Origin: Candidatus Omnitrophota bacterium | GTDB taxonomy: Bacteria > Omnitrophota > Gorgyraeia > Zapsychrales > Fredricksoniimonadaceae | Assembly: GCA_028870995.1 (NCBI GenBank) | Contig: JAGWOI010000001.1 | Coordinates: forward strand, 100,782 to 164,781 | DNA length: 64,000 bases | Direction of reading: 5' to 3' | Shown: positions 1 through 64,000 of the stretch, piece after piece | Layout: every line of letters starts with the position of its first letter | Position numbering within the stretch: the stretch's first letter is position 1 | The notes under the pieces: generated by a model | Database searches by the model: none | Seen by the model: the letters and a program-made list of their open reading frames with translations, nothing else | Told to the model about the DNA's origin: nothing | Made by a program: the position numbers and the translations under genes

Positions 1-470
1 GGGGCCTTTCTTTATCCGGGATTTTTTTAGGAGGGCTGGCTTCGTCCTGGATGCAGGTAGGGCCGGTCCTGATCCTAGTGGCGGCCAGTTTCTTTTTGGT
101 CCTGTTGTCGGAAAACTCACGAATTCCGGTGGATGATCCCGAAACCCATTTGGAATTGACCATGATCCATGAAGTAATGGTCCTGGACCACAGCGGCATG
201 GAGTTAGGCTGCATCCTTTACACCCAGGCATTGAAACTTTTCCTGTTTGGCAGCATGCTGGTTTCCATGGTCCTTGGTCTTATGCCGCGCAATGTTTGGG
301 GACAGGGGCTTTATTTTATCCTAGGTATTTTAGGTCTCGGAGTCGTGATTGGTGTGGTTGAATCGGCCATGGCCCGTTTGCGGTTGAACAGGGTCCTTTA
401 TCTGTTGTATTCGGCCCTTATTTTTTCGATCTTTGCGCTGATCGTCATTCTGGTCAGGGGGCATGTATGA
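1..470 (+). CDS. Formate hydrogenlyase / hydrogenase-4 membrane subunit (HycD/HyfC, NuoH-like), 5'-truncated at the window edge
   Basis: The reading frame is open from the window start into ORF 51..470. The motif 'SENSRIPVDDPETHLELTMIHEVMVLDHSG' matches the NuoH/HycD-type 'NxRxPFDxxExExEL...EYSG' signature. Its stop overlaps the next start (ATGA). Confidence 0.55.
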   Translation, partial: GLSLSGIFLGGLASSWMQVGPVLILVAASFFLVLLSENSRIPVDDPETHLELTMIHEVMVLDHSGMELGCILYTQALKLFLFGSMLVSMVLGLMPRNVWGQGLYFILGILGLGVVIGVVESAMARLRLNRVLYLLYSALIFSIFALIVILVRGHV

Positions 471-1111
471 GCGTTTGGCTGGATGCGGTATTGATCCTTA
501 TTGTGCTTTTGGGGCTTTTGATCATTGTCAGTCATCGTCTGGGCAGCATGATCCAGATATTCGGGCTGCAATCGTGTATCTTAGGGGTGGTGCCGTTCTT
601 TTTATACGCCAACGGTATCGAATTTTTCATTATTATCGTAGCGCTGGCCGCTATTGTGCTCAGGGGCTTTTTGATGCCGTCTTTTCTTTATTGGGCCATC
701 CGGCATGTTGATATGCGTACCGAGATCAATCCAACGATAGGGATTGGTACGACGCTGTTGTTAAGCGGCCTTGCCATCGTCGGATCGTTCCTGTTGGCCT
801 CCAAGCTTGTCTTTCCAATGAAAATCGCTTCGGACATGGTGATCCCGTGTTCTTTTTCTCTGATCATCATGGGCTTCCTTTTGGTCATAGGCCGCATGAA
901 GGCCATCAGTCAGGTGGTGGGGTATCTGGTTTTGGAGAACGGGATATTCCTTTTTGCCATGTTGTTGTTAAAGAAAATGCCTTTGCTCGTGGAAATGGGG
1001 ATCCTGTTGGATCTGTTTATTGCCGCCGTGGTGCTGGGGATCGTAGTCAACAATATCAGCGATGAATTCAACAACACGGATACGGTTCAGCTGACAACGC
1101 TTAAGGATTAA
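467..1111 (+). CDS. Small polytopic membrane subunit, hydrogenase-4 component E (HyfE)-like
   Basis: 214 aa, fully hydrophobic multi-helix protein. It is translationally coupled between a HycD-like and a NuoN/HyfF-like gene, and its size matches HyfE. Confidence 0.45.
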   Translation: MSVWLDAVLILIVLLGLLIIVSHRLGSMIQIFGLQSCILGVVPFFLYANGIEFFIIIVALAAIVLRGFLMPSFLYWAIRHVDMRTEINPTIGIGTTLLLSGLAIVGSFLLASKLVFPMKIASDMVIPCSFSLIIMGFLLVIGRMKAISQVVGYLVLENGIFLFAMLLLKKMPLLVEMGILLDLFIAAVVLGIVVNNISDEFNNTDTVQLTTLKD

Positions 1112-1113
1112 CC

Positions 1114-2538
1114 ATGCTTTTATTCCTTCTTTTATTTCCGTTGATCGCCGGAGGAATGGTTTTCATCCTCCCTGGGCGCGGCCATCGAAACAGGGTGTTG
1201 CTTTTGGTTTCCCTGGCGCACACTCTTGGCGTATTCAGCCTTTGGAAATCTGTCCCCCTGTCACTCAACGATTTCCTGGGCCTGGATGCCCTGGGGCTTT
1301 TGATCCTTTCCGTGGTCAGCGTGTTGTTTTTAATGGTGGCTGTATATCTTATGGGTTATTTTAAGGACGAGCCCGACATGACCCACCGGATTTTTACAGG
1401 GTTTTTGCTGCTGTTCCTGGCCTTCATGACCCTGGTGACCATCAGCCGGCATTTCGGGCTTTTGCTGGTCGCCATCGAGGCCACGACTCTTTCCAGCGTT
1501 CCTCTGATCAATCTGGTGAAGACCAAACAGAGCATTGAAGCTACCTGGAAATTTTTAATACTTTGCCTGATCGGCATTGCCTTGGCCCTTTTGGGTATTT
1601 ATTTTCTTGCCGTTGCCGCCATGGGCAATGTCCAATCCATTTTTATAGACAAATTGATAAGTCACGCTCCGCAATTGTCCATGCCGTGGCTTAAGTTGAG
1701 CGTCATCTTTCTTTTGATCGGCTGCGGCACCAAGATGGGATTGGCGCCCATGCACACATGGCTGCCGGATGCCCATTCACAGGCACCCTCGCCCGTTTCT
1801 GCTTTGCTTTCAGCGTGCTTGTTGAATTGTGCCTTTTTAAGTGTCTTAAGGGTGGCACAGGTCTGCCAAGCCGCCGGACTGATGCCTTTCCTTTCTTCAA
1901 TGCTTATTGTCTTAGGCCTGATTTCCATGGGCATTGCCTATGTTTTTATTTTAGGACAGGAGGATTATAAGAGGATGTTTGCCTATTCCAGTGTGGAGCA
2001 TATGGGCATCCTCGCGTTAGGGATTGGTTTAGGAGGGGTCGGTATTTACGGCAGCCTGCTGCATGCCATTAATAATGCCCTTTCTAAGGGGATCGCCTTT
2101 TTGGTAACCGGCAATATTTACCGGCAATATCACAGTAAAAAGGTCGATGAGGTACACGGCGTGCTTCGCCGCTTCCCGGCAACTGGAGCTTTCCTTCTGG
2201 CGGCCTTCCTGGCCGTCAGCGGCGTGCCTGTCTTCGGCACCTTTATCAGTGAATTGATCATCCTGTATGCGGCCCTGGCCGGGCATCATTATGTCATAGC
2301 CGCTTTCTACCTTCTGTTCCTGGCCCTTATTTTTATGGGTATCGCAGGCATTGTTTTGAAGATGGCACAGACTCCACCGGGGGATCAAGAAACCGATCGG
2401 GGCGGCCGCGAACACTGGAGCATGATCCTGCCGATTTTGCTGCTGGTCCTCATGGTCCTGCTGCTGGGTATCTATATTCCTCCTGCCTTAAATGATCTCT
2501 TGCAGCAGTCTTCCAGGCTCCTGGGCGGCATTGATTAA
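1114..2538 (+). CDS. Complex-I-type antiporter-like subunit (HyfF/NuoN/NuoM family proton-conducting membrane transporter)
   Basis: 474 aa polytopic protein with the motif 'GLAPMHTWLPDAHSQAPSPVSALL' typical of NuoL/M/N and HyfB/D/F subunits. It starts 3 nt after the preceding stop. Confidence 0.65.
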   Translation: MLLFLLLFPLIAGGMVFILPGRGHRNRVLLLVSLAHTLGVFSLWKSVPLSLNDFLGLDALGLLILSVVSVLFLMVAVYLMGYFKDEPDMTHRIFTGFLLLFLAFMTLVTISRHFGLLLVAIEATTLSSVPLINLVKTKQSIEATWKFLILCLIGIALALLGIYFLAVAAMGNVQSIFIDKLISHAPQLSMPWLKLSVIFLLIGCGTKMGLAPMHTWLPDAHSQAPSPVSALLSACLLNCAFLSVLRVAQVCQAAGLMPFLSSMLIVLGLISMGIAYVFILGQEDYKRMFAYSSVEHMGILALGIGLGGVGIYGSLLHAINNALSKGIAFLVTGNIYRQYHSKKVDEVHGVLRRFPATGAFLLAAFLAVSGVPVFGTFISELIILYAALAGHHYVIAAFYLLFLALIFMGIAGIVLKMAQTPPGDQETDRGGREHWSMILPILLLVLMVLLLGIYIPPALNDLLQQSSRLLGGID

Positions 2539-2629
2539 TATTTTCTTTTATCCTTAATCCTGTTATACTTTGGTAAATTTCATCTAATCTTTATTAAATT
2601 CTTATATTTTCAAAGTAAAAGAGGGTATT

Positions 2630-4165
2630 ATGCGGGCGGCAATAATCGATGTTGGTTCTTCAACCATCAAGCTTCTGATCGCCGAAGGCCATGGCGATGA
2701 TGTTAAAATCATCGAATCGTTGAAAAACATGATCCCTTTGGGCAAGCATGTCTTTCTCAAGGGCCGTATCCCGCAGACCATCATCAACCAGACCGCCGCC
2801 GTCCTGCAGAAGTATAAAGATACCCTTAAAGAATACGATGTGACCAAGGTCATGGTCATTGCTACGACAGCCGTTCGCGAGGCGCGCAACCAGGACATTT
2901 TCCTGGACACCATCCTGCGCAAAACCGGTTTTAAGATCGATGTTTTAAATGCCGGGGACGTGGTTTATTACATCGACTATTTCCTGAGCCATAAATTAAA
3001 GAAGACCTATCCCATTGAAAAGAAAAATTTGCTGATCGCGGAACTCGGTGCCGGCTCTCTGGACGTGTCGGTCATGGAAAAGGGGATGACCCTCATGAAT
3101 ATCGGGTTTCCCATCGGCACCCTGCGCCTCTCCCAGTTCATGGAAAGCCTGGACGGTTCGCTGCAGGAAGTGCATGAGGCCACCGAGGAATACATTGAGA
3201 ACGAGATCCTTTCCCTAAACAAAAACAACACGAATTTCAACATTGATGACATTATCCTCATCGACGAGAATTATTCCGTATTTATCCAGAATGTCCTTCC
3301 CAACAAGCGCCGCGATTCGGACTTTTTCAAGTTCAAGGCTTCCGAGGCCCAGGAATTGCTGACCCGCTTGAAGCAGATGAACGTCGAGGAGATCGCCAAC
3401 TCCTACAATGTGCCGACGGACATTTCGGCCACCATCACCGGCTACGCCATCATCCTCAACACCTTGTTCAAGATAAATAAGAGTGAATACATCTATATCC
3501 TGGAGGCCTCCCTGTCCGAAGCCATCCTGGCCCACCTGCTGTTCAAATTCGAGAAGTCGGAGGACGACAACAAGTTGAGCCAGCTGGTCTCCGTGGCGCA
3601 TTTCCTTTGCCGCAAGTACGGCATGGACCTGGCCCACCTGAAACATGTGGCGGCCATGACTGAGCAATTGTTCAATGCCTTCAGGGACATTTTGGGCCTC
3701 GAAGAAAAGAACCGCTTGTACCTGTTGTTGGCGGCGTACCTTCATGATATTGGCACGTTTGTCAGCAACCGCTCGCACCACAAGCACAGTGAATATATGA
3801 TCAGCGCCTTGAACCTGTTCCGGTTGACGGAAAATGAGATCAATATCATCGCCTGTACCGCCCGCTATCACCGCCGTTCGGCCCCGCTCAAGAGCCATCT
3901 GTTGTATAATTCCCTGACTTCGGCGGACCAGATCCTGGTGCAAAAATTAAGCGCTCTATTGCGCATCGCCAATTCGCTGGACCGTTCGCACAAACAGAAG
4001 GTCAAAAAACTGGACGTCAAATTCAGCACCGGGGGGGATGCGACCATCGTGGCGCACACCCATGAGAATTTCCTGTTGGAAAAAGAAAATTTCATGGAGA
4101 AAAAGGAACTGTTCGAGGAGATCACCGGTAATAAATTGACGCTTACCGTTAAAGCACAAGAATAA
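2630..4165 (+). CDS. ppx: Ppx/GppA family exopolyphosphatase with C-terminal HD domain
   Basis: N-terminal 'IIDVGSSTIKLLIAE' actin-like ATPase fold of Ppx/GppA. C-terminal 'LHDIGTFVSNRSHHKHSEYM' is an HD-type metal-dependent phosphohydrolase motif. It lies immediately upstream of ppk1. Confidence 0.75.
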   Translation: MRAAIIDVGSSTIKLLIAEGHGDDVKIIESLKNMIPLGKHVFLKGRIPQTIINQTAAVLQKYKDTLKEYDVTKVMVIATTAVREARNQDIFLDTILRKTGFKIDVLNAGDVVYYIDYFLSHKLKKTYPIEKKNLLIAELGAGSLDVSVMEKGMTLMNIGFPIGTLRLSQFMESLDGSLQEVHEATEEYIENEILSLNKNNTNFNIDDIILIDENYSVFIQNVLPNKRRDSDFFKFKASEAQELLTRLKQMNVEEIANSYNVPTDISATITGYAIILNTLFKINKSEYIYILEASLSEAILAHLLFKFEKSEDDNKLSQLVSVAHFLCRKYGMDLAHLKHVAAMTEQLFNAFRDILGLEEKNRLYLLLAAYLHDIGTFVSNRSHHKHSEYMISALNLFRLTENEINIIACTARYHRRSAPLKSHLLYNSLTSADQILVQKLSALLRIANSLDRSHKQKVKKLDVKFSTGGDATIVAHTHENFLLEKENFMEKKELFEEITGNKLTLTVKAQE

Positions 4166-4166
4166 T

Positions 4167-6182
4167 ATGGAAACCAAGGAAAAATTCATCCATAGAGACC
4201 TAAGCTGGCTGGAATTCAATTACCGCGTTCTGGAAGAAGCCAAGGATGAGCGTAACCCGCTTTTGGAACGCACCAAATTTTTGGCCATCTTTACCGGTAA
4301 CCTGGACGAGTTTTTTATGGTGAGGATGTCGGGCGTCAAAAAACTTCTGGCTTCCGGCTACAATAAACGCGATCAATTTGGTTTTTATCCGCAGGAAGTT
4401 TTTGCCGAGATCAAGACCCGCAGCGATGAAATGGTCAAAAAGTTTTATGAAGTCTACGAAGGCTCCGTCAAGCAGGCCCTGGAGGCCCAAAAGATCTTCA
4501 TCAAAAAGCCGGCTGACCTGAATCCGGAGCAGAAGAAGTTCGCCCAGCGTTTTTTTGATACCACCTTATACCCGATCACCACCCCCCTGGCGGTCGATCC
4601 CGGGCATCCTTTTCCTGTCCTGCCCTCGCGCACCATCGCTTTTGCGGTCGACATCGAGCGTAATGACAAGCGCCACCTGGCCATTATCCCCGTCCCCAAG
4701 GCCGTGCCGCGCCTCTTGAAGCTGCCGGCGGAAGGCGACGAGGCGGTCTATGTCTTGACGGACTATTTGATCAAAGAGAATTTGGCTTCCTTTTTTAAAG
4801 GCTACAAGATCCAGGAGGCCTCGCTTTTCAGGGTCCTGCGGGACAGTGAACTGGAGGTCGATGAAGGGTTTGCTCCTGATCTTCTTAAAGCGCTGGAGAA
4901 AGAGCTTAAAAAGCGCCCCAGCGCCAAGTCGGTATACCTGCAGATGGAAAAAGGGAACCCCGAACTGGTGGCGGTTTTGTGCAACGGCATCGATTTTCCC
5001 CAGGAAGAGGTGGTGTTCATCACCTCGGACCTGGACCTGACCTTCCTTTACGACCTTTCGGCCTCGGTGGACAAGCCCCATCTGCATTATCCCAGTTTCA
5101 CGCCGGCACGGGGCCCGTATGAGAACATTTTCGACAAGATCAAGGAAGAGGATTTTATCGTTCACCTGCCATTTCAATCCTTCCTGCCGACCAGCGATTT
5201 TATCACCGCCGCCGCCAAGGACCCCGATGTCCTGGCCATCAAGATGACGCTTTACCGCACCAATGAGGATTCGGCCATCATCAAGGCCCTGATGGAGGCG
5301 GCCAAGAGACGCAAACAGGTCACCGTGGTCGTTGAGATCAAGGCCAGGTTCGAGGAAGAGAAGAACATCCAATGGTCGAGGGAATTGGAGGTGGCCGGCT
5401 GCCATGTGATCTATGGGATCGCGGGCTTGAAGATCCATTCCAAGATGGCGCTGGTCGTGCGCAAGGAAGAGGGCCGCATCCGCCGTTACGTGCATTTATC
5501 GACAGGCAATTACAACGAAAAGACCGCCCATGTTTATACCGACATCGGCTTTTTCACCGTCAATGACGATTTTGCCAGGGATATTGCGGATGTCTTCAAT
5601 GTCATTACAGGATATTCGCTGCCCAGCCCCTGGAAGCGCGTCATTTCGTCTCCTCATGATTTGCGCAAATATTTTTTCGACCTTATCGACAAGGAGATGG
5701 CGGCCCAGCAGGAGCACAAGAACGGTTCGATCGTCGCCAAAATGAATTCTTTGGAGGACGCCCAAATTATCGAGAAATTGTACGCCGCCTCCAATGCCGG
5801 CGTTAAAATCAAACTGCTGGTGCGCGGGATCTGCAGCCTCGTGCCGGGCCTCCCCGGGTTAAGCGAAAATATCGAGGTGCGCAGCATCGTGGGCCGTTTT
5901 TTGGAACATTCGCGGATCTTTTATTTCAACAATAACGGCAATCCCCGCTGCTTTTTGTCGTCGGCGGACTGGATGACGCGTAATTTCGACCGGCGCATCG
6001 AGCTCTTGTTCGAGATCACCAAGCCGGAGATCAAGGGCCATTTGCAATTTATTCTCGATACGTATTTTAAAGACACCCGTAAAGCGAGGCTGCTTCGAGC
6101 CAACCATCATTACGGTCCCATCAAGAAGGAAGGCGAGACTTTCGAGGCGCAGGAGTATTTTATAAATCACTATACGCGTTAA
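4167..6182 (+). CDS. ppk: Polyphosphate kinase 1
   Basis: 671 aa. N-terminal 'RDLSWLEFNYRVLEEAKDERNPLLERTKFLAIFTGNLDEFFMVRMSG' is the canonical PPK1 N-domain. Two PLD-like C-terminal domains are present. Confidence 0.9.
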   Translation: METKEKFIHRDLSWLEFNYRVLEEAKDERNPLLERTKFLAIFTGNLDEFFMVRMSGVKKLLASGYNKRDQFGFYPQEVFAEIKTRSDEMVKKFYEVYEGSVKQALEAQKIFIKKPADLNPEQKKFAQRFFDTTLYPITTPLAVDPGHPFPVLPSRTIAFAVDIERNDKRHLAIIPVPKAVPRLLKLPAEGDEAVYVLTDYLIKENLASFFKGYKIQEASLFRVLRDSELEVDEGFAPDLLKALEKELKKRPSAKSVYLQMEKGNPELVAVLCNGIDFPQEEVVFITSDLDLTFLYDLSASVDKPHLHYPSFTPARGPYENIFDKIKEEDFIVHLPFQSFLPTSDFITAAAKDPDVLAIKMTLYRTNEDSAIIKALMEAAKRRKQVTVVVEIKARFEEEKNIQWSRELEVAGCHVIYGIAGLKIHSKMALVVRKEEGRIRRYVHLSTGNYNEKTAHVYTDIGFFTVNDDFARDIADVFNVITGYSLPSPWKRVISSPHDLRKYFFDLIDKEMAAQQEHKNGSIVAKMNSLEDAQIIEKLYAASNAGVKIKLLVRGICSLVPGLPGLSENIEVRSIVGRFLEHSRIFYFNNNGNPRCFLSSADWMTRNFDRRIELLFEITKPEIKGHLQFILDTYFKDTRKARLLRANHHYGPIKKEGETFEAQEYFINHYTR

Positions 6183-6215
6183 CCGTACCTTACGAAACCG
6201 AAGGAACAGGGAATC

Positions 6216-7166
6216 TTGGATTATTTCATCGGGCTTGATATAGGCGGTACGAAAATAGCCGGGGCCTTGATCTCAGGCTCGGGAGAGATCGTCGGCCGCA
6301 CCAAGACAGCCACCCCCAGAAAGGTCAAGCCCAAGGAGATATTCCGCTGCATCACCGATACCATCGATGAATTGATAGCTGCCTCCGGCCTTAAAGCCTC
6401 ATCCGTTAAAGGCATCGGGGCGGGGGTCCCGGGCATCGTGGACACCCGCCGCAACCATATCCTGGCGGCGCCTAATATCGCTTTGACCGGGTTTCCTTTA
6501 AGTGAGTATTTAAAGCGCAAATACCGTGTCCCCGTGGCCTTGGCCAATGATGTTAACGCCGGTCTTCTGGGAGAGGCGTGGAAGGGCGGAGCCCGAGGCC
6601 TGTCCCATGTCGTGGGAGTTTTTCCCGGCACCGGTGTGGGTGGGGCGGTCATCAGCGACGGTCAATTGCTGCTGGGCGCCCAGGGCGCGGCCACAGAATT
6701 AGGCCATGTCATCGTCAGCCTCAACGGGCCGAAATGCCATTGCGGCAACCGCGGGTGTTTGGAGGCCATGACCAGCCGCTGGGCCATCGAACGGGACATC
6801 CGGGCCCTGGTTAAGGCCGGCAAAAAGACGGTGGCCTCCAAGCTTAACGGCGGTAAGCTGGACATGATCAAAAGCCGCATCTTGAGGGAAGCGCTGGCCC
6901 AAAATGACCCTGTGGTCAAATCCGTCCTGACCCGGGCCGCCGTGGTCTTGGGGCACGCCGCCGTTTCTTTTAACCACATATTTAATCCTCAAGCCATTAT
7001 CTTTGGCGGTGGTGTCATCAAAGCCTGCGGTTTTTTTATCCTGCCTATCGTGGCCAAGGAACTTCATGCCGACCCCTTTTTCAAGAAATTTAATGCCTGC
7101 CGCATCCTGTCGTCCCAGTTGGGGGATGATGCCGTTGTCCTGGGTGCCGCCCGTTTAGCCCTATAA
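6216..7166 (+). CDS. ROK family sugar kinase (glucokinase-like)
   Basis: 'GLDIGGTKIAGALI' ATP-binding motif and the ROK zinc motif 'CHCGNRGCLEA'. Confidence 0.8.
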   Translation: MDYFIGLDIGGTKIAGALISGSGEIVGRTKTATPRKVKPKEIFRCITDTIDELIAASGLKASSVKGIGAGVPGIVDTRRNHILAAPNIALTGFPLSEYLKRKYRVPVALANDVNAGLLGEAWKGGARGLSHVVGVFPGTGVGGAVISDGQLLLGAQGAATELGHVIVSLNGPKCHCGNRGCLEAMTSRWAIERDIRALVKAGKKTVASKLNGGKLDMIKSRILREALAQNDPVVKSVLTRAAVVLGHAAVSFNHIFNPQAIIFGGGVIKACGFFILPIVAKELHADPFFKKFNACRILSSQLGDDAVVLGAARLAL

Positions 7167-7187
7167 CTCCGATAGGCCTCGCAATTG

Positions 7188-7216
7188 TTGACGGCCGGGT
7201 ATCTTAATATTAAAAT
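7188..7216 (+). promoter_or_regulatory. Candidate sigma70-like promoter (TTGACG, 17-nt spacer, TAAAAT) upstream of the small wHTH gene
   Basis: Hexamers read directly in the AT-rich intergenic region 7167-7255. Confidence 0.3.
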
Positions 7217-7255
7217 AAAATATTGAAATTATAAAATTAAGAAGGAGTTCAGGTT

Positions 7256-7528
7256 ATGAAAGACAGGATCATCGATATGGCGGGAAAGACATGGCGTTTT
7301 TTGGGCCAGAATGGACAAACCAACGTCAGCCAATTGGCCAAGTCTCTTAAAGAAAAGGAGGAGATCGTTTTTCAGGCCCTGGGATGGCTGGCACGCGAGG
7401 ATAAGATCAATTACATGGTCAAGAACCGCCGGACCTTTGTTTCCCTGGTGGATGCCGAATTGCAGGCGTTTAATTCGATCGTTTACCACATTGAAAACAA
7501 GGCGGGAAGCCTCAAGCCTAAAAAGTAA
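7256..7528 (+). CDS. Small winged-helix-like protein of unknown function
   Basis: 90 aa with a strong RBS (AAGGAG). The middle segment 'NVSQLAKSLKEKEEIVFQALGWLAREDKI' is helix-turn-helix-like. Confidence 0.35.
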   Translation: MKDRIIDMAGKTWRFLGQNGQTNVSQLAKSLKEKEEIVFQALGWLAREDKINYMVKNRRTFVSLVDAELQAFNSIVYHIENKAGSLKPKK

Positions 7529-7554
7529 ATTATTTTCTGACAGCGGAGTTTAAT

Positions 7555-10008
7555 TTGAACAGATTTGTTTGTATTCACGGCCATTTTTACCAGCCACCGC
7601 GGGAAAATCCCTGGCTGGATGAAGTCGAAGTGCAGGATTCCGCCTATCCTTACCATGACTGGAACGAACGGGTCACGTCCGAATGCTATGCCCGAAACGC
7701 CGCCGCGCGCATTCTGGACAGCAATCGCTGCATCGTCGATATCGTCAACAATTATTCTAAAATCAGCTTTAATTTCGGCCCCACACTTTTGTCGTGGATG
7801 CAGGAAAAGGACCCTGAGATCTACGCGGCCATCCTGGAAGCCGACCGCATCAGCCAACAGCATTTTTCCGGGCACGGCAGCGCCATGGCCCAGGTCTATA
7901 ATCACATGATCATGCCCCTGGCTGCCGCCCGGGATAAGCGCACCCAGGTCATCTGGGGCATCGAGGATTTTGAAGCACGGTTCAAGCGCAAACCTGAAGG
8001 CATGTGGCTGGCGGAGACGGCGGTCGATCTGGAAACACTGGACTTGATGGCCCAGCAGGGGATCAAGTTCACCGTCCTGGCGCCTCATCAGGCCAAACGC
8101 GTCAAATCCAGCGGACAGGAGATGCTTTGGCAGGATGTTTCCACGGCCAAGGTGGACCCCAAGGTCCCTTACCGCTGCCAGCTTCCTTCCGGCCGGCAAA
8201 TCGCGGTTTTCTTTTATGACGGCCCCATTGCCCTGGGCGTGGCCTTTGAAGGACTGTTGAATAACGGCGAACAGCTGGCCACGCGTCTGACCGAAGGTTT
8301 TAGCCCGGCCAATCACGGCGCCCAGCTTGTGCATATCGCCACCGACGGGGAGACCTACGGCCATCACCATAAATTCGGCGACATGGCCCTGGCCTATTGT
8401 TTGCACCATATCGAAACCCATCAGCTGGGGCGCCTGACGGTTTACGGGGAATTTTTGCACAAATTCCCGCCCACCCAGGAAGTGGAAATCGTTGAGAATT
8501 CATCCTGGAGCTGCGTGCACGGCATCGAGCGCTGGCGCACGGATTGCGGCTGCTCGACGGGAGGTCAGCCGGGATGGAACCAAAAATGGCGCGGCGGGTT
8601 GCGGGAGTCCCTGGACTGGCTGCGTGATACAACAGCGCCTTTGTATGAAAATGAAATGAAGGCCTTTGCCAAGGATCCCTGGGAGGTGCGCGACAGGTAT
8701 ATCGAAGTGATCTTGGACCGCAGCGAAAATAACACCGGCCGATTCCTGCAAAACGTGGCCGGCCGGCCCCTGAATGAGGAAGAAAAGATCAAGGTGCTTA
8801 AGCTGCTGGAAATGCAGACCAATGCGATGTTGATGTACACCTCCTGCGGATGGTTTTTCAGCGAGATTTCGGGCCTCGAGTCCGTTCAGGTTCTGAAATA
8901 CGCCGCCCGCGCCATCCAGCTGGCCAAGGAGGTGGCAGGAGCCGGTTTGGAAGAGGGGTTTGTGTCCCGCTTGTCTGAGGTCGCCAGCAATATTCCTGAG
9001 TTCAAGGACGGGGCCCAAATTTACCGCACGGTGGTCAAACCATCCGTCGTCGACCTTTTGCGCGTCGGCGCCCACTATGCCATGACCTCCTTATTCGAGC
9101 AGTATGCCCCGCAGACCAAGATGTACAGCTACGCGGTCAAAAGCGAACAGTACGACCTGAAAGAGGCCGGCCGCCTGCGTCTTGCCGTAGGGCGCGCCCG
9201 GGTGCGCTCCAGGGATACCTGGGAGATGGCCTATACCTGTTTTGCCGTGCTGCACCTGGGGGACCATAATTTCATCGGCGGCGTGGACCATATGAATACC
9301 GACGAGTTTGCCAAGATGCACGGCCTTTTGATGAACGCTTTTCTGGAAAGCGACATCCCCAGCGTCATCGGGGTCATTAAAGATTATTTTAAATACCATA
9401 ATTATTCCCTCTGGCACTTATTCAAGGAGGAGCAGCAGAAGATCCTCAACCAGGTCTTGAGGTCGACCATGGACGATATCGAGACCAGTTTCCGGCAGAT
9501 CTATGACCACCATTACCCATTAATGCAGATCAAGAATGAGACCAGCCTGCCCCTGCCGCGCATGTTGATGACGGTGGTTGAGTTTGTCCTCAACCGCGAC
9601 ATCAGCGACGCTTTGGCGGCGGAGGAGGTGGATATTAAACGGCTCAAACAGCTGGTCGATGAAATGAAGCGCTGGTCCTTCAAGCGTGATCATGCCAATT
9701 TCACCTTTTTGGCGGGGCAGCGGATCAGCAGCCTGATGAAACGCCTGTCGGACAATCCCGACAATATCCACCTGATGGAAAAGGTCGTTATCATCCTGGA
9801 ACTTTTGGGGCAGTTGAATTTGGAGATCGACCTGTGGAAAGCTCAAAATATTTACTTTGCCATGGTCCGAAAGATTTATCCGGACATCCTGTCTTTGTCA
9901 GGGACGGATGAGCTGGCGGGCCGGTGGGTAAAACTTTTTGAACATTTAGGCGGGATCCTGCAGGTCAATATCGTCACCTCAAGGACCCTGGCCAAAGCGA
10001 GGACATGA
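7555..10008 (+). CDS. Glycoside hydrolase family 57 protein (alpha-glucan branching/amylase-type) with C-terminal DUF3536-like extension
   Basis: 'CIHGHFYQPPRENPW' is the hallmark GH57 N-terminus. 817 aa. Confidence 0.85.
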   Translation: MNRFVCIHGHFYQPPRENPWLDEVEVQDSAYPYHDWNERVTSECYARNAAARILDSNRCIVDIVNNYSKISFNFGPTLLSWMQEKDPEIYAAILEADRISQQHFSGHGSAMAQVYNHMIMPLAAARDKRTQVIWGIEDFEARFKRKPEGMWLAETAVDLETLDLMAQQGIKFTVLAPHQAKRVKSSGQEMLWQDVSTAKVDPKVPYRCQLPSGRQIAVFFYDGPIALGVAFEGLLNNGEQLATRLTEGFSPANHGAQLVHIATDGETYGHHHKFGDMALAYCLHHIETHQLGRLTVYGEFLHKFPPTQEVEIVENSSWSCVHGIERWRTDCGCSTGGQPGWNQKWRGGLRESLDWLRDTTAPLYENEMKAFAKDPWEVRDRYIEVILDRSENNTGRFLQNVAGRPLNEEEKIKVLKLLEMQTNAMLMYTSCGWFFSEISGLESVQVLKYAARAIQLAKEVAGAGLEEGFVSRLSEVASNIPEFKDGAQIYRTVVKPSVVDLLRVGAHYAMTSLFEQYAPQTKMYSYAVKSEQYDLKEAGRLRLAVGRARVRSRDTWEMAYTCFAVLHLGDHNFIGGVDHMNTDEFAKMHGLLMNAFLESDIPSVIGVIKDYFKYHNYSLWHLFKEEQQKILNQVLRSTMDDIETSFRQIYDHHYPLMQIKNETSLPLPRMLMTVVEFVLNRDISDALAAEEVDIKRLKQLVDEMKRWSFKRDHANFTFLAGQRISSLMKRLSDNPDNIHLMEKVVIILELLGQLNLEIDLWKAQNIYFAMVRKIYPDILSLSGTDELAGRWVKLFEHLGGILQVNIVTSRTLAKART

Positions 10009-10014
10009 TTCCTT

Positions 10015-11511
10015 ATGGACAAACGGCATAGCGGGATCCTGTTGCACATCACGTCCCTGCCGTCGCAGTACGGCATCGGTGACATGGGGCCTTTTGCCCA
10101 CGCTTTCGTTGATTTTGCGGCCTCCAGCGGACAGGCGTACTGGCAGATCCTGCCGGTCAACCCCACGGACGGCATCAACGGCTATTCGCCCTACAGCTGC
10201 TACTCGGCCTTTGCCGGCAATCCGCTATTGATAAGCCCTGAGCTGATGGTGATGGAAAATTTCCTGTCAGCCTCCGATGCGGACGGGTCCATGTTTGCCG
10301 TCGATGAGCGGGTTGACTATCCCAAGGTGGTCCGTTTTAAAGAAAAAATATTTAATGCCGCCTACCGCCGTTTTCAAAAGAGGACCGACCGCCGGGATTT
10401 TGACCAGTTCGTAGAGCAGGAGCATTACTGGTTGGAAGATTTTGCCCTGTTTACCGTGATCAAATCAGTGCATGGAGGCCTCTGCTGGAACGAATGGCCC
10501 GGGAGTTTGAAAAACCGGCAGGCGCGGGCCCTTAAGCTGTTTAGGACTAAACATGCGGCCCAACTGGAGCGGGTTAAATTCATCCAGTACCTGTTTTTCC
10601 GCCAATGGGCCAAACTTAAAAGATATGCCAACAGCAGGAAGGTATCCATCATCGGTGACATACCCATTTACGTCAACTATGACAGCGCGGATGTCTGGTG
10701 TCACCCGTCCTTTTTTAAAATCGACCACGAGGGGCATTTGAAGTTCATCAGCGGCTGCCCGCCGGATTATTTTTCCAGGACAGGGCAGCGCTGGGGCAAT
10801 CCGGTTTATGATTGGGCGCAGTTGAAAAAAAGCAAATACAGCTGGTGGGTCGAGCGCATCAACCATGATCTACAGATGTTCGATTACCTGCGCATCGACC
10901 ATTTCCGGGGATTTGAGGGCTTTTGGCAGATCCCCGCTCACGAAAAATTGGCGGTGTTCGGCCGCTGGGTCAAGGGGCCGGGAGCACCCTTTTTCAAAGT
11001 GTTGACCGGGCAGTTCAAACACTTGCCTCTCATCGCCGAGGACCTGGGGGAGATCACGCCCGATGTCGTCGAGCTTATGAAAAAGTTCGGATTTCCCGGC
11101 ATGCGGGTCATGCTGTTTGGTTTTAACGGGGAGATGGATTCCAACCCGCACGTGCCCGTCAATTATCCGGTCCACTGTGTGGCGTATACCGGGACCCATG
11201 ACAATAACACCATCCAGGGCTGGTATTTTCAGGAGGCCAAGCCCTACGAGAAGGCCAACATCGTCAAGGTCCTGCAAAGAAAATTTACTCCCAAGAACCT
11301 GCATTGGGCCATGATCGAGGTCTTGATGCGTTCCAAGGCGCAGACCGCGATCGTCCCCATGCCTGATTTCCTCGGGCTCCGGCAGGAGGCGCGCATGAAC
11401 ACGCCCGCCACCAAATCCAATAACTGGCAATGGAGGATGAGGGCCGGCGTGATGACATCCAAATTAAGCCAACAGATACGGCGCCTGACCAAAAGGTCAG
11501 GCCGACTGTAA
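10015..11511 (+). CDS. malQ: 4-alpha-glucanotransferase (amylomaltase, GH77)
   Basis: 'SGILLHITSLPSQYGIGDMG' N-terminus and the 'LRIDHFRGF' catalytic region. Confidence 0.9.
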   Translation: MDKRHSGILLHITSLPSQYGIGDMGPFAHAFVDFAASSGQAYWQILPVNPTDGINGYSPYSCYSAFAGNPLLISPELMVMENFLSASDADGSMFAVDERVDYPKVVRFKEKIFNAAYRRFQKRTDRRDFDQFVEQEHYWLEDFALFTVIKSVHGGLCWNEWPGSLKNRQARALKLFRTKHAAQLERVKFIQYLFFRQWAKLKRYANSRKVSIIGDIPIYVNYDSADVWCHPSFFKIDHEGHLKFISGCPPDYFSRTGQRWGNPVYDWAQLKKSKYSWWVERINHDLQMFDYLRIDHFRGFEGFWQIPAHEKLAVFGRWVKGPGAPFFKVLTGQFKHLPLIAEDLGEITPDVVELMKKFGFPGMRVMLFGFNGEMDSNPHVPVNYPVHCVAYTGTHDNNTIQGWYFQEAKPYEKANIVKVLQRKFTPKNLHWAMIEVLMRSKAQTAIVPMPDFLGLRQEARMNTPATKSNNWQWRMRAGVMTSKLSQQIRRLTKRSGRL

Positions 11512-11527
11512 AGAAAGGCGGGTAAGC

Positions 11528-12139
11528 ATGAAGAAATGGCAGTTGACTTTGGGATTGGTGGTGGTTTTGGTGGGCGCTGTCGTCGGCGCAAAAATTCTCC
11601 TGGCGCCCAAGCAGGCCGTCATTAATCCTCAGGATGCGCGCGCCAAAGGAAATCCGCATGCCAGGGTCAAGATTGTGGAGTTTGTTGATTTCCAATGCCC
11701 GGCCTGTGCCTGGGGGATCGAATATTTAAAGACTCTGTTTGCCCGGCATCCCAATGACCTTTATATCCAGGTGCGGTATTTCCCCCTGACCAGCCTGCAT
11801 CGCCATGCGCTGATCAGCGCCTTGTACAGTGAGTGCGCCGCGCGCCAGGGCAAATTTTGGGCCCTGGATGAGTTGATGATCCCCCAGCAAAGCCAGTGGG
11901 CGCCGCTGATCAACCCGCAGCCTGTTTTTGATGCCATGGCCCGGCAAATAGGCATGGACATGGGCCAGTTGAACAGCTGCCTGGGGTCGGAAGACGCGCG
12001 CAAGGTCATTAACGACGAGAAATCCATGGGGCAGTCCTTAGGCATCGCCTCCACACCAACGTATTTCATCAATAACAAGATGGTGGTGGGTACCAAGAGT
12101 CTGCAGGAGGAGATGAAGACCTATTTTCCCAAAGGTTAG
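11528..12139 (+). CDS. DsbA-family thiol:disulfide oxidoreductase (exported)
   Basis: N-terminal membrane anchor/signal. Thioredoxin motif 'FQCPACAW'. Confidence 0.7.
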   Translation: MKKWQLTLGLVVVLVGAVVGAKILLAPKQAVINPQDARAKGNPHARVKIVEFVDFQCPACAWGIEYLKTLFARHPNDLYIQVRYFPLTSLHRHALISALYSECAARQGKFWALDELMIPQQSQWAPLINPQPVFDAMARQIGMDMGQLNSCLGSEDARKVINDEKSMGQSLGIASTPTYFINNKMVVGTKSLQEEMKTYFPKG

Positions 12140-12153
12140 CGGAGGGAACGAAT

Positions 12154-12588
12154 ATGTGGCTCCTTCGAATTTTTATCGGCGCTATTTTTATCGTTTCCGG
12201 TTTAGGCAAACTTCTTAGTCCCTACCAGAATTTTTTGTACGTGATCCAGGCCTACCAGCTTTTGCCGTCAGGGCTTGAGGTCTTAGCGGCCCAGGTTTTT
12301 CCCTGGATAGAACTGATCGTCGGGACCTTTGTCTTCCTGGGACTTTGGACGCGGCCAAGTTTGAGAGCGGCCGTTGTGTTATTCGGCGCCTTCGTGGTCG
12401 TGGTGGGCCAGGCGCTTTTAAGGCATTTGTCGTTGGATAACTGCGGCTGCTTTGGGGAGTGGTTCCATTTAAGGCCGCAGACCGTTATCGTCATGGACAG
12501 CGTGAGTCTATTGCTGACCATGGCGTTGTTGAGCGCCTTGCCGCAAACGAAAAAATTCAGCCTTGACTTTTATATGGACAGGGTATGA
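12154..12588 (+). CDS. DoxX/MauE-like membrane protein (probable redox partner of the adjacent DsbA-like protein)
   Basis: 144 aa with 4 TM helices and a 'NCGCFGEW' motif. Confidence 0.5.
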   Translation: MWLLRIFIGAIFIVSGLGKLLSPYQNFLYVIQAYQLLPSGLEVLAAQVFPWIELIVGTFVFLGLWTRPSLRAAVVLFGAFVVVVGQALLRHLSLDNCGCFGEWFHLRPQTVIVMDSVSLLLTMALLSALPQTKKFSLDFYMDRV

Positions 12589-14054
12589 AAAGGATCATTT
12601 TTTGGGCGTCGGCGCTGTTGCTTTGGGCCGTGCCTTCCTGGAGTGCTATGGTTAAAGAACCCAATGTGGCCGGGGCCTTTTACAGTGCCGATCCCAAAGA
12701 ACTTTCGGATGATATCGATCGTCTCTTGCGATCAGCGTCTTCAGCCCCGACCGACCGCAGGGTCCAGATCGCCGTGGCCCCGCATGCCGGTTACCCCTAC
12801 TCCGGTCCGGTGGCGGCCTACACCTACAAGGCCGTCAGCCGCAACCATTACAGCACCATTGTGGTCATCGGGCCCAGCCATTTTTTCCCCTTTGAAGGGA
12901 TTTCGGTCTGGCCTGAGGGGGGATTCAAGACGCCGCTGGGAGTTGTCGGGGTGGACGACGTTTTCGCCAAGAACTTATTGAAAGAAAACCCGAAAGAATT
13001 CCATTTCCTGCCCCATGTTTTTGAGCGCGAGCATTCCGTTGAGGTGCAGCTGCCGTTCTTGCAGAAAACCTTCAAGAATTTCCGTATAGTCCCCATTTTG
13101 ATGGGCGATCCCGATCCCAAGGTGTGCAAAGACCTGGCCCTGGCCTTGATCAAGCTGATAGGGGAGCGCCAGGACGTGTTGATCCTGATATCCTCGGACA
13201 TGTCGCATTATTACACCTATGATGAAGCCAACCGCATGGATGCGCTGACCCTGCAGACCATCCTGAATGGGGACATTGAAAAATTTTTTGAGGGAAATCT
13301 TACCCGCAAGATGGAAATGTGCGGGTTTGTGCCCATGACCACGGCCATGATGTACGCGAAATTGCGCGGCATCAAGCACGTACAGGTGCTGATGCACGCC
13401 AATTCCGGGGACACCTCCGGCGATAAAAGCCGGGTCGTGGGCTACGGATCGCTGATTTTTTATACTGATTTGTTGGGCGCCGGCGATCCGCCGGATGCAG
13501 GCATCGCGTCCTTAAGCCAGGGCCAAAAGCAGGAGCTTTTAAAGATAGCCCGCGATACCGTGGAGAAATACGTTCGGACCGGCAAGGTGCCTGATTTTTC
13601 CGTCAATGACCCGCGGCTTGAAAAGGCGGAAGGGGCCTTTGTGACCCTCACCAAGCACGGAGAATTGCGGGGCTGCATCGGCAATATCATCGGCCGCCAG
13701 CCTTTGTACAAGACCGTGCGCGACATGGCCGTGGCCGCGGCTTCCCAGGACCCGCGTTTTACGCCGGTGACGGCCGCAGAATTAAAGGATATCCATATTG
13801 AAATTTCCGTATTGTCCGAGCCCCGGAGGGTTAGGGATGCCTCGCAGATCCAATTAGGCAAGGACGGTGTCATCGTCAGCCGCGGCGGCCGCCAGGGCGT
13901 GTTCCTGCCGCAGGTGGCCCAGGAGACCGGGTGGAGCAAGGAAGAGTTCCTTTCCCAATTATGCGCCCAAAAGGCCGGCCTGCCGCCGGATGCCTGGAAA
14001 GACCCGGCCACGGCCCTGTTCGTCTTTACCGCCGACGTTTTTGCGGAAAAATAA
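12585..14054 (+). CDS. Fusion of AmmeMemoRadiSam system protein B (MEMO1-like) and AMMECR1 domain, with predicted N-terminal signal peptide
   Basis: The Memo region carries 'QIAVAPHAGYPYSGPVAAY' and the His/Asp-rich metal site. The C-terminal AMMECR1 signature is 'GAFVTLTKHGELRGCIG'. The N-terminus 'MKRIIFWASALLLWAVPSWSA' looks like a Sec signal. Confidence 0.8.
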   Translation: MKRIIFWASALLLWAVPSWSAMVKEPNVAGAFYSADPKELSDDIDRLLRSASSAPTDRRVQIAVAPHAGYPYSGPVAAYTYKAVSRNHYSTIVVIGPSHFFPFEGISVWPEGGFKTPLGVVGVDDVFAKNLLKENPKEFHFLPHVFEREHSVEVQLPFLQKTFKNFRIVPILMGDPDPKVCKDLALALIKLIGERQDVLILISSDMSHYYTYDEANRMDALTLQTILNGDIEKFFEGNLTRKMEMCGFVPMTTAMMYAKLRGIKHVQVLMHANSGDTSGDKSRVVGYGSLIFYTDLLGAGDPPDAGIASLSQGQKQELLKIARDTVEKYVRTGKVPDFSVNDPRLEKAEGAFVTLTKHGELRGCIGNIIGRQPLYKTVRDMAVAAASQDPRFTPVTAAELKDIHIEISVLSEPRRVRDASQIQLGKDGVIVSRGGRQGVFLPQVAQETGWSKEEFLSQLCAQKAGLPPDAWKDPATALFVFTADVFAEK

Positions 14055-14506
14055 TGAAAATCCAACTGCGCAACACCTTCATTTCCATCTTCGTCGTCGT
14101 GTGGCTGGCGGTCTTTTATTATGAATCCACCTGCGAATATTATTGGCAGCCGCTGCTGCAGCGCTCACTGCCGAGGATGAAATTTCTCTTCCCGCCCGCG
14201 GGGTGGGTCATGTTTTATAACATTGGCGATGATTTCGGATATGCGCAAGTCTACGGGGTCAAGGATGGGGAGCCGCAAGCCATCGATCCCCACCAGATTT
14301 TACGGACCAGGGCCATCGGCTATGATAATATCCACCGCAACGCGTTGATCTCCGTCCTGGAGCCGGGGGTGTCGGATTCCTTTTGCCCGTATCTTAAGCG
14401 GCGCTTTCCCTATTTCGATAAGTTTATTGTCAGTTATGTTGATTACCCGCATTTGACCAAACAGCCTTGGGCTAGAACGGAGACGGTGGCTTATGAATGT
14501 GACTGA
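14054..14506 (+). CDS. Hypothetical N-terminally membrane-anchored protein
   Basis: The ATG at 14054 overlaps the preceding stop (TAATG). One TM helix is followed by a Trp/Tyr-rich soluble domain. No family recognised. Confidence 0.3.
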   Translation: MKIQLRNTFISIFVVVWLAVFYYESTCEYYWQPLLQRSLPRMKFLFPPAGWVMFYNIGDDFGYAQVYGVKDGEPQAIDPHQILRTRAIGYDNIHRNALISVLEPGVSDSFCPYLKRRFPYFDKFIVSYVDYPHLTKQPWARTETVAYECD

Positions 14507-14885
14507 CCACAACACCAAGAATGCCAGCGATCATATGGCCAATGAACGGACATTCCTGTCCTGGATCAGGACAAGCATCGGGATCATTGCCTTCGGGTTC
14601 GTCATCGAACGTTTCGCCCTGTTCATGAAGCAGATGACGGTGATCTTGGGAAAGACAACGATACCCATCCATATTCAGCCTATCGGATACTCCAATAAGA
14701 CCGGTATTATCCTTGTCTTTGCCGGGACCCTGATGAGCCTCCTGGCGTTCATCCAATTTAAGATCTCAAAAAAGCGTATTGATGAGGGCAGCTACCGGCC
14801 GTCCTCGCTGCTGTATTTGCTGGTGACGGTGCTGGTGGTCCTGGTGGGGTCGTTTATGGTCATCTTCTTAAGTGCGGTTTCGTAA
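14493..14885 (+). CDS. DUF202 (YidH-like) small membrane protein
   Basis: 'ANERTFLSWIRTSIGIIAFGFVIERF' matches the DUF202 signature. Confidence 0.55.
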   Translation: MNVTDHNTKNASDHMANERTFLSWIRTSIGIIAFGFVIERFALFMKQMTVILGKTTIPIHIQPIGYSNKTGIILVFAGTLMSLLAFIQFKISKKRIDEGSYRPSSLLYLLVTVLVVLVGSFMVIFLSAVS

Positions 14886-14894
14886 TGCATGGAT

Positions 14895-15066
14895 GGCTGG
14901 CCGCTATTAGTTCTTTCGAAACGGGGATATTTTGGCCGTCTGCTTCGGTTTACGACAAAAATTTTCTAAAGCATCCTCAGTACATTTGGAAAATTTTTGT
15001 CGTAAAGCCTCGCAGACATTTGGCCAAAAATCCCTGAATGTTTCGAAGACCTAATAGCGACCAGCC
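14895..15066. repeat. Long imperfect inverted repeat (~80-bp arms; terminal 16-mers GGCTGGCCGCTATTAG / CTAATAGCGACCAGCC)
   Basis: Arms aligned by eye. The terminal 16-mers are complementary with one mismatch. Inner blocks also pair (TTCGAAAC..GGATATTTTGGCC..TTTACGACAAAAATTTTC). Confidence 0.6.
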
Positions 15067-15088
15067 TTAGCAAACTCAGGAGAGCGAC

Positions 15089-15970
15089 ATGGTGCTATGG
15101 AAAATAGCTTGTCAGGAAGATAAATATCCTGGGATGTGGCAAAGGTGGTTTAAAAATCAATGTGTTGCCGTTGGTTGGGCAAGTGCGTGGGGGTACAAGC
15201 TTCATGGGCCAACAAAAGGTGGCAAGGGATGGAATGTTGCAAGAAATATAATTAAAGAAATGAATGTGGGTGACATGGTAATCGTGGCATTAAAAAATAA
15301 ACGTATTGGACGTTTAGGTCAAATAGTTGGAAAGGCTATTGAAGACGACAAATGGGATCCACTTGTACCACCTGGTCCTAAGTTGCCTGATGGAGAAATG
15401 GGCCGTAGAATATTTGTAAGATGGGAGTTAACAACAGGTCCTTCTGATGGTGATTTGGTTGTTAAATTACCTCCATCAAATAGGCTCAACCCTGGGGAAT
15501 TTCGTCCAACAGCAGCGAGAATTTGTTCTCAAACTGTCGATCAAATACGATCTGTAATGAATGATACAAGTAATTGGGTTGGTTTGTCTGGTAAATTTGG
15601 ATACGAAAAAGCATTATCTGATTATATAGCTAGTTATCCTGGTCGTCTGGAGGATGGTTTACTTCCTCATCCCAATTTACGTATTAGAGAGTTAGTTTTT
15701 AAAGATAAGACACGGTCGGATGTTTTGCTTATTGATAGAAATGATAATCCTGTAATTGTCGAATGCAAGCAGAACGGACCGGTTTTGAAAGACATTAGGC
15801 AACTCCGTCATTATCTCGATTGCCTGCAAGCTGAGACAGGACAGAAAGCAAGAGGAATTCTTGTTCATGGGGGGGCTAAAAAAGTTTCGAATGAAATAGT
15901 TAATGAATTAAAAAAGAGGCCTCGTATAGAAATAGTCAATTATCGACTTAATGTCAATTTTGATTGGTAG
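15089..15970 (+). CDS. PD-(D/E)xK-type nuclease-like protein (low-GC, probably horizontally acquired)
   Basis: C-terminal 'DVLLIDRNDNPVIVECKQN' fits the D...(E/D)xK nuclease motif. Codon usage is visibly AT-richer than the flanking genes. An unassigned N-terminal beta-rich domain is present. Confidence 0.45.
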   Translation: MVLWKIACQEDKYPGMWQRWFKNQCVAVGWASAWGYKLHGPTKGGKGWNVARNIIKEMNVGDMVIVALKNKRIGRLGQIVGKAIEDDKWDPLVPPGPKLPDGEMGRRIFVRWELTTGPSDGDLVVKLPPSNRLNPGEFRPTAARICSQTVDQIRSVMNDTSNWVGLSGKFGYEKALSDYIASYPGRLEDGLLPHPNLRIRELVFKDKTRSDVLLIDRNDNPVIVECKQNGPVLKDIRQLRHYLDCLQAETGQKARGILVHGGAKKVSNEIVNELKKRPRIEIVNYRLNVNFDW

Positions 15971-16073
15971 AAATAAGATAAATTTTTTCTTTGAGCGACG
16001 CTGTTGCGTTTTGGTCGATTTATGTGGATGAATGGGCGAGACTTTCAAAGGCGAGCCATAATGGCAGGATGAT

Positions 16074-17309
16074 ATGAGTAAAATCTGGAACAGATTATTC
16101 TTGGAAGAACGGCCGTCGATCGGCCTGTCGTTCTTCCGCATTTTTGCGGCCTGGACCGTGGGGCTGCATGTGATCCCGTCGTTTTTTCACCTGGGCGACA
16201 ATTACCTGCACACCGCTTTCAAGACCTTGAACACGGATTTCTTTCCCGTGTGGTTTGTGGACCTGGTGCAGAAAAGCCCGGACGCTCTGGTCTATTTCTT
16301 TGTCGCTGCTTTCTGCATCACCTGGCTTTTCTTTCTTGCCGGCCTGTTCTCCCAGATGAGCTGTATCCTGATGACCGCCTGCTGCTACTATTTCTACGCG
16401 CTGAATGATTTTCAGATCGGCACTTTGTCCTGGGACATTTTGCTCGTGACCTTATTCTTGATGTGCATCACCGGCTACCACGGCGATTATTTTTCTATTG
16501 ATGCCCTGCGCCGGGGGGATTTGGAGGCCTGGCGCCGGCCCAGGCCTTTTTTCATCCAGCGTCTTTTACAGTTGCAGATCGCTTCGACATTCTTCTTCAC
16601 CGGCCTTTACAAAATCACGGGGCCGGGCAACTGGATCACCGGCAATCCTATTTATTATCTGATGAACTATCCGGTACAAGGGGTGACCAAGAACTTCCTG
16701 TTGAAGGAGTGGATGGCCGTCCATCCCCATTTTTGTTATATCATCGGGCTGCTGGTGGTCACCACCGAAATGTCCATGCCATTCCTGCTTTTTGACCCGC
16801 GCACCCGACGGGGAGCGATCATCCTGGGATTTTGTTGGCATGTCCTGTTGATCTTGATGCTGGATGTGCCGGCAATATTCTTGTTTTTATTCCCGGCCCA
16901 GCTCATGCTTTTTATCCATCCACAAAGAATAACCGATTGGATCGAATCCAAGCGCCGCCTCAATGCCCTAGCCCCAAGAGCGAAAGTAATTTACGATGCC
17001 GGCTGCGGGTTCTGTCGTTCCAGCATCAGAGCGATCCAGGTGATGGACCTATGGGGCAAACTTGAATACATTCCGGGCCCCGGAGACTTGAAGGAAACGC
17101 GCCTGGAGCTGCCCGGCGGCAGGACCTACGGCGGTTTTTTTGCCTTCCGGCATTTATCATGGAACTGCCCGATGCTTTATCCTTTGATCCCCGTCATTTA
17201 TTTTCCAGGCGCCGGGATCATAGGGCCCCTGGTTTACCGCTGGGTGGCGCGTAACCGTTATTTGTTCCCGGTGTTTCATACCTGTGCCGACGGCAGGTGC
17301 CGCTTATGA
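16074..17309 (+). CDS. HTTM-domain (vitamin K-dependent gamma-carboxylase-like) membrane protein fused to a DCC/DUF393 thiol-disulfide oxidoreductase domain
   Basis: Polytopic N-terminal HTTM-like region ('FFRIFAAWTVGLHVIP'). C-terminal 'VIYDAGCGFCRSSI' is the DUF393 CxxC motif. Confidence 0.6.
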   Translation: MSKIWNRLFLEERPSIGLSFFRIFAAWTVGLHVIPSFFHLGDNYLHTAFKTLNTDFFPVWFVDLVQKSPDALVYFFVAAFCITWLFFLAGLFSQMSCILMTACCYYFYALNDFQIGTLSWDILLVTLFLMCITGYHGDYFSIDALRRGDLEAWRRPRPFFIQRLLQLQIASTFFFTGLYKITGPGNWITGNPIYYLMNYPVQGVTKNFLLKEWMAVHPHFCYIIGLLVVTTEMSMPFLLFDPRTRRGAIILGFCWHVLLILMLDVPAIFLFLFPAQLMLFIHPQRITDWIESKRRLNALAPRAKVIYDAGCGFCRSSIRAIQVMDLWGKLEYIPGPGDLKETRLELPGGRTYGGFFAFRHLSWNCPMLYPLIPVIYFPGAGIIGPLVYRWVARNRYLFPVFHTCADGRCRL

Positions 17310-18418
17310 TTCCGGCCAGCCTTATTCCGCGTGCCATTTGGCTGCATACCCTGATCATCATCGTCATCGGCCTGCTGGCGTTGTACAGCGCTTCCTATAA
17401 CAATGATGTGGTGGGCATGGGCGTCTTTTATGATCAACTTTCCTGCGCCTTATTGGGTATTCTCATCATGTTTGTGTTAAGCCGGGGGGATTATCGCAAG
17501 TTTTTTGACGTGGCTTATCCTGTTTATGGGATCAGCGTTTTTTTCCTGTTCCTGGTTTTGGTCATGGGCCGTCATGCCCTGGGCGCAACGCGGTGGTTCT
17601 CTGTCGGCGGTGTCAGCTTCCAGCCCTCGGAATTCAGCAAGCTGGCCGTTATCTTTTTTTTGGGCCGTTATTTTTCCCAGCGCCGGCCCAAATTGTCCTT
17701 TGACGTCTCCACACCGCTGCGCGACATTTGGGGGGACCTGATTTGGCCGCTGGTCCTGACCTTGATCTCCGTGGGACTTATTTTTAAGCAGCCTGATTTG
17801 GGCACCGCGATCCTGGTCATGGGCATTTTCATGGTCATGCTGTATGCCAGCGGCATACCTTGGAAGGTTTTTGCCGCGCTCTTGGGGCTGCTTGGCTTAA
17901 TGATGCCCCTGGCCTGGCATGTGCTTAAACCCTATCAGAAAGACCGGCTGCTGGTCTTTCTTGATCCCAGCCACGATCCTTTGGGGGCCGGTTATACCAT
18001 CACCCAATCCAAGATCGCGGTCGGCTCCGGGGAGCTTTTAGGCAAGGGCTGGCTTTCCGGCACCCAGAGCCAGTTGAATTTCCTGCCGGAGAGGCATACG
18101 GACTTTATTTTTTCCGTCATAGGAGAAGAGTGGGGCCTGGTGGGGAGCCTCATTTTGATCTATTGTTATACGGTCATCATTTATTGCGGCTTTAAGATCG
18201 CCAGGCACAATAAAGACCCGTTCGGCCAGCTGGTGACCATCGGCATTGTCAGCATCCTGGCCATGCAGGTGGTCATCAATATCGGCATGGTCATGGGGCT
18301 TTTGCCGGTGGTGGGCATCACCCTGCCTTTGATCAGCTACGGCCGCACGTCCTTCATGGTTTTTGTCATCCTGATCGGATTTTTGTTGAATTTGAGCCGT
18401 AAAAGGGCTATTTTTTAG
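17297..18418 (+). CDS. SEDS family peptidoglycan glycosyltransferase (FtsW/RodA/SpoVE)
   Basis: 'GYTITQSKIAVGSGELLGKGWLSGTQSQLNFLPERHTDFIFSVIGEEWGLVGS' is characteristic of RodA/FtsW. Confidence 0.8.
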   Translation: MPLMIPASLIPRAIWLHTLIIIVIGLLALYSASYNNDVVGMGVFYDQLSCALLGILIMFVLSRGDYRKFFDVAYPVYGISVFFLFLVLVMGRHALGATRWFSVGGVSFQPSEFSKLAVIFFLGRYFSQRRPKLSFDVSTPLRDIWGDLIWPLVLTLISVGLIFKQPDLGTAILVMGIFMVMLYASGIPWKVFAALLGLLGLMMPLAWHVLKPYQKDRLLVFLDPSHDPLGAGYTITQSKIAVGSGELLGKGWLSGTQSQLNFLPERHTDFIFSVIGEEWGLVGSLILIYCYTVIIYCGFKIARHNKDPFGQLVTIGIVSILAMQVVINIGMVMGLLPVVGITLPLISYGRTSFMVFVILIGFLLNLSRKRAIF

Positions 18419-18523
18419 AAAACCAAACTGGACAATAATTGGTGTAATCGGTATAGTAAAGATATGGCCGCTTTTGCTACAATAAAAAATTAAGGAAAGC
18501 GGCGACTTATAGGAGTCCTCGGT

Positions 18524-19021
18524 ATGGAGAGGACACTTCGAATCAGTGGAAAAGCTAGTGGAATTTATTGGATGAGACATTTCCGTAAAACCGTCAACAA
18601 GCAGCTGGGAGAGATACTGGTCGAGCGCGGCGTGCTTTCCAAAGCCAAGCTCGAAGAAGTGCTGGCTTTTCAGAAGGAAAAGAATGTTTTATTCGGCGAG
18701 GCCCTGGTGACGATGAAGCTGGGCACCGAAGAGGATGTGGTGCAGGCCCTGACCTGCCAGTACGGCTTTCCTTATTTGCCTTTAGCCAATTATGAGATCG
18801 CCCCCGAGGTTGTGGCCACGGTGCCCCTCGAGCTGTGCAAACAGTATTGCCTTGTTCCCATCGATAAGATCGGCCGCAGTTTGACTTTGGCCATGGCCAA
18901 TCCCTTGAATGTCCAGGCCTTAGAAGAGGTTGAAAAAGCCACCAGCTGCTCGGTGCAGGCCTTTGTCAGCACGGCTACGGAAATTACCAGTGCCGTCAAC
19001 CGTTACTACGAAACGCGCTGA
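18524..19021 (+). CDS. Stand-alone GspE_N (MshEN-like) domain protein
   Basis: 165 aa; 'LGEILVERGVLSKAKLEEVLAFQKEK...GEALV' matches the N-terminal domain of PilB/GspE/MshE. Confidence 0.6.
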   Translation: MERTLRISGKASGIYWMRHFRKTVNKQLGEILVERGVLSKAKLEEVLAFQKEKNVLFGEALVTMKLGTEEDVVQALTCQYGFPYLPLANYEIAPEVVATVPLELCKQYCLVPIDKIGRSLTLAMANPLNVQALEEVEKATSCSVQAFVSTATEITSAVNRYYETR

Positions 19022-20742
19022 TGCTTCCCACCCAACAGACGTTCAAGGAGATCCTGCTGCGCGACCGGCTGGTCAGCCTGGAGGACCTCGACCGCGCCCT
19101 TGAAGAGCAGGAAAGGTCCGGCGGAGAGTTAAGCCGCATTCTCCTGAAGCTGAAATTAATCACCGAAGACCAGCTCAGCGTCGTTTTAAGCGAAGCCCTG
19201 CAGTTGCCGCTCATTAATTTGAATTTTTTCAGGATCGACCCGTTACTTTTAAAACTGATCCCCAAGGAGACCGCCGAGAAATGCCTGGTGCTGCCCATCT
19301 CCAAGCTGAATGACCAGCTGACCCTGGCGATGGTGGACCCCTTGGACATCCTGACCATCGACAATATCAAGGCCATGACCTCCATGTCGGTGAGCGTCGT
19401 TCTGGCCCGGCCCAAGGAGATGCGCGCGGCCATCGAGCGCAGCTATGTGCGCAGCAACTCCGCCGACCTCGAGGAGATATTCCACGATATCAAGGAAAGC
19501 AGGGAGGCGGAAAAATTCGAACTGGTCAAGGAAAACGCCCAGCCCAAGAGGGGTATCGAGGACGTCAGCCAGGATGCGCCCATCGTGGCCCTGACCAACA
19601 CCATCATTCATCAGGCGGTGGCGGCCAAGGCGAGCGACGTGTTCATCGAGCCCATGGAGAACTGCTTGCGCATCCGTTACCGGGTCGACGGCTACATCCG
19701 GGAAATCGACCGCATGTCCAAAAGCCTGCATTTTCCCCTGATCTCCCGCGTGAAGGTCATTTCCAGTCTCGACATTGCCGAGCACCGGCTGCCGCAGGAC
19801 GGGAGGTTCAGGATCACCACCAAGGAACATCAGGAAGTGGACTTTCGTGTCAACGTGCTGCCCACGGCCATGGGGGAGAAGATCGTGCTGCGGGTGCTGG
19901 ATAAGAACCAGGAAATGGCCAACATCGATAAATTGGGGTTTGAACCCGATGCGCTGTCCCGGTTGAAAAATTGCTGCGGCCGTCCCCACGGGTTGATCCT
20001 GGCCTGCGGGCCCACCGGCAGCGGCAAGACCACCACCCTGTACGCCATCCTGAAATATGTGGATTCCCCGGGCAAGAACATCGTGACCGTGGAAGATCCC
20101 GTCGAGTTCCAGATCAAAGATTTTAACCAGGTCAATATCCGCAGCGAGTTCGGCCTGTCCTTCCCGGCGGCGCTGCGTTCCATCCTGCGCCAGGACCCGG
20201 ACGTCATCCTGATCGGCGAGATCCGTGATTCCGAAACCATGGACATTGCGGTCAAGGCCGCGCTGACCGGGCATTTGGTCGTCTCGTCCCTGCACACCAC
20301 CACCGCCGCGGGTTCCATCACCCGCATGCTCAACATGGGGGTGGAGCCGTTTTTGATCACCTCCTCGGTCGTGGCCATTGTGGCCCAGCGCCTGGTGCGG
20401 CGGGTGTGCCAGCATTGCCGGGAGGCTCATACGCTTTCCGAGGAGTTGATGAAGGAATTCCGCGTCAAAGAATTGGTGCCGAACCATGACGGCAAGTTTT
20501 ACCGGCCGAAAGGTTGCGAGCAATGTTTGAACACCGGTTATAAGGGAAGGGTGGGGATCACCGAGACCCTGGTACTGTCAAGCAAGGTCAAGGAATTGAT
20601 CTTGAGTTCGGCCTCAGAGGCCCAGGTCAAAGCCGCGGCCCGGGCCGGCGGCATGAAAACCATGCGCGAAGACGCGGTGATCAAGGCTTCCCAGGGTCTG
20701 ACGACTTTGGAAGAAGTGATCCGCCTGACGGCGCCCGATTGA
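19021..20742 (+). CDS. pilB: Type IV pilus assembly ATPase PilB / GspE family (with N-terminal GspE_N domain)
   Basis: Walker A 'GPTGSGKTTT', Asp/His boxes, and tetracysteine 'CQHCRE...CEQC'. 573 aa. Confidence 0.85.
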   Translation: MLPTQQTFKEILLRDRLVSLEDLDRALEEQERSGGELSRILLKLKLITEDQLSVVLSEALQLPLINLNFFRIDPLLLKLIPKETAEKCLVLPISKLNDQLTLAMVDPLDILTIDNIKAMTSMSVSVVLARPKEMRAAIERSYVRSNSADLEEIFHDIKESREAEKFELVKENAQPKRGIEDVSQDAPIVALTNTIIHQAVAAKASDVFIEPMENCLRIRYRVDGYIREIDRMSKSLHFPLISRVKVISSLDIAEHRLPQDGRFRITTKEHQEVDFRVNVLPTAMGEKIVLRVLDKNQEMANIDKLGFEPDALSRLKNCCGRPHGLILACGPTGSGKTTTLYAILKYVDSPGKNIVTVEDPVEFQIKDFNQVNIRSEFGLSFPAALRSILRQDPDVILIGEIRDSETMDIAVKAALTGHLVVSSLHTTTAAGSITRMLNMGVEPFLITSSVVAIVAQRLVRRVCQHCREAHTLSEELMKEFRVKELVPNHDGKFYRPKGCEQCLNTGYKGRVGITETLVLSSKVKELILSSASEAQVKAAARAGGMKTMREDAVIKASQGLTTLEEVIRLTAPD

Positions 20743-22460
20743 TCATGGATACAACCCAGGAACGCATTTTAAAATCGCTCAAAGGCCTGCCGAATGTGAA
20801 TCCGGCGGATGTTGATGCCCTCCAGGAGATCCAGCAGGATAAAAGCATGAGCCTGGTGAAGGCCATCCTTAAGCAGGGCCTGGTCTCCGAGCAGGACCTG
20901 CTGGTGCTGCTCATGCGCGAGCTGCACATTCCTTCCATTGACCTGACGAAATACCGTCCGGACGATCGCCTCAAAACCCTTGTCAGCGAAAAAACCGCCC
21001 GGCAGTATGTGGTGGTGCCGCTTTCGTCGCTGGGACAGACCTTGACGGTGGCCATCGCCGACCCCTTGAATGTTTTTATCATGGACGATTTGCGCAACAT
21101 CACCGGCAAGGAAATCGAATGCGTGCTGGCACCGGCCAGCCAGATAGCGAAGGTCATCGACCGGTTCTATCAGGCGGCCCACAAGGAGCCGGCCTTCGAG
21201 ACACCCAAAGATTTCAAGGGTTTCGAGATACTCTCGTCCAAGGACAGCATGCAGGAGGCTTTTGCTTTTCAGGAAAAGGAAGCCATTGCGGTGGAAGAGG
21301 CGCCGGTCATCCGCATCGTCAATTTGATCATCAAGGAGGCGCTGCGGCAGAGGGCCTCGGACATCCATATAGAACCCCAGGAGGCCGGCATGCGGGTGCG
21401 CTACCGCATCGACGGGATATTGCAGGACATCCTGACCATCCCCAAGGAAACCAAGAACGCGGTGGCGGTGCGCATCAAGCTTATGGCCAAGCTGGATATC
21501 ACCAATACCCAGACGCCCCAGGATGGCCGGTTCAAGATGAAGATAGGCAAACAGGAAGTAGATTTCCGCGTGTCGATGCTTCCCACGACCTTCGGCCAAA
21601 AGATCGTCATGCGGGTATTGGATAAAAACAATCTTTCCATCGGCTTGTCCAGTTTGGGCTTTTCAAAACAGGCGCAAACCTTGTTGGAAGAGGCGGTTTA
21701 TAAACCCTACGGCATGATCCTGGTCACCGGTCCGACGGGCAGCGGCAAATCCACCACCCTTTATTCCCTCGTCAACAAATTAAATACCGCGGAGAAAAAT
21801 ATCATCACCATCGAAGAGCCGGTGGAATACCTGGTGGACGGCCTGACCCAGATCGAGGTCAAGCCGGAGATAGGCTTGAATTTTGCCATCGGCCTGCGCG
21901 CCGTGCTGCGGCAGTCCCCCGACGTGGTGATGGTGGGCGAGATCCGCGACGCGGAGACGGCGGACATTGCCATCAAGGCCTCGCTCACCGGGCAGATGGT
22001 GCTTTCGACCCTGCATACCAACAGCGCGGCCGACGCGGTCACCCGCCTGGTGGACATGGGGTTGGAGCCTTTTCTGGTGGCCTCTTCTCTGGTGCTCATC
22101 TGCGCCCAGCGCCTTTGCCGCCGTATCTGCGATTCCTGCAAAAGGCCCATGGAGATCCAGCCGGAGCTGCTGCAGAAGATCGAGCACCGGATCAAACCGG
22201 GGACGGTCTTGTACGAAGGCCGGGGTTGCGAGATGTGCCGCGGGACCGGATATAAAGGGCGGCTGGGGGTGACGGAAGTGCTGCAGATCGACGACACCAT
22301 CCGGGACATGCTGCTCAAGCGCTGCACTTCGATGGAGATCACCCGGTACGCCAAAGAAAATCAAGGGATGAAATTGCTTTTTGACGATGTCATTGATAAA
22401 ATGTTGGCTGGTGAGACTACTCTGACAGAAGTCTTTCGTGTCGCCAGTGAAGATGAATGA
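20739..22460 (+). CDS. Second full-length PilB/GspE family ATPase (paralog)
   Basis: Walker A 'GPTGSGKSTT', 'CRRICDSC...CEMC'. 573 aa with its own GspE_N domain. Confidence 0.85.
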   Translation: MIMDTTQERILKSLKGLPNVNPADVDALQEIQQDKSMSLVKAILKQGLVSEQDLLVLLMRELHIPSIDLTKYRPDDRLKTLVSEKTARQYVVVPLSSLGQTLTVAIADPLNVFIMDDLRNITGKEIECVLAPASQIAKVIDRFYQAAHKEPAFETPKDFKGFEILSSKDSMQEAFAFQEKEAIAVEEAPVIRIVNLIIKEALRQRASDIHIEPQEAGMRVRYRIDGILQDILTIPKETKNAVAVRIKLMAKLDITNTQTPQDGRFKMKIGKQEVDFRVSMLPTTFGQKIVMRVLDKNNLSIGLSSLGFSKQAQTLLEEAVYKPYGMILVTGPTGSGKSTTLYSLVNKLNTAEKNIITIEEPVEYLVDGLTQIEVKPEIGLNFAIGLRAVLRQSPDVVMVGEIRDAETADIAIKASLTGQMVLSTLHTNSAADAVTRLVDMGLEPFLVASSLVLICAQRLCRRICDSCKRPMEIQPELLQKIEHRIKPGTVLYEGRGCEMCRGTGYKGRLGVTEVLQIDDTIRDMLLKRCTSMEITRYAKENQGMKLLFDDVIDKMLAGETTLTEVFRVASEDE

Positions 22461-22482
22461 CCGGAGCAAGCCGGGGGCTTAA

Positions 22483-22911
22483 ATGGACGCTTATAAGGTT
22501 TTATTGGGCGAGATCCTGGTGCAGCGCAAAAGGATCACCCGCGAGCAGCTTGACGCTGCCCTCAAGAGGCAGAAGGAAAAGGGCGGCATCATCGGAGAGG
22601 TCCTGGTGGGTTTGGGGTTTCTCGATGAGCGTGATATCGTCGTAGCCCTGGTCATTCAGTGCGGGCTGCCCTATATCGCCGTCAACAAGTACGCCATTGA
22701 TCCGCAGATCGTGCGGCTGATCCCCAGGGACGTGGCCGAAAAGGAAAAAGTGATCGCCTTGGACCGTATCGGCGATGTCTTGAGTGTGGTGATGTGCAAT
22801 CCCTTGAGCGATGAACAGAAAAGCAGCCTGGAACATTTGACCCATTGCCGGGTGGCCACCTTCATTTCTACCAAAGCGGAAATTGAAGAAGCCATAGCCC
22901 GCAATTATTGA
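22483..22911 (+). CDS. Second stand-alone GspE_N (MshEN-like) domain protein
   Basis: 142 aa; 'LGEILVQRKRITREQLDAALKRQKEKGGIIGEVLV'. Confidence 0.6.
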   Translation: MDAYKVLLGEILVQRKRITREQLDAALKRQKEKGGIIGEVLVGLGFLDERDIVVALVIQCGLPYIAVNKYAIDPQIVRLIPRDVAEKEKVIALDRIGDVLSVVMCNPLSDEQKSSLEHLTHCRVATFISTKAEIEEAIARNY

Positions 22912-22914
22912 TCT

Positions 22915-24129
22915 ATGCCTACTTACTCATATTCTGCCCGTGATCAGGAAGGCAAGGACGTCGCCGGCCGGATCGCCGCCGATGACGAAGTCATGGTCGT
23001 GGCCGAGCTGCGCAAGCGTCAGCTGATCATTTTGGGCATTACGGAAGAAAAGCAGGAAACCGTTCAAAAGGCCTCCCCTAAAAAGCGTATCGGCAAGGTC
23101 AAGGCCGAAGACCTGGTCATTTTTACCCGCCAGTTCGCCACCATGGTGGACGCGGGGATACCTATCCTGCAGTCGCTGGAAGCCTTGATGGAGCAATCCT
23201 CCAATCCTAATCTTAAATCCGCCTTGACCGTCATTCATGAAGACATTCAACTGGGCAGCAGCCTTTCCAGTGCCTTCGAGAAGCACCCCAGGATCTTTGA
23301 TCAGTTGTATGTCAATATGATCCGTGTGGGGGAAAGCGGCGGGGTGTTGACCACCATCCTGGAACGTGTCGCCATGTACCAGGAAAAGAGCGAGCAGCTG
23401 CGCCAAAAGGTAAGGGGCGCCATGATCTATCCGGCGGTGGTCATGAGCATGGCCATGATCATCACCACGGGCTTGCTGATCTACGTGGTACCGACCTTTG
23501 CCCAGATCTATTCTTCGTTGGGCGCCAACCTGCCGGTCCTGACCCAGGTGTTGATCGATGTCAGCAACGCCCTTCAACATAATTTCATATTGATCGCCGC
23601 GGCCATCGGGCTGGCCATATTTCTTCTTGTCAAATATAGAAAAACGCCGGCAGGTCATCTCCAGACCGACCGTTTCCTGTTGAAGGTGCCTGTCTTTGGG
23701 GAATTGTTCTGCAAGGTCTCGGTCAGCCGTTTCTGCCGCACCCTGGCCACCCTGTCCCAAAGCGGGGTGCCCATCCTGGAATCCCTGGATATCGTGGGAA
23801 AAACCTGCGGCAACAAGGTCATCGAGATCCTGGTCGAGGACGTCAAAGCCAGCGTCAAGGAGGGGGAGAGCATTTCCGGGCCTTTGTCCAAGAGTACGGC
23901 CTTCCCGCTCATGGTCACCCGCATGATCTCCATCGGCGAGAAATCCGGGCAGCTGGACAAGATGCTTTCCAAGGTGGCGGAATTCTACGACGAGCAGGTG
24001 GATACGGCGGTGGAGAGTCTGACCAAATTGATCGAACCTTTTATTATTGCCTTTTTGGGGATCGTGGTGGGATTTATCGTGATCGCCTTGTTCCTGCCGA
24101 TATTGACCCTGGTGACGGTGATTCATTAA
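22915..24129 (+). CDS. pilC: Type IV pilus / T2SS inner-membrane platform protein PilC/GspF
   Basis: 404 aa with duplicated T2SS_F-like halves ('FTRQFATMVDAGIPIL' and 'FCRTLATLSQSGVPIL'). Confidence 0.85.
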   Translation: MPTYSYSARDQEGKDVAGRIAADDEVMVVAELRKRQLIILGITEEKQETVQKASPKKRIGKVKAEDLVIFTRQFATMVDAGIPILQSLEALMEQSSNPNLKSALTVIHEDIQLGSSLSSAFEKHPRIFDQLYVNMIRVGESGGVLTTILERVAMYQEKSEQLRQKVRGAMIYPAVVMSMAMIITTGLLIYVVPTFAQIYSSLGANLPVLTQVLIDVSNALQHNFILIAAAIGLAIFLLVKYRKTPAGHLQTDRFLLKVPVFGELFCKVSVSRFCRTLATLSQSGVPILESLDIVGKTCGNKVIEILVEDVKASVKEGESISGPLSKSTAFPLMVTRMISIGEKSGQLDKMLSKVAEFYDEQVDTAVESLTKLIEPFIIAFLGIVVGFIVIALFLPILTLVTVIH

Positions 24130-24133
24130 ACGT

Positions 24134-24967
24134 ATGCGATTCATTCTAGTTCTTATTGCTGGTACGGCGCTGATGGCATCCCCGGGTTTTGCCCAGCAGG
24201 ATGACCTGGGCACGGCTGTTGCGGGCCTGCAGTCCGTACTGACCAATTTAAAGCAGAGCGCCGAAAAATTGAGCGTTGACAATGACCAGTGGCGGTCCAA
24301 GAACAAGGAATCCGAAGCGCAGGTCATCCAATTACAGGCCCGGTTAAGCCAGCTTCAGGCCCAGGGGGATGATCTCACCAGGTCTGCCGACCGTTTGCAC
24401 GCGGAAAATCCCGGCCGGGCCCGGCAGATCGCCCGCCTGGAAAAAGAAAAATCGGATTTGGACGGCCGTATCCAGCAAGGGCAGAATGATATCAAGTCCA
24501 CCCAACAGTCACTGGACGCCCAGAATAAGGCTTATCAACAGACGGCCCACAGCCAAAAGGAAAAGTTGGTCCTGATGAAAATGATCAATGACAGCCAGCA
24601 GCGGCAGGCCCTGCTGCGCCAATCCATTGAAACTTTTAAGAAGGGGCTGGAGGCGCAGGCGGCGGCCGCAGAAGATATCAAGAATCCCCATCAAGGCGAT
24701 GATGCTGCGCTGCTTCAAATGGAGACGGATATAAAGACCCTGGAACAAAATTACGTGCAGCTCAAAGACTTGATGGCCCAGATGACCAGGCGATCACAGC
24801 ACCTGCAGAAGGCTGCCGGTCAGCGCCGCGAAGAAAGAAAATTGCAGGACGGCCTGGACGGCTTGGAGCGCCAGAATAAGCAGCTTAGGGTCCAATTGGA
24901 GAGTTTAAGCGCCAAAATGGTCGATCTGGACAAGCGCAAATCCCGTCTGGAACAAATGACCCGTTAA
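24134..24967 (+). CDS. Secreted coiled-coil protein of unknown function
   Basis: Signal peptide 'MRFILVLIAGTALMASPGFAQQ'. The remainder is Q/E/K/L-rich heptad-like sequence. Confidence 0.35.
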   Translation: MRFILVLIAGTALMASPGFAQQDDLGTAVAGLQSVLTNLKQSAEKLSVDNDQWRSKNKESEAQVIQLQARLSQLQAQGDDLTRSADRLHAENPGRARQIARLEKEKSDLDGRIQQGQNDIKSTQQSLDAQNKAYQQTAHSQKEKLVLMKMINDSQQRQALLRQSIETFKKGLEAQAAAAEDIKNPHQGDDAALLQMETDIKTLEQNYVQLKDLMAQMTRRSQHLQKAAGQRREERKLQDGLDGLERQNKQLRVQLESLSAKMVDLDKRKSRLEQMTR

Positions 24968-24969
24968 TT

Positions 24970-25515
24970 TTGGCCATTGACTTTACCGTTTCCTTGTCTT
25001 ATAATTTCCCCATTATGTTAGCGCTCATCATCATTGTCTTTGGTTTTCTGTCACGGATCGTCGTGCATACGCCTAATTTTTCGCCGGTCTTGAGCCTGAG
25101 CCTGTTTGCAGGCGTCTATCTTAAAGGCCGCCAGCCCTTTTGGGTGCCGCTGGCCCTGATGGCGTTGGGCGATGCTTTCCTGGGTTTTCATCCCATCTTT
25201 ATCTATACGTGGGGCAGTATTCTCATGATCAGCCTGACAGGCCTCTGGCTGAAAACCCATAAGAATTGGACCAACATCCTTTTGACCAGCCTATTGTCTT
25301 CCATCATTTTTTTTGTGGTAACCAATTTCGGAGATTTCCTGATTTTATATCCTCATACCATGGCCGGTTTACAGCATTGCTATATTGCGGCCATTCCTTT
25401 TTACCGCAGCACGCTTGTTTCAACTTGCGGCTATAGCCTTGTCTTATTTTCCCTTTGGGAATTTATTATTTTGCGTCGAGAAAATAGCATATCAACCAAG
25501 GAAAGCACGGTTTGA
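24970..25515 (+). CDS. Small polytopic membrane protein (possible ECF-type substrate-capture component)
   Basis: 181 aa, about 5 TM helices. Family assignment is uncertain. Confidence 0.25.
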   Translation: MAIDFTVSLSYNFPIMLALIIIVFGFLSRIVVHTPNFSPVLSLSLFAGVYLKGRQPFWVPLALMALGDAFLGFHPIFIYTWGSILMISLTGLWLKTHKNWTNILLTSLLSSIIFFVVTNFGDFLILYPHTMAGLQHCYIAAIPFYRSTLVSTCGYSLVLFSLWEFIILRRENSISTKESTV

Positions 25516-25665
25516 TTCCGTCACGGTCCCGCTGCGGTGGTTTGGTCAGGAACTCCGGCCAATAAGTCCGAATGCTTGGTGATATTTTGAACCTGCCTTT
25601 TTAGAGCAGGGGCGATGTGCTGCGAGAGACAGCTGCATGCGCCATACATTGAGTCCGTGTTGCAC

Positions 25666-25705
25666 GGGAACACCCTCAATCGTTTAACGATTGAGGGTTT
25701 TTTAT
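25666..25705 (+). terminator. Perfect hairpin plus U-tract (CCCTCAATCG TTTAA CGATTGAGGG TTTTTTATTT) in the leader of the TonB-receptor gene
   Basis: 10-bp perfect stem followed by a run of T. It lies about 20 nt upstream of the ATG at 25721. Confidence 0.5.
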
Positions 25706-25720
25706 TTCGGGGAGGGTGGT

Positions 25721-27739
25721 ATGAGGATTTTTGTTATGCTGATGATAGGTGTTATCTTTGGTGCTAATTTGGTCAAAGGGCAGGAGGGGGGGGAATTGGA
25801 ACCGATCGTGGTCGAGGCCTCGCGCAGCAATGACACGGCCGGTCAAATGAACAAAGATGTGACCGTCATTACTGCCGCTGATATTGCCGCCTCGCCTGCC
25901 CAAAGTCTGCCGCAGCTGCTGAGCCAGGAGGCAGGTATCGATGCCAGGACCAACAGCAGCATCAAGGACACCCAGATCAATATGGGGCAGTTCGGGGAGT
26001 CAAGCACGGCCAATGTGCTTATCCTGGTCGACGGCAGGCGTCTGAATACGGCCGACCTGGCAGCGCCTGACCTTTCGCTCATCGACCTGAATTCAGTTGA
26101 TCATATCGAGATCATCCAGGGAGCGGGCAGCGTGCTTTACGGGGACAATGCCGATGGGGGGGTTATCAATATCGTCACCAAAAAAGGCATAGCAAACACC
26201 AAACCTTCGGTTTTGCTCACCAGCGAGGTCGGCAGTTATAAGGGTACCAAGGAGGGGATGTACCTGACCGGCGGTCTGCCGAAATTGTCTTACCAGTTTG
26301 ACTATGCCCATCAACAAAGCAATAATTACCGCACCAACAATCTTTATTGGGCCAATGACTACGGTGCCCGCCTGGATTATAACCCGACGGATGTCTTCGG
26401 CATCGATTTTTCTCAAGGGTATCACCTGGACCGCTATCGCCTTCCAGGGGCGATAAGTACGGACCAGATCAATACGGCCGGTTTCAGGGGTGTTCATTCC
26501 GGTTCGATTTCCTACGGCACGACCTCTGATTCTCATTTCGATCTGACCCCTCATCTTAGAGTTGAACAAGGACAAAGCCGGATGGATTGGTCCCTCTTTA
26601 CGTCATTTAGGAAGACCGATAATAATGTCGTCTATCCGAATTTTCCTGAGGCTCTTAATTATGAACGGGAGTCATATGAGTTCCAGCCGAAATTGATCTG
26701 GTCAATGCCGTTGACCGACCGCCTGGACAATAAATTGACCGGCGGTTATGACTACATTTATTATAAGGAGAACCGGCGCATCAACGTCACGGGAAGCCCG
26801 CAGGACATTGTTGATGCCAGGGAGGCTTCACAGGGGGTTTATTTGCTCGATGAGTTGACCATGGACCGCAAATGGCTGCTCAATGCAGGCGTTCGAGGTG
26901 CCTGGGCCGCCTACAATTTTCATCAAACACAGCCGCAGAGCCAGCTGGCCAAATTACTCCGTTCCGATACGACGGAAGGCTACGAAGCGGGGTTAGGGTA
27001 TAAGTATAACCGTTACTCAAAAATATTCGTCAATTATTCCCATACCTACCGCCTGCCTAATCTTGACGAGTTCTTTCAATATCCTTATCCGGGGTATAAC
27101 GGTTCGGCCATCAATACCGCGCTGACCTTCCAGAAGGGCAACCAATACCAGCTGGGTATCAGGGACAATACCTTCAAGGACGTCCATTTGGGGTTTATCG
27201 CCACTGAGGCCCAATATAAGAATGAGATTTACGACGACCTGATTGATTCCAGTGCGGTCTTTGCTAATGCCAATTACAACGCCAGGACCAGGCATTACAG
27301 CGAGGCGGGGGACATCGCGGTCGATCTCTTCGCCAAGAGAGTTTCGCCTTATGCCAACGTGACCTTCCAGCAGGCCAGCTTTATCAGCGGCCTTTATTCA
27401 GGCCATCAGATCCCCGATGTGCCGGACCATCTTGCCCATGCCGGCGTGATTTACCGGCCGCTGCCGGGTTTAAGCACAAGGATGCAAACCACCTTTGTCG
27501 GGAAACGCTTCGGTATCGGGGATGACCAGAACATTTACGCCAAGCTCAAGCGTTATGAGACAGTGGATTGGAATATTAAATATGATTATAAAAACATGGA
27601 ATTTTGGTTTGCGCTCAATAATATATTCAATAGGCAGTATTTTGTTTACGGCACCAGCTATGCCGCCGCATCCAATGATGAGGCGTATTACCCGGCGCCC
27701 GGCCGTAATGTGGCTGCCGGCCTAAAGATCAGGTTTTAA
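25721..27739 (+). CDS. TonB-dependent outer-membrane receptor
   Basis: SD GGGGAGGGTGG precedes the ATG at 25721; the TTG at 25691 lies inside the terminator. The protein has a signal peptide, a plug domain, a long beta-barrel, and a C-terminal '...GLKIRF' aromatic end. Confidence 0.85.
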   Translation: MRIFVMLMIGVIFGANLVKGQEGGELEPIVVEASRSNDTAGQMNKDVTVITAADIAASPAQSLPQLLSQEAGIDARTNSSIKDTQINMGQFGESSTANVLILVDGRRLNTADLAAPDLSLIDLNSVDHIEIIQGAGSVLYGDNADGGVINIVTKKGIANTKPSVLLTSEVGSYKGTKEGMYLTGGLPKLSYQFDYAHQQSNNYRTNNLYWANDYGARLDYNPTDVFGIDFSQGYHLDRYRLPGAISTDQINTAGFRGVHSGSISYGTTSDSHFDLTPHLRVEQGQSRMDWSLFTSFRKTDNNVVYPNFPEALNYERESYEFQPKLIWSMPLTDRLDNKLTGGYDYIYYKENRRINVTGSPQDIVDAREASQGVYLLDELTMDRKWLLNAGVRGAWAAYNFHQTQPQSQLAKLLRSDTTEGYEAGLGYKYNRYSKIFVNYSHTYRLPNLDEFFQYPYPGYNGSAINTALTFQKGNQYQLGIRDNTFKDVHLGFIATEAQYKNEIYDDLIDSSAVFANANYNARTRHYSEAGDIAVDLFAKRVSPYANVTFQQASFISGLYSGHQIPDVPDHLAHAGVIYRPLPGLSTRMQTTFVGKRFGIGDDQNIYAKLKRYETVDWNIKYDYKNMEFWFALNNIFNRQYFVYGTSYAAASNDEAYYPAPGRNVAAGLKIRF

Positions 27740-27742
27740 CGA

Positions 27743-28474
27743 ATGCAGAAAGCCATTTTCAATTGGAGCGGCGGCAAGGATTCTTCTTTGAGCCTCTATT
27801 ATCTTTTAAGGTCCAAGGAATTTGATATCCGGTATCTCGTCACTTCAGTCAATACCAAGTTCAACCGGATCTCCATGCATGGGGTGCGGGAAGCCTTGCT
27901 GCATCAGCAGGCTGAAAGTATCGGCATACCTTTACGTAAAATCATGGTGCCGGAGATGCCCACGATGGAGATTTACAATGACTTGATGGAGCAGGCGCTC
28001 GTCGGTTTCAAGAAAGAGGGGATAGGACATTCCGTATTCGGGGATATTTTTCTCGAAGATTTAAAGAAGTACCGGGAAGAACGCCTGGCGCGCGTGGGGA
28101 TGAAAGGCGTTTTTCCCATCTGGAGGATCCCTTCGCTTAAACTGGTGCGCGAGTTCATCGACCTGGGATTTAAGGCCGTGCTGGTCTGCGTGGACGAAAA
28201 GGTGCTGGACCGCTCCTTTGTGGGGCGGCCCTTGGATGAGGCCTTGTTGAAAGATTTGCCGGCCAAGGCTGATCCCTGCGGCGAAAACGGGGAGTACCAC
28301 TCTTTTGTCTACGATGGACCGATTTTCAGTTATCCCGTTGCCTTTGACATAGGCGAGATAGTGCACCGTGATTACGCTGCCGCCGTTCAGACAGGCAGCA
28401 GCGTTTGCTCAACCTCATCGCCGGCGGTGCACACGGGTTTTTGGTACTGTGATTTGATTCCTAAAGACGTATGA
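27743..28474 (+). CDS. Dph6-related PP-loop ATP pyrophosphatase (MJ0570-like)
   Basis: 'FNWSGGKDSSLSLYY' PP-loop motif. 243 aa. Confidence 0.65.
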   Translation: MQKAIFNWSGGKDSSLSLYYLLRSKEFDIRYLVTSVNTKFNRISMHGVREALLHQQAESIGIPLRKIMVPEMPTMEIYNDLMEQALVGFKKEGIGHSVFGDIFLEDLKKYREERLARVGMKGVFPIWRIPSLKLVREFIDLGFKAVLVCVDEKVLDRSFVGRPLDEALLKDLPAKADPCGENGEYHSFVYDGPIFSYPVAFDIGEIVHRDYAAAVQTGSSVCSTSSPAVHTGFWYCDLIPKDV

Positions 28475-29385
28475 GAATTGTTTCATTGATTGCCAGCGGT
28501 ACCGAGATCGTCTGCGCCTTGGGTTTTGAAGCGGCGCTGGTGGGGCGGTCCCATGAATGCGATCATCCCCCCGCCGTGCTGCGGCTGCCGGCCTGTTCCG
28601 AACCCAAATTCAATGTGGAAGGAAGCAGCCGGGAAATCGACGAGCGCGTCAAGACCATCGTGCGTGAGTCTTTGTCGGTGTACCGGATAGACGCCGAAAA
28701 GCTCAAAAACTTGAGGCCACAGGTCATCATCACCCAGGATCACTGCGAAGTGTGTGCCGTGAGCCTCAAGGATGTCGAGCAGGCTGTGTGCAGCTGGCTG
28801 GGGCCCGAAGTTAAGATCGCGGCCTTGCGGCCCAATGCCCTGGCGGATATTTGGCAGAACTTCAGGCAGGTGGCCGAGGTCCTGGGCTGCCCTTCGAAGG
28901 CTCAAGAGCTCATTGACCAGTGCCTGCCGCGTATGTCGGCCGTCCAGAAAAGAACAGGGAGCCTTCCCCGCCCCTCGGTGGCCTGTATTGAATGGATCGA
29001 GCCCCTGATGTGCGCCGGCAACTGGGTGCCGGAACTGGTGGCGATGGCCGGCGGCCGCGACCTGCTGGGCAAGCCGGGGGCCCATTCACCATGGATGCAA
29101 TGGGATCAATTAAGACAGGCTGATCCGGACATCATCATTGTCATGCCTTGCGGCTGGGACATCGGGCGTACCCGTCGGGAGATGCCCGTTTTAACGAAAC
29201 AGGAGGGATGGCACCAGCTCAAAGCCGTCTGCAGCAATAAGGTTTACCTGGCGGACGGCAATCAGTATTTCAACCGTCCCGGCCCGCGGCTGGTGGAATC
29301 GCTCGAGATCCTGGCGGAAATCATCCATCCCCAGGCTTTTTCATTCGGCCACTACAGGAAAGGCTGGCAAAGGCTGCTTGCCTGA
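28471..29385 (+). CDS. BtuF/TroA-like (cobalamin / Fe-siderophore type) substrate-binding protein
   Basis: 'RIVSLIASGTEIVCALG' N-terminus and two-lobe architecture. It is coupled to the upstream gene by a 4-nt overlap. Confidence 0.6.
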   Translation: MRIVSLIASGTEIVCALGFEAALVGRSHECDHPPAVLRLPACSEPKFNVEGSSREIDERVKTIVRESLSVYRIDAEKLKNLRPQVIITQDHCEVCAVSLKDVEQAVCSWLGPEVKIAALRPNALADIWQNFRQVAEVLGCPSKAQELIDQCLPRMSAVQKRTGSLPRPSVACIEWIEPLMCAGNWVPELVAMAGGRDLLGKPGAHSPWMQWDQLRQADPDIIIVMPCGWDIGRTRREMPVLTKQEGWHQLKAVCSNKVYLADGNQYFNRPGPRLVESLEILAEIIHPQAFSFGHYRKGWQRLLA

Positions 29386-29758
29386 TAAAAATAAGGAGGG
29401 CTTGATGAAGGATTATGTTTGGCATAAGCAGACCGTTTCCCCTGACCTGGAGATCATCGACTGCTCGGCTTATGATCCTCTGAAGGATTTCCGCCGCGAT
29501 CCCACCGGCGCCTATGTCCTCATTCGCTGCGAGGGCGCCCAGGGGGTCATCGAAGTCGCCGTCTGCGACAAGAACCATGTGATCACGCATGTTTTTCGGG
29601 GCCGCAAGGCCCAGGACCTCTACTTTTCCTTGTTTGAATATGAAAAGGAGCATGGGACGGCATGGTTCGACCGCAAGGACCATGCGGCCTATTTGGGAAA
29701 GGAGCTTAAGAAGGCCGAACTGGCCCTTGAGGGAAAAGGGGATTACGTCCAGGAATAA
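29378..29758 (+). CDS. Hypothetical cytoplasmic protein
   Basis: 126 aa, no family recognised. Its start overlaps the preceding gene. Confidence 0.3.
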   Translation: MPDKNKEGLMKDYVWHKQTVSPDLEIIDCSAYDPLKDFRRDPTGAYVLIRCEGAQGVIEVAVCDKNHVITHVFRGRKAQDLYFSLFEYEKEHGTAWFDRKDHAAYLGKELKKAELALEGKGDYVQE

Positions 29759-29850
29759 GCCGGGCAAAGATATTGCCAAACAATAGGGAATATGATATTC
29801 TTTAAAAAACGGAAAATCTCCACACTGTTTAAATATCTCCTGAGGTCATC

Positions 29851-30270
29851 ATGAAATCAAAATTCGAGACAGCCGAGGATTGGGTCAAGGTTTCGGTTGA
29901 TTTGAAGGTCTATCCGCTGCAGGCCGTCCATTCTTCCGGCTATGCTTTTATGGACCGGGCCCATGTCCGGCTTGAGCAGGAAAAGAAGGATACGGTGTCC
30001 GTATGGCTCAAACCCAAGGAAGTTAAAAAGGACCTGCAGGCCCTGGCGCTGGAATATTCGGACGAGCTACTTAACTACGCGCACTATTTCACCAGTCTGA
30101 AGGCCAATGCCGAGAATATGAAGCTTTTATTGCAAAGGGCCCTCTTTTCAGCCGCCCCGTCGATCGTTAAAGAGGCTGAAGAAAAAGAAATCGAGAACTT
30201 GATCAAGGAACTCGAAGCGGAAGAAAAGCAAAGTTCTTCTAAATCAAAGTCTCCCAAGGCTGAAAAATAA
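29851..30270 (+). CDS. Small acidic protein with Lys/Glu-rich tail; first gene of the rSAM locus (possible maturase accessory/chaperone; HxsD-like position)
   Basis: 139 aa. It lies immediately upstream of the HxsB-like radical SAM gene with a 12-nt gap. Confidence 0.3.
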   Translation: MKSKFETAEDWVKVSVDLKVYPLQAVHSSGYAFMDRAHVRLEQEKKDTVSVWLKPKEVKKDLQALALEYSDELLNYAHYFTSLKANAENMKLLLQRALFSAAPSIVKEAEEKEIENLIKELEAEEKQSSSKSKSPKAEK

Positions 30271-30282
30271 TCATTTGCCGCC

Positions 30283-31668
30283 ATGGCCTCGACCTCGTCC
30301 ATCCTTCCTTTTAATTCAGAAAAAATTGATAATAGGTATTTGGTGACCAATATAATGGGTTGCTGGGATGCCTTGGATGAAGCGGAATTCCGCCAGCTTA
30401 ACAGCCTGCGCGTTCCCGAAGGCAGCGGTCTGTATAACCGCCTTTTGGAAAAAGGGTTGATTTTGGACGGAAACAACATCAACCGCATCATCAGCGAGTA
30501 CAGGCGTCTTAATACCAATTTATTCAACGATACCAGCCTGCATATTGCCGTTGTCACCAAACGCTGCAATCTGCGCTGTAATTATTGCCATGCCGAAGGC
30601 GGGGCGGCCAATGACGATATGTCCATAGAGACGGCCACCCGCGTCCTGCAGTACCTTTTTGATGTGCGCAATAACAATGTGACCCTTGAATTCCAGGGTG
30701 GGGAGCCGCTTTTAAACTGGCCGGTGGTCAAGTTCCTCACCGAACACGCCCGCAAGTTCAATACCCTGGGCAAGAATTTGAGCATAGTACTCGTGACCAA
30801 TATGCTGCTTTTAGATGATGAAAAAATACGCTTTTTGGCCGAACATGACGTCGATGTGTGCACCTCCATGGACGGTCCGGCGGAGATCCATGACCAAAGC
30901 CGCAAGGATGTCGGGGGGCGCGGGTCGCATGCCCAATTGATGGAAAAAATCGAACATTACACCAGCCGGACCGGCCGGAAGGTCCATATGCTGCCCACCA
31001 TCACCAGGCATTCGCTGGCACATCCGGAGAGGATCATCGACGAATACCTGCGCCTGGGGCAGGGGGAGATCGCCTTAAGGCCGGTCAACAAGATCGGCTA
31101 TGCCCGGCACCATTGGGACGAGATCGGTTATACGGCCCGGGAATTCAACGGCTTTTATACCAGGGCGATGGCGTATATCATGAAACTCAACACCTCCGGC
31201 ACCTATATCAGCGAGCGCATCGCCCGGACCATCCTGATCAAGGTCCTGCTCAAAGAAGATCCTTATTATGTGAACATGATGAATCCCAGCGGCGACGGCC
31301 GGGCCGTGATGACCTATGGCGTCGACGGCGGATGCTACCCGACCGATGAGGCCAGGATGCTGGGCGATGAGATGTTCCGTTTAGGCAGCTTTGTAAATGA
31401 GAGCTATGACAACATGCTTAATAAGGAAAATCTGCTTTTTTTGTTGAGTGCCGGATGCTCGGACTTATGGAACTACCGTTCGGCCTTCAGCCCCTGGATG
31501 GGGGTCGACCCTGTGGTCAATTATGCCATGGAAAAGAATATTATTCCCAAAGGCGACTCACGGCTTCAGCAGGTGCTGACGCACCAATTCCGGACGGTTT
31601 TTTCGTACCTGTTGGGTGATAAAAAGTATGCCGAGGCCTTTCAACGCTGGATGCAGCCTGCGGCTTAA
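30283..31668 (+). CDS. Radical SAM peptide-maturase-like enzyme (HxsB-like architecture)
   Basis: 'VTKRCNLRCNYCHAEGG' CxxxCxxC. 461 aa with an N-terminal extension and a C-terminal auxiliary Cys region ('DGGCYPTDE...AGCSDLW'). Confidence 0.8.
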   Translation: MASTSSILPFNSEKIDNRYLVTNIMGCWDALDEAEFRQLNSLRVPEGSGLYNRLLEKGLILDGNNINRIISEYRRLNTNLFNDTSLHIAVVTKRCNLRCNYCHAEGGAANDDMSIETATRVLQYLFDVRNNNVTLEFQGGEPLLNWPVVKFLTEHARKFNTLGKNLSIVLVTNMLLLDDEKIRFLAEHDVDVCTSMDGPAEIHDQSRKDVGGRGSHAQLMEKIEHYTSRTGRKVHMLPTITRHSLAHPERIIDEYLRLGQGEIALRPVNKIGYARHHWDEIGYTAREFNGFYTRAMAYIMKLNTSGTYISERIARTILIKVLLKEDPYYVNMMNPSGDGRAVMTYGVDGGCYPTDEARMLGDEMFRLGSFVNESYDNMLNKENLLFLLSAGCSDLWNYRSAFSPWMGVDPVVNYAMEKNIIPKGDSRLQQVLTHQFRTVFSYLLGDKKYAEAFQRWMQPAA

Positions 31669-31677
31669 GGAGTGCTG

Positions 31678-31944
31678 ATGAAAAAAACGACTAAAAAAAG
31701 CAAGATCATTCAAAAGACAACGCCCTTGGTCAAATCGCTGGGGGAACTGATAAAGGATGAGGATGGCTTTGTCAGCAAGGAGACCATTTTAAAGGTCGGG
31801 CTGTCGACGGTTGCGGCTTTGGGGGTGGTGGGTGCGATGACCGACATCTCGTCGGGGCAGAATACGGCCACGCATACCAACACGCTGTCGACAACCAAGA
31901 ATTGCATTAACCACACCAACGTAACGACGCACACATCTTATTAA
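31678..31944 (+). CDS. Candidate RiPP precursor peptide (Lys-rich leader; Thr/Ser/Asn-rich core with H-T-N / H-T-N / H-T-S repeats and one Cys)
   Basis: SD AAGGAG lies 5 nt upstream of the ATG at 31678. The core is '...ATHTNTLSTTKNCINHTNVTTHTSY'. It sits immediately downstream of the radical SAM gene. Confidence 0.4.
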   Translation: MKKTTKKSKIIQKTTPLVKSLGELIKDEDGFVSKETILKVGLSTVAALGVVGAMTDISSGQNTATHTNTLSTTKNCINHTNVTTHTSY

Positions 31945-31969
31945 CGGGCATTCTCTTCCTTGCTCGCCA

Positions 31970-33175
31970 ATGGCCAGTAGCCTTTCTCCCAAGTTAGGTA
32001 TTTATTTCTCCCATTATGAATGTTTTGGTCATACGGCCCGCGTCATGGCCATGGCCGAGGTTTTCAAGAGAAGATATCTTCAGGGAAAGATTTTCTTTAT
32101 CCAGGCCGGTCTCGGCCAGCCCAGGTCCAGGATAGGACAATGGGGAAAGGTTTATCCGCTGCCCGGCGCCTTCATGAACCGCCGGAGTTTCAAGGCCGCT
32201 AACTTGCCGTTTGATGTAGACAAAAGAGCTCGACTTTGCGAAGCGATCGTAGCCAGGGAAAAACCAGGCCTCTTGATCTCGGAATACTTCCCTCTCGGCC
32301 ATGGAGAATGCCGCCACGAGCTGCTGACCGCTTTAGTGAAAGCATCCGCTCAAGGAGCCCTGTGGGCCGCGGCGGGGTATCCCTTATTGACGGGGAAGTC
32401 CCTATGGCGTAAGAAAGTCCTTGCGCTCTACCAGCATCTTTTTATTTTTTCTTCTGCCTTGGAAAGGGAATTTATTGCCGGCCTTTTGTCAGGACAAGAG
32501 AAGCGGGAGTATTTGGATTTCTTCGAGCAAAATGCCTCTAAAATCCTTTTTGCCGGATATTTGCTGCCCCGGCAGGAGGTGGTTGAGGATGATGAAGGTG
32601 TTAACCGTGTTGGGCCGCCCGTTGCCAAAGGGGCTTGCCGGGTGGCTGTTTTGAGGGGAGGGGGCGTCTGTTACCCGAAGCTCATTGCGCAAGCCATCCG
32701 GGCCAGCGATCTGCTGGGACAGGAGTACCATTTTACGGTGGTGGCAGGGCCCTCAACGACAGCGGCAGAATGGCGTTTATTCAAAACCATGCAGGGCAAA
32801 AAGAAGATCAAGAATTTGATTTTGCTGGGATCATTGGGAGGGTACGAAAAATTGATCAAAGAAAGCGATGTGTGCGTGTCGACCGCAGGCTATCATACAG
32901 GGGCGATGCTGCTTAAACACCGCAAGAAGGCCGTTCTGGTGCCTTTTGAAGGTTATGGTGCCAAGCGCCATTATGAACAGCCGGCCCGGGCGGCTTTGCT
33001 TAGAGAGATATTGGGAGCGGAGATCCTTTCAATAAAGACGATGACGGCCGCGAAGCTCAGACAGGCCATTCAGGATGCCGCAGGCCGTCCCGCTGTCAAA
33101 CGCCGCATTCCTGAAGCATGGTTCACGGGCGCGGATGTTTTGGACAAGGCCTTAAGAGTGTTTTGGGAACGTTAA
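31970..33175 (+). CDS. GT-B fold glycosyltransferase (GT1/GT28-like), paralog A
   Basis: N-terminal 'LGIYFSHYECFGHTARVMAMAEV' Gly/His-containing loop typical of MurG/UGT-type GT-B enzymes. Paralogous to 49943..51184. Confidence 0.55.
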   Translation: MASSLSPKLGIYFSHYECFGHTARVMAMAEVFKRRYLQGKIFFIQAGLGQPRSRIGQWGKVYPLPGAFMNRRSFKAANLPFDVDKRARLCEAIVAREKPGLLISEYFPLGHGECRHELLTALVKASAQGALWAAAGYPLLTGKSLWRKKVLALYQHLFIFSSALEREFIAGLLSGQEKREYLDFFEQNASKILFAGYLLPRQEVVEDDEGVNRVGPPVAKGACRVAVLRGGGVCYPKLIAQAIRASDLLGQEYHFTVVAGPSTTAAEWRLFKTMQGKKKIKNLILLGSLGGYEKLIKESDVCVSTAGYHTGAMLLKHRKKAVLVPFEGYGAKRHYEQPARAALLREILGAEILSIKTMTAAKLRQAIQDAAGRPAVKRRIPEAWFTGADVLDKALRVFWER

Positions 33176-33187
33176 CAGGGGCATTTT

Positions 33188-34204
33188 ATGATCATCGATG
33201 AGCGTGAGTACCGGCGGCGATATTTACTGCGGATCAAGGGGGCGCGCGACAACAAAGTTTATATCGGCCCTGAGACTGTCTCTTTGGATCTCATTAATTT
33301 ATGCAATCTCAGCTGCCGGTTCTGTTCGGCCCAGCATGCCCCCAATAACCCGTTTCGTTCTGAAAAAGCCCGTCTTTTTGAATGGGATGATTTCCTTGGT
33401 GTCGTGGGTGATTGCGTTGATTTGAAGGTCAACCAGCTCTATCTCGTAGGGCCGGGGGAGCCGACGCTGCACCCCAGGTTCCGGGACATGATGCAGCATC
33501 TGGAGAGGCAGCCGATAACCACAAAATTATTTACCAATGCGACCTTTTCGCCGGAATATTGCGCCGATGTGCTCAAAGGCGACCATGTGATCATCAACCT
33601 TAATGCCATTGACCGGCAGGGCTATGTTGATTTAAAAGGCAAGGATCTTTTTGACCGCGTGGTGGCCAATATCGAGCGTCTTGTTTCCTTGCGCAATACC
33701 GTCAAGCCGGAATTTGGGATTAAAATCGCCTATATACTTAATGCCGTCACGCTCCCGCAGAAAGAGAAAATGCTGGACCTGGCTTCCGGGTTGGGGGTCG
33801 ATATGGTTAATGTCATAGAAATGCACGGGAATGCCTATAATCAAGATATTGCCTTGCCGCAGGGATCGCCCGGGGCCAAGAAAACAAGGACCCCTCCGGC
33901 TTGCTTAAATGGATGGTTTTATATGGCCGTAAAATTGGATGACAGCGCCTCCATTTGCTGTCAAATCCATAAGATGCCTTTTGGAGATTTTGACAAGGGG
34001 CACTTTAAGCGCTTCTGGCTTTCGCAGCGCCTGATGAATTTGCGTCTGATGGGAAAATACGGTCAACTCCAGAAGATGTTCAAGGCCTGTAAGACCTGCC
34101 CTGATTATGAAGAGAATATAGAGCGCGCTCAAAGGGCGGGTTCAGGAAGGCCGGCTGCATTCAAGGGATCAGGGGGCCATAGTCCCAAGGTTGAAACTGT
34201 TTAA
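33188..34204 (+). CDS. Radical SAM / SPASM-domain protein (paralog family member 1)
   Basis: 'LINLCNLSCRFCSAQ' and 'GPGEPTLHP'. C-terminal 'CCQIHKMPFGD...CKTCPDY'. Confidence 0.8.
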   Translation: MIIDEREYRRRYLLRIKGARDNKVYIGPETVSLDLINLCNLSCRFCSAQHAPNNPFRSEKARLFEWDDFLGVVGDCVDLKVNQLYLVGPGEPTLHPRFRDMMQHLERQPITTKLFTNATFSPEYCADVLKGDHVIINLNAIDRQGYVDLKGKDLFDRVVANIERLVSLRNTVKPEFGIKIAYILNAVTLPQKEKMLDLASGLGVDMVNVIEMHGNAYNQDIALPQGSPGAKKTRTPPACLNGWFYMAVKLDDSASICCQIHKMPFGDFDKGHFKRFWLSQRLMNLRLMGKYGQLQKMFKACKTCPDYEENIERAQRAGSGRPAAFKGSGGHSPKVETV

Positions 34205-35161
34205 AAAGCCGTGATAGGAGTAACATCCGGGGCAGTCGCCTTTAAGACCACAGGCCACCTGTTTTTTGTGTTTTTCTGCAAATAAGATAGAAACGCCGTC
34301 TTGGAGAGTCCCTATTTCTTCCATGTTCAGGCAGCAAAAGACCTTCTGCTCTGAGGTTATAAACAGGCATTTGAGGGGGGTTTGGCATGATTTGATAGGG
34401 AAATTATCATGTGAAACCAGATCAATAAGCAGGGAAAAGGGAGCAAAATCAATGATCGGGGCGGTCTTTTTCTTTTCCTCAATAAAGATCTTTTCCAGCT
34501 GCTGCTTGATGGATTCCCGTATGCTTGATTGGAGCAGGGGACTGAATTCCAGGGTGCTGGCGAGGCGATGGTAGTAATTCCCCACATTCTGCTCGGAAAT
34601 TTTAGGACTGAACATCAAATTATTTTCCAAGCAGAAAAGGTAGAAGGGATAGACCTCATCATAGTTGAATTTGCTGATGGTAAACTTAACACGAAGCTTT
34701 AAACTGTCGCCAAAAAGGATTTTAATTCCCTTGATCGTTTCAAATGTTTTTTTAAAGGCATTGGACCTTCCGCGTATTTCGGAATGTTTCTCATTTATTC
34801 CATCCAGGCTTATCCCCACATGGCATCCTTCAAGGAATTCACGGTTTTCTTTAAGGGTTTGCAGTATTTTTTTGGTGGCATACCCGTTGGTGTTGATATC
34901 GAAGCACCGGATAGATCCCTTTTTCCTTAAGAGATACATCAACTGGAGGATTTTTCCTATCTGCGGATGAAGGAAAGGTTCGCCTCCCGTAATGGAGATT
35001 GATCCTATTTTATATTGAGTTGCGACGGATTTGATGAACTGATGGATGCCGGTTAAGGGGATGACCCGGTGCTTTTCCTGCCATATATTGCAGACTTTAC
35101 ATCGCAGGTTGCATTGATTTGTAATTTCGATGGTGATTTCCTGGATGAAATTCTCATGCAT
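34169..35161 (-). CDS. Radical SAM / SPASM-domain protein (paralog family member 2)
   Basis: 'ITNQCNLRCKVCNIW' and 'TGGEPFLHP'. C-terminal 'FCCLNMEEIGTL...CGLKGDCPGCYSY'. Its 3' end overlaps the convergent gene by 36 bp. Confidence 0.8.
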   Translation of the reverse strand: MHENFIQEITIEITNQCNLRCKVCNIWQEKHRVIPLTGIHQFIKSVATQYKIGSISITGGEPFLHPQIGKILQLMYLLRKKGSIRCFDINTNGYATKKILQTLKENREFLEGCHVGISLDGINEKHSEIRGRSNAFKKTFETIKGIKILFGDSLKLRVKFTISKFNYDEVYPFYLFCLENNLMFSPKISEQNVGNYYHRLASTLEFSPLLQSSIRESIKQQLEKIFIEEKKKTAPIIDFAPFSLLIDLVSHDNFPIKSCQTPLKCLFITSEQKVFCCLNMEEIGTLQDGVSILFAEKHKKQVACGLKGDCPGCYSYHGFLNSFNLGTMAP

Positions 35162-35237
35162 GAGTAAAGTTTAATATATCTACACACCAAGTCAAGGGTA
35201 AAGCTCCAGTGAGAGGGGGGGAGAAGAAAAGAAACAA

Positions 35238-35267
35238 TTGACCTTCAAGTACGGATAAAAGTATAAT
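35238..35267 (+). promoter_or_regulatory. Near-consensus sigma70 promoter (TTGACC, 18-nt spacer, TATAAT) for the deacetylase / E1 / rSAM / Cys-rich / GT39 operon
   Basis: Hexamers read directly in the divergent intergenic region 35162-35298. Confidence 0.4.
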
Positions 35268-35298
35268 CCGGTGTCGCCTAAAGCAGGACATATTTGAT

Positions 35299-36012
35299 AT
35301 GATGAAAAAATGCCTTTTTATCCGTGACGACGACGTCTGGACGCTTAACCAAAGATTCCATTTTTTCTTTGAGAATGCGCGCCAACGCGGCATTCCGGTG
35401 GTTTATGCGGTCATTCCCGGGAGGCTGGAGTCCGGTCTCGCCCGTTTTTTATGCCGGGCCAAGGAAGAAACGCCGCATTTGCTGGACATTGTCCAACACG
35501 GGTGGGTCCATCGAAATCACTCCAAGGATACAAAATATGAATTTGGCCCATTGAGATCTTTAAAAGATCAGCGTCGCGATATTCAAGAGGGTCAAAAAAA
35601 GATGCGGCTGGCCTTTGGCAAGCGCCTGACCAATGCCTTTGTCCCGCCGTATCACGGTTATGACCTGCAAACGTTACGCGTGCTTGAAGAGGAGGGTTTT
35701 CAGGTCTTCTCCAACGGGGCATTTAACGGCCAATTAAAAGGACGGTTCATGGACCTTCCCGCGCAACTTTCTTTCAGCCGGTACGGCCAGGGCCGTACGG
35801 ATATCTATCAAGCTAAGGAAATGATAGGCGGATTGCTCAAAGGAATTGGACACTACCCGTTAGTGGGCGTCGTCACGCACCACATGGATTTTACAACGTC
35901 CGGTAAGCGAAAAGAACTGGCGCTTTTTTTAGATTATATCTCTGCCTTGAAAGAAAAAAAGGGCTGGAGAGTCAAGTTGTTTTCTGAGATCATAACTGAA
36001 CGTACACCATGA
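35299..36012 (+). CDS. Polysaccharide deacetylase-like (NodB/DUF2334-like) protein
   Basis: 'FIRDDDVWTL...VVYAVIPG...VQHGWVHRNHS' His/Asp metal-site pattern. Family assignment is tentative. Confidence 0.45.
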   Translation: MMKKCLFIRDDDVWTLNQRFHFFFENARQRGIPVVYAVIPGRLESGLARFLCRAKEETPHLLDIVQHGWVHRNHSKDTKYEFGPLRSLKDQRRDIQEGQKKMRLAFGKRLTNAFVPPYHGYDLQTLRVLEEEGFQVFSNGAFNGQLKGRFMDLPAQLSFSRYGQGRTDIYQAKEMIGGLLKGIGHYPLVGVVTHHMDFTTSGKRKELALFLDYISALKEKKGWRVKLFSEIITERTP

Positions 36013-36968
36013 GCCCCTCAGCCCTCCTTCAACTTTATTATACGCTCGTCAAGATACGGCGGTTTGAAGAAAAAATAGTCGAATTATACCCTTTCCAGAG
36101 AATACGCTGTCCCGTCCATCTTTGCATCGGCCAGGAGGCCATTGCCGCCGGTGTCTGTGCGCATTTGAAAAGGACCGATTTCATGGTCAGCACCCACCGT
36201 AATCACGGCCATTTGATCGCCAAGGGTGCGGGTTTAAAATCCTTATTTGCGGAGATCTTCGGTAAAATAGACGGCTGTTCCCGCGGGAAGGGCGGTTCTA
36301 TGCACATGATAGATCCGGAAAACTCGTCATTAGGGACCTCCTCCATAGTGGCTGCAGGCATCCCGATGGCGTTGGGGACTGCGCTTGCTTCAAAATTAAG
36401 GAAACAGAATAAAGTGAGCGTTGTTTTTTTCGGCGACGGCGCGGTGGATCAGGGCGCTTTCTTTGAATGCCTTAATTTTGCCTCGCTTCATAAACTGGCG
36501 GTAGTTTTTGTCTGTGAGAACAATGCGTACTCGATCAATTCACCGCAAAAGATCAGGCAGGTCAACAAAGAGATACATAAAATTACGGATTTTTTCCGGA
36601 TGCCGGGTCTTTGCATTAACGGAAATGACGTGATCGAAGTATGGAAGCAGTCCGGGAAGCTTGTCGACAGGGCCCGACGGGGCCATGGCCCGTCTCTGAT
36701 GGAAGCCATGACTTTCCGGCATTATGCGCATGTCGGCATAGAGGATGATACGGACAAGGGTTTCAGGGACAAAGGTGAATTAAAACACTGGGCAAAAAAA
36801 TGCCCTTTAAAATTATTTAAGAAGTATCTCATCCATGAGGTAGGGTTGCCTCCTGAATCGATGGCCAGGATAGAGAATAAGATCGAGGGGGAGATCCGGG
36901 AAGCCGTTAATTTTGCCGTAAGCTCACCCTTTCCCGGTAAAGAAGAGCTGGGCAAGGATGTGTATTGA
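36009..36968 (+). CDS. TPP-dependent dehydrogenase E1 component alpha subunit (pyruvate/acetoin dehydrogenase-like)
   Basis: 'GDGAVDQGAFFECLNFASLHKLAVVFVCENNAYSI' TPP-binding motif. Confidence 0.8.
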   Translation: MSPSALLQLYYTLVKIRRFEEKIVELYPFQRIRCPVHLCIGQEAIAAGVCAHLKRTDFMVSTHRNHGHLIAKGAGLKSLFAEIFGKIDGCSRGKGGSMHMIDPENSSLGTSSIVAAGIPMALGTALASKLRKQNKVSVVFFGDGAVDQGAFFECLNFASLHKLAVVFVCENNAYSINSPQKIRQVNKEIHKITDFFRMPGLCINGNDVIEVWKQSGKLVDRARRGHGPSLMEAMTFRHYAHVGIEDDTDKGFRDKGELKHWAKKCPLKLFKKYLIHEVGLPPESMARIENKIEGEIREAVNFAVSSPFPGKEELGKDVY

Positions 36969-37984
36969 TGCCTGACGTCAAAGCAGAGAACCGGAGGCAA
37001 ATCACCTTTCGTGAGGCGATCCTTGAAGCCCAAAGGATGGCCCTTCAAGAGGATCCCAGGGTCTTTTTATTGGGCGCAGGGGTCGGCGGCCCTTCCGGCG
37101 TATTTAAGACAACAGAAGGGTTAAAGGAAAAGTTTGGTCCCCGGCGGATCATGGACGTGCCCGTATGCGAAAATACCATAACAGGCATAGCGCTCGGAGC
37201 AGCCCTGGCGGGTTTGAAGCCGGTCTTGATCAATATGTTCACGGATTTTTTGTTTACGTCCATGGACCAGATCATCAATCATATTGCCAAGTATAAATAT
37301 ATGTTCGGCGGCAGGGCCTCTGTGCCGGTGGTCATAAGGGCCATTATCGGCGGCAGGGGCGGTGTGGCGGCCCAGCACGGCCAGCCTGTACAGGCGCTTT
37401 TTGCCCATATTCCAGGGATAAAGGTCGTTATGCCCTCATCGGCCTATGAAGCCAAAGGGCTTTTTTTAGGCAGCATTGCTGACGGGGCCCCGGTCATCTT
37501 TATTGAACATTCCTGGTTATATGATAAACTTGAAGCAGTTCCTAAGGAGGCTTATACAATTCCTTTGGGGAAATCAGCCGTCAAACGAAAGGGAAGCGAT
37601 ATCACCATTGTCGCCGATTCAGTCATGGTCGCTATGGCCATGGCCGCTGCTGACCAACTGTCCCAAGAGGGCATTGAGGCGGAGATCATAGATCTAAGGA
37701 CCGTGAAGCCCCTGGATCATGAAACCATACTGGCATCGGTGAAAAGAACACGAAGGGCGTGCATCCTTGATTTTGGATACATGTGTTGCGGCATATCCTC
37801 TGAAATAGCCGCGTTTTTGTCGCAGGAGTGTTTTGGTATCTTAAAGGGGCCGGTCATAAGGGTGGGATTGCCTGATATCCCTCTTCCCGCAGCTCCCAGT
37901 CTGGAAGCCATTTATTATCCTTCGGCCGAAGAAATTATTCTAAGGATCAAACACTTGTTCAACCAATACCCGGATAAGGCATAG
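36965..37984 (+). CDS. TPP-dependent dehydrogenase E1 component beta subunit (transketolase-like)
   Basis: 'ITFREAILEAQRMALQEDPRVFLLGAGVGGPSGVFKTTEGL' N-terminus is typical of E1 beta. Coupled to the alpha subunit by a 4-nt overlap. Confidence 0.8.
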   Translation: MMPDVKAENRRQITFREAILEAQRMALQEDPRVFLLGAGVGGPSGVFKTTEGLKEKFGPRRIMDVPVCENTITGIALGAALAGLKPVLINMFTDFLFTSMDQIINHIAKYKYMFGGRASVPVVIRAIIGGRGGVAAQHGQPVQALFAHIPGIKVVMPSSAYEAKGLFLGSIADGAPVIFIEHSWLYDKLEAVPKEAYTIPLGKSAVKRKGSDITIVADSVMVAMAMAAADQLSQEGIEAEIIDLRTVKPLDHETILASVKRTRRACILDFGYMCCGISSEIAAFLSQECFGILKGPVIRVGLPDIPLPAAPSLEAIYYPSAEEIILRIKHLFNQYPDKA

Positions 37985-37993
37985 GCCCAACCC

Positions 37994-39112
37994 ATGCAGA
38001 ATTCAAAGAATGAGCTTAAGCGGCTTGAGGGAATAAAGAATGATGAAGTCCTGGTAGGCCCCCGAAGCGTTTCCATCGGGATCACCAGAATATGCAATAT
38101 TACCTGCAAATATTGTCTTGGTCAGCCTTTTGATCATCTTGATTCCAAGAATGTGGTGGATCGGCCGCCGTATATAGACATGGCCATTTTTTACAGGCTC
38201 GTGGATGATTGCTCTGAGCTTGGAGTTGAGTCCATGACCCTTTGCGGAGGCGAGCCGACCCTCCACCCGCAGATCAAGGATATGATCGCCTATGTCAGGG
38301 GCAAGGACATGCAGGTGTCCATCAATACCAATGCGACATTCAAAGAAGAATTGGTCAAGGAGTTGGGGCAGGTTGCGGCCCTTAATATCGATCTGGCGAC
38401 GCTTAAAATGGAGGATTATCAAAGTATCCAAGGAGGCACGAAACATCAGTTCAACAGGGTCCTGGCCAACATAAGCGCTGTTGCCGAGTTCAAGAAGGCG
38501 AACAAAGGTCCTGAGCTTAAGATCGTTTATGTCCTGAACAAGGATAATTTTGATCAAATTGATGAAATGATCAAATGGGCCGTCAAAACAGGCATTAACA
38601 GCATTTATTTTAAGATCATGCGGTTTAATGAAAATATCAAGGACCTGGCGATCCTTGAGCCGGATGTCGTCCGGCTTAAGAATTCCCTGCAATTGGCGCT
38701 CAAGAATGGGCTTTATAAGCATATTAAAACCAACCTCAAGGAATTGGCCCGTTTTGTTCTGGATGTCAAATTCAACAAGGAATGCGAAACCATAAATTTT
38801 TATGACTTGTTTGAAGGCGATCTCTATTTCCATGCGTCTTTCAAGGAAGGTTTCAAATGCTATTACGGCTGGTATTCCGCCGACATCGGTCCCTGGGGGC
38901 ACGTGATCCTTTGCTGTACCAACAGGATGACCTTTGTGGGCAATATCTATGAGTATTCCTTCAAAGAGATCTGGAATTCTGCTTATGCCCGGCAGATCAG
39001 GCTCACCATGAAAAATCAATTCGATATCAATAAGAATTTCTTCAAGCCTTGCCATTACTGCCCTAATGTCCATTTTAATACTACGATAGATGCGGCAACG
39101 CAGCACGGTTGA
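37994..39112 (+). CDS. Radical SAM / SPASM-domain protein (paralog family member 3)
   Basis: 'GITRICNITCKYCLG' and 'CGGEPTLHP'. C-terminal 'ILCCTNRMTFVGNIYE...CHYCPNV'. Confidence 0.8.
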   Translation: MQNSKNELKRLEGIKNDEVLVGPRSVSIGITRICNITCKYCLGQPFDHLDSKNVVDRPPYIDMAIFYRLVDDCSELGVESMTLCGGEPTLHPQIKDMIAYVRGKDMQVSINTNATFKEELVKELGQVAALNIDLATLKMEDYQSIQGGTKHQFNRVLANISAVAEFKKANKGPELKIVYVLNKDNFDQIDEMIKWAVKTGINSIYFKIMRFNENIKDLAILEPDVVRLKNSLQLALKNGLYKHIKTNLKELARFVLDVKFNKECETINFYDLFEGDLYFHASFKEGFKCYYGWYSADIGPWGHVILCCTNRMTFVGNIYEYSFKEIWNSAYARQIRLTMKNQFDINKNFFKPCHYCPNVHFNTTIDAATQHG

Positions 39113-39140
39113 GCCGATCAAAAGGCCGCAGGGAGGAGTT

Positions 39141-39869
39141 ATGTTCTTACGATCTGGGATATTGGCGGTTGTTCTGTTGATATCTGGTGGCATTTATTGC
39201 CAGGCCCAGGGTGTTGAAGAAGCCTCAAATCCCGGTCCGGGCGTGGATGAGCTCATCCATAAACAATTAAATTTGGCTAAATATGAGGCGGTTTTGGGCG
39301 ATTTGTCGTCATGTGCAGGAGATCCGGGCTGTATCGCCGATGCGGCATTCATTAAGAATACGGCTTGCGCCGCTGCCGCGTGCAGGCAGGGTAAGGATCC
39401 CGTTGATTGTTTCAGTTCCAATGAAATTTCCTATAATTCCATGCCACAAAAGGCAAGGATCATGGATTCGATATGCGCCTGGATAAAATCGCCAAGCCCA
39501 GAAACAAGGCAAGCGGTCTTACAGCAGATTCCCAATGCGACGGATCGTGATTTGGCGGGGCAGCAGGCGTATCTTGCGGCCCTGCAAGGGTCTGCCGAGA
39601 AATGCCAGGACATTGTTAAGAATTATATCGGCCCCTACGGCCCGGCATGGACGACAGAGTTGTACGTAACCTTATCCGGCTGCCGCATCCTTGCCAAGGA
39701 GACGACAGTTCAAGAGGAAGAAAGAAGTTTTCTGATATGGTTTGAGGTCTCGCAGGGGAAGGGGCAGTGCGCCGATATCCCTATTCCTGAGATGCAAAAA
39801 GCATGCAGTTCTCCGGGAGCTGTGGTTTTATTACGGGGCACAGACCAATACAGCCCTGTTAACCAATAA
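39141..39869 (+). CDS. Secreted Cys-rich protein (10 Cys in the mature part) of unknown function
   Basis: Start is the ATG at 39141 after SD GGAGG. Signal peptide 'MFLRSGILAVVLLISGGIYCQAQG'. Lies between rSAM paralog 3 and the GT39-like gene. Confidence 0.4.
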   Translation: MFLRSGILAVVLLISGGIYCQAQGVEEASNPGPGVDELIHKQLNLAKYEAVLGDLSSCAGDPGCIADAAFIKNTACAAAACRQGKDPVDCFSSNEISYNSMPQKARIMDSICAWIKSPSPETRQAVLQQIPNATDRDLAGQQAYLAALQGSAEKCQDIVKNYIGPYGPAWTTELYVTLSGCRILAKETTVQEEERSFLIWFEVSQGKGQCADIPIPEMQKACSSPGAVVLLRGTDQYSPVNQ

Positions 39870-41306
39870 ATGAAATCCCTGACCTGGAAAGCGAAAGAGC
39901 CGTACATTGTTTTAACTCTTTTTATCATCGGATTCTTTATAAGGCTTTACCGCATTGATGCCCCAGGTTTATGTGATTTTGAAATAATTACCGCCCTGCG
40001 GGTCCACCAACCGTTCTGGAACACCATCTTTCTTGCCGGTGAATCGACATTCCCGCCGCTTTATTATATCTTTCAAAATTTATGGGTGCACGTGTTTGGG
40101 GCAAGTGAATGGGCATTAAGGTTCCCGTCAGCCGTTTTTTCCAGTTTGACCATTATTGCCGTTTATAAGCTGGGATCCGAACTTATTGGTAAAAAGGCCG
40201 GCCTTATAGCCTGCGCCTTAATGGTTTTTTCGCCTTTTGCCGTTAATTATGCGCAAATGGCAAAGATGTATTCATTGTTCTGGCTATTTTCGACGGTCAC
40301 TTTCGTATACTTTTTCCGTCTTTTCAAAAATGAAAGCAGGGGGAACTGGTTTTCTTACGCTTTTGTTTCCCTATTGAGTTGTTACACCATGTACACGGGG
40401 TTTTTACTTCTCGTGGCACAGAACCTGATGTTCTTTATGATGGGCGCAAGAAGGCAATGGAAAAGGTGGCTTTTATGCCAGGCCGTCATTATTTTATGCT
40501 GCATTCCCTGGATCGTGTTCTTCTTGAGTTCCAAGCATGTCGATTATGATTTTAACCTGCCGTACTCGGGACTTAATTATTTCACTTTTTTGGGTGAGGC
40601 ATTCGTATGGCTCATTGGTAATTACAATGACCGGGTTTGGAGCTTGAATTTCCTTTTGGATGTTTTCCTGCTGGGCTGCTTTCTGGCGGGCGCCTTAAAT
40701 CTTTATTTGAAGGAAAAGAAACTTGCCTTGAGATCAAACCACTATGGTCTTTTGATGTGGGTTGTGATCCCTATTGTTTTATATTTCATTGCGGACAGAG
40801 CATATTTGCATACCTTTAAAGATACCAGATTAAGGTACATAGGGTTTATTCAAGTTCCGTTATTCTTGATGATAGGCAGCCAAATGATCAATTTCCGCGG
40901 CTGGGCAGGGAGAATCCTCATTTCAGCGGTGTTTATCCTGGCCCTGAATAACACCTATGTGTATTTTAAAGAAAATTTAAGACTGCCTCAGCAGGATTGG
41001 CGTGTTTTGACAAGGGAATTAAGCGCGAAAGTAGGAAAGGACGATGTTGTTCTATTTTCTGATGACTATACGATGAGGGTGTTTGAATACTATGACAAAA
41101 AAGATACCGGCAGGTTTTTCGAGGTGTCTTTGGCCCATTGCTCATCGTCATTATTATCGAAGCTGGGAATTCTTAAACCCGCGACCAATTCCATCTTTAT
41201 CGTATATGGCAAACCGCAGGCCCCGCAAATGGAATTGAAGGGGTATTCTTTAACCTACCGGGATTTTCTCGGGGGCACAAACTTTCTGCAATATCAGCGC
41301 AATTAG
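39870..41306 (+). CDS. GT-C fold membrane glycosyltransferase, family 39 (ArnT / protein-O-mannosyltransferase-like)
   Basis: 478 aa polytopic. The N-terminal region 'FIIGFFIRLYRIDAPGL...' is typical of GT39/GT83 enzymes that use polyprenyl-phosphate sugars. Confidence 0.6.
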   Translation: MKSLTWKAKEPYIVLTLFIIGFFIRLYRIDAPGLCDFEIITALRVHQPFWNTIFLAGESTFPPLYYIFQNLWVHVFGASEWALRFPSAVFSSLTIIAVYKLGSELIGKKAGLIACALMVFSPFAVNYAQMAKMYSLFWLFSTVTFVYFFRLFKNESRGNWFSYAFVSLLSCYTMYTGFLLLVAQNLMFFMMGARRQWKRWLLCQAVIILCCIPWIVFFLSSKHVDYDFNLPYSGLNYFTFLGEAFVWLIGNYNDRVWSLNFLLDVFLLGCFLAGALNLYLKEKKLALRSNHYGLLMWVVIPIVLYFIADRAYLHTFKDTRLRYIGFIQVPLFLMIGSQMINFRGWAGRILISAVFILALNNTYVYFKENLRLPQQDWRVLTRELSAKVGKDDVVLFSDDYTMRVFEYYDKKDTGRFFEVSLAHCSSSLLSKLGILKPATNSIFIVYGKPQAPQMELKGYSLTYRDFLGGTNFLQYQRN

Positions 41307-42844
41307 GCATTGTTTAAAGCAAGCCCGCTGTCCTTGGTCCGTAATAAATGCCATTTTGTCCTTAAAAGCTGGTCTATTTGCGTGTTTTCAGTGCCTATAA
41401 AAAAGTTTCTGATCAAAAAGAATAACCGCCACGGCCTGGTTATATAGGCGGTCAAATAAAACATCAAGCATAGGAAATATTGAGAGAATACTAAAAATTG
41501 CCTTCCCATCCTGGGGTTATATGTCCTGGAACTTTTGCCTGAACGCGCCAGGGAGGAATAATAGTAATCCGTGCCCCAGGTCATTCGACCTTCTTGGATC
41601 AGTTTGTTCGTATCGGCGCTGCCGGGATACGGGGCGAACATCATAAGGGCGGCATCCTGACAGCCGATCCAGGCGGCTTTGATCAAAAATAGCAACGACT
41701 GGAATTGGTCCCGCAGGGTTTCCTCGGGATGTCCGACGATCATATTGATACGCACATACATTCCCGCTTTGCAGGCAGAACGGACCGCGGAAAGAACGTT
41801 GGCCAATTTAACATTCTTTTTCATGACCCTTAATAATCTTTCTGATCCGCTCTCCGGCGCTAAAACGATGTTCCGGCATCCCGTCTTGTACATCATGCGC
41901 AGCGTTTCAAAATCCAGGGCCTCGCTACGGGTCCCGGTGGGGAGCTGCCAGGTCAGGCTGAACGGTTGTTGGGAAAGAATATCGCAAAATTCCCGTATCC
42001 ATTCTTTTCGGATGATGGAGGTAAGGTCGCAGAAATTCAGATTATTAATATTATAAGATTGGACATAGGTCTTGATTTCGTCCACGACATCAGCCGGCGG
42101 CCTGGTTATATAGCGGTTGCCCCACATGGAGGCATTTGAACAAAAAGTACAGGCGTAGGGACATCCGCGCGTGGCCAGAATAGGCATGGAACGACCCCGG
42201 TGGACCCCCCACGCGTCTTTCTTCGCAAGATAATTTTCCACCGGTATGAGATCCCAAGCGGGCCGGGGCAAGGCGTCGATATGTTGTATTCTCTTTGAGG
42301 GAGGGATGGCCTGTGAAGGCCCGCTTTTATAAGCGGCCACCCCGGGTAGGGAAGAGGTCGCTTCCCCGGACTCAAGCGCATGGATCAGTTCTATTATCTT
42401 ATGTTCTCCTTCGCCTAAAACACAATAATCAACGGCATCTGTTTCTTCAAATATCCTGTTCCAAAAAGCCGTCGCATTCTCCCCTCCCAGGATGATGATC
42501 ATGGAAGGATAACGTTTTTTGATCTTTTCGGCGATCTCACAGAGCAGGGGCCACTCGTGCAGGAACATATTTGTCATGCCGACTATGCGTGAATCAGGCG
42601 GGATGCGCTCCACAATGTCATCCGGCGACAGGCCCTGGCGTGTTAATGAATCCAGGGAACTGGGAATGGCTTCAAAGCGCTCTAGGGCCGATCCGGCCGC
42701 GTCGATGACAAAAACCTCGTGCCCTTCTTGACGGATAATAGCCGCGATATAGGCAAGCCCGATGGGCAGGCACGCGCCAAAAAAACTAAAGTTGGATTTA
42801 AGCTGCAGGATGGGGGGGCGGATCAAACAGATCTTCATAGCCAT
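41303..42844 (-). CDS. Cobalamin-binding (class B) radical SAM protein
   Basis: Start refined to M34 (ATGGCTATGA overlapping the GT2 stop). 'MKICLIRPP...' Rossmann-like B12-binding N-domain, then 'ATRGCPYACTFCSNA'. Confidence 0.8.
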   Translation of the reverse strand: MAMKICLIRPPILQLKSNFSFFGACLPIGLAYIAAIIRQEGHEVFVIDAAGSALERFEAIPSSLDSLTRQGLSPDDIVERIPPDSRIVGMTNMFLHEWPLLCEIAEKIKKRYPSMIIILGGENATAFWNRIFEETDAVDYCVLGEGEHKIIELIHALESGEATSSLPGVAAYKSGPSQAIPPSKRIQHIDALPRPAWDLIPVENYLAKKDAWGVHRGRSMPILATRGCPYACTFCSNASMWGNRYITRPPADVVDEIKTYVQSYNINNLNFCDLTSIIRKEWIREFCDILSQQPFSLTWQLPTGTRSEALDFETLRMMYKTGCRNIVLAPESGSERLLRVMKKNVKLANVLSAVRSACKAGMYVRINMIVGHPEETLRDQFQSLLFLIKAAWIGCQDAALMMFAPYPGSADTNKLIQEGRMTWGTDYYYSSLARSGKSSRTYNPRMGRQFLVFSQYFLCLMFYLTAYITRPWRLFFLIRNFFIGTENTQIDQLLRTKWHLLRTKDSGLALNNA

Positions 42845-43638
42845 TTTTTGACCTTTACTCTCCAAAAGGCGCGCATAAAGACCGCCAGTATCAATATAGA
42901 ATCTTGAAAACGCCGTATTTGCGAGATCCCATACTCCCTGCATTTGTAATAGATGGGTATCTCCAGGACCTTCAGCTTTAGGGCAGATGCGCCCAACAAC
43001 AGGTCAATGTCCCCCCAGGGGTCCAGGGGTTCCCGGGAATCCGGTTGAACGCATATAGCATTATAATCTTTCCTGAACAGGGCTTTAATTCCCCCTAGAA
43101 CATCCGTCAGGCGGATCCCCAACAGCCATGACAGGTAAAGGGCGGAGAGCTTGTTCCCTATCAGATTTAAAACAGGCATGGCGCCTTTTTCCATGGGTAA
43201 AATTAGCCTCGAACCGCAAATCAATCCGGCTTGGCCCTCTTGAAGGGCGGCATAAAATTTTATCATATCCTCAGGCATGATCGTCAAGTCCGAATCAAAA
43301 ATGATCACGATATCCCCGATGGAATGCGCCAAACCAAGGTATACGGCGTCATTCTTGCCGGTATTGGTCTGGGTGAATAACTTAATGGTCTTGTCCGGAT
43401 AAGCCCTGATGACCCTGTTGATCTCCGCGCCGGTGCCGTCTGTCGAATGGCCTTCCACAAAGATGAATTCCTGGCTGGCTCCAAAAGAGGGGGTTCGCTT
43501 AATGATGGTCTCGATGTTATTTTTTTCATTCTTACAGGGGATTATGATCGACACACGATATTCGGGCCGCTTCCAATCCCGGTTCTTGGTAAATCCCGCC
43601 TCAGAGTCCGGCTTCGTTCGTTTTGTAAGATTTTGCAT
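42835..43638 (-). CDS. GT2 family glycosyltransferase (polyprenyl-phosphate sugar synthase, Dpm1/ArnC-like)
   Basis: 'VSIIIPCKNEKNNIETII...EGHSTDGT...DSDL' GT-A DxD-type motifs. Confidence 0.7.
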   Translation of the reverse strand: MQNLTKRTKPDSEAGFTKNRDWKRPEYRVSIIIPCKNEKNNIETIIKRTPSFGASQEFIFVEGHSTDGTGAEINRVIRAYPDKTIKLFTQTNTGKNDAVYLGLAHSIGDIVIIFDSDLTIMPEDMIKFYAALQEGQAGLICGSRLILPMEKGAMPVLNLIGNKLSALYLSWLLGIRLTDVLGGIKALFRKDYNAICVQPDSREPLDPWGDIDLLLGASALKLKVLEIPIYYKCREYGISQIRRFQDSILILAVFMRAFWRVKVKKWL

Positions 43639-44692
43639 TTTTTGCGCTCAAATTAAGGATATCCCGGGCGTTCTTGTCATGAAGGAGGTTTTGTTTGCAA
43701 TAGGGGCATCTGGCACAAAAGTCCTCCTCGCTGTTCTGCGGAAAAGGATTAAGCCATCGTAACCGGGTCTTCTGTGCCTGGGGGCTTTCCCATATTTCTT
43801 CCAAGGTGCTGTCATTCAAATTCCCTAAAAACGTGTACTTATTTAAACAGCAAAATCTGACGCTGTTGTCGGAATCCACATAAAGCGAGAACCAGCCTTC
43901 ATAACAGTGCGGGGGGCGGCCGGAGTCCGGGAACTTTAAGCGGTGCGCGATCTCTTTAAGATTATGTTTGAAAGGCCAGTCTTTTTCGCTGTTGACGAGG
44001 CATAGGTGCCCTAGAAGTTCAAGGTCCTTTTGATCAGGGGACAAGAATTTGGTTTCCTCGATCGCATCGAAGAATTGAAAACGCAATCTTTGGATCCCTG
44101 CTTTTTCGGCCCATTTGAGCATCGGCTCCATCAGGGGGATGGTTTCATGGGTTAAAATAAAAATTATTTCCATGCACGGCTTCTTATATTTTTTTTCCAG
44201 GCTGACCAGAAATTTGATGTTCCTTAGGACAAGATCATACATGGCCGGATTCCTGGGGGCCTGGATCTTTATGAAACTCTCCCGGTCCGGAGAACAAAAA
44301 TTAACAGTCGTCCTTGCTATTTTTGATATAGAGGGCGCATCCTGCCGCGAGAAGGTGGCGTTGGTAAGCAGATCGATGGCAATGTTTCTGGACGAAAATT
44401 CGGAGACGATGTCCCGAAAATGAGGATGGCTTGTCGGCTCGCCGCGGCCGATAAGGGTGATTTCCCTGACGTTCCAGCGCGTGGCGGCTTCGGCTATCCG
44501 GCGGATCAAGGCCATGCTCATGGCCTTTTGCCGGGGTTCCTGTTTTTTAATCAAATAGGACAGGGTGTAACAAAAGGAACATCTTAAGGGGCATTCGGAG
44601 ATGATGTTAAGCAGGATCCTCTCCGGCCCCGCCAGAAGTTTTTGCTGGGCCGCACCGATGATGCGTAAATGATCCGGCGATAAAGAGTCCAT
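43601..44692 (-). CDS. Radical SAM / SPASM-domain protein (paralog family member 4)
   Basis: 'SECPLRCSFCY' and 'GRGEPTSHP'. C-terminal 'FCCLNKYTFLGNLND...CARCPYC'. Confidence 0.8.
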   Translation of the reverse strand: MDSLSPDHLRIIGAAQQKLLAGPERILLNIISECPLRCSFCYTLSYLIKKQEPRQKAMSMALIRRIAEAATRWNVREITLIGRGEPTSHPHFRDIVSEFSSRNIAIDLLTNATFSRQDAPSISKIARTTVNFCSPDRESFIKIQAPRNPAMYDLVLRNIKFLVSLEKKYKKPCMEIIFILTHETIPLMEPMLKWAEKAGIQRLRFQFFDAIEETKFLSPDQKDLELLGHLCLVNSEKDWPFKHNLKEIAHRLKFPDSGRPPHCYEGWFSLYVDSDNSVRFCCLNKYTFLGNLNDSTLEEIWESPQAQKTRLRWLNPFPQNSEEDFCARCPYCKQNLLHDKNARDILNLSAKNAKSYKTNEAGL

Positions 44693-44701
44693 CGCTTAAC
44701 C

Positions 44702-45973
44702 TTAATTATTCATGAGGACTTTACATTTTTTATGCAGGTCGCTCAGTTGGGCGTAATCTTCGTAGCTATTGACGCAAGGCCATAACCAGGGATGGAGATT
44801 TTCAAGGCCTTTATGCGCAATATCTTCACGGCAATTCATATATTCCGTCGTGCCGGGAATGGGCGTAAAGGGCATTAATTCCGGACGGCATCCGGCGTTC
44901 AAGACATCCAGGACCGTGTCTTTAACATCCTTCACGTTCTGGTTTGGCATCCCGGCCAGGATAAAGGCATTGGCCAATATCCCCGCCTTTTTGATCGATT
45001 TCATTATCCTCTGGAAGGCGGGCAATTTATGCACGGAGTGGAATCTTTTGACGGCCGTTTCCCGGTTGTTGGTTTCAACAGATAATGACAGGCGGTTGAC
45101 ACCCGCCATTTTCATTTTAACGAGCAGCGCCTCACTTAGTAAGTTGGGATTCACCCCTTCGGGAAAGGACAAATTAATCTTAATTTTTCTAATGATGATG
45201 AGGTTCAGGAAGCGTTCAAAATGTTCCTTGGGGTTGACCAGGATGCTGGATTCCCACATGGCGACTTTTTTGATCTGGTATTTGTCGATATTTTCCTGGA
45301 TTTCATCGACGGCATCTTCAGGATCGCGCCAGCGCATCGCATTCCCTTCAAGCACATGGACCGCACAATAACTGCATTTGCTCGGGCACCCGCGGCTTAT
45401 TTTCAGGATCATATAATTGGGGGGAGGTTCCAGCAAATCAAGGGCCAGACGGCTGTGGTTCGTGGCGTTCAATTCTCCGATATAAAGTTCGGCCCCCGAC
45501 GTTTTGGCGTGGTCGGGACACAGGGTCGGATAAATGCCTCCCATGGTGATCTTGGCGGACGGAAATGTTTCCCTGCAGATTTTAATGACTTCGTGGACGG
45601 ATTCCCATTGATAAGTAAAGAATGAGGTCACGTAGATCTCGTCCGGTTTTTCCTGCTGTTTTAATTTCTGCCGGATCTCTTCAAAAGGCGTTCCTATGTG
45701 GAATAGGGGGCTGAATATTTCCTTGTCCTTGAAGTTTCCGACCCGCCTTTTGCCGATCTGGTGCCTCTCGGCCGCTTCATCGTATTTGATGTCGCCGGCA
45801 CAGTTTATCAATGAAACGTCATGGCCCTGGTCCCTGAAATAGGAGGCCATACGCAATAAAGCAACAGGAAAAAATGCCGTCATGTTCTCAATCCAGATGC
45901 CCATGTCATCGAAATTCTCGGGCCAGACTTCATACCTGGGAGGATTGATCAAAAGGATACGCTTTTTTATCAT
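44702..45973 (-). CDS. Cobalamin-binding (class B) radical SAM protein
   Basis: 'KKRILLINPP' B12-binding N-domain and 'ISRGCPSKCSYCAVH'. Confidence 0.8.
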   Translation of the reverse strand: MIKKRILLINPPRYEVWPENFDDMGIWIENMTAFFPVALLRMASYFRDQGHDVSLINCAGDIKYDEAAERHQIGKRRVGNFKDKEIFSPLFHIGTPFEEIRQKLKQQEKPDEIYVTSFFTYQWESVHEVIKICRETFPSAKITMGGIYPTLCPDHAKTSGAELYIGELNATNHSRLALDLLEPPPNYMILKISRGCPSKCSYCAVHVLEGNAMRWRDPEDAVDEIQENIDKYQIKKVAMWESSILVNPKEHFERFLNLIIIRKIKINLSFPEGVNPNLLSEALLVKMKMAGVNRLSLSVETNNRETAVKRFHSVHKLPAFQRIMKSIKKAGILANAFILAGMPNQNVKDVKDTVLDVLNAGCRPELMPFTPIPGTTEYMNCREDIAHKGLENLHPWLWPCVNSYEDYAQLSDLHKKCKVLMNN

Positions 45974-46154
45974 CTTTTTTCCTGTGAGCTGAAGACCTTC
46001 TACCGTCGATTATATAGCTGTTGGTTTTTAATACAAGAATAATCTCACTCGATGTTGGCTCTAAAAAAGCAATTCATTCAAGGGAAACATGTTACAATAA
46101 ATATACCATATTCAAAGCGGCAAGGACTTAAAAAGGACATTAAATCGAGGGGGT

Positions 46155-47039
46155 TTGATCATTGATCCTATAAATTTCAGCAGTCAGCTTCTAGTCCTTC
46201 TCCTGGGCCTTGTGACGAGCTATACCGATATTACCGAAAAGAAGATCAAGAATGTTCATCTGATCGTCATTGGCGCTGCGGCTGTAGCCTTGGGGTTGAT
46301 GCAGGCGCCACCGCATCCGGCATCGGCGCCCGATACTTTCGTGAATGTGCTGGTGGCTTCTGCCATCGGCATTCCGCTTTTTATTTCCCGTATGTGGCGT
46401 GGCGGGGATGTCAAATTGTTCATTGTGTATTCCCTCCTGATGCCGGCGACGGGGCAGGAGGGCGTTTTTTTGGCCAGCCCGGTCGTTCTATTCATCAGCA
46501 GCTTTCTTGCGGCACTGATGATTGTCCTTCCTTTTGAAATTTACGAAGTTTTTTGGACCAACAGGCTTTCCCTTAAATCAAAGGAAATTTATTGGGACAA
46601 CATAAAACTCGCGTTCTTGGGGTTCGCCTCGTTCAATTGGATAATATTCTCCTTTTTTTACAAATTGAAATTCTTTAAATACCCTCTGGTGGTGGCGGTG
46701 TTCTCGGTCCTGTTGTTCCCGTTCCTCAACCGATGGGTCATGAAATGGGCTCAAAACGCGCTCGGCCACTGGAGGAATATTATTATGCTGGCGGTCATGG
46801 CCGGGTTTATCATTCATCTTTTATTTATCCCCAGGGAATTCTTCTGGACCGAGCTGGGACGCTCGGTCAGGTCCATCTTCATCTTCAGCACGATTTTTTT
46901 TATTTTTAAGTGTGCGATCGACAAGGCCAATGTATCCAAAGAAAGGATGCCGTTTGCCCCTATGCTCATGATAGGCTATTACGCGAGTTATACGGGTTTT
47001 TTGAAGAAGGTCGCATCGCTGATCATGTGGATGAGATAA
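46155..47039 (+). CDS. A24-family prepilin peptidase-like membrane protein (TadV/CpaA-type, no methyltransferase domain) with extra C-terminal TM helices
   Basis: First catalytic Asp context 'SYTDITEKKIKN'. Second Asp in 'RMWRGGDVKLF', matching the GGGDVKL motif. Polytopic. Confidence 0.55.
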   Translation: MIIDPINFSSQLLVLLLGLVTSYTDITEKKIKNVHLIVIGAAAVALGLMQAPPHPASAPDTFVNVLVASAIGIPLFISRMWRGGDVKLFIVYSLLMPATGQEGVFLASPVVLFISSFLAALMIVLPFEIYEVFWTNRLSLKSKEIYWDNIKLAFLGFASFNWIIFSFFYKLKFFKYPLVVAVFSVLLFPFLNRWVMKWAQNALGHWRNIIMLAVMAGFIIHLLFIPREFFWTELGRSVRSIFIFSTIFFIFKCAIDKANVSKERMPFAPMLMIGYYASYTGFLKKVASLIMWMR

Positions 47040-47121
47040 AATGTTGGTTGGAGGGGGCTTTTTAAGCTGGTATACTATGACCATAATGACCATTTCAGGG
47101 ATTTAAGCGACAGGAGGTGTA

Positions 47122-48270
47122 ATGGCGCCTTTTAACATGCCAGAAAGTGTTTATCAGGCCTATAAAAGCGATTTCCAAAACGGGGTGGTGACGCTGGGAA
47201 ACCTCTGTAGCGCGAAATGCACTTTTTGCTCCCAATATTGGAACCCTTCGGGGGTCATTCAAAACCTGGAAAGATTGTTGACCTGGGAAGAGGTGAAGCA
47301 TTTTATAGACGAATACCTGGTCAAAGTGGGTGAAAATCCGCATGTTTCGCCTTCCATAGGTTCAGCCCTTCATGCCAATAGCGGAGAGTTTTTCCTTCAT
47401 CCGAATGCGGCCCGGATCTTGGAATATTTGAAGACCAACAATAAGCTGGAAGATAACCAGATGGTCATTTCCAACGGCATGAATTTTAGAAAAGAGCACA
47501 TTGAGCTGCTTAAAGGCCTGAAGATCGGTATTCAATTGTCCTTGTTTGCCACGGATGTCTCGGCCAGGATGGATGTCATGAAAGGCTCATTATCCCAGAA
47601 TCAAAGGGCGATAGACACCCTGGATCTCTTTGAAAGCCAGGGGATAGAGTACGGGGTGACCATTGTCCCTTATAAAAAATATTTGCGTAACGGGGTCATG
47701 GAAAAGATTTTCAGCGACTTGAAAGGCCATCACGTCAAGGAATTTGTCATGCATAAACCCGGATACACTAAATTGACCCCCGCGAACATCGTGGAAGAGT
47801 TGAATATCCCTGACCAGGAACTGCTGGATTTTGGTGCCATGATATGGGACAAATATCAGATGAACGTGCGGATCGAGGGGGTGCTTCCCGTGGAGAAGAA
47901 CGTCTCCGAATTCCTGCGCCTCAGCAAGTCTTTAGAGCCGTTGCGGAATCTGGGGAATAAATTCAAGCTCTTCTTGTGTTCCCCCAAGGCCCACAGCCTG
48001 ATCAAGCTTGTCTTAAGGAAAATGGAGATGCAGGACTATGAGCTGAAGCCCGTTGAATCACATGTATTCGGAGGGAGCGTCGATTGTGCGGGCCTTTTGA
48101 CCGTCGAAGATTATGTTATAGCCATTAATGAATATTTGACCGGCGGCGGCAAAAAGGTCGATTTTATCGTCATGTCAAAAAGAAGTTTCGACATCAATAA
48201 GGAAGACCTTAAAATGGTGTCCGTCTATAAGTTGGAGGAAATTTTCAATGCCAAGGTGCTGTTAGTTTAA
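47122..48270 (+). CDS. Radical SAM protein (non-SPASM; DUF512-like C-terminal region)
   Basis: 'VTLGNLCSAKCTFCSQ' CxxxCxxC. 382 aa. Confidence 0.7.
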   Translation: MAPFNMPESVYQAYKSDFQNGVVTLGNLCSAKCTFCSQYWNPSGVIQNLERLLTWEEVKHFIDEYLVKVGENPHVSPSIGSALHANSGEFFLHPNAARILEYLKTNNKLEDNQMVISNGMNFRKEHIELLKGLKIGIQLSLFATDVSARMDVMKGSLSQNQRAIDTLDLFESQGIEYGVTIVPYKKYLRNGVMEKIFSDLKGHHVKEFVMHKPGYTKLTPANIVEELNIPDQELLDFGAMIWDKYQMNVRIEGVLPVEKNVSEFLRLSKSLEPLRNLGNKFKLFLCSPKAHSLIKLVLRKMEMQDYELKPVESHVFGGSVDCAGLLTVEDYVIAINEYLTGGGKKVDFIVMSKRSFDINKEDLKMVSVYKLEEIFNAKVLLV

Positions 48271-48275
48271 AACTT

Positions 48276-49937
48276 ATGAAAACCCCGATGCGTTTAAAAA
48301 TAATAAAATCGCCCCGTTTCAAAGGGGAGACGGATTATCTCCCGCCGCTGGCCATTTCCCAAATATATTCATTCCTGAAAAATAAGGGTTTTGAAATCTC
48401 CCAGGAGGATTTAAACCAGAGGGAAGTCCCCTCCAAAAAAGATATATTCGGGTCTACCTACAAAAAGAGGCTGAAAAACATATTTTCCAGGGAGTTTTCC
48501 GCTTATTTAACGACGGGTAAGGATGATCATTATGAAGCGATCGCCTCCCAATATTTGTCATCCGGGGAAATGGACTCGATCGATATCCTGCTGGTTTCGA
48601 TCTGCTATTCCGATTTTTGTTCTTCCATGGCGGCCCTGTTGATAGCCAGGTATTTTAAGTCCAAGAATAGAAATAAGCTGGTCATCATGGGCGGGGAGTC
48701 CATAGAGAAGTCTTATATTTATGAGGGTTTTGAAAAATACAACACCTTGGGCATTGTGGATTATTATATCCTCGGCCCCGGCGAAGAATCCTTGCTGATG
48801 CTCCTGAAAAGAATACAAGGGGAGGCCCTCGACCCTAAAAAGATCCCGGGCCTGTGTTACAGGCAGGACGGCCAGGTCTTTAAAAATGACCCCATCCGGG
48901 ACGCAGCCCTCGTGCCCCCTGACTTTACGGGCTTATCGTTGAAGAAATACAGCTGGGACCAGTCGGAGATTTTTCACAGCATGTCTCCCAAACTTTTCCC
49001 CCGGCGCGAGATCCTGGTGCTTCCATTCCGGATGATCGACGGCTGTCCTTACCGCTGCGCGTTTTGCGCGTCCCCGGACATGTCGCAGGCCAGGACCTCC
49101 TCGGTCGATCCGCAGGAGGCGGTCAGCGTGTTGAAAAGATTGACGGCCGAACACAACGCCAAATATTTTATGTTCCTGCATGACACCCTTAATTTTTCCA
49201 AGGCCTTCATCAATCATTTTTGTGACGAGCTGATCAAGGCGGATTTGGACATACGGTGGTCGGACAGCTTAAGCCCCTTGGCGGTGGACGGCCCCGAGGT
49301 GTTGAATAAAATGTACCGGGCCGGCGCCCGCCGGGTGTTTTTCGGCCTGGAATCGGCCAGCACCAAGCTGCAGGCGTATACCGGGAAGAATGTTAATCCG
49401 GCTAGAGCGGCGCAAATCGTGAAATGGGCGCATGAAGCGGGGCTCTGGACCGGCGTTCAGGTCATCGCCGGATTTCCTCACGAGACAAAAGAAGACATAC
49501 AATCCACCGTGGATTTCATTATAGACTGCGCGCCTTATCTGGATGTTGTCAAGCTGCAGAAGTTCTATCTGCGCCGCTATACCTATATGCATTCCGATGC
49601 CAAGAAATACGGCATCACTAACATCAGGGAGTACGATGATCTGCCGGAATTGGTGGTCCGGCAAAGGGGCCAGAACAGATACCGCTTTGATGAAATCGGC
49701 GGGCTTGAGTGGAATCAGAAGGAAAAACAGATTGAACGTTCCTACCGCACATTCGACCGGCTCATCACAGAATATAGACTAAAATCGTACAGCCCCAGGG
49801 ATGAACTGAATATTCTTTTTTACCTGTATGAATGTCTGGAGGATAAAAAGAGGATCAAATCCGCATTTGACATATACCAGGCCGAACTTAAGAAAGTCAA
49901 TAAACTGAGCCTGGACCTGCAGGACCTGGATGAGTAG
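48276..49937 (+). CDS. Cobalamin-binding (class B) radical SAM protein
   Basis: N-terminal B12-binding-like domain and 'IDGCPYRCAFCASPD'. 553 aa. Confidence 0.8.
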   Translation: MKTPMRLKIIKSPRFKGETDYLPPLAISQIYSFLKNKGFEISQEDLNQREVPSKKDIFGSTYKKRLKNIFSREFSAYLTTGKDDHYEAIASQYLSSGEMDSIDILLVSICYSDFCSSMAALLIARYFKSKNRNKLVIMGGESIEKSYIYEGFEKYNTLGIVDYYILGPGEESLLMLLKRIQGEALDPKKIPGLCYRQDGQVFKNDPIRDAALVPPDFTGLSLKKYSWDQSEIFHSMSPKLFPRREILVLPFRMIDGCPYRCAFCASPDMSQARTSSVDPQEAVSVLKRLTAEHNAKYFMFLHDTLNFSKAFINHFCDELIKADLDIRWSDSLSPLAVDGPEVLNKMYRAGARRVFFGLESASTKLQAYTGKNVNPARAAQIVKWAHEAGLWTGVQVIAGFPHETKEDIQSTVDFIIDCAPYLDVVKLQKFYLRRYTYMHSDAKKYGITNIREYDDLPELVVRQRGQNRYRFDEIGGLEWNQKEKQIERSYRTFDRLITEYRLKSYSPRDELNILFYLYECLEDKKRIKSAFDIYQAELKKVNKLSLDLQDLDE

Positions 49938-49942
49938 CCTCC

Positions 49943-51184
49943 ATGAAAAGAATCATTATTTATTACTCACACAGGCAGACGCTGGGGCATCAGAGCCGTG
50001 TGGCCAACATCGTCGCAAGCCTTCATACAAACTATAAGAAAAAAGTTAAAGTTTTCCTCTTTAATGCCGGCTTGCCGGAAGAGTTCATTCAATTCCCGCC
50101 GGGGACGGTGTGCATCAACATCCCGTTCCCTTTTCACAGCAAACAGGATTTCAGGGTTGACCGCAAGAATTTCTCCCGTGGAGACGTCAGTTCCCGCTCC
50201 CAGTTTATGCTGAAACAAATTGAAAAGATAAGGCCGGATGTTTTTATCACGGAATTTTTTCCATTCGGAAGGCCGGACCTGATTGAAGAGATATTCCCTG
50301 TTTTGCGTCTTGTGCATTCCCGGGGAGCCAAAATTATAAGCAGCCTCGGGTATCCGTATATAAACCCTTTCTTTTTTAAAACGGAAAGCCGGAAAATCTA
50401 CACCTTGCTTGCCAAATTTTATGAAACCATCCTGGTCCATACGCCTGACGGGCTTGAGGAAGCTTATGCCCTGAAGTCTTTGGGGGATGCCCAAAACGAG
50501 CATCCAAAGGGCGGCTTGACTAAATCGTATACCGATGCCTTCTCCGTGGTGAAAGACAAGATCGTTCATACAGGCTATATCGTTCCCGCAGGGATAAAGA
50601 ACGTGTCCCGGCCGGTTTTGGTGAATAAGATAAAATCCCGGGAGAGGATTTTTGTTCTGGTCAGCCGGGGCGGCGGAGTTATTTATCCGAAACTTCTGAC
50701 GAGCGCCATCCAGGCCAAAAGGATTTTGGGGGACAAGTTTGTTTTTTTGATCGTGCCGGGGCCCTCTTCCACCGGCGCGGAAATGGCGCTCTTTCGTTCG
50801 TTGATCGATAAGGCCGGCCCTGAGGGGATCGAGATGCGGCCTTATGTCCCGGATCTGTTCAAATATATCCGCTTTTGCGATGTTTCTATAAGCATGTGCG
50901 GCTATAACACCTCTGCTGAATTATTATTTTTTCGCACGAAAAGCATTGTTGTGCCCTGGAGGCTCTGGGAAAATCAGGATAACTCGTACTATAATGACCA
51001 GTTGACCCGGTCCTATCTCTTAAAAGAATACCTGGGTTCCGGGGTGGTCCAATACAACTCCATTTCCGCAAAGGCGCTCGCCGACGGTGTACAAGAGCAG
51101 ATGGCCAAGGACCCGCCCAAAGAGATCCTTAAGGCATCGGATTTTGAAGGGGCTTATTTTACGGCCGCAAGGATCATGAGCTGA
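49943..51184 (+). CDS. GT-B fold glycosyltransferase (GT1/GT28-like), paralog B
   Basis: 'IIYYSHRQTLGHQSRVANIVASL' N-terminus parallels paralog A. Confidence 0.55.
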   Translation: MKRIIIYYSHRQTLGHQSRVANIVASLHTNYKKKVKVFLFNAGLPEEFIQFPPGTVCINIPFPFHSKQDFRVDRKNFSRGDVSSRSQFMLKQIEKIRPDVFITEFFPFGRPDLIEEIFPVLRLVHSRGAKIISSLGYPYINPFFFKTESRKIYTLLAKFYETILVHTPDGLEEAYALKSLGDAQNEHPKGGLTKSYTDAFSVVKDKIVHTGYIVPAGIKNVSRPVLVNKIKSRERIFVLVSRGGGVIYPKLLTSAIQAKRILGDKFVFLIVPGPSSTGAEMALFRSLIDKAGPEGIEMRPYVPDLFKYIRFCDVSISMCGYNTSAELLFFRTKSIVVPWRLWENQDNSYYNDQLTRSYLLKEYLGSGVVQYNSISAKALADGVQEQMAKDPPKEILKASDFEGAYFTAARIMS

Positions 51185-52178
51185 CGGAAGCTTTGGACAG
51201 GGCTTTTCGGGCCATCGCCGGGTCGAACAGAGGGTCCGCCGCCAACGGGGTGCCGTGGGCGCGCAAGGCCATGGAACGGCTGCCTCCCCGGCAGGTGTCA
51301 AGCACGGGGCAGCGCCGGCACAATTCCGGCAGATAGCCGGTCCCGGAGAGCTCCTTAAGGAACGGGTGTTCCCACGCCTCGCGGATGCTGCGTCCTAAAT
51401 TTGTTTCCAAGAAATAATTTGGTTTAAAGAATCCCCTGGCGCTGCGCACGAGGCGCAAGTGCCCTTCGTCCAGCCTGGCCCCCAGAAAGACCTTTTTGCC
51501 GATCTGAAGATCGCCCGCCACGCATAAGGGGGTCGGGTTGGAAACAAAAGCATTGATCCGGTCCCTGCGGATCTTCATGATCTCAAGGGCCAGCTTGCGG
51601 AAAAACAGGGGGTTCATTTCCTTTAAGGCCTCAACCGAATCGCTGATCGGACGCTGCAGAAGCCACGCCGCAGGGTTGATCTTCTTGATGAGCGGAATAA
51701 AGGGCGTCAGTGAACGCTCGGAGTCGGAAGTGATGACCGTCGCCGTCCACAGGACCGGCAAGTAGGCCTTTAAAAGAAAGATATTCTTCATTTTATCAAG
51801 GAAAGAGACCTTGGAACCGGTATAGGCGGTGTTGGCCTTCTCATCGTACCCCTGCAGCGAAACATGCGCCACATCGACGGTGGCGATAATGGTTTTCATG
51901 GCGGCAGGGCTGATGTTGTCGGCAGAGGTGTTAAGGATAATGGCCAGTTTCCTGGCTTTGGCATAGGACAAGATGGGGCGAAAATCCGGATGGAGGGTAG
52001 GTTCCCCGCCGGTGATACGGACGGCCTTTACCCCGAGACCGGCGGCCTCGTCTAGGGTGGCTTTAATATCTTTGAACGGCACGTCAGGGATCCGCGGACC
52101 GGTGCAGTAGGTGCAGACCTGCCGGCAGCGGCCGGTGATTTCAATGATGATCTCTGAGGGCAAAGATGGTCGTTTCAT
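51174..52178 (-). CDS. Radical SAM protein with C-terminal twitch/SPASM-like Cys cluster, co-transcribed downstream of the Cys-rich pilin-like gene
   Basis: 'ITGRCRQVCTYCTGP' and 'TGGEPTLHP'. C-terminal 'PLCVAGD...CRRCPVLDTCRGG'. There is a 21-nt gap to the upstream pilin-like gene. Confidence 0.75.
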   Translation of the reverse strand: MKRPSLPSEIIIEITGRCRQVCTYCTGPRIPDVPFKDIKATLDEAAGLGVKAVRITGGEPTLHPDFRPILSYAKARKLAIILNTSADNISPAAMKTIIATVDVAHVSLQGYDEKANTAYTGSKVSFLDKMKNIFLLKAYLPVLWTATVITSDSERSLTPFIPLIKKINPAAWLLQRPISDSVEALKEMNPLFFRKLALEIMKIRRDRINAFVSNPTPLCVAGDLQIGKKVFLGARLDEGHLRLVRSARGFFKPNYFLETNLGRSIREAWEHPFLKELSGTGYLPELCRRCPVLDTCRGGSRSMALRAHGTPLAADPLFDPAMARKALSKASVSS

Positions 52179-52199
52179 GGCATCAGGGCAGGGTGGCCT

Positions 52200-53444
52200 T
52201 TAACAATTATTTCCGGTGCACCCGTAGTCTATAGAGATGGAACACAGTTGGGAAGGCAGGCCTATTGCACCGCATCCTCCATTGGTGGGGGACAGGGCAG
52301 GGTTATGATAGGTGTTGGAAGCCGTGTTTCCTGCCGGGAGTGCGTACGCCGATTTAACAGAGGTGGCTGTGCTGGTAGTATTAAGGCAAATTTGAAAACT
52401 TTGATTGTTAACGGTGACCCAGCGGGAGCCGTAATTGTACCAGTGACAGCTGTCTGAAGCAAGCTTGGTGGGGTTGCTGCTGTTGGTTGACGGGTCACAG
52501 GACGGGTCAAAAGCGTCCGGCCCGTTGCAGCAGGAGGCGGCCACGTTGAAATCCAGGGAGCAGGTGGCCTGGGTGCGGTCCGGCGGATTGGGCGGTGTCA
52601 GTGTATAAGGAGGATTGCAATATAGCTCGCATTTAGAGTTGCCGCCGCAGCTGGATTGAGGGGTGTCACAGCTGGATGAACTGTCCACGTAACAATACGG
52701 TGTGTCTTGTTTCAAGCCGGCGGTGGGGACCGTATCGCAAAATGTGGCTGCATTTTGGAAAAGGACAAACCCGGTGCATTTGGGCAGAGGGCAACTGCCG
52801 TCTAGAATACAAAACTGAGAGCTGTTGGAACCGCAGGCATAGCCGTATATTTGCTGGCCGTAATAACAGGAGCTGGTTGTGCCGGTGGCTTGAGGCGGAC
52901 AGCAGGTGGTGTTTGGATTATTGTATATGGAGTTTGGATCGCTGGTGGTCGGGCAATAGCTGTGTGCGGCAGGGCCGCTGCCTGCAGGACAATAGCAAGG
53001 GCCGCTGATACCCGCAGGCAATGAAGGGCATGTGAACGCGTGGCCCTGGTTGGGCAGCGGAGCGCTTCCGCACCCCAAGGGTTGAGGCGTGTTGCAGCAG
53101 CTTTCGTCCAGGACGCAGGTTTCCGCCCCGGCGGAGCCGTTACAGCCGGGGAGATTGCAGTTAAAGTGGTATTCGCGCTGATTGGCCGCGCACAGCGAGC
53201 CGTTTTGGTTGGTCCCGCAGGACCCTGCTTCCGAGGTGCAATGGCAATTCAAAGGGATATCCGGGACGTTGTTGACGGGCGCCTGGTTGATGATTTCTTC
53301 GGCGGATTCCCTGACGCTTACGTCCCACAGCCTGAAATGCGCATTGACGGAACGAAGCACATAACTGCCCATGAATACAATCCCCAAAATCACGAGGATG
53401 GCAATTAAGATATACTCAATGATGGACTGTCCGCGTTTATGCAT
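52200..53444 (-). CDS. Cys-rich (about 37 Cys) type IV pilin-like protein with class III (prepilin) signal peptide
   Basis: N-terminus 'MHKRGQSIIEYILIAILVILGIVFMGSY' has Gly at -1, Glu at +5 and a hydrophobic helix. The remaining ~380 aa is Cys/Pro/Thr/Ser/Asn/Gly-rich low-complexity sequence ending in a Cys. Divergent from pilM. Confidence 0.6.
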   Translation of the reverse strand: MHKRGQSIIEYILIAILVILGIVFMGSYVLRSVNAHFRLWDVSVRESAEEIINQAPVNNVPDIPLNCHCTSEAGSCGTNQNGSLCAANQREYHFNCNLPGCNGSAGAETCVLDESCCNTPQPLGCGSAPLPNQGHAFTCPSLPAGISGPCYCPAGSGPAAHSYCPTTSDPNSIYNNPNTTCCPPQATGTTSSCYYGQQIYGYACGSNSSQFCILDGSCPLPKCTGFVLFQNAATFCDTVPTAGLKQDTPYCYVDSSSSCDTPQSSCGGNSKCELYCNPPYTLTPPNPPDRTQATCSLDFNVAASCCNGPDAFDPSCDPSTNSSNPTKLASDSCHWYNYGSRWVTVNNQSFQICLNTTSTATSVKSAYALPAGNTASNTYHNPALSPTNGGCGAIGLPSQLCSISIDYGCTGNNC

Positions 53445-53578
53445 GAATTTTCTTGGGTCTATAGTGAAAGTATAACCGAAACAGCAAACCGGCGCAAGGT
53501 ACTTTAAAGTATCTTAATAGAGGCATTTGTTTAAAAAATTTTGAATAATACTAACGTCCTTAGGGCTAATCTGGTAAA

Positions 53579-54634
53579 ATGCATACCATGGATTTTAAGA
53601 AGTTGTTTGAGCAATACCTCCAATTCGTCAATCGCATAATCCCCAAACCGCCCGTCCTGCCCGTTATCGGTATTGATATCGGCACCACCGCGGTCAAGGC
53701 TGTGGAATTGGGGCCTGCCGCCGAGGGCCTTCAAGTGCGCCACTGGGCCGTGGAGCCTTTGGCCGGGGGCGACCTCAAATCCGCCTTGAAAAAGTTAAGC
53801 GAGCGCCTGCATTTCACCAACCAGGTGCTGGTTTCCTCGGTGTTCGGCAAGGGGACCCTGATGCGTTTTGTCGACCTGCCCCGCATGTCCCTCGAGGATC
53901 TGAAAAAATCCTATATTTATGAATTGGACAAGTATTTTCCTTTTGACCCCAAAACCATTTACACGGATTGCGCCATTCTGGACCCCGAGGGCAAGGACAA
54001 GAAGATGCAGGTGCTGCTGGCCGCCGTCAAGAAGGAGATGGTGGACGAGCGCTTGAAATTGTTCAAAGAAGCCGGGTTGGAGTTAAACCGCGTCATGCTC
54101 AATCCCGTGGCCGCGGCCAATGCCTTCAGCCGCCTGGGGCCGGCCGCCGGCGCTGCGGGGAAGGCCAAGGCCCTGCTGGACATCGGGGGATCGGCCTCCA
54201 GCCTGATGATCTTAAAGGAGGGGTCCTTACGTTTTACCAGGGACATCTTTATTGGCAGCCAGCAGTTGACCCAGAAGATCGCCGGCGCCTTTAATGTCGA
54301 TGCCGCCGCGGCCGAGGCGCTCAAGCGCGATCCCGGCGACAAACTAGCCCAGATCATGGAGGCCTGCGACGTGCCGGTCAATAATTTGATCGGCGAGGTG
54401 CGCCTGTCCATCGATTATTTTACCACCGAGAGGCATGCCCAGGTCGACGAAATCTTCTTGATCGGGGGCGGGTCTTCCTTAAAAGGCTTCGAGGGCGTGT
54501 TCGAAAAGGGTTTGGGGATGCCTGTCAAGATCTGGCAGCCTCTGGGTTCGCTGCGCGTTGATCCCGCCCTGGGCGGGGACATTCAAACTCATGCCGTCCA
54601 GCTGGGGGTGGCGGTGGGATTAGGATTGCTCTAA
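53579..54634 (+). CDS. pilM: Type IV pilus assembly protein PilM
   Basis: 'VIGIDIGTTAVKAVEL' actin-like ATPase N-terminus. 351 aa. Confidence 0.8.
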   Translation: MHTMDFKKLFEQYLQFVNRIIPKPPVLPVIGIDIGTTAVKAVELGPAAEGLQVRHWAVEPLAGGDLKSALKKLSERLHFTNQVLVSSVFGKGTLMRFVDLPRMSLEDLKKSYIYELDKYFPFDPKTIYTDCAILDPEGKDKKMQVLLAAVKKEMVDERLKLFKEAGLELNRVMLNPVAAANAFSRLGPAAGAAGKAKALLDIGGSASSLMILKEGSLRFTRDIFIGSQQLTQKIAGAFNVDAAAAEALKRDPGDKLAQIMEACDVPVNNLIGEVRLSIDYFTTERHAQVDEIFLIGGGSSLKGFEGVFEKGLGMPVKIWQPLGSLRVDPALGGDIQTHAVQLGVAVGLGLL

Positions 54635-55246
54635 ATGATCGACATTAATTTGATCCCGGAAAATTTAAGAAAAGGCGGCAAGGCCAAGGCGGACGGGGTG
54701 ACCATCAATATCCCCCGCGAGATCATCTTCGGCGTCGGCGGCGGGCTGATCGTCCTTTTGCTGGCCATTCATTTGATCTTGGGCGCGGTGTGGCTCATGG
54801 CCATGGGCCGGCTGTCCTTTTATAATGCCCAGTGGCAGAAGATCCAGCCGGACAAGGCTGCCCTGGATGCCATCCATAAGGAATCAGGGGATTTGAAGAA
54901 CAAGATCAAGACGATCGCGGATGTGACCACCAATGAAACGGTCCTTTGGGCGCCCAAGTTTAACGCGATCAGCGACGCATTGCCCGGCGGGACGTGGATC
55001 AAGAAGATGACCCTGGACAAGACCGGATTGACCATCGAAGGCGGCGTTGTTTCCAAGACCCGCAACGAGATCAATAATGTGGGGGCCTTCGTCGCTGCTC
55101 TGAAGAAAAGCGATGATTTCATGAAGGGGTTCGTGTCCCTGGAGATCAACTCCATCCAGGGCAGCAGGAGTAATTCCGTGCAGGTCACGGATTTCTCCAT
55201 TGTGGCGAAATTGCCGAATACTGAAGCTGGGAAAAAACGGAAATGA
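54635..55246 (+). CDS. pilN: Type IV pilus assembly protein PilN
   Basis: 'MIDINLIPENLR' (INLLP-type) N-terminus and a single TM helix. Confidence 0.65.
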   Translation: MIDINLIPENLRKGGKAKADGVTINIPREIIFGVGGGLIVLLLAIHLILGAVWLMAMGRLSFYNAQWQKIQPDKAALDAIHKESGDLKNKIKTIADVTTNETVLWAPKFNAISDALPGGTWIKKMTLDKTGLTIEGGVVSKTRNEINNVGAFVAALKKSDDFMKGFVSLEINSIQGSRSNSVQVTDFSIVAKLPNTEAGKKRK

Positions 55247-55851
55247 AAAAGGTCATCGATGCTTTCAATAAATTAAGCGAGCAGTCCCGTTACGGGGTGG
55301 TGATCTTTATCGTCATCCTGATCGTGCTGTTGGATGTGGTCTTTCTGGCGCTGCCTCAACTGGGCAGCATCGGGGCGGCCAACAACAAGATCAGGGACAT
55401 GGGCGAAAATACCAGGCAGATCATGACCGACAAGGCCAGGATCGGCTCCTTGAAGAAAAATCTCGAGGAGACCCGGCTGCAGTTTACCTCTTTAAGCAAC
55501 AAGGTGCGCGCCCTCCAGGAGGTGCCTGCCATCCTCACGACCATTTCAAGCGTTGCCAATCAATACGGCGTCCAGATCGACCAGCTGGTCCCCGACCAAT
55601 CCGGGCAGCAGGCCCTGACCAAGACCCCGGAGGCCCAGTATTATGCCCTGCCTGTGACCATCAAGGCCAGGGGCGGGTACCACAATTTCGGCCGCTTCAT
55701 CAATAAGCTTGAAAACAGCGAGCTGTTCTTTATCATGAAGGATTTCATCATTCAGAATGAGGCAGCCAATCCCAACAGGCATGTGTTTTCTTTGACCATT
55801 AACCTTATTTTGGCGGACCGCACCGGAGGGGCCAGGACCAAAAACCTATGA
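55243..55851 (+). CDS. pilO: Type IV pilus assembly protein PilO-like
   Basis: Single N-terminal TM helix with a coiled-coil and periplasmic domain. Positioned between pilN and pilP/Q. Confidence 0.5.
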   Translation: MKKVIDAFNKLSEQSRYGVVIFIVILIVLLDVVFLALPQLGSIGAANNKIRDMGENTRQIMTDKARIGSLKKNLEETRLQFTSLSNKVRALQEVPAILTTISSVANQYGVQIDQLVPDQSGQQALTKTPEAQYYALPVTIKARGGYHNFGRFINKLENSELFFIMKDFIIQNEAANPNRHVFSLTINLILADRTGGARTKNL

Positions 55852-56192
55852 GACGGCTTATTTTGGGGCTGATACTTTTATCAGTAAATTCAGTTTATGC
55901 CTACGCCGATTTCGTGTATGATGATCACGGAAAGCGAGATCCATTTGTGCCGTTGGTTTCTTCTGCGGGCATGATCGTCACCTATGATGAGGACCTGGCG
56001 GTCAATGACCTGGTCCTGGAGGGCATCGTGACCGATCCCTCGGGGGACAACATGGCCATCGTCAACGGCAAGATCGTCAAGGCTAATGACACGATCGGCC
56101 CTTATCATGTGGAAAAAATCGCTTTCGACCATGTGGAGTTCCTGAAGGGAACGGAGAAGTTCATCTTAAAAATCAAAAACGGAGGCATGTAA
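55848..56192 (+). CDS. pilP: PilP-like pilot lipoprotein
   Basis: Signal peptide and an 'KRDPF' motif (PilP R-N/D-P-F signature). Confidence 0.5.
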   Translation: MRRLILGLILLSVNSVYAYADFVYDDHGKRDPFVPLVSSAGMIVTYDEDLAVNDLVLEGIVTDPSGDNMAIVNGKIVKANDTIGPYHVEKIAFDHVEFLKGTEKFILKIKNGGM

Positions 56193-56195
56193 ATA

Positions 56196-57590
56196 ATGTT
56201 CAAAGGTGCCTTTATCCTTATAGCAGTTGTTCTCATGAGTACGGGTTTCAATGTTTGGGCGGATGCTCCGCAAGCCGGCAGCGCGGCGGTGGTGACCGTG
56301 CCGCAAACCAATAATTTGGCCTCGGATACCGGGCTGGTAAGTCTGGACTTCCAGGATGCGGACATAAGAAATGTGCTTAAAGTGCTGGCTTTTAAAAGCG
56401 GGGTCAACATCGTGGCCGCGCCCGATGTGACCGGCGTGGTGAACATCCAGTTGAAGAATGTGCCGTGGCAGAAAGCGTTGGATGTGATCCTTTCCACCTA
56501 TGGCTACGGGTTCGACCGCAAAGGCAATATCATCACGGTCATGACCGTGGAAAATTTGAAGAAGTACCGCGAGGATTCGGCAGCCCTTCAAGCACAGGAG
56601 CCCCTGGTCTCCAAGACCTTTTCGCTCAATTATGCCAAGGCCGAGGATGTGTTGAAGATCATCAACAAGCTTGTCAGCAGGAGAGGATTCATCAATTTCG
56701 ATACGCGCACCAATTCCATTATTGTCCGCGACTTGGAAAGCAACCTGGAGTTGATCGCCCAGGTCATCAAGTCCATTGACACCATCACCCCGCAGGTCTC
56801 CATCGAGACAAGGATCGTGGAGACGGATCTGAGCAATAACGACAATTTGGGGGTGGATTGGGTCAACGGCCTGACAGGCACCCTCACCGGCGGGGCCGTG
56901 CCGACCTACGCTCCTTTTACCCACGATATTGCGACCCAAAATTTCATTCCAGGCTCTTGGCCGTCCCCCTCAGGCTCGCTGGCGACCACCCCGACTGCGG
57001 GATCGTTCACCTACGGCACGATCAGCGCCAGCCAGCTTAACGTGACCTTGCAATGGTTGAGCTCACGCACCAATACCAAAATCCTTTCCAACCCGCGTAT
57101 CGTGACGCTGGACAATCAAAAGGCCACCATCAACATCGGCCTGGAATATCCGGTACCGAACTATTCCTTTAATTCGAGTACGGGGCAGGAACAAGTAACA
57201 GGTTTTACCCCATTACCTATCGGTGTTAATTTTGAGGTGACGCCGCATGTGAACAACGCAGGATTGATTACATTGGATTTGCATCCGCAGATCACGACGC
57301 TTCAGGCAACGATTACCGTGCAGAACAATCCATTCCCTGAAACGAGCAATGAAGAGGCTAAGACCAATGTGATGATCGAGGACGGCAAAACTTTAGTCAT
57401 CGGGGGCATGATCACAGACCAGGTGGTAACGACGACCACCAAGCTGCCTGTGCTGGGGGACATCCCGCTTTTGGGGTGGTTCTTCAAGAATACCAACCCG
57501 GTGAAGACCAGGAAGGAAGTCATCATCTTCCTGACGCCGCACATCATTACAGCCGGGAAGAACGCCTCTGCCGCGAATGCAACTCCGTAA
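56196..57590 (+). CDS. pilQ: Type IV pilus secretin PilQ
   Basis: Signal peptide, N-domain repeats, and C-terminal secretin motif 'VLGDIPLLGWFFKNTNPVKTRKEVIIFLTPHII'. Confidence 0.85.
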   Translation: MFKGAFILIAVVLMSTGFNVWADAPQAGSAAVVTVPQTNNLASDTGLVSLDFQDADIRNVLKVLAFKSGVNIVAAPDVTGVVNIQLKNVPWQKALDVILSTYGYGFDRKGNIITVMTVENLKKYREDSAALQAQEPLVSKTFSLNYAKAEDVLKIINKLVSRRGFINFDTRTNSIIVRDLESNLELIAQVIKSIDTITPQVSIETRIVETDLSNNDNLGVDWVNGLTGTLTGGAVPTYAPFTHDIATQNFIPGSWPSPSGSLATTPTAGSFTYGTISASQLNVTLQWLSSRTNTKILSNPRIVTLDNQKATINIGLEYPVPNYSFNSSTGQEQVTGFTPLPIGVNFEVTPHVNNAGLITLDLHPQITTLQATITVQNNPFPETSNEEAKTNVMIEDGKTLVIGGMITDQVVTTTTKLPVLGDIPLLGWFFKNTNPVKTRKEVIIFLTPHIITAGKNASAANATP

Positions 57591-57652
57591 TCCCATCCTG
57601 CGCGTCAAATAAACATTGTTTAAAACGCGTTAGTTAAGAAGGAGAGAGAACT

Positions 57653-59092
57653 GTGTCTAAAGAAATTTTGATCCAAGTCGCCCAGGGCGAGAGGCGTGTG
57701 GCCGTCCTGGTCGACGGCAAGCTGGATGATTTTTATATCGAGCTTGACCGCCACCAGTCGATGCTGGGCAACATTTACAAGGGCAAGGTGGAGTCCATCC
57801 TGCCGTCCATCAACGGCGCCTTTGTCAACATCGGCCAGGAGAAGAACGGGTTTTTGTACCTTACCGACGCCGATAATCCCTTTTTGCAGGACATCGAGAA
57901 GATCGAGCATGAGCCCAGTCCGGGGCAGAAAATCCTTAATATGATCTTTCCCAAGCCCGCCGAACAGCAGGTCCAGGTCCAGGTGCCGGAGCAGGCGTCC
58001 CAGGACCAGCGGGAGGGCCAGCGTGAGGGCCAACGTGAGGGCCAGCGGGAAAATCAACGGGAGAACCAAAAGGGCAACGGCCGCCATCGCAGGGAACGGA
58101 ATGATAAAAATGAGCTGCCGCTCAAGAAGGACCAGGAGATCCTGGTGCAGGTGGTCAAGGATCCCTTCGGCACCAAGGGGGCCCGCTTGACGACCCACAT
58201 CAGCCTGGCCGGCCGTTTTGTGGTGTACATGCCGGTGGACAAGCACAGCGGGATCTCCAAAAAGATCGACAAGCCCGAGGAGCGCCAGCGCCTTAGGGAC
58301 CTATTGCGGTCGTTCAACTTCGTCAAGACCGGAGGGTTCATCATCCGCACGGCTTCCATGGCCCAGGGCGAAAGGGAAATTTTGCGCGATTCCAAATTCC
58401 TGGTCAATAAATGGAACGAGATACGGGAGCTGTCCAAAAAGAAGGAACCGCCCGCGCTGATCTACGAAGAAGGCTCCTTGATCTGGAGGGTGATCCGCGA
58501 CCTGCTGAAAGAAGACGTCCAGGACATCTTTATTGACTCCAGGGAAGAATTCGTCAAGATGCGCAAGTTCGCGCAGAACCTGATCGGCAACGAGATCATC
58601 GATAAGATCAAATACCATCCCGGGCCGCAGGGTCTTTTTGACGCCAAGAACGTCACCCGCGAACTGGACAAGATCTATGAGGCCAAGGTGTATTTGAAAT
58701 CCGGCGCCTATGTGGTCATCGAGCCCACCGAGGGTGTTACCGTGGTTGACGTCAATAGCGGCCGCTTTAAGACCAAGGGCACGCCGGAAGACGCGGCGTT
58801 TGCGGTCAACATGGAGGCGGCCCCCGAGATCGCCCGGCAGCTGCGCCTGAGGGATCTGGGCGGCATCATCGTCATTGACTTTATCGACATGAACCGCGAG
58901 GACCACAAGCGCAAGGTGCTCAATGCCCTGCGCGAGGGTTTGAGCAAGGACCATGCCAAGACCGAGGTCAACCGCATCTCACAGCTGGGCCTGGTGGAAA
59001 TGACCCGTGCCCGCACGGGCAAGACCATCGAGTCTTTGGAGTTTCACAGCTGCCCGTACTGCGAAGGCCGCGGCAAGGTGAAGATCAATTAA
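57653..59092 (+). CDS. rng: Rne/Rng family ribonuclease (RNase G/E catalytic core) with a low-complexity insertion
   Basis: S1 domain, DNase-I-like region and Zn-link 'CPYCEGRG'. Insert is 'REGQREGQREGQRENQRENQ'. Confidence 0.85.
   Translation: MSKEILIQVAQGERRVAVLVDGKLDDFYIELDRHQSMLGNIYKGKVESILPSINGAFVNIGQEKNGFLYLTDADNPFLQDIEKIEHEPSPGQKILNMIFPKPAEQQVQVQVPEQASQDQREGQREGQREGQRENQRENQKGNGRHRRERNDKNELPLKKDQEILVQVVKDPFGTKGARLTTHISLAGRFVVYMPVDKHSGISKKIDKPEERQRLRDLLRSFNFVKTGGFIIRTASMAQGEREILRDSKFLVNKWNEIRELSKKKEPPALIYEEGSLIWRVIRDLLKEDVQDIFIDSREEFVKMRKFAQNLIGNEIIDKIKYHPGPQGLFDAKNVTRELDKIYEAKVYLKSGAYVVIEPTEGVTVVDVNSGRFKTKGTPEDAAFAVNMEAAPEIARQLRLRDLGGIIVIDFIDMNREDHKRKVLNALREGLSKDHAKTEVNRISQLGLVEMTRARTGKTIESLEFHSCPYCEGRGKVKIN
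58003..58070 (+). repeat. In-frame 12-bp tandem repeat (CAGCGGGAGGGC-type, about 5 units) encoding (REGQ)3(RENQ)2 inside rng
   Basis: Read directly in the sequence. Confidence 0.6.
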
Positions 59093-59180
59093 AAAAGGGA
59101 CTGTCCCTTTTTTTATTTTGACTAAACCATGATTCCTTGTATAATAACGGGCTCTAAAAAAGGGACTGTCCCTTTTTTAT
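59091..59180 (+). promoter_or_regulatory. rng terminator hairpin, sigma70-like promoter (TTGACT, 16-nt spacer, TATAAT), and an identical second hairpin with U-tract in the rplU leader
   Basis: The same ~24-nt palindromic element AAAAAGGGACTGTCCCTTTTTTAT appears twice, at ~59094 and ~59156. The promoter hexamers lie between the two copies. Confidence 0.45.
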
Positions 59181-59195
59181 ATTTAGGAGGATGTT

Positions 59196-59507
59196 ATGTT
59201 TGCAGTCGTTCAAGTGGGCAACAGCCAATTCAAGGTCAGCGAAGGCGATATCATCCAGGCCAACCGCCTGGATTTCGAAAAAGGTAAGAGCATCGTTTTG
59301 GACAAGGTCCTGCTTTATTCCGACGGCCAGAACGTCAAATTGGGCCAGCCGTACCTGAAGGACGTCGAGGTCAAGGCCGAGGTGCTGGAACAGACCCGCG
59401 CGCCGAAGGTCGTGGCGTTCAAGTACCGCAAGCGCAAGGATTCCGCGCGCACCCACGGCCACCGCCAGGATCTGACCACGGTTAAGATTGCTAAGATCAC
59501 TGTTTAA
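59196..59507 (+). CDS. rplU: 50S ribosomal protein L21
   Basis: 'MFAVVQVGNSQFKVSEGDII...' is canonical L21. RBS AGGAGG. Confidence 0.9.
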   Translation: MFAVVQVGNSQFKVSEGDIIQANRLDFEKGKSIVLDKVLLYSDGQNVKLGQPYLKDVEVKAEVLEQTRAPKVVAFKYRKRKDSARTHGHRQDLTTVKIAKITV

Positions 59508-59517
59508 TGATGGATAT

Positions 59518-59558
59518 TAAAATCCCGGTGTCCCGCTTAAGGGGTGCCGGGATTTTTA
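59518..59558 (+). terminator. Rho-independent terminator-like hairpin (13-bp stem with G-U pairs, loop GCTTAA, then TTTTTAA)
   Basis: ATCCCGGTGTCCC / GGGGTGCCGGGAT pairing read directly. Confidence 0.45.
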
Positions 59559-59574
59559 ATTTATAGGGACATTT

Positions 59575-60540
59575 ATGGCATTTGTCGATCAGGCACGCAT
59601 CCAGGTGGCGGCCGGCAACGGCGGCAAGGGCTGCGAAAGCCACTACCAAGATAAATACACGCGTTATCCCATCCCCGACGGCGGCGACGGCGGCAGGGGC
59701 GGGAACATTGTTTTTGTGGCGGACCGCAACCTGCAGACCCTTCTGGACTACCGTTTTAAACAGCATTACGTCGCCCCCAGGGGTGGCCATGCCAGCAGCA
59801 ATAATAAAACGGGCAAGCGGGGCGAAGACTGCATTTTGCGCGTACCGGTGGGCACCATCCTGTGGGACTACGACACGGAATTGCTCATCCGCGACCTTAA
59901 AGTGGACGGGGACACCGTCATCGTGGCCAAGGGCGGCGAAGGCGGCCATGGCAACAACCGCAACCGCACGGTGACGCCGCCCGGTGAGGGCGAGGTGCGC
60001 ACCATCCGGCTGGAATTAAAGATCATTGCGGATGTTGGCTTGGTTGGCTTTCCCAATGTGGGCAAATCAACGCTTATTTCGGCCGTCTCCAAGGTGCGCT
60101 CCGAGATCGCCAATTATCCTTTTACGACCAAGGCCCCCATACTGGGCATCGTTAAGGATGAAGATGACCCGGATAAGGATTTTGTCATGGCCGACCTGCC
60201 GGGCTTGATCGAAGGCGCGCATGAAGGCAAGGGCTTAGGCTATCAATTCCTTAAACATGCCGAGCGCACCAAGATTTTAGTGCATGTGATTGATATGTCC
60301 GGCTCTGAAGGCCGCGATCCCATCGGTGATTATTATAAAATTTGCGAAGAGCTGGATCTTTACAGCGAAGAACTGCTGCAGAAGCACCGCATTGTGGTGG
60401 CCAATAAGATGGATTTGCCCGAGTCCAAGGCCAACCTGACGCGTTTCAAGCGCAAGGTGACCAAGGACGTCATCCCCATTTCCGCCAAGGAAAAAGAAGG
60501 GCTGGATAAGTTATTGGCTACCATACGGTTATTGCTGTAA
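59575..60540 (+). CDS. obg: GTPase Obg (short form lacking a C-terminal extension)
   Basis: Gly-rich Obg fold 'GGDGGRGGNIVF', then G1 'GFPNVGKST' and G4 'ANKMD'. Confidence 0.9.
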   Translation: MAFVDQARIQVAAGNGGKGCESHYQDKYTRYPIPDGGDGGRGGNIVFVADRNLQTLLDYRFKQHYVAPRGGHASSNNKTGKRGEDCILRVPVGTILWDYDTELLIRDLKVDGDTVIVAKGGEGGHGNNRNRTVTPPGEGEVRTIRLELKIIADVGLVGFPNVGKSTLISAVSKVRSEIANYPFTTKAPILGIVKDEDDPDKDFVMADLPGLIEGAHEGKGLGYQFLKHAERTKILVHVIDMSGSEGRDPIGDYYKICEELDLYSEELLQKHRIVVANKMDLPESKANLTRFKRKVTKDVIPISAKEKEGLDKLLATIRLLL

Positions 60541-60681
60541 GCTTGGGCTGCAAAGACCAGAATAGTGTGCTATACTTGAAACGTTAATCCCGAATAAAAG
60601 TGAATTAAGTCCCCATTCTTAATTACTTTTGTTTTCCCTTTAGTTTAAGGGGAAAACTAGATTATTTAAAGGAGTGGGGCC

Positions 60682-60867
60682 ATGAGCCTTATCAGAGAAA
60701 TCGAAGAGGCAATTGCCAAATTGCCCATCAGAGAAGCCTATATGCTCCGGCACTGGTTGAATGAATACGAAACCGCCCGCGAGTATAAGAAATTAAAAGC
60801 GCAAGCCGTTTTAAATCATCATTTAAGCGAATTCAAGCATGACCACGGCAATGCGTTTTTAAATTAG
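60682..60867 (+). CDS. Small hypothetical protein (61 aa)
   Basis: RBS AGGAG. A hairpin plus T-run lies downstream (~60905-60940). No family recognised. Confidence 0.25.
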   Translation: MSLIREIEEAIAKLPIREAYMLRHWLNEYETAREYKKLKAQAVLNHHLSEFKHDHGNAFLN

Positions 60868-61000
60868 GTTTTTGAAGCGTTCAAAGCTGCACCCTTTGAA
60901 TCCGTCCTTTTTACGGGGGCGGATTCTTTTTTTCAAGCAAAAAAATAGGGGTTATTGTATAATTAGCACTTATTTAGCTTCTTTAAGCTAAGGAGGCCTT

Positions 61001-61408
61001 ATGTGTCCGATCACTCATGAAAGTCAGTTGGCGTTATTGATTGCCGTTATTGCGAGTTTTATTTTTGGTGCGATTTGGTATGGCCCGCTTTTTGGCCGGA
61101 CGTGGGCGGTTTTAAACGGGATGAAGGTCCCCGAAGAAGGCTGCAAGGGCAAGCCGCCGGTCAGATCCCTGTTGATTACATTTTTGGGCACATGCCTGAC
61201 CGTTTTTGGGCTGGCGTATATCATGGGCAATTACAAGCCGTTGTGTAGTTATGGCCCCGCGTTGATTGTTTGGCTTGGTTTTGTGGTGCCGTTGCTGTTG
61301 AGCAGCATCGCTTGGGAATGCAAGCCCTGGAAGCTCTTTGCTATTAATGCGGTGTTTTATTTGTTGAATTTTTATCTTATCACGGTGATTTTGACGTACG
61401 TGCGGTAA
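61001..61408 (+). CDS. DUF1761-like small membrane protein
   Basis: 'IFGAIWYGPLFGRTWAVLNG' matches the WY-PLFG-W motif of DUF1761. 4 TM helices. Confidence 0.45.
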   Translation: MCPITHESQLALLIAVIASFIFGAIWYGPLFGRTWAVLNGMKVPEEGCKGKPPVRSLLITFLGTCLTVFGLAYIMGNYKPLCSYGPALIVWLGFVVPLLLSSIAWECKPWKLFAINAVFYLLNFYLITVILTYVR

Positions 61409-61419
61409 AAAGAGATCTT

Positions 61420-61959
61420 ATGATGGATGACCGTTCAGTTTTTCATATTATTTCTGATTTAATAAATGAGCAGGGGATTTCGTGTATTTTGATTGGCGGA
61501 TTTGCAATTAATTATTATAAAGTAACACGTCAAACAGCAGATGTTGATTTTTTAATTACTAAAGAAGGTTTTAATAAAATATTCAAATATTTGGAGGAGG
61601 CTGGTTATAAAAAGAATTCATTGCAGGAGAATTTTGTCCAGCTTCAGAATAGCCATGCGCTGATGGATGTTGATTTTATGTTTGTTGATCAGAAGACTAT
61701 TGAAAAAATACTTAGTGAAGGTAAAAAAATAAAAATCGTTGGTCAAGCATTCACAGTGCCTTCCTTATATCATTTAATTGCTTTAAAGCTGCATTCTATA
61801 AAATTCAATCCCAAAGTTAGATTGACTAAAGATTTTCCGGACATCGTGAATTTGATAAGGATTAATGATGTTGATTTTAAAGAAAGGAAATTTAAAGAAC
61901 TTTGTTTTACATATGGGACAGAAGAGATATACAACAGAATATTGGAGGCCTTTAAATGA
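61420..61959 (+). CDS. Minimal nucleotidyltransferase-fold protein (low-GC; toxin-antitoxin / Abi-like family candidate)
   Basis: 'ILIGGFAINYY...TADVDFLI' fits the GG...D.D NTase motif. Markedly AT-rich codon usage. Confidence 0.4.
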   Translation: MMDDRSVFHIISDLINEQGISCILIGGFAINYYKVTRQTADVDFLITKEGFNKIFKYLEEAGYKKNSLQENFVQLQNSHALMDVDFMFVDQKTIEKILSEGKKIKIVGQAFTVPSLYHLIALKLHSIKFNPKVRLTKDFPDIVNLIRINDVDFKERKFKELCFTYGTEEIYNRILEAFK

Positions 61960-62139
61960 GAGAAAAGGTGCTTAAGTTTCCTGTTATTAAAGAAAAGTTT
62001 ATTAAACCAAAAATTCTCTCTATGGACGAGTATTTTAAGTTTGTCCAGTTCAATTTAAAACAGGCCTCCGACAGAAAAGCTTATGCTAAGTGGAAGAAAA
62101 TGTTAATTGTTAATGTTCCATTTTTTCTAATATAGGACG
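61960..62139 (+). CDS. Small ORF (59 aa) translationally coupled (TAAATGA) to the NTase-like gene
   Basis: The ATG overlaps the preceding stop and the sequence is equally AT-rich. It is below the ORF-track length cutoff and was found by reading the sequence. Confidence 0.25.
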
Positions 62140-62175
62140 ATGTGTTTTGGGTTGTGAGGTATAAGGTTGGCGAGG

Positions 62176-62323
62176 CTTTGAAAGTCATTTTTGAATACCA
62201 CTCTGGCCCCGCCAGCCTTCGTCGCCGATTCGGCCGTACAGCGCCGAAGGCGCGTCGTACGGCCGGACATCAGAAAAGGCTGGCGGAACAAGGCCAGCGT
62301 GGTTGAAAAAATGACTTTCAAAG
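62176..62323. repeat. ~148-bp nested imperfect palindrome (outer 17-bp perfect arms CTTTGAAAGTCATTTTT / AAAAATGACTTTCAAAG with three to four inner complementary blocks)
   Basis: Inner pairs: CCACTCTGGCC/GGCCAGCGTGG, CCGCCAGCCTT/AAGGCTGGCGG, CGGCCGTAC/GTACGGCCG, GCGCC-GAA-GGCGC. Confidence 0.55.
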
Positions 62324-62350
62324 ACGAAGCCAAGGGAACGACATAAAAAT

Positions 62351-63199
62351 ATGACACGCACATTTCAGAGACCGATTAAACGAGTGGTGGTGAAGCTGGG
62401 CTCAAGCCAGATCGCCGACGCACAAATGCGTCCGAAGACCCGCGAATTGATGTCGCTGGCCTTGCAGATCGGTGATCTGCGCAGCAAGGGGCTGGAAGTG
62501 GTCCTGGTGTCCTCAGGTGCCATCGCGCTGGGCATGGGCGAGCTAGGCGAGTCCAAGCGCAGCAGCGACCTGCCGTTCTTGCAGGCCCGTGCCGCCATCG
62601 GCCAGGCCGCGCTCATGCGTCTTTACAGCGATTTACTCGACAAGGTGGGTCTTAAATGCGGCCAGGTGCTCTTGACCTGGGACGATTTTGATGACCGCAG
62701 CCGCTTTTTAAACGCAAGGCATACCCTGGAAGCCATTTTGAAGCAAGGTGTCGTGCCCATCATTAATGAAAACGACACCACGTCCACGGAAGAAATCAAG
62801 TTCGGGGACAACGACAAGCTCTCGGCGCTGGTGGCAAGCCTTTTGCATGCCGATTTGCTGGTCATTCTCTCCGATGTGGAAGGCGTTTACGACGGCAACA
62901 AGAAGGTTTACCAGGAGATCAAGGAGATCACGGCTGAGATCGACGCGGCGGCGGGCGGCACCAAGAATGTTAATATGTCGCGCGGGGGCATGAAGGCCAA
63001 GATCGAGGCGGTCAAGATCGCGACCCAGGCGCGCATTCCCTGTATTATCACCGCCGGGAATATCAAGGACGTGCTGGTGGATCTGGTGGCCGGCAAGAAG
63101 ATCGGCACTTATTTTATTGAAAAGAACGCACAAATTTTAGACGGGGATTCGGAACATGAATTTATCCGCTCGCATTTTAGAAACAGCAAAAAGGGCTAA
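62351..63199 (+). CDS. proB: Glutamate 5-kinase (short form without PUA domain)
   Basis: 'RVVVKLGSSQIAD' and 'VPIINENDTTSTEEIKFGDNDKLSALVA' are canonical ProB motifs. Confidence 0.9.
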   Translation: MTRTFQRPIKRVVVKLGSSQIADAQMRPKTRELMSLALQIGDLRSKGLEVVLVSSGAIALGMGELGESKRSSDLPFLQARAAIGQAALMRLYSDLLDKVGLKCGQVLLTWDDFDDRSRFLNARHTLEAILKQGVVPIINENDTTSTEEIKFGDNDKLSALVASLLHADLLVILSDVEGVYDGNKKVYQEIKEITAEIDAAAGGTKNVNMSRGGMKAKIEAVKIATQARIPCIITAGNIKDVLVDLVAGKKIGTYFIEKNAQILDGDSEHEFIRSHFRNSKKG

Positions 63200-64000
63200 A
63201 AAAGCCTCTTATCAGATGGCCCTGGTCTCTACGAAAGAAAAGAACCAGGCGCTGTTGAGGATGGCGGATGCCTTGACGGCCCAACAGGCATATTTGATGA
63301 AGGAAAACGCCAAGGATCTGGCCGCGGCTGCCAAGGCCGGCTACTCCAAGGCGCTGGTCGACCGCCTGACGCTTAATCCCAAGCGCATCGCCGCCATGGC
63401 CGATGGCCTGCGGGAAACCGCCAAACTTAAAGACCCCGTCGGTCAATTGCTTGAAACCATCAAACGGCCCAACGGCTTGCTGATCAAAAAAATCCGCGTG
63501 CCGTTAGGCGTTGTGGGCATTATTTATGAATCCCGTCCCAATGTCACGGCGGATTGTGCCGCCCTTTGCCTGAAATCCGGCAACGCGGCCATTCTCAAAG
63601 GCGGTAAGGAAGCTATTTTCTCAAATATGGCTATCTTTAAGGTGCTCAAAAGCGTTTTAAAGAAGAGCAGGATTCCTTTGGATGCCTTGCAATTGGTGGA
63701 ATCAACCGACCGCGCCGCGGTGCATGAACTGTTGAAAATCGACGAGTATCTGGACGTGATCGTGCCGCGCGGGGGAGAAAGCTTGATCCGCTTTGTGGCG
63801 GAGAATTCCAACATCCCGGTCATCAAGCATTTTAAGGGTGTCTGCCATGTGTATGTCAGCAGCAAGGCGGATTTAAAGATGGCGCATAAGATCGCCATGA
63901 ACGCCAAGACCCAAAAGCCCGGCGTGTGCAATGCCATGGAGACCCTGCTGGTGGATAAGGCCGTGGCCCGTCAATTTTTACCGGCGGTGATCAAGGACTT
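63156..64000 (+). CDS. proA: Gamma-glutamyl phosphate reductase, 3'-truncated at the window end
   Basis: The ATG at 63156 overlaps the proB 3' end. The open frame runs to the window edge and is aldehyde-dehydrogenase-like ('IIYESRPNVTADCAALCLKSGNAAILKGG'). Confidence 0.85.
   Translation, partial: MNLSARILETAKRAKKASYQMALVSTKEKNQALLRMADALTAQQAYLMKENAKDLAAAAKAGYSKALVDRLTLNPKRIAAMADGLRETAKLKDPVGQLLETIKRPNGLLIKKIRVPLGVVGIIYESRPNVTADCAALCLKSGNAAILKGGKEAIFSNMAIFKVLKSVLKKSRIPLDALQLVESTDRAAVHELLKIDEYLDVIVPRGGESLIRFVAENSNIPVIKHFKGVCHVYVSSKADLKMAHKIAMNAKTQKPGVCNAMETLLVDKAVARQFLPAVIKD

What the first reader, a model, noticed from the sequence alone, without database searches (positions are those of the whole stretch)
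29851..53444. ~23.5-kb radical-SAM-dense maturation locus with no obvious described counterpart
Ten radical SAM genes occur in ~22 kb. Four are mutually paralogous SPASM-type enzymes and one is a twitch/SPASM-like enzyme fused into an operon with a pilin-like gene. One is HxsB-like, three are class B cobalamin-dependent and one is other. The locus also holds two paralogous GT-B glycosyltransferases, a GT2 plus GT39 pair, TPP-dependent E1 alpha/beta, a deacetylase-like gene and an A24 prepilin peptidase. Three candidate substrates are present: an 88-aa His-Thr-Asn/Ser-repeat peptide, a 10-Cys secreted protein and a ~37-Cys type IV pilin-like protein. SPASM radical SAM enzymes typically install thioether or C-C crosslinks on Cys-containing peptides, as in sactipeptides, ranthipeptides and anSME. 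Class B enzymes typically C-methylate unactivated carbons, as in proteusins or aminoglycoside sugars. The combination with pilin processing and secretion genes suggests a post-translationally hyper-modified, possibly glycosylated, secreted pilin or peptide. An alternative reading is a heavily tailored glycoconjugate pathway.
Basis: partly seen in the sequence, partly recalled or inferred. Interest (0 to 1): 0.9.

Follow-up and report, generated by a model that had tools for sequence, protein, structure and literature searches.

The report
Expanded His-Xaa-Ser peptide maturation locus
This Omnitrophota locus is a greatly enlarged, previously unannotated relative of the His-Xaa-Ser (HXS) radical-SAM system: about twenty enzymes, ten of them radical SAM, surround one 88-residue peptide, and a prepilin-peptidase-type protease turns out to be a regular part of this branch of the system.

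Summary

It does have a described counterpart. The first three genes are HxsD-like, HxsB-like and an HxsA3-like 88-aa peptide, so the core is a divergent His-Xaa-Ser (HXS) system. The canonical four-gene form was shown in 2026 to be an antiphage system.

Synteny across about 45 Omnitrophota loci defines a conserved core: HxsD, HxsB, peptide, a secreted ~10-Cys protein, a GT-B glycosyltransferase, a PqqE/SuiB-like radical SAM enzyme and an A24 peptidase. The B12-type enzymes, SPASM paralogs, E1 alpha/beta and GT2/GT-C pair are variable accessories.

The pilin-plus-radical-SAM pairing is not conserved. The 37-Cys Flp-like protein is a neighbour, not a core member.

New here: the peptide's N-terminal module ([DE]E[DE]-G, ten residues, G, hydrophobic helix) is shared with bona fide HxsA3 proteins. 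Of 34 metagenomic HxsA3 operons with enough upstream sequence, 33 encode an A24-like peptidase between hxsD and hxsC.

Most likely the locus matures, glycosylates and N-terminally processes an exported or membrane-anchored HxS/HxN-repeat peptide. The chemistry and biological role remain inferred. I rate it a new variant of a known kind.

The parts
29851..30270 (+). HxsD-like small protein (139 aa)
   Evidence: TIGR03976 HxsD scores 26.6 bits, below the cut-off of 50. Orthologs carry precomputed Pfam PF27806 HxsD hits. It is 70-82% identical across Omnitrophota and keeps an ELLNYAHY motif resembling LLNDYxLRE.
30283..31668 (+). HxsB-like radical SAM maturase (461 aa)
   Evidence: TIGR03978 scores 367.8 bits against a cut-off of 370. 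It is 29% identical over its full length to a bona fide HxsB, E 5e-69, but lacks that protein's C-terminal Cys motif. The best solved relative is CteB (5wgg), E 9e-26.
31678..31944 (+). Precursor peptide, 88 aa, HxsA3-like. It has a Lys-rich N-terminus, invariant D-E-x-G, a second invariant G 11 residues later, a hydrophobic helix, and a tail with HTN/HTN/HTS triplets, one Cys and a C-terminal Tyr.
   Evidence: NF038309 HxsA3 scores 23.7 bits, below the cut-off of 65. There are 366 clusters at 90% identity and 348 at 50% identity. The maximum Kyte-Doolittle 19-mer hydropathy is 1.72.
31970..33175 (+). GT-B glycosyltransferase 1 (401 aa), a core member
   Evidence: Glyco_tran_28_C scores 24.5 bits. 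A GT-B is found in 17 of 25 long loci. It has no sequence relative among solved structures.
33188..34204 (+). SPASM radical SAM paralog (338 aa), accessory
   Evidence: Radical_SAM plus SPASM domains. Homologs at 51% and 39% identity occur in L013 and L028.
34169..35161 (-). Radical SAM enzyme (330 aa, 13 Cys), weakly HxsC-like
   Evidence: TIGR03977 HxsC scores 49 bits against a cut-off of 267.9. It is 27% identical over 173 aa to a bona fide HxsC, E 2e-9. It recurs in the more distant Omnitrophota loci.
35299..36012 (+). DUF2334 / polysaccharide-deacetylase-like protein (237 aa)
   Evidence: Pfam hits. Present in 11 of 25 long loci.
36009..36968 (+). TPP-dependent E1 alpha subunit (319 aa), accessory
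   Evidence: E1_dh scores 235 bits. TIGR03182 scores 321 bits, below its cut-off of 394. Not found in other loci.
36965..37984 (+). E1 beta subunit (339 aa), accessory
   Evidence: Transket_pyr plus Transketolase_C domains. NF006667 scores 342.6 bits.
37994..39112 (+). SPASM radical SAM paralog (372 aa), accessory
   Evidence: Radical_SAM plus SPASM domains. Paralogous to the 338- and 363-aa enzymes.
39141..39869 (+). Secreted all-alpha protein with 10 conserved Cys (242 aa), a core member
39870..41306 (+). PMT_2 GT-C glycosyltransferase (478 aa), accessory
   Evidence: PMT_2 scores 59.8 bits. A homolog at 33% identity, paired with a GT2, occurs in L004.
41303..42943 (-). Class B (B12-binding) radical SAM enzyme (546 aa), accessory
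   Evidence: B12-binding plus Radical_SAM domains. The best solved relatives are B12-dependent radical SAM enzymes, including TokK.
42835..43638 (-). GT2, polyprenyl-phosphate sugar synthase-like (267 aa), accessory
   Evidence: Glycos_transf_2 scores 68.7 bits. AglJ-like, 85.9 bits.
43601..44692 (-). SPASM radical SAM paralog (363 aa), accessory
   Evidence: Radical_SAM plus SPASM domains. Paralogy shown.
44702..45973 (-). Class B radical SAM enzyme (423 aa), accessory
   Evidence: B12-binding plus Radical_SAM domains.
46155..47039 (+). A24 (GxGD) aspartyl peptidase without a methyltransferase domain (294 aa), a core member
   Evidence: PF01478 scores 30 bits against a gathering threshold of 26.5. 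Asp25 and Asp85 (the latter in GGDVKL) are 100% conserved in 27 orthologs. Present in 18 of 25 long Omnitrophota loci and in 33 of 34 HxsA3 operons.
47122..48270 (+). Atypical radical SAM enzyme (382 aa), accessory
   Evidence: Radical_SAM scores 37.4 bits, with a weak DUF512 hit. A 38% identical homolog occurs in L025.
48276..49937 (+). Class B-like radical SAM enzyme (553 aa), accessory
   Evidence: Radical_SAM scores 72 bits. It matches the PhpK family and RiPP C-methyltransferase families from residue 106 onward, and is a paralog of the 546-aa enzyme.
49943..51184 (+). GT-B glycosyltransferase 2 (413 aa)
   Evidence: Glyco_tran_28_C hit. It is 28% identical to GT-B 1.
51174..52178 (-). SPASM-type radical SAM enzyme (334 aa), a core member and the anchor used for the synteny searches
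   Evidence: Invariant Cys at positions 18, 22, 25, 219, 287, 290 and 296. The AF2 model has pLDDT 88. The best fold matches are PqqE, SuiB, ChlB, anSME and SkfB. There are 156 homolog clusters, those that carry a source name being Omnitrophota.
52200..53444 (-). Flp-like, 37-Cys protein (414 aa). A neighbour that may share a transcript with the 334-aa radical SAM gene; not a conserved core member.
   Evidence: The N-terminus is MHKRG|QSIIEY followed by a hydrophobic helix. It has no Pfam or NCBIfam family. Comparable proteins occur only in L001 and L004.

Best explanation
The locus is an expanded, divergent Omnitrophota branch of the A24-peptidase-containing, HxsA3-type His-Xaa-Ser (HXS) radical SAM maturation system.

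Proposed pathway:
1. The substrate is the 88-aa peptide. It has a Lys-rich cytoplasmic N-terminus and a conserved [DE]-E-[DE]-G-x10-G module running into one hydrophobic helix. Its Thr/Ser/Asn/His-rich tail carries H-x-[STN] triplets, a single Cys and an invariant C-terminal Tyr.
2. In the cytoplasm, the HxsB-like enzyme and HxsD-like protein install covalent modifications in the tail. The PqqE/SuiB-like 334-aa enzyme and a weakly HxsC-like 330-aa enzyme take part as well.
3. The conserved GT-B enzyme(s) glycosylate the peptide.
4. A species-variable accessory set tailors the peptide and/or its sugars. Here that set is three SPASM paralogs, three class B enzymes, an atypical radical SAM enzyme, E1 alpha/beta and DUF2334.
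5. The peptide inserts into the inner membrane, N-terminus in and C-terminus out. The A24 GxGD protease removes the N-terminal leader at or near one of the two invariant glycines.
6. On the periplasmic side, the GT2 plus PMT_2 pair may add further sugar, and the conserved secreted 10-Cys protein acts as a partner.

Shown here: gene content, family relationships, conserved synteny, the peptide architecture, and the co-occurrence of the A24 peptidase with this type of HxsA N-terminus.

Inferred: every chemical step, the cleavage site, the topology and the biological role. An envelope function is likely, possibly a phage or DNA-entry barrier as in canonical HXS.
For: HXS identity:
- HxsB scores 367.8 bits, and HxsD and HxsA3 give sub-threshold hits on three adjacent genes.
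- The window HxsB aligns over its full length with a bona fide HxsB (29% identity, E 5e-69).

Conserved synteny:
- The gene order '>A24 >rSAM334 <GT-B <Cys-rich <peptide <HxsB <HxsD' recurs across Omnitrophota loci at 35-84% identity.
- Of 25 non-redundant loci of at least 18 kb, 19 have HxsB, 19 the peptide, 17 HxsD, 18 the A24 peptidase and 17 a GT-B.

Linkage of core and accessory genes:
- Core genes sit in tightly spaced gene strings with accessory genes. The SPASM338 gene follows hxsD-hxsB-peptide-GT-B. The Cys-rich gene lies between SPASM372 and PMT_2. The A24 gene heads rSAM382-B12-GT-B.
- Related loci are equally dense in radical SAM genes but carry different sets: HemN-like, MiaB-like, HxsC4-like and B12-like. 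They also carry DegT aminotransferase, oxidoreductase and sulfotransferase genes.

Peptide-modifying enzyme classes:
- The 334-aa enzyme's model best matches PqqE, SuiB, ChlB, anSME and SkfB.
- The HxsB-like enzyme best matches CteB and anSME.

The A24 link:
- The peptide profile reaches HxsA3 proteins that share the same N-terminal module with identical G-to-G spacing.
- L054 and L056 are bona fide systems: HxsD, HxsD_rel, HxsC, HxsB and HxsA3 all score above their cut-offs, and a Peptidase_A24 gene sits between them.
- 33 of 34 metagenomic HxsA3 loci with at least 5.5 kb upstream encode the A24-like protein. The order hxsD-A24-hxsC-hxsB-hxsA3 occurs in 36 loci.
- Both catalytic Asp residues are invariant in 27 Omnitrophota orthologs.

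Canonical HxsA needs HxsB, HxsC and HxsD for a covalent modification in an HxS repeat and for non-canonical N-terminal processing (PMC13128918).
Against: - No curated HXS model reaches its cut-off on the window proteins (HxsB misses by 2 bits; HxsD scores 26.6 against 50; HxsA3 scores 23.7 against 65). No true HxsC is present (49 bits against 268).
- The HxsB-like enzyme has lost the C-terminal SPASM Cys motif found in bona fide HxsB. Its chemistry may therefore differ.
- The first invariant Gly lies about 8-10 polar residues before the hydrophobic stretch and is preceded by acidic residues. The position after it can be F, Y, N, K, R or Q, and position +5 is not conserved as Glu. This is unlike known class III signals.
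- Many family members also have an A-x-A-like site after the helix (AFA|AH, SFA|GH). Signal peptidase I could therefore be the releasing protease, with the A24 protein doing something else.
- Nothing shows which accessory enzymes act on the peptide and which on sugars.
- The A24 peptidase could instead serve the Flp-like protein or the neighbouring type IV pilus genes in this genome.
- The biological role is untested. The phylum-wide, syntenic, housekeeping-like distribution differs from the patchy, island-like distribution of compact HXS systems.
Confidence: 0.6

Rival explanations
1. Pilin maturation locus. The 37-Cys Flp-like protein is the main substrate. The A24 peptidase removes its class III signal. 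The adjacent 334-aa SPASM enzyme and the other radical SAM enzymes cross-link or methylate it, the glycosyltransferases decorate it, and the flanking PilB/PilMNOPQ machinery assembles it.
For: - The Flp-like start G|QSIIEY plus a hydrophobic helix is the only near-canonical class III signal in the window.
- The gene lies 22 nt upstream of the 334-aa radical SAM gene on the same strand.
- The locus lies between pilB-like and pilMNOPQ genes.
- A 925-aa, 154-Cys Flp-like protein abuts the peptide gene in L004.
Against: - Flp-like Cys-rich proteins were found within 10 kb of the core in only two lineages out of about 45 loci.
- The conserved partners of the 334-aa enzyme and of the A24 peptidase are the HXS genes and a GT-B.
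- Most loci have no pil genes nearby.
- Compact HxsA3 operons carry the same A24-type gene with no pilin or pilus genes.
- The 414-aa protein has no Pfam or NCBIfam family.
Confidence: 0.12
2. Glycoconjugate pathway that merely sits next to an HXS trio. The radical SAM enzymes, E1 alpha/beta, the DUF2334 protein and the glycosyltransferases build a heavily tailored sugar or lipid-linked glycan for the envelope, independently of the peptide.
For: - Sugar-type genes recur in these loci: GT-B, GT2 plus PMT_2, DUF2334/deacetylase-like, DegT aminotransferase, GFO/IDH/MocA oxidoreductase and sulfotransferase.
- From general knowledge, class B and SPASM/twitch radical SAM enzymes are known to tailor sugars (GenK, BtrN, DesII, AprD4). 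AprD4 and DesII do appear among the structural and sequence neighbours.
- The accessory block has lower GC than its flanks.
Against: - Core HXS genes are interleaved with the 'sugar' genes and sit at operon-like spacing from them in three gene strings.
- A GT-B, the 334-aa radical SAM enzyme and the A24 peptidase co-occur with HxsB, HxsD and the peptide across the phylum.
- L055 has nine extra radical SAM genes next to the HXS core, and no glycosyltransferase was annotated there.
Confidence: 0.12
3. Peptide-derived small molecule, in the manner of PQQ or mycofactocin. The invariant C-terminal H-x-[SNA]-Y is cross-linked by the PqqE/MftC-like 334-aa enzyme. It is then excised and glycosylated or methylated to give a cofactor or metallophore.
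For: - The C-terminal Tyr, and the His three residues before it, are invariant in all aligned members.
- The 334-aa enzyme's best family hits are PqqE (69.6 bits) and MftC (47.4 bits), and its best fold match is PqqE.
- From general knowledge, mycofactocin is glycosylated and its sugars methylated.
Against: - The precursor has a conserved hydrophobic helix and a positive-inside N-terminus, which fits export or membrane anchoring, not a cytoplasmic cofactor precursor.
- The HxS repeats are conserved along the whole tail.
- Relatives are 188-277-aa HxsA3 proteins with C-terminal domains after the repeats. In canonical HXS the product is a protein effector.
- No PqqB/C/F or MftB/D/E equivalents were detected.
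Confidence: 0.08

Closest known systems
Canonical HXS antiphage system (HxsD-HxsB-HxsC-HxsA; Li et al., Nat Commun 2026, PMC13128918; predicted by Haft and Basu 2011)
   Same: - An HxsD-type small protein next to an HxsB-type radical SAM enzyme and a target with His-Xaa-Ser/Asn repeats.
- The target has an N-terminal export or anchor segment and needs non-canonical N-terminal processing.
- Maturation is expected in the cytoplasm, followed by export.
   Different: - There is no true HxsC.
- The HxsB-like enzyme lacks the C-terminal CxxC-type cluster motif.
- The target is an 88-aa peptide with no peptidoglycan-binding domain.
- An A24 peptidase, a GT-B, a second SPASM enzyme and a secreted Cys-rich protein are core members.
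- Up to ten radical SAM genes are present.
- The system is syntenic across Omnitrophota loci, whereas 99.7% of canonical systems are in Pseudomonadota.
HxsA3-type HXS operons (NCBIfam NF038309 HxsA3, NF038315 HxsD_rel, TIGR03976/03977/03978), seen here in gut, rumen and other metagenomes (L053, L054, L056, L057-L136)
   Same: - The same N-terminal module of the target: [DE]E[DE]-G, ten residues, G, hydrophobic helix, then H-x-S repeats.
- An A24-like GxGD peptidase with the W..GD.K motif is encoded in the operon.
- HxsD and HxsB are homologous.
   Different: - These are compact 5-6-gene operons with a true HxsC and an HxsD_rel protein.
- HxsA3 is 188-277 aa with C-terminal domains.
- No glycosyltransferases or extra radical SAM enzymes are present.
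- Two of the examples sit in defence-island-like surroundings (Pycsar PycTM; PemK).
- The window proteins score below all the curated cut-offs.
Radical-SAM RiPP pathways with SPASM maturases (SCIFF/CteB, PqqE, SuiB, anSME-type) and class B C-methyltransferases (proteusin-type)
   Same: - A leader-plus-core precursor.
- SPASM-class maturases whose closest solved relatives are CteB, PqqE and SuiB.
- Class B radical SAM enzymes in the cluster.
   Different: - The core has one Cys, so this is not a sacti- or ranthipeptide pattern.
- The precursor contains a hydrophobic helix.
- The candidate leader protease is an A24 aspartyl protease. That class is absent from a 2023 review of RiPP leader proteases (PMC10885120).
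- Ten radical SAM genes in one cluster is, by my own judgement from general knowledge, far beyond typical clusters; I did not survey this.
Type IV prepilin / class III signal processing (PilD, TadV, FlaK/PibD)
   Same: - An A24 peptidase with both catalytic Asp residues.
- The candidate substrate has a basic N-terminus, an invariant Gly and a following hydrophobic helix.
   Different: - There is no conserved Glu at +5.
- Acidic residues precede the Gly, and a polar spacer follows it.
- No pilus genes are consistently linked.
- The A24 protein has no methyltransferase domain and has no NCBIfam or solved-structure sequence match.

Membership tests
HXS system (canonical, TIGR03976-03979) | HxsB radical SAM maturase (TIGR03978, cut-off 370 bits) | tested here: inconclusive
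   The score is 367.8 bits with full-length coverage. The protein is 29% identical to a bona fide HxsB, E 5e-69. It falls 2 bits below the cut-off.
HXS system (canonical, TIGR03976-03979) | HxsC radical SAM maturase (TIGR03977, cut-off 267.9 bits) adjacent to HxsB | tested here: not met
   The best candidate is the 330-aa enzyme, at 49 bits. It is 27% identical to a true HxsC over the radical SAM core only, and it is not adjacent to hxsB.
HXS system (canonical, TIGR03976-03979) | HxsD small protein (TIGR03976, cut-off 50 bits; LLNDYxLRE motif) | tested here: inconclusive
   The score is 26.6 bits. Orthologs have Pfam PF27806 HxsD hits. A partial motif, ELLNYAHY, is present.
HXS system (canonical, TIGR03976-03979) | HxsA effector with a signal peptide, a peptidoglycan-binding domain and about five HxS repeats | tested here: not met
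   The 88-aa peptide has H-x-[STN] triplets but no peptidoglycan-binding domain or any other domain.
HXS system (canonical, TIGR03976-03979) | Second Fe-S cluster motif in HxsB (C399/C402 in the E. coli enzyme) | tested here: not met
   There is no C-terminal CxxC. Only scattered Cys residues are conserved: C193 at 100%, C351 at 82% and C392 at 57%.
HXS system (canonical, TIGR03976-03979) | Antiphage activity by blocking DNA entry | not testable with these tools
   PADLOC 2023 returned only generic viperin radical-SAM matches for these proteins and no HXS match. Function needs experiments.
HxsA3-type HXS operon | Target protein matching NF038309 HxsA3 (cut-off 65 bits) | tested here: not met
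   The score is 23.7 bits, E 3e-5, covering model positions 5-75 of 81. The architecture and G-x10-G spacing are the same. A profile built from Omnitrophota peptides hits true HxsA3 proteins at E 1e-10 to 1e-12.
   The window gene is at 46155-47039. The peptidase is present in 18 of 25 long Omnitrophota loci and in 33 of 34 HxsA3 loci.
HxsA3-type HXS operon | HxsD_rel small protein (NF038315) | tested here: not met
   Only 13 nt separate hxsD and hxsB in the window, so there is no room for an ORF. ORFs of 66-89 aa occupy this position in distant Omnitrophota-type loci, but I did not scan them against NF038315.
Peptidase family A24 (type IV prepilin peptidase) | Pfam PF01478 above the gathering threshold and two catalytic Asp residues, the second in a GxGD-type motif | tested here: met
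   The score is 30.0 bits against 26.5. D25 and D85 (in GGDVKL) are invariant in 27 orthologs.
Type IV pilin / class III signal substrate (the 88-aa peptide) | G at -1 directly before about 20 hydrophobic residues, Glu at +5, and linkage to pilus assembly genes | tested here: not met
   The invariant glycines exist, but +5 varies among E, D, K and A. A polar spacer follows the first Gly. Pilus genes are not consistently linked.
Flp/Tad pilin (the 414-aa protein) | G|xxxxEY processing motif plus a hydrophobic helix, and a family HMM match | tested here: inconclusive
   The motif G|QSIIEY and the helix are present. There is no Pfam or NCBIfam hit. At 414 aa with 37 Cys it is unlike the roughly 50-60-aa Flp pilins (size from general knowledge).
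Class B (cobalamin-dependent) radical SAM enzymes | N-terminal B12-binding domain plus a radical SAM core | tested here: met
   PF02310 plus PF04055 hit the 546- and 423-aa proteins. The 553-aa protein reaches this class only through similarity to class B families and through paralogy.
Sactipeptide / ranthipeptide clusters | A Cys-rich core peptide cross-linked by a SPASM maturase | tested here: not met
   The conserved precursor has a single Cys. Family scores for PapB, SCIFF and AlbA are far below their cut-offs.

The most novel reading that the evidence does not exclude
Omnitrophota maintain, across the phylum, a housekeeping-like descendant of the HXS system. A short HxS/HxN-repeat peptide is modified by up to ten radical SAM enzymes, glycosylated, and released from its leader by a dedicated prepilin-peptidase-family (A24) protease. 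This would be the first case of class-III-signal-type processing in a RiPP-like or protein-maturation pathway. The product would be a new kind of membrane-anchored glycopeptide of the cell envelope, with species-specific tailoring comparable to surface-antigen variation.
Probability: 0.3. Interest if true: 0.85.

Novelty: new variant of a known kind. Interest (0 to 1): 0.7.

Why it matters
- **Extends the HXS family.** HXS was assigned a function only in 2026, as a four-gene antiphage system found almost entirely in Pseudomonadota. This locus shows the family reaches into Omnitrophota and, in a simpler form, into archaea and gut or rumen bacteria. In Omnitrophota it has grown to about 20 genes with ten radical SAM enzymes.
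- **Identifies a missing component.** An A24 aspartyl protease is a near-obligate component of the HxsA3 branch (33 of 34 operons). That gives a concrete candidate for the unexplained 'non-canonical' N-terminal processing of HxsA-type proteins. It would also add a new protease class to peptide-maturation pathways.
- **Opens a question in Omnitrophota biology.** These bacteria are uncultured, ultra-small and probably epibiotic or predatory. A conserved, heavily tailored envelope glycopeptide would be a new trait to look for in existing metaproteomes, for example of Ca. Velamenicoccus archaeovorus, which encodes a member of the peptide family (BU251_04190).
- **Offers enzymology targets.** The locus provides ten co-localised radical SAM enzymes with one small and obvious candidate substrate.

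Tried and rejected
- **RNA genes:** the Rfam and tRNA scans of the window found nothing. In particular there is no cobalamin riboswitch upstream of the BtuF-like or TonB genes.
- **Defence models:** PADLOC gave only generic viperin-type radical SAM hits and no HXS match.
- **A24 peptidase:** no NCBIfam family and no sequence relative among solved structures.
- **GT-B 1:** no sequence relative among solved structures.
- **Promoter and terminator scan:** counts do not differ from shuffles (34 against 25 +/- 5). Only the 11/12 promoter match at 35238-35267, upstream of the DUF2334 gene, is worth noting.
- **Pilin idea for the peptide:** I considered whether it is a mini type IV pilin assembled by the flanking pilus genes. 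I rejected this because Glu at +5 is not conserved, the spacer is polar, pil genes are not linked elsewhere, and the same module occurs in compact HxsA3 operons.
- **Names and taxonomy of distant peptide relatives:** the cluster look-up returned no names.
- **Literature:** the Omnitrophota papers consulted do not mention the locus. No listed paper combines 'prepilin peptidase' with RiPP terms.

Full report
**1. What is in the window**

ORF listing and translation, together with Pfam and NCBIfam scans, give 22 genes between 29851 and 53444. By gene spacing they fall into six strings:
- 29851-34204 (+)
- 34169-35161 (-)
- 35299-41306 (+)
- 45973-41303 (-)
- 46155-51184 (+)
- 53444-51174 (-)

Ten genes carry a Radical_SAM domain above the gathering threshold:
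- Three are full-length SPASM paralogs (338, 372 and 363 aa; 25-28% identity).
- Three are class B or class B-like (546, 423 and 553 aa).
- One is HxsB-like (461 aa).
- One is a PqqE-like SPASM enzyme (334 aa).
- One is weakly HxsC-like (330 aa).
- One is atypical (382 aa).

The other genes are two GT-B paralogs (28% identity), a GT2, a PMT_2 GT-C, E1 alpha and beta, a DUF2334/deacetylase-like protein and an A24 peptidase.

None of the 27 flanking genes I scanned is a radical SAM gene. Ten of 22 against none of 27 gives a hypergeometric p of about 8e-5 (calculated by hand). The one correction is that 'four mutually paralogous SPASM enzymes' is really three.

**2. Organism and public annotation**

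Homologs of the 334-aa enzyme that carry a source name are Candidatus Omnitrophota. The identical proteins belong to a 191,750-bp MAG contig with tags KGK03_00660 to KGK03_00765. There they are annotated only as hypothetical, radical SAM protein, prepilin peptidase, GT39 and similar. A second assembly, GCA_028865175.1, holds the right-hand end on a 10-kb contig.

**3. The core is an HXS-type system**

The first three genes hit curated His-Xaa-Ser models:
- HxsB: 367.8 bits against a cut-off of 370, full length.
- HxsD: 26.6 bits against a cut-off of 50.
- HxsA3: 23.7 bits against a cut-off of 65.

The canonical HxsD-HxsB-HxsC-HxsA system was shown in 2026 to block phage DNA entry. HxsA is a periplasmic protein with five HxS repeats. 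It needs HxsB, HxsC and HxsD for a +8 Da modification in an SHRSS motif and for a non-canonical N-terminal cleavage. In that study 99.7% of systems are in Pseudomonadota and more than 99.8% have exactly four genes (PMC13128918).

The claim of 'no obvious described counterpart' is therefore wrong for the core. The window version departs from the canonical definition in several tested respects:
- There is no true HxsC.
- The HxsB-like enzyme lacks the C-terminal cluster motif.
- The target is an 88-aa peptide with no peptidoglycan-binding domain.

**4. Synteny**

Contexts came from three homologs of the 334-aa enzyme, a scan of species-representative genomes (43 loci) and a locus holding the exact 90-aa peptide of Ca. 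Velamenicoccus archaeovorus (BU251_04190), read from a JGI metagenome contig. I compared them by BLAST and by profile HMMs.

The recurrent arrangement is '>A24 >rSAM334 <GT-B <secreted Cys-rich protein <peptide <HxsB <HxsD'. Among 25 non-redundant loci of at least 18 kb:
- HxsB occurs in 19.
- The peptide occurs in 19.
- HxsD occurs in 17.
- The A24 peptidase occurs in 18.
- A GT-B occurs in 17.
- DUF2334 occurs in 11.

The loci lacking these genes hold the most distant homologs of the anchor enzyme, including archaeal ones.

The 10-Cys protein, or in more distant loci a different secreted 252-299-aa protein with 10-13 Cys, follows the peptide gene.

E1 alpha/beta, the B12-type enzymes, the 382-aa enzyme and the GT2/PMT_2 pair are not conserved. 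Other species carry different genes in the same place:
- HemN-like, MiaB-like, HxsC4-like and B12-like radical SAM enzymes.
- Three unknown families of about 282 aa.
- A DegT aminotransferase, a GFO/IDH/MocA-DegT fusion and a sulfotransferase.

High radical SAM density is therefore a property of this locus type: nine such genes in L002, seven in L051 and ten in L055.

In the window the core has been pulled apart by about 17 kb of accessory genes of lower GC (0.45-0.50 against 0.52-0.57). Core genes still sit at operon-like spacing from accessory genes, which argues for one functional unit.

**5. The pilin reading**

The 414-aa, 37-Cys protein does start like an Flp prepilin (G|QSIIEY plus a hydrophobic helix). 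It lies just upstream of the 334-aa radical SAM gene. A motif scan of all fetched loci found comparable proteins only in L001, which is the same organism, and in L004, where a 925-aa, 154-Cys protein sits at a different position.

The 334-aa enzyme's constant neighbours are the A24 peptidase and a GT-B. Most loci have no pilus genes nearby. I treat the Flp-like protein as a neighbour and a possible secondary A24 substrate, not as the point of the locus.

**6. The peptide**

Alignments of Omnitrophota members show the following, in order:
1. A Lys-rich N-terminus.
2. An invariant D-E-x-G.
3. A second invariant Gly 11 residues later.
4. A hydrophobic stretch (maximum Kyte-Doolittle 19-mer hydropathy 1.72).
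5. A variable tail with H-x-N/H-x-S triplets. In distant members these are obvious HxS arrays such as SHPSHGSHGSY.
6. One nearly invariant Cys.
7. An invariant His and an invariant C-terminal Tyr.

In the window peptide, the 34-residue tail has 15 Ser/Thr, 5 Asn and 3 His.

The family has 366 clusters at 90% identity, all named 'hypothetical', and 348 clusters at 50% identity.

**7. The A24 link**

Distant members of the peptide profile keep the same N-terminal module: [DE]E[DE]-G, ten residues, G, hydrophobic stretch, then HSSHSS repeats. Their contexts are decisive.

- L054 and L056 are bona fide HxsA3-type systems. Scores against cut-offs are HxsD 79 against 50, HxsD_rel 53 against 41, HxsC 307 and 294 against 268, HxsB 492 against 370, and HxsA3 108 and 110 against 65. 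A Peptidase_A24 gene sits between hxsD and hxsC.
- L053 has an A24-like 227-aa protein in the same position.
- L055 (31% GC) has an A24/Arc_PepC-like gene, HxsD, HxsB, a 102-aa peptide, a Cys-rich protein and nine further radical SAM genes.

A metagenome scan with HxsA3 N-termini gave 80 loci. Of the 34 with at least 5.5 kb upstream, 33 encode the A24-like protein together with HxsC and HxsB, and all 34 have HxsD. The order hxsD-A24-hxsC-hxsB-hxsA3 occurs 36 times. In 6 further loci hxsA3 comes first.

In the Omnitrophota copies both catalytic Asp residues are invariant.

An A24 GxGD protease is thus a regular component of the HXS branch whose targets carry this N-terminal module. The window locus belongs to that branch. 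A 2023 review of RiPP leader proteases contains none of the terms A24, aspartyl or pilin, and the HXS paper describes only four-gene systems.

**8. Enzyme classes**

The AF2 model of the 334-aa enzyme (pLDDT 88) best matches PqqE, SuiB, ChlB, anSME, SkfB and CteB. These are all peptide- or protein-modifying SPASM/twitch enzymes. The protein starts directly with the radical SAM core, so it has no recognition domain of its own.

The HxsB-like enzyme's best solved relatives are CteB and anSME. It has about 85 residues before the core.

Against a bona fide HxsB it aligns end to end, but the motif PECCDCVYLPYCGTCPV is replaced by a Cys-free stretch. Across orthologs only scattered C-terminal Cys residues are conserved.

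**9. Most likely mechanism**

This section is inference, except where the text says otherwise.

- The peptide is modified in the cytoplasm by the HxsB-like/HxsD-like pair and by the 334-aa and 330-aa enzymes.
- It is glycosylated by the GT-B enzyme(s), using sugars tailored by the variable accessory enzymes. Some accessory radical SAM enzymes probably act on the peptide itself.
- It then inserts into the membrane with its N-terminus in the cytoplasm, and the A24 protease trims it at or near G30 or G41.
- The GT2/PMT_2 pair, where present, would add sugar on the periplasmic face.
- The secreted disulfide-rich protein would act as a partner.

By analogy with canonical HXS, an envelope barrier function such as phage defence is possible. 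Two of the compact HxsA3 operons do sit beside Pycsar or toxin genes. The Omnitrophota version, in contrast, is syntenic across the sampled genomes and embedded among housekeeping genes. That pattern looks more like a structural trait.

**10. Caveats**

- All curated HXS scores for the window proteins are below their cut-offs.
- The first invariant Gly is preceded by acidic residues and followed by a polar spacer. Position +5 is not conserved. This is not a known class III signal.
- Many members also carry an A-x-A-like site after the helix, so signal peptidase I may release the repeat region.
- The A24 peptidase might also serve the Flp-like protein or the pilus system in this genome.
- No accessory enzyme can be assigned to peptide or sugar.

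**11. Verdict**

- The locus is a new, strongly expanded variant of a known kind, the HXS system of the HxsA3 type.
- The new and testable finding is that a prepilin-peptidase-family protease is part of that branch.

Noticed in passing
window 24970-29385: A DUF6580 protein, a TonB-dependent receptor, a Dph6-like ATP pyrophosphatase and a Peripla_BP_2 (BtuF-like) binding protein lie directly upstream of a locus with three B12-type radical SAM genes. This may be a cobalamin uptake unit. Rfam found no cobalamin riboswitch.
   Followed up: partly
window 18524-22911 and 53579-57590: An MshEN-only protein, two tandem PilB-like ATPases and a second MshEN-only c-di-GMP-binding protein lie upstream, and pilM-N-O-(114 aa)-Q lies downstream. 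The radical SAM locus therefore sits between type IV pilus gene groups. The same PilB neighbourhood is seen in L008, L010 and L021.
   Followed up: partly
window 34000-50000: The accessory block has lower GC (0.45-0.50) than the core ends and flanks (0.52-0.57). This fits a variable or acquired insertion between the core genes.
   Followed up: no
window 51174-52178 (residue 300 of the 334-aa enzyme): The fourth Cys of the CX2CX5CX3C motif is Ser in the window protein and in 10 of 23 aligned relatives, Tyr in one, and Cys in the other 12. One ligand of the auxiliary cluster is therefore not fixed in this family.
   Followed up: no
L004 15154-17931: A 925-aa protein with 154 Cys and an Flp-like start (G|QGALEY) consists of repeated CxxxxCGxxxCG-type modules. 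It lies immediately upstream of the HXS-type peptide gene in another Omnitrophota genome.
   Followed up: no
L055 1-15523: This contig (31% GC, organism unknown) carries an A24/Arc_PepC-like gene, HxsD, a 66-aa ORF, HxsB, a 102-aa peptide, a Cys-rich 299-aa protein and nine more radical SAM genes in about 12 kb. It is a second radical-SAM-dense form of the system.
   Followed up: partly
L052 3462-12976: An archaeal contig (26% GC, with SecE, Spt5, Rpb6 and ribosomal L34e, L24e and S28e genes) carries HxsD and a 574-aa HxsB-like enzyme. Separated from these by ribosomal protein genes are an 89-aa peptide of the same family, a Cys-rich 209-aa protein and a 697-aa radical SAM enzyme.
   Followed up: partly
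L056 155-2580; L054 4274-5698: Compact HxsA3 operons sit next to a Pycsar-type PycTM gene and an M78 peptidase (L056), and next to a PemK toxin and an HTH/S24 repressor (L054). These are defence-island or mobile-element-like surroundings.
   Followed up: no
window 22927-24327 (-): A 466-aa ORF between the pilB-like genes and the DUF6580 gene has no Pfam or NCBIfam family.
   Followed up: no
window 14001-16000 and 60001-62000: GC dips locally to 0.45 and 0.41. The first region holds small ORFs and a NucS_C-like gene at 15089-15970.
   Followed up: no

Follow-up and report, generated by a model that had tools for sequence, protein, structure and literature searches.

A conserved HxsB-like radical SAM cassette in an uncultured Omnitrophota bacterium and its His-rich peptide with a prepilin-like leader

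Does a small gene set of an uncultured Omnitrophota bacterium, encoding a 139-aa protein, a 461-aa radical SAM (rSAM) enzyme and an 88-aa peptide with a strong Shine-Dalgarno sequence, constitute a divergent His-Xaa-Ser (Hxs) system and, if so, what becomes of the peptide? A sequence-only reading of the 64-kb stretch of DNA analysed here (the window) had proposed such a system, and the three open reading frames (ORFs) match exactly the arrangement that it described, including the three H-T-[N/S] copies and the one Cys of the peptide. The gene set is real and conserved, its gene content, homology, residue conservation and synteny being directly established.

The same reading held that no modification chemistry had been established for Hxs systems, a statement that is now outdated. 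An HXS system of Escherichia coli defends against phages and modifies SHRSS by +8 Da, and its HxS effector is matured by rSAM enzymes, N-terminally processed and exported (PMC13128918). This shift, in one E. coli protein, is so far the only evidence for Hxs chemistry. The Omnitrophota branch offers a simpler test case, with an 88-residue substrate, one HxsB-type enzyme and no HxsC, and could reveal the action of HxsB alone. Our preferred reading, to which we assign a probability of roughly 0.5, is that of a reduced, Omnitrophota-specific branch of Hxs in which an rSAM-modified precursor is cleaved by an A24 peptidase, yielding a membrane-anchored or pilus-borne product.

The gene cassette and its relation to Hxs systems

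The positions of the genes and of the main parts of the peptide are given in Table 1. The cassette genes look like one operon because the intergenic gaps are only 12, 9 and 25 nt; a weak promoter-like site lies ahead of the HxsD-like gene (29773-29801), and the 338-aa rSAM/SPASM gene belongs to the same tightly spaced operon. The order in the window is HxsD-HxsB-peptide (D-B-A), with no gene between HxsB and the peptide. The Shine-Dalgarno sequence of the latter overlaps the HxsB stop codon and stands 5 nt before the ATG at 31678, which is favoured as the start because all homologues begin with MKK; an alternative GTG at 31672 would make a peptide of 90 aa.

Table 1. Positions in the window of the cassette, the parts of its peptide and the surrounding genes
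Feature	Position	Strand	Basis
Type IV pilus assembly genes: MshEN-PilB-PilB-MshEN-PilC	18524-24129	+	Pfam MshEN, T2SSE, T2SSF
Coiled-coil protein, 277 aa	24134-24967	+	Kept between pilC and hxsD in relatives
TonB-dependent receptor	25691-27739		
Peripla_BP_2 protein	28471-29385		
HxsD-like small accessory protein, 139 aa	29851-30270	+	NCBIfam TIGR03976 match; PF27806 HxsD on orthologues
HxsB-like radical SAM maturase, 461 aa	30283-31668	+	TIGR03978 match; synteny
Shine-Dalgarno AAGGAG of peptide gene	31667-31672	+	Read from sequence
HxsA3-like precursor peptide, 88 aa	31678-31944	+	NF038309 match; homologues
Putative peptide leader, residues 1-30	31678-31767	+	Conservation; hhalign against Flp prepilins
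Predicted hydrophobic helix, ~residues 37-55 (ILKVGLSTVAALGVVGAMT)	31786-31842	+	Sequence; AlphaFold2 helix, low confidence
His-rich core, residues 62-88	31861-31941	+	Conserved columns; aligns with deep-clade HxS repeats
GT-B glycosyltransferase-like protein, 401 aa	31970-33175	+	Pfam Glyco_tran_28_C, 24.5 bits
Radical SAM/SPASM protein, 338 aa	33188-34204	+	Pfam Radical_SAM + SPASM
Exported all-helical Cys-containing protein (p259)	39090-39869	+	tblastn synteny; Sec-type signal peptide
A24-family (prepilin-type) aspartyl peptidase, 294 aa	46155-47039	+	Pfam Peptidase_A24, 30 bits
Second conserved radical SAM, 334 aa	51174-52178	-	Best NCBIfam PqqE-like, 69.6 bits

When scored against NCBIfam, the 461-aa enzyme aligned end to end (1-466/466) with the HxsB model TIGR03978 at 367.8 bits (cut-off 370), the next family being PapB (116 bits). 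It did not score as anSME or PqqE instead, and the proposed HxsB-like identity is upheld. The orthologue of the deep-clade locus L030 exceeds the cut-off (388.3 bits), and the window enzyme shares 32-34% identity with annotated hxsB genes of plasmids. The cyclophane-synthase families XyeB, GrrM/OscB, FxsB, YhhB and AmcB gave 59-72 bits (cut-offs 310-450), matching the rSAM core only. HxsB is encoded directly upstream of the peptide in 47 of 51 loci.

The 139-aa protein has a sole NCBIfam match, TIGR03976 HxsD, which is weak (26.6 bits against a cut-off of 50), and it shows ELLNYAHYF in place of the LLNDYxLRE motif. Its orthologues in relatives carry precomputed PF27806 HxsD, and the gene lies upstream of the peptide in 33 of 37 loci. 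An HxsC-like gene is present in 7 of 12 deep-clade loci and in none of the 25 loci of the window's clade, which, to judge from this gene content, has lost HxsC. Candidates in the window at 33188, 34169 (minus strand), 37994, 43601 (minus strand) and 51174 (minus strand) were rejected, as they reach at most 49 bits with HxsC (TIGR03977, cut-off 268) and fit other families better. The resemblance to the four-gene Hxs system suggested by the sequence-only reading is hence that of a three-gene version: the HxsA-, HxsB- and HxsD-like matches stand, and HxsC is absent.

The deeper Omnitrophota relatives have the gene order D-Drel-C-B-A, their peptides hold 3-7 true tandem HxS repeats (…HTSHPSHGSHSSY) that align with the His-rich core of the window peptide, and their HxsC-like rSAM protein scores 175 bits with HxsC4 and 86-106 bits with HxsC. 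Because these relatives possess both tandem HxS repeats and an HxsC-like partner, the window set is regarded as a divergent His-Xaa-Ser system, as the HMM matches also support. The best models are HxsA3 (NF038309) for the peptide, HxsC4 (NF038332) for the deep-clade partner rSAM and HxsD_rel (NF038315) for the extra small protein, and the small-peptide architecture of HxsA3 is matched along the entire profile (in L030, positions 1-81). The Omnitrophota proteins fall outside these curated families, since all scores lie below the cut-offs (23.7-46.7 against 65 for HxsA3, 175 against 500 for HxsC4 and 23 against 41 for HxsD_rel).

The CX3CX2C motif of HxsB (C95/C99/C102) follows an N-terminal region of ~85 aa. 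The closest solved structure is that of the SCIFF thioether maturase CteB (PDB 5wgg, 94 bits), whose residues 100-380 align with HxsB residues 85-371 and whose N-terminal region ahead of the rSAM core is comparable. Unlike in CteB, most SPASM cysteines are missing from the window enzyme, whose substrate contains a single Cys. After residue 200 the enzyme has just two Cys, C351 and C392, in the SPASM-like half, as does its closest relative (L007, 84% identical), whereas deeper relatives conserve six Cys in the C-terminal half and a proteobacterial HxsB shows CxxCx5C...C. Pfam SPASM does not match the window enzyme, whose C-terminal half lacks the Cys-rich character of a domain ligating auxiliary 4Fe-4S clusters, and its auxiliary cluster, perhaps its activity too, may be altered. 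This depletion would suit a decaying remnant, with an enzyme left inactive once HxsC and the SPASM Cys had disappeared and a peptide that works unmodified. We consider such decay highly improbable: all ORFs and the CX3CX2C motif are intact, the His triads of the peptide are invariant, and within the window's clade HxsB is kept by the peptide in 31 of 34 loci and HxsD in 23 of 25, a retention which, together with the invariant triads, implies purifying selection on the enzyme-substrate pair.

Compared with the E. coli HXS (PMC13128918; TIGR03976-03979), the cassette shares a full-length HxsB homologue, an HxsD-like protein encoded upstream, and a downstream substrate gene with His-x-Ser/Asn triads near the C-terminus, an export signal and expected N-terminal processing. 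It differs in that HxsC is absent and that the 88-aa substrate has no peptidoglycan-binding domain and bears H-T-N, H-T-N and H-T-S where the E. coli protein has five basic HxS repeats. Besides an A24 peptidase, the cassette also includes a glycosyltransferase, an exported helical protein and a further, unrelated rSAM. The leader is prepilin-like, in contrast to the Sec leader of proteobacterial HxsA. [quoted passage not shown]

The precursor peptide and its leader

The tail of the peptide (...QNTATHTNTLSTTKNCINHTNVTTHTSY) holds H-T-N at 66-68 and 79-81, H-T-S at 85-87, the single Cys76 and the C-terminal Tyr88. The window peptide has no tandem His-Xaa-Ser repeats, its triads being one H-x-S and two H-x-N, spaced, and three H-x-[NS] triads per 29-residue tail are statistically not overwhelming. 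The alignment of 115 homologues is more telling: five columns do not vary (H66, N68, H79, N81, Y88), and a further six (C76, T80, T83, T84, H85, S87) are conserved at 90% or more. Given this conservation of the triad positions, and of the Cys, the small ORF is a real gene with its motif under selection. The HxsA3 model (NF038309) is the sole match of the window peptide, a weak one (23.7 bits, cut-off 65), and it is matched by all 115 homologues.

Homologues of the peptide form 193 clusters, and those with names are all from Omnitrophota; a metagenome scan was run with a narrow alignment (A3). Profile searches extend the family to 70-150-aa proteins ending in HxSY, which forms the C-terminus of 192 of 257 members. 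The 64-kb window contains no paralogue of the peptide. The AlphaFold2 model, of low confidence (pLDDT 59.5), shows a helix at 34-58 and a hairpin at 64-85. Matches of the peptide profiles to PDB sequences were discarded as chance (HEAT-like alphaRep and EF-hand segments with KDEDG-like strings), and an EF-hand reading of KDEDGFVSKE was dropped, as the Ca ligands would be out of register.

The suggestion that the Lys-rich N-terminal half is a leader stands in part, this half being described more exactly as a Flp/prepilin-like leader plus a hydrophobic helix. After its Lys-rich start, the leader runs into the conserved ...LGELIKDEDG and ends at the invariant Gly30, and the family motif is F/L-x-KDE-D/S-G↓F-V-S-K-E (the arrow marks the putative cleavage site) followed by the helix. 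In the window, G30↓FVSKE35 and the following ILKVGLSTVAALGVVGAM show the features of a class III signal, namely Gly at -1, Glu at +5 and a hydrophobic helix. Across 245 family members, the Gly(-1) is conserved in 100% and E/D(+5) in 87%, and D(-3) and E(-2) are conserved in 97% and 98% of the family.

In its sequence, the N-terminus of the peptide resembles the leaders of Flp/type IV prepilins. When the family was compared by hhalign with six annotated Flp type IVb prepilins, a probability of 71.6% was obtained (P 3.5e-5), and the cleavage Gly and Glu+5 lined up; the resemblance is a 21-column motif, and the window's own clade alone gives 22.7%. Both families share a 25-30-residue leader ending in ...F-x-K/R-D-E-x-G, the Glu at +5, the hydrophobic helix and a mature size of ~50-60 residues. 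On the other hand, the window peptide lacks a Flp_Fap match, Lys residues at +4 and +9 replace the A-T-A-I-E-Y-G-L-I core, the tail is rich in His/Thr/Asn and paired with an rSAM enzyme, and the assembly genes of the window are of the PilB/PilC/PilMNO type instead of the TadA/B/C/RcpA of Flp systems. The two Lys (conserved in 91% and 96%, respectively) are unusual for a pilin, whose N-terminal helix is uncharged apart from Glu5. The pilin models Flp_Fap, N_methyl and TIGR02532 (Pfam/NCBIfam, E<=1) had no match among the 115 homologues; the same search returned two weak DUF4244 matches.

The A24 peptidase, the pilus genes and the competing readings

An orthologue of the A24 peptidase lies at most 6 kb from the peptide in 26 of 33 loci, including 13/13 deep-clade loci, and 14 kb away in the window itself. 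The window enzyme keeps both catalytic-Asp motifs (SYTD and GGDVKLF) and a PFAP motif, and has no relative in the PDB detectable by sequence. As in TadV/CpaA-type systems, this nearby A24 peptidase has no recognisable methyltransferase domain. In the deep clade, no ORF other than the peptide bears a class-III-like signal, and neither PilB nor PilC was found within 9 kb of it (0/9 loci).

The window's clade presents a different setting, in which the cassette sits between pilB-pilB-pilC and the A24 peptidase. The order MshEN-PilB-PilB-MshEN-PilC-coiled coil-HxsD-HxsB-peptide-p259-glycosyltransferase-rSAM(-)-A24(-) recurs in many genomes, and most of these pilus-linked loci contain no pilin-like ORF besides the peptide. 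PilB precedes the peptide by no more than 9 kb in 12 of 18 loci of this clade and PilC by no more than 5.5 kb in 9 of 19. In the window, the PilB-like ATPases match T2SSE with 441 and 436 bits, PilC matches T2SSF with 225 bits (Pfam), and PilM is also encoded. The A24 gene could, in this clade, simply serve the pilus operon. Another protein with a class III signal is encoded in the window at 52200-53444.

These data bear on a doubtful but serious alternative, according to which the ~60-residue N-terminus is an unusually long Sec-type signal peptide whose n-region, extended and conserved, doubles as the leader of a ribosomally synthesised and modified peptide (RiPP). Signal peptidase I would cut after the hydrophobic segment, releasing a free, modified, His-rich periplasmic peptide of 25-45 residues (e.g., a metal-binding or soluble effector), and A24 would serve other substrates. 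Canonical HxsA proteins do use Sec signal peptides (residues 1-22 in E. coli; PMC13128918), a Methylobacter HxsA of 90 aa shows ANA↓A, and the hydrophobic stretch of the deep-clade peptides ends in good AxA-like sites immediately before the first His (SFA↓GHT, VFA↓AHT, AEA↓ and AQA↓). Moreover, a usable S-S-G↓Q site is present in the window's clade, and Lys at +4 and +9 suit the n/h boundary of a signal peptide better than a pilin helix. This alternative nevertheless leaves unexplained the A24 gene in 13/13 deep-clade loci devoid of pilus genes and of any other class III substrate, as well as the family-wide, near-invariant D-E-x-G and its alignment with Flp leaders.

The homology to HxsB, HxsD and HxsA3 also suggests an antiphage role of the E. 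coli kind, in which the modified periplasmic tail, anchored by the helix instead of a peptidoglycan-binding domain, would block the entry of phage DNA. Type IV pili are common phage receptors, and a guard linked to them is conceivable. In E. coli, the periplasmic barrier against DNA entry depends on the HxS repeats together with the rSAM enzymes; HxsC is essential there and part of an HxsC-HxsD core complex (PMC13128918), but it is absent here. The window peptide has no peptidoglycan-binding domain, its tail (one Lys and three His) is far less basic than the E. coli repeats, and the cassette is fixed within a housekeeping-type pilus operon in many genomes, not patchy or island-like. PADLOC, whose library is older than HXS, gives just generic viperin-like matches to the rSAM core. 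On this evidence, phage defence seems unlikely.

A secreted RiPP natural product, for example a metallophore or a bacteriocin, appears still less probable. A His-rich core with Cys and Tyr next to an rSAM enzyme would fit such a product, and the TonB-dependent receptor and Peripla_BP_2 protein encoded directly upstream in the window could be its uptake system. However, none of the related loci has this block, and there pilC and the coiled-coil gene directly adjoin hxsD; on account of this absence it is considered an insertion peculiar to this genome, and the metallophore idea built on it was rejected. The conserved cassette also lacks an exporter or a C39/ABC protease, and the hydrophobic segment favours membrane retention or Sec/pilin routing.

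Proposed maturation of the peptide and its significance

Within the preferred reading of a reduced Hxs branch, we infer the chemistry, cleavage site and final location of the peptide as follows. In the cytoplasm, HxsB (by homology, a CteB-like RiPP-type rSAM enzyme) and HxsD would bind the conserved leader and modify the H-T-N/H-T-N/H-T-S triads, possibly also C76 or Y88. The likeliest chemistry would be a cross-link from His to the third residue like that of triceptide synthases, or a +8 Da change as in E. coli HxsA. Precedents of rSAM/SPASM chemistry on His-X-X are HtkB (HTK), HaaB (HAA) and YhhB (HNR) (PMC11499958); triceptide synthases are likewise rSAM/SPASM-type RiPP maturases acting on His-X-X, and HTN and HTS fit their aromatic-X-X pattern, although the sole measured Hxs modification is +8 Da and not the -2 Da of triceptides. 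The precursor would insert into the membrane N-in/C-out, and the A24 aspartyl peptidase would cleave it after the invariant Gly30 (G30↓F31), leaving a 58-residue product that retains the hydrophobic helix. This product might remain anchored in the inner membrane with its modified His-rich tail in the periplasm or, in the window's clade, might serve as a very small pilin-like subunit that the flanking PilB/PilB/PilC machinery assembles.

If the link to A24 holds, it would join rSAM peptide maturation and type IV prepilin processing, which are not connected in the literature searched, and aspartyl prepilin peptidases would be added to the known RiPP leader proteases, among which a 2023 review does not mention them (PMC10885120). 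A bolder version, which we put forward tentatively and think rather unlikely, is that of an rSAM-modified mini-pilin whose Flp-like leader, removed by the A24 peptidase, doubles as the recognition element of HxsB/HxsD and whose 58-residue product, with cross-linked triads and possibly sugars, is polymerised by PilB/PilC. If true, the peptide would be the first RiPP to act as a type IV filament subunit, A24 peptidases would form a new class of proteases that remove RiPP leaders, and the whole Hxs family might be one that builds envelope-displayed His-rich structures. With its prepilin-like leader and its place in a type IV pilus operon, the peptide may be chemically cross-linked and pilin-like, rather than phage-blocking as in E. 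coli. Omnitrophota are uncultured, ultra-small and possibly predatory bacteria whose pili are thought to mediate contact with hosts (PMC10066038), and the cassette suggests that this phylum has a modified structure at the cell surface or in the periplasm.

Additional modifications may be introduced by the second rSAM and the GT-B glycosyltransferase. The former shows synteny in 24 of 34 loci and in relatives forms an opposite-strand pair with the A24 peptidase; HxsC is not among its top NCBIfam matches. The glycosyltransferase is encoded downstream of the peptide in 20 of 22 loci of the window's clade and has a paralogue at 49943-51184. In relatives, p259 follows the peptide directly (tblastn synteny 47/60), while in the window it is displaced; its AlphaFold2 model reaches a pLDDT of 77, with no informative fold match. 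In a distant relative (P0247), a gene similar to that of the 338-aa rSAM/SPASM protein likewise comes after the glycosyltransferase, in the order GT28_C, rSAM/SPASM, DUF2334.

Family assignment of the cassette

The three ORFs that the sequence-only reading had described were found where it had placed them, as was the strong Shine-Dalgarno sequence ahead of the peptide gene (table). Gaps of only 9-25 nt separate the three cassette genes and the two genes that follow, so the cassette genes appear to form one operon.

Features of the cassette and its surroundings in the window (a slash marks a predicted cleavage site)
Feature	Position	Strand	Remarks
Coiled-coil protein, 277 aa	24134-24967		kept between pilC and hxsD in relatives
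DUF6580 membrane protein	24970-25515		next after the coiled-coil gene
TonB-dependent receptor, diphthine-ammonia-ligase-like (Dph6-like) ATP pyrophosphatase, Peripla_BP_2 binding protein, DUF4346 pterin-binding-like protein	25691-29758		block between pilus genes and hxsD
Promoter-like site	29773-29801		weak
HxsD-like accessory protein, 139 aa	29851-30270	+	ORF
Radical SAM island	30283-52178		pilC-to-pilM stretch
HxsB-like radical SAM, 461 aa	30283-31668	+	CX3CX2C = C95/C99/C102, behind ~85-residue N-terminal region
Shine-Dalgarno of the peptide gene	31667-31672	+	AAGGAG, 5 nt ahead of the ATG; overlaps the HxsB stop codon
Peptide precursor, 88 aa	31678-31944	+	ORF
GT28-like glycosyltransferases	31970; 49943
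DUF2334/polysaccharide deacetylase-like gene	35299
E1 dehydrogenase alpha/beta pair	36009; 36965
p259, exported helical protein	39090-39869	+	motif GPYGPAW
PMT_2/GT-C glycosyltransferase	39870
B12-binding radical SAM	41303-42943	-
GT2 glycosyltransferase	42835	-
B12-binding radical SAM	44702-45973	-
A24 (prepilin-type aspartyl) peptidase	46155-47039	+
B12-binding radical SAM	48276-49937
Radical SAM	51174	-
Cys-rich protein, 414 aa	52200-53444	-	class III signal MHKRG/QSIIEYILIAILVILGIVF; divergent from pilM
pilM, then pilN-/pilO-sized ORFs	53579-55851		pilN/pilO likened by size alone

In the HMM scoring that the same reading had proposed, the 461-aa enzyme fits HxsB best: it matches the entire 466-position TIGR03978 model with 367.8 bits, 2 bits under the curated NCBIfam cut-off and far ahead of all other families, among them PapB (the next, 116 bits), SCIFF maturase (116 bits) and anSME (88 bits). 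It shares 32-34% identity with hxsB genes annotated on proteobacterial plasmids; among solved structures, the SCIFF maturase CteB comes closest to it. The other two proteins have a sole NCBIfam match each, HxsD for the 139-aa protein (26.6 bits; cut-off 50) and HxsA3 for the peptide (23.7 bits; cut-off 65), the latter being matched by all 115 peptide homologues.

In deeper Omnitrophota relatives with tandem HxS repeats (the deep clade), the gene order is HxsD, an HxsD-related 73-aa protein (NF038315), an HxsC-like radical SAM (175 bits on HxsC4, 86-106 bits on HxsC), HxsB (388 bits, over the cut-off) and the peptide (46.7 bits on HxsA3). The HxsC-like gene occurs at 7 of 12 deep-clade loci and the HxsD-related gene at 11 of 12; both are missing from all 25 loci of the window's own clade, which has lost them, and NCBIfam scoring of the window's other radical SAMs revealed no HxsC.

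Judged by homology, the family's triad of enzyme, substrate and accessory protein is conserved, and the locus is taken to be a divergent Hxs-family cassette, with a probability of roughly 0.9. The divergent His-Xaa-Ser system proposed earlier therefore holds as to its homology with HxsB, HxsD and HxsA3, but not as the four-gene set, since HxsC is missing. Kinship with the known Hxs systems is clear and the working scheme is alike, although the window's substrate lacks tandem HxS repeats and every score of its proteins lies under the cut-off of the Hxs sub-family HMMs. Variants as such have already been recognised, as the HxsA3, HxsC4 and HxsD_rel families curated by NCBI show, but the Omnitrophota proteins fall outside them.

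In another Omnitrophota genome (L001, 3140-7885), a second HxsD paralogue followed by three radical-SAM-type genes (381, 516 and 490 aa) stands directly upstream of the HxsD-HxsB-peptide set, and therefore HxsD-like proteins may partner several kinds of radical SAM. Some cassette contigs (L011, L014, L018, L019, L021, L025, L026) are filed under the label 'uncultured Planctomycetales', with proteins 60-80% identical to the Omnitrophota ones, which looks like either taxonomic mislabelling of MAGs or a wider presence of the cassette in the PVC group.

The peptide and its leader

A search of 5.8 billion proteins yielded 193 clusters of peptide homologues at E<=0.01, all the named ones from Candidatus Omnitrophica/Omnitrophota MAGs; an identical sequence is annotated as KGK03_00670 on a 191,750-bp contig. 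The ORF is evidently a real gene. Its tail, QNTATHTNTLSTTKNCINHTNVTTHTSY, contains the three H-T-[N/S] copies (two H-T-N, one H-T-S) and the single Cys noticed earlier, and ends in Tyr. In the homologue alignment, likewise proposed by the sequence-only reading, H66, N68, H79, N81 and Y88 are invariant among 115 sequences and C76, T80, T83, T84, H85 and S87 are at least 90% conserved, while the stretch from the first triad to the Cys varies freely. At the level of this alignment, selection on the three His-x-Asn/Ser triads, the Cys and the terminal Tyr is shown; a decaying remnant, which such conservation contradicts, is scarcely credible.

When 1.84 billion cluster representatives were searched by profile, the family grew to ~80 clusters of proteins of 70-150 residues, many with genuine tandem repeats (e.g. 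HTSHAAHTSHPSHASTHASHPSY or HTSHPSHGSHSSY), and H-x-S-Y forms the C-terminal end in 192 of 257 members. The HTNVTTHTSY of the window lines up with the tandem HxS repeats of deeper relatives, and is therefore read as a degenerate version of them.

Some genomes hold two peptide gene copies (L006/L008, 10001-16142; L051; L052). In L006, one copy, not adjoined by HxsD or HxsB, comes directly after the pair of pilC and coiled-coil genes, and a DDE transposase separates it from a second, complete HxsD-HxsB-peptide set; in L052, a p266-like gene lies between two tandem peptides.

The leader follows a family-wide consensus, [LF]-[MILV]-K-D-E-[DS]-G/F-[VI]-[ST]-K-[ED]-[TN]-I-L-K-[VI]-G, succeeded by a hydrophobic stretch, in which the Gly before the slash is conserved in 100% of members, D(-3) in 97%, E(-2) in 98% and an acidic residue at +5 in 87%. 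By its residues, this N-terminus has the pattern of Flp/type IVb prepilins, six annotated examples of which, from plasmids, read ...RFLKDESG/ATAIEYGLIAALIA... Compared with these six by hhalign, the deep-family profile reached 71.6% probability (P 3.5e-5), and its 21 aligned columns bring both the cleavage Gly and Glu+5 into register; the less diverse alignment of the window's own clade reached 22.7% (P 9e-4).

Three observations count against a true pilin: the peptide homologues match no pilin HMM, Lys residues are conserved at +4 and +9, and, in the deep clade, AxA sites resembling those of signal peptidase I end the hydrophobic stretch directly ahead of the first His. Such sites would suit an extended Sec-type signal from which signal peptidase I releases a free periplasmic peptide, a reading that is rather unlikely.

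Canonical HxsA proteins, in contrast to the Omnitrophota peptide with its prepilin-like leader, carry ordinary Sec signals, as in E. coli (residues 1-22; PMC13128918). Another HxsA, unannotated, is a 90-aa 'hypothetical protein' whose gene lies upstream of an annotated hxsB-hxsC pair on a Methylobacter sp. YRD-M1 plasmid (L102, NZ_CP091425.1, 3298-3570), with the Sec signal …MDANA/A, the ending ...HSSHSSHSSHVSSRY and the repeats HYSHRSHSSHSSHSSHVSSRY, Tyr-ended like the Omnitrophota peptides; a thermonuclease-family gene follows hxsC there.

Association with pilus genes and an A24 peptidase

Contigs around the homologues (NCBI, JGI, ENA, Logan) were compared by tblastn with the window's proteins, and counts were taken over 90 distinct peptide genes. 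The conserved module reads MshEN, PilB, PilB, MshEN, PilC, coiled-coil protein, HxsD, HxsB, peptide, p259 and GT-B glycosyltransferase, and ends on the opposite strand with a radical SAM and an A24-family peptidase. Every one of these genes is present in the window in rearranged order, with p259, the A24 peptidase and the radical SAM scattered among ~10 extra radical SAM/glycosyltransferase genes.

HxsB lies directly upstream of the peptide at 47 of 51 loci, HxsD upstream at 33 of 37 and a p259-like gene downstream at 47 of 60. The A24 peptidase is found within 6 kb of the peptide at 26 of 33 loci, and at 13 of 13 in the deep clade, where PilB or PilC occurs within 9 kb at none of 9 loci and the peptide is the sole ORF with a class-III-like signal. 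In pilus operon loci of the window's clade, the peptide is the sole pilin-like ORF in most loci scanned. In the A24 proteins, the two motifs with the catalytic aspartates (SYTD..., GGD[VA]KLF) are retained, as is PFAP at the C-terminus.

These comparisons show a prepilin-like leader together with a cassette-linked A24 peptidase whose catalytic motifs are intact and, in the window's clade, a cassette embedded in a type IV pilus operon. This combination is an unexpected feature of an Hxs relative, and owing to it the minimal system lets HxsB function be tested directly. No literature linking Hxs systems to Omnitrophota, prepilin peptidases or pili was found, and a review of the leader proteases of RiPPs, published in 2023, makes no mention of aspartyl or A24 peptidases (PMC10885120).

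None of the related loci has the block headed by the TonB-dependent receptor at this place between the pilus genes and hxsD. Since conservation does not extend to the TonB receptor genes, it is very improbable that the product is a metallophore or bacteriocin for secretion.

In p259, six Cys and the motif G-x-Y-G-P-x-W are invariant; its AF2 model is an all-helical domain (pLDDT 77) that gave no informative structural neighbour. The 414-aa protein is very rich in Cys, its class III signal is of textbook form, and it resembles a large pilin or adhesin; it has no Pfam or NCBIfam match, and no counterpart turned up less than 10 kb from the peptide when the first 28 related loci were checked.

Proposed mechanism

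HxsB, with the help of HxsD, would bind the leader and modify the triads in the cytoplasm. The modification may be a cross-link from His-C2 to the C-beta of the third residue, like those of triceptide synthases, which make His cross-links on HTK, HAA and HNR motifs (PMC11499958), or else match that of E. coli HxsA, in which SHRSS carries an undefined change of +8 Da (PMC13128918). The earlier statement that no Hxs chemistry is established is partly superseded by the latter report.

The C-terminal half of HxsB is variable in its Cys residues. Six are conserved past the core in the deep clade (window-equivalent 275, 336, 351, 354, 409 and 425), and most of the window's clade retains Cys 275, 336, 351 and 392. 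Only C351 and C392 remain in residues 200-461 of the window's enzyme, as in its closest relative (L007, 84% identical), against 4-6 Cys in relatives; an auxiliary Fe-S cluster of the usual SPASM type is therefore doubtful and may be gone, and the reaction may not be the one that canonical HxsB carries out.

The precursor, with eight Lys in its N-terminal 30 residues and one in the tail, would insert N-in/C-out, and the A24 peptidase would cut behind Gly30, a step for and against which the odds seem even. The 58-residue product would be either membrane-anchored with a periplasmic tail or polymerised by PilB/PilC, its incorporation into a pilus being unlikely. An antiphage effector like that of E. 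coli, anchored by a helix, is considered improbable. In the preferred scheme of a modified, A24-processed peptide, the Thr/Asn-rich tail may receive decorations from the glycosyltransferase and the second radical SAM.

Radical SAM genes are unusually frequent from pilC to pilM. This island contains at least 10 of them, three B12-binding, along with several glycosyltransferases, the deacetylase-like gene and the E1 dehydrogenase pair, and its role may be the decoration of the peptide or of a surface glycan.

Follow-up and report, generated by a model that had tools for sequence, protein, structure and literature searches.

Through sequence and structural analyses of a 64-kb stretch of an Omnitrophota contig (the window), we identified a predicted member of a large, uncharacterized family of Cys-rich type IV pilin-like proteins, the named members of which come from Omnitrophota and the conserved genomic neighbor of which is pilMNOPQ and not a radical SAM (rSAM) gene. 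The rSAM gene found directly downstream of it in this genome probably owes its position to a lineage-specific rearrangement, and we do not think that its product is a dedicated pilin-modifying enzyme. On balance, we lean toward a proposal in which members of the pilin-like family are carried on pili and the rSAM serves an Hxs-like cassette, from which it was moved to its present position.

A large family of Cys-rich type IV pilin-like proteins

The features pertinent to the pilin-like gene and the pilus machinery of the window are as follows.

52200..53444, minus strand: Cys-rich type IV pilin-like protein, 414 aa (P0001), from the ORF, family alignment, and profile search
53430..53444, minus strand: predicted class III (prepilin-type) leader MHKRG, cleavage expected after G5, from the conserved motif
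53298..53429, minus strand: residues 6 to 49, hydrophobic α1-N followed by a conserved amphipathic YVLRSVNAHFKLWD segment, from the AF2 helix and (near-)invariant columns
52203..53246, minus strand: residues 67 to 414, Cys-rich domain, β-rich to about residue 300, with a low-confidence C-terminal third
53579..57590, plus strand: pilM, pilN, pilO, pilP-like gene, and pilQ (secretin), from Pfam families, divergent from the pilin-like gene
18524..24129, plus strand: MshEN-domain protein, two PilB-type ATPases, and PilC
11528..12139, plus strand: DsbA-like thioredoxin-fold protein (Thioredoxin_4, 71.8 bits; DSBA, 53.2 bits)

The 414-aa gene is not a chance ORF because an identical protein is already annotated in NCBI and because it has 21 word-index homologs and, in a profile search, 502 homologs (cluster representatives) at E values of ≤1e-3. 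The predicted mature protein begins with QSIIEYILIAILVILGIVFMG, in which E occupies position +5 and is followed by a hydrophobic stretch of about 20 residues, and the motif [KR][GA]/QS[IV][IV]E[YL] (the slash marking the expected cleavage site) is conserved in the family. Position −1 is G in 94 of 157 members, the remainder having A at this position or truncated gene calls, and the E at +5 (E10) is kept in at least 90% of the aligned sequences. A first-pass annotation of this DNA had described the N terminus as that of a textbook prepilin. The features behind this description, namely, a basic leader with G at −1, a hydrophobic helix, and E at +5, are indeed conserved in the family, and the gene lies beside pilMNOPQ; none of the curated pilin models was matched above threshold. 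The best Pfam match of the N-terminal 62 aa is Flp_Fap (residues 4 to 37; E = 0.023; 14.9 bits; cutoff, 32.2), and the full-length protein has no Pfam or NCBIfam match. Because the N terminus fails the curated models, the pilin call rests on the motif, the predicted structure, and synteny.

The synteny is with the pilus machinery. The divergent pilMNOPQ genes named in the first-pass annotation were recovered by their Pfam families, read on an identical second assembly (L050), and pilM starts at 53579 on the plus strand, 134 nt from the start of the pilin-like gene. Across the family, pilM diverges from the pilin-like gene at 30 of 53 loci. A motif scan of the 64-kb window retrieved no other ORF with a prepilin-type N terminus.

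The protein contains exactly 37 Cys residues, every one of them beyond residue 66, with CxC at positions 67 and 150 and CC at positions 116, 181, and 305, in agreement with the earlier estimate of about 37 in such spacings; neither CxxC nor CxxCH occurs in the 414 aa. The commonest residues are S, P, C, N, G, and T, and Pro/Thr/Ser/Asn-rich tracts had been pointed out previously. An alignment of 21 family members revealed a scaffold in which 16 Cys residues are invariant and another 6 nearly so, and the median Cys content among 157 members is 7.9%, with or without an rSAM nearby; both findings favor a structural role for the Cys residues. Cys counts show no bias toward even numbers (53 odd, 59 even; n = 112), and therefore not every Cys need sit in an intramolecular disulfide. 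Family members range from about 300 to 1162 aa, with highly variable heads behind an N-terminal helix of about 45 residues. The AF2 model, which has a modest mean pLDDT of 61 and was built on a shallow alignment, displays a single helix over residues 8 to 49. Behind it, the model predicts a β-rich domain without a recognized fold, organized on the conserved scaffold of 16 to 22 Cys residues; among solved structures, no head domain of a pilin is similar to it, and no pilin-fold match was found. Genes for a DsbA-like and a DCC1-like oxidoreductase are both present inside the window, the former at the 11.5-kb position given for it earlier.

One might instead view the 414-aa protein as a membrane-anchored or secreted Cys-rich surface protein (an adhesin or a metal binder) whose helix is an uncleaved signal anchor, a reading with which the subthreshold pilin HMM scores, the size (unusually large for pilins), the variable heads, the absence of a Cys parity bias, and the lack of a pilin-fold match would be compatible; we regard it as improbable, given that a plain anchor would not need the pattern conserved in the family (G/A at −1, E at +5, and Q at +1, at fixed distances behind a short basic leader), that the synteny with pilMNOPQ is tight and widespread, and that the motif scan retrieved no other prepilin-type ORF from the window beside its full pilus machinery.

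For a pilin-like protein of this kind, we propose that the precursor would be cleaved after G5 by an A24 aspartyl peptidase, the gene at 46155..47039 being a candidate, and that the PilB/PilC/PilMNOPQ machinery would extract it and display or polymerize it. The Cys scaffold would be oxidized to disulfides outside the cytoplasm, and the outcome might be a bulky, rigid, and variable pilus head, plausibly an adhesin of these host-associated nanobacteria.

The downstream gene encodes a radical SAM enzyme, possibly of the SPASM/twitch type

51174..52178, minus strand: 334-aa rSAM enzyme (P0022), SPASM/twitch-like, from Radical_SAM and AF2/Foldseek
52104..52127, minus strand: rSAM cluster motif C18-x3-C22-x2-C25, invariant in alignment A1
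51291..51320, minus strand: C-terminal auxiliary-cluster motif C287-x2-C290-x5-C296, from sequence and homolog alignment
52179..52199, minus strand: 21-nt intergenic spacer between the pilin-like and rSAM genes

The 334-aa protein matches the Radical_SAM model (PF04055) with 58.3 bits against a cutoff of 29.5 and possesses the C-terminal auxiliary-cluster-type Cys motif that had been recognized in it before. C219 and C287-x2-C290-x5-C296 are invariant among the aligned homologs, and the fourth Cys of a CxxCx5Cx3C arrangement is Ser in the window rSAM and Cys in 11 of 19 aligned homologs. With four or five C-terminal Cys residues, the enzyme could therefore hold one auxiliary cluster at most. 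The top Foldseek matches of its AF2 model (pLDDT 74) are PqqE, SuiB, DesII, anSME, SkfB, CteB, and BlsE, a mixture of sugar-modifying and peptide-modifying enzymes, and NCBIfam returned generic matches only (PqqE, 69.6 bits; cutoff, 381). The SPASM/twitch label given to the enzyme earlier agrees with its structural neighbors but not with the Pfam SPASM model, which has no match on it. Neither Pfam nor NCBIfam detected an additional domain; one of the RRE/PqqD-like kind is absent from the N terminus because the CxxxCxxC motif already begins at residue 18. An RRE is not obligatory for rSAM maturases of this type, and anSME is likewise devoid of one. Homologs number more than 150 at 55 to 77% identity across Omnitrophota, making the rSAM far better conserved than the pilin-like protein.

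Adjacency of the two genes is confined to one lineage

In this genome, the pilin-like gene and the rSAM gene are probably cotranscribed, as was claimed at first pass: the two ORFs (52200..53444 and 51174..52178) lie on the same strand, the gap between them at 52179..52199 is indeed 21 nt, and this spacer has no terminator-like site. The same gene order recurs in the identical second assembly. A search for such pairs in other genomes, however, found none. The rSAM family occurs in 0 of 53 pilin loci within the flanks fetched (50 metagenome loci with flanks of up to 8 kb plus L005 to L007), and it is missing from all 28 of the 53 for which at least 1 kb of downstream sequence is available. Conversely, the flanks of the rSAM, which reach up to 10 kb, include a pilin-like ORF at 0 of 42 species-level loci. 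Among the loci compared, then, adjacency is restricted to this species or lineage. In the closest relative (53% identity in the pilin, 76% in the rSAM), the two genes share a contig at a distance of about 25 kb, and in Ga0206863_1003 (L021/L053) the pilin and the rSAM ortholog are separated by about 20 kb on one contig. Throughout this closest clade, the whole island is located between pilus genes, and a rearrangement of this rSAM- and glycosyltransferase-rich island would have put the rSAM behind the pilin gene in the present lineage.

The suggestion that the pilin is a substrate of the rSAM had been offered on the understanding that an unrelated cofactor biosynthesis enzyme, conserved elsewhere without the pilin, would speak against it. 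Conservation elsewhere without the pilin was indeed found, which bears out this counterargument in part, and because of it the substrate inference is unsupported; the rSAM has a genomic context of its own.

The usual context of the radical SAM enzyme is an Hxs-like cassette

29851..33175, plus strand: Hxs-like cassette, the genes that normally accompany the rSAM family, in the window some 18 kb away from the rSAM
29851..30270, plus strand: HxsD-like gene
30283..31668, plus strand: HxsB
31672..31944, plus strand: HxsA3-like 90-aa protein
31970..33175, plus strand: GT28-like gene of the cassette
46155..47039, plus strand: A24 (prepilin peptidase family) membrane protein of TadV/FlaK-like architecture (Peptidase_A24, 30 bits; cutoff, 26.5)
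49943..51184, plus strand: GT28-like glycosyltransferase (Glyco_tran_28_C), convergent with the rSAM gene and overlapping it by 11 nt

At 16 of 35 loci, the gene immediately upstream of the rSAM ortholog, in the same orientation, is A24-like. The A24 protein of the window has both catalytic Asp residues (D25, GGD85), and the pair is kept in 27 of 29 family members. HxsB is found ≤6 kb downstream of the rSAM in 19 of 31 loci, being convergent in 18, and in 17 of 42 loci a GT28-like gene converges on the rSAM at a distance of no more than about 50 nt. The Hxs-like context persists down to about 35% rSAM identity (L035, L036, and L037); at such distant loci, the glycosyltransferase is missing and the rSAM immediately adjoins the HxsA3-like/HxsB/HxsD genes. 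In the window, HxsB scores 367.8 bits against an equivalog cutoff of 370, HxsD 26.6 against 50, and HxsA3 23.7 against 65. No bona fide HxsC is encoded in the window, the best candidate reaching 49 bits against a cutoff of 268, and HxsC is not among the best NCBIfam matches of the 334-aa rSAM. The cassette genes run in the order D-B-A and not D-B-C-A, and the rSAM belongs to an A24 operon that converges on them. The 90-aa HxsA3-like protein has a conserved Gly site with F at +1 and E at +5, after which come a semihydrophobic segment and a His-x-Ser/Thr tail. Besides these genes, the island contains genes for a GT2, a second GT28, a PMT_2 (GT-C), a DUF2334/polysaccharide deacetylase-like protein, TPP-dependent E1 α and β subunits, and B12-rSAM methyltransferase-like proteins.

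On the basis of this context, the rSAM is most likely the second maturase of the Hxs-like cassette, where it would take the place held by HxsC in canonical HXS, and its substrate would be the small His-x-Ser/Thr-tailed protein. Counting against this assignment, the enzyme does not match HxsC, lies in an operon separate from, and convergent to, HxsB, and has sugar-modifying as well as peptide-modifying enzymes among its fold neighbors.

Of the other roles that can be conceived for the rSAM, the least doubtful, though still unlikely, is the modification of a sugar or glycolipid in the manner of DesII, BlsE, or BtrN, in partnership with the convergent GT28-like protein, yielding a glycan that may decorate the Ser/Thr/Asn-rich pilin or the envelope. 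The convergent GT28-like gene seen in the window as well as in the 17 loci noted above, the glycan-type genes of the island (GT2, second GT28, PMT_2, deacetylase-like, E1 α/β, and B12-rSAM), the proximity of PMT_2 to the pilin gene at L005, L006, and L052, and the presence of both DesII and BlsE among the top fold matches are in line with such a role. It sits poorly with the distant loci in which the glycosyltransferase is lacking and the Hxs-like genes are retained, with N-x-S/T sequons that are not enriched in the pilin-like protein (7 observed versus 6.5 expected), and with the failure of the rSAM to match specifically any sugar-nucleotide enzyme family in NCBIfam.

The linkage of the rSAM to an A24 gene in most genomes, together with its linkage to the pilin here, could reflect a shared, pilin-related role. 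In one form of this idea, which we hold to be a long shot, the rSAM family would be a maturase for proteins with prepilin-type leaders, acting in most Omnitrophota with the TadV-like A24 peptidase and HxsB/HxsD on the 90-aa protein and recruited here also to the Cys-rich pilin operon; if true, Omnitrophota would display radical-SAM-modified pilus-type subunits. It is comparably improbable that the rSAM modifies the Cys-rich pilin itself before export, introducing thioether (sactionine- or ranthionine-type) cross-links or performing an anSME-like oxidation of Cys/Ser, to give a tailored pilus subunit. The terminator-free spacing reproduced in both assemblies, the Cys-directed enzymes anSME, CteB, and SkfB among the structural neighbors of this SPASM/twitch-like rSAM, the habit of its family of sharing an operon with a prepilin-peptidase-type gene, and the pilus-flanked island that it shares with the pilin in this clade could be read in this way. 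Against it stand the confinement of the pairing to this species, the conservation of the Cys scaffold in genomes without such an rSAM nearby, the much stronger conservation of the rSAM than of the pilin, and the absence from the enzyme of an RRE/PqqD-like domain, with one auxiliary-cluster-type motif only.

For the preferred proposal, in which the pilin-like family functions on pili and the rSAM serves the Hxs-like cassette, the gene structures, the family conservation, and the synteny statistics are direct observations; cleavage, incorporation into a filament, the disulfides, and the substrate of the rSAM are inferred.

Comparison with known pilins, HXS systems, and maturases

The pilin-like family resembles the Flp/TadE-type (type IVc) and archaeal class III pilins in its short basic leader, G/A cleavage site, and hydrophobic α1, as well as in the E at +5 followed by Y (GxxxxEY pattern), and its Q at +1 is reminiscent of the substrates of archaeal EppA and of TadE-like pseudopilins. 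A further shared feature is the A24 peptidase encoded near the pilin-like gene, which is TadV/FlaK-like and lacks a methyltransferase domain. Flp pilins, in contrast, are only about 50 to 80 aa long and depend on the Tad machinery, whereas the present family reaches the lengths given above, has a head with about 8% Cys, and is syntenic with T4aP-type pilMNOPQ, PilB, and PilC. Omnitrophota are ultra-small, uncultured bacteria, many of which are thought to be predatory or parasitic. Type IV pili are considered central to host attachment in this phylum, and conductive-type pilins have been predicted in it only sparsely (PMC10066038). The literature searched held no description of the Cys-rich family, and the present analysis singles out this large family, for which no curated model exists, as the pilin-type proteins conserved next to pilMNOPQ. 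Their head, variable, presumably rich in disulfides, and without a recognized fold, is therefore a concrete candidate for a host contact surface.

The neighbors of the rSAM, namely, an HxsD-like protein, a near-equivalog HxsB, and a small His-x-Ser/Thr-rich HxsA3-like protein, parallel the HxsD-HxsB-HxsC-HxsA set of HXS, an antiphage system (Li et al., Nat Commun 2026; PMC13128918). In the canonical system, two rSAM enzymes are required and HxsA undergoes N-terminal processing, and 99.7% of HXS systems are in Pseudomonadota (PMC13128918). The Omnitrophota arrangement departs from HXS in that the rSAM does not match HxsC and is placed in a separate, convergent operon with the A24 peptidase, that glycosyltransferase and x246 genes are often interposed, and that the HxsA-like protein has no peptidoglycan-binding domain. 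The idea of a radical-SAM-modified pilin draws on the gene order of one lineage only; more defensible is the hypothesis of a protein that the rSAM modifies and that may have a prepilin-type cleavage site, in an unusual Hxs-like cassette coupled to a prepilin-type peptidase.

With anSME, PqqE, SuiB, SkfB, and CteB, its best structural matches, the enzyme shares the rSAM core, the N-terminal CxxxCxxC motif, and a C-terminal CxxCx5C(x3C) motif. It differs from the SPASM/twitch maturases in having four or five C-terminal Cys residues, no match to Pfam SPASM, no RRE domain, and, as its one conserved adjacent precursor, the HxsA3-like protein of the convergent operon.

A large family of cysteine-rich pilin-like proteins with named members from Omnitrophota

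The first-pass annotation proposed that a radical SAM (rSAM) enzyme modifies a co-transcribed, cysteine-rich pilin. The two genes, in this window from an Omnitrophota (Candidatus Omnitrophica) MAG, are as follows:

51174..52178, - strand: radical SAM gene, 334 aa, 21 nt 3' of the pilin-like gene
52200..53444, - strand: pilin-like gene, 414 aa, recovered by ORF scan

Both ORFs, their coordinates, the 21-nt gap, the divergent pilMNOPQ genes, and the cysteine count were as described. The genes for PilM, PilN, PilO, a PilP-like protein, and PilQ lie on the opposite strand, beginning 134 nt from the pilin-like gene, and a second, identical assembly (L050) repeats the pilin-like/rSAM gene order. The 414-aa protein matches an NCBI "hypothetical protein" (P0001) at 100% identity and has 37 cysteines, every one past residue 66, with CxC and CC pairs present; a motif scan of this protein found no CxxC or CxxCH. 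Its other abundant residues are S, P, N, G, and T, and sequons are not enriched.

Searches with the full-length protein retrieved no Pfam or NCBIfam matches. The N-terminal 62 residues gave Flp_Fap at 14.9 bits, well under threshold, with no other Pfam family registering, and a PDB sequence search with the N terminus retrieved no pilin or Flp match. A word-index search recovered 21 homologs, those with named sources all being from Omnitrophica, and a profile search covering 1.84 billion representatives recovered 502 at E<=1e-3 and 109 at E<=1e-30. Members reach 1162 aa and are strongly conserved over the first ~60 residues, which comprise a short basic leader, the motif [GA]|Q-S-[IV]-[IV]-E-[YL], a hydrophobic stretch, and then GPYVLRSVNAHFKLWD. 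Judged from this conserved pattern, the N terminus has the anatomy of a predicted class III (prepilin-type) signal, the nearest likeness being the GxxxxEY pattern of Flp/TadE-like and archaeal pilins; to this extent, the pilin-like interpretation was borne out. The family is thus a large, previously unrecognized one, and literature searches on Omnitrophota pilins retrieved no description of it. Cysteine parity across the family, examined as an indicator of obligatory disulfide pairing, was unbiased. The C-terminal part of one member, P0019 (539 aa; L085, 4006..5625), contains a Hint/intein-type domain (PF05203), which suggests autoprocessing in some members.

The window encodes two PilB ATPases, PilC, and PilMNOPQ. 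Since a six-frame motif scan of the window found no second ORF with a prepilin-type N terminus to go with this machinery, the 414-aa protein is the best candidate for the subunit that it handles. The two PilB-type ATPases are encoded in tandem after a stand-alone MshEN-domain protein (18524..22460, +); each has its own MshEN domain, and cross-hits place the paralogs at ~39% identity to each other.

Distinct genomic neighborhoods of the pilin-like and rSAM families

We compared 53 pilin-family loci (50 metagenome loci and 3 from exact look-up) with 42 species-level rSAM loci recovered with flanks of up to 10 kb. A divergent pilM is found in 30 of the 53 pilin-family loci, which amounts to most of the loci whose upstream flank is long enough. 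In 28 loci, the downstream flank reaches 1 kb or more. The commonest downstream neighbor in the set is a ~350-aa APH/kinase-like protein, encoded on the same strand directly 3' of the pilin homolog in nine loci (L052, L059, L068, L077, L083, L084, L087, L005, and L006) and absent from the 64-kb window. The rSAM family, which has >150 homologs, mostly at 55 to 77% identity, and is conserved far above the pilin, was encountered in none of the 53 loci within the fetched flanks, and none of the 42 rSAM loci has a pilin-like ORF beside it. The proposed enzyme-substrate pair thus finds no support in comparative genomics, and literature searches on prepilin peptidases together with radical SAM enzymes retrieved no description of this pairing.

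The rSAM gene has a conserved context of its own. Of the 35 loci with enough upstream sequence, 16 have an A24-family (prepilin-peptidase-family) gene immediately upstream in the same orientation. Convergent with the rSAM gene are, in order, genes for a GT28-like protein, one to three copies of a family that we term x246, a ~90-aa protein, an HxsB-type rSAM, and an HxsD-like protein. Of 31 loci, 19 have HxsB no more than 6 kb downstream of the rSAM gene, in convergent orientation in 18. In homologs at ~35% identity (L035 to L037), the glycosyltransferase is missing, and the small protein, HxsB, and HxsD adjoin the rSAM directly; this persistence marks the link to the Hxs-like cassette as the oldest. 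In two other genomes (L001/L005 and L021/L053), the pilin and the rSAM ortholog are 20 to 25 kb apart on the same contig, and in the window, the rSAM is ~18 kb from the cassette. From these locus comparisons, the pilin-rSAM adjacency is best read as a rearrangement peculiar to the window's species.

The Hxs-like cassette and the rSAM-rich island

The cassette and its small protein are encoded in the window as follows:

29851..33175, + strand: Hxs-like cassette with HxsD-like (26.6 bits), HxsB (367.8 bits against a cutoff of 370), and HxsA3-like (23.7 bits) genes, followed by a GT28-like gene
31672..31944, + strand: ~90-aa HxsA3-like protein (NF038309, 23.7 bits, under cutoff), with homologs such as L001 13027..13296 (-)

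A [DNS]E[DSKE]G site, Gly included, is invariant in the HxsA3-like protein (30/30). After it come F at +1 and E at +5 (22/30 each) and a semi-hydrophobic segment; the tail of the protein is His-x-Ser/Thr rich, with a terminal Tyr in 29/30. The "KDE[DS]G" ahead of these residues may resemble Flp leaders. That reading is weakened by a PDB sequence search, in which "KDEDG" aligns to HEAT/EF-hand-like repeats and no pilin or Flp match was retrieved. The protein may be a substrate of the neighboring A24-like peptidase and rSAM enzymes. Genes of the x246 family, secreted ~250-aa proteins with conserved cysteines and no match other than a faint one to DUF6931, usually lie between the glycosyltransferase and HxsA3-like genes (window copy, 39090..39869, +; also L013, L019, and L028), with two or three tandem copies in some genomes.

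The window has an island of 10 rSAM genes in ~22 kb (30283..52178), three or four of them of the B12-binding type, interleaved with genes for GT2, two GT28-like proteins, PMT_2, DUF2334, PDH-E1-like alpha and beta subunits, and the A24 peptidase. It lies between PilB/PilC and pilMNOPQ, and L001/L005, L003, and L006 have related islands. Flanking by pilus genes was considered as a universal property and rejected, as it is confined to the closest clade (5 of 42 loci). The A24-family membrane protein (46155..47039, +) combines an N-terminal peptidase domain with a conserved ~170-aa C-terminal extension bearing an R..FAP motif, and the catalytic Asp pair is conserved in 27 of 29 sequences (the window's protein and 28 homologs, L001 to L049). 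In most genomes, its gene and the rSAM ortholog are translationally coupled; in the window, the next gene encodes a different rSAM.

Predicted roles of the rSAM enzyme and the pilin-like protein

The 334-aa rSAM has a CxxxCxxC motif at residues 18 to 25, C219, and C287-x2-C290-x5-C296. Pfam detects the Radical_SAM core only, and NCBIfam gives generic sub-threshold matches only, PqqE being first. In canonical HXS systems, two rSAM enzymes, HxsB and HxsC, mature HxsA, and maturation includes N-terminal processing (PMC13128918). Identity of the 334-aa rSAM with HxsC was rejected for want of an NCBIfam match, and the window has no true HxsC. Most plausibly, this rSAM would be the second maturase of the cassette, alongside HxsB. 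Its substrate is assigned from synteny only, given the missing HxsC match and the fold neighbors of its predicted structure, which include both peptide-modifying (PqqE, SuiB, anSME, SkfB, and CteB) and sugar-modifying (DesII and BlsE) enzymes. The latter two lend weight to a serious rival, namely, that the enzyme acts on a sugar together with the convergent glycosyltransferase. The original proposal, with the pilin as the substrate, has a low probability. Nevertheless, the habitual coupling of the rSAM family to a prepilin-peptidase-type gene, the bracketing of the whole island by pilus genes in the window's clade, and the Gly/F/E pattern of the HxsA3-like protein, its HEAT/EF-hand-like alignments notwithstanding, suggest that, in these organisms, an rSAM enzyme may well act on some protein with a prepilin-type leader. 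In that case, the small Hxs-type protein is favored by the evidence over the 414-aa pilin.

The mechanism that we consider most likely has the pilin-like precursor cleaved by an A24 peptidase, the island's A24-like protein being a plausible enzyme as both catalytic Asp residues are kept. The PilB/C/MNOPQ system would then take up the mature protein and expose its disulfide-rich, highly variable head, for which host adhesion is a plausible role, in line with the function proposed for Omnitrophota pili (PMC10066038). A further gene may bear on cysteine-rich exported proteins:

16074..17309, + strand: 411-aa protein with a C-terminal DCC1-like thiol-disulfide oxidoreductase domain (domain match)

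This gene sits upstream of FtsW/RodA, and its product and that of a DsbA-like gene at 11528 are candidates for handling such proteins.
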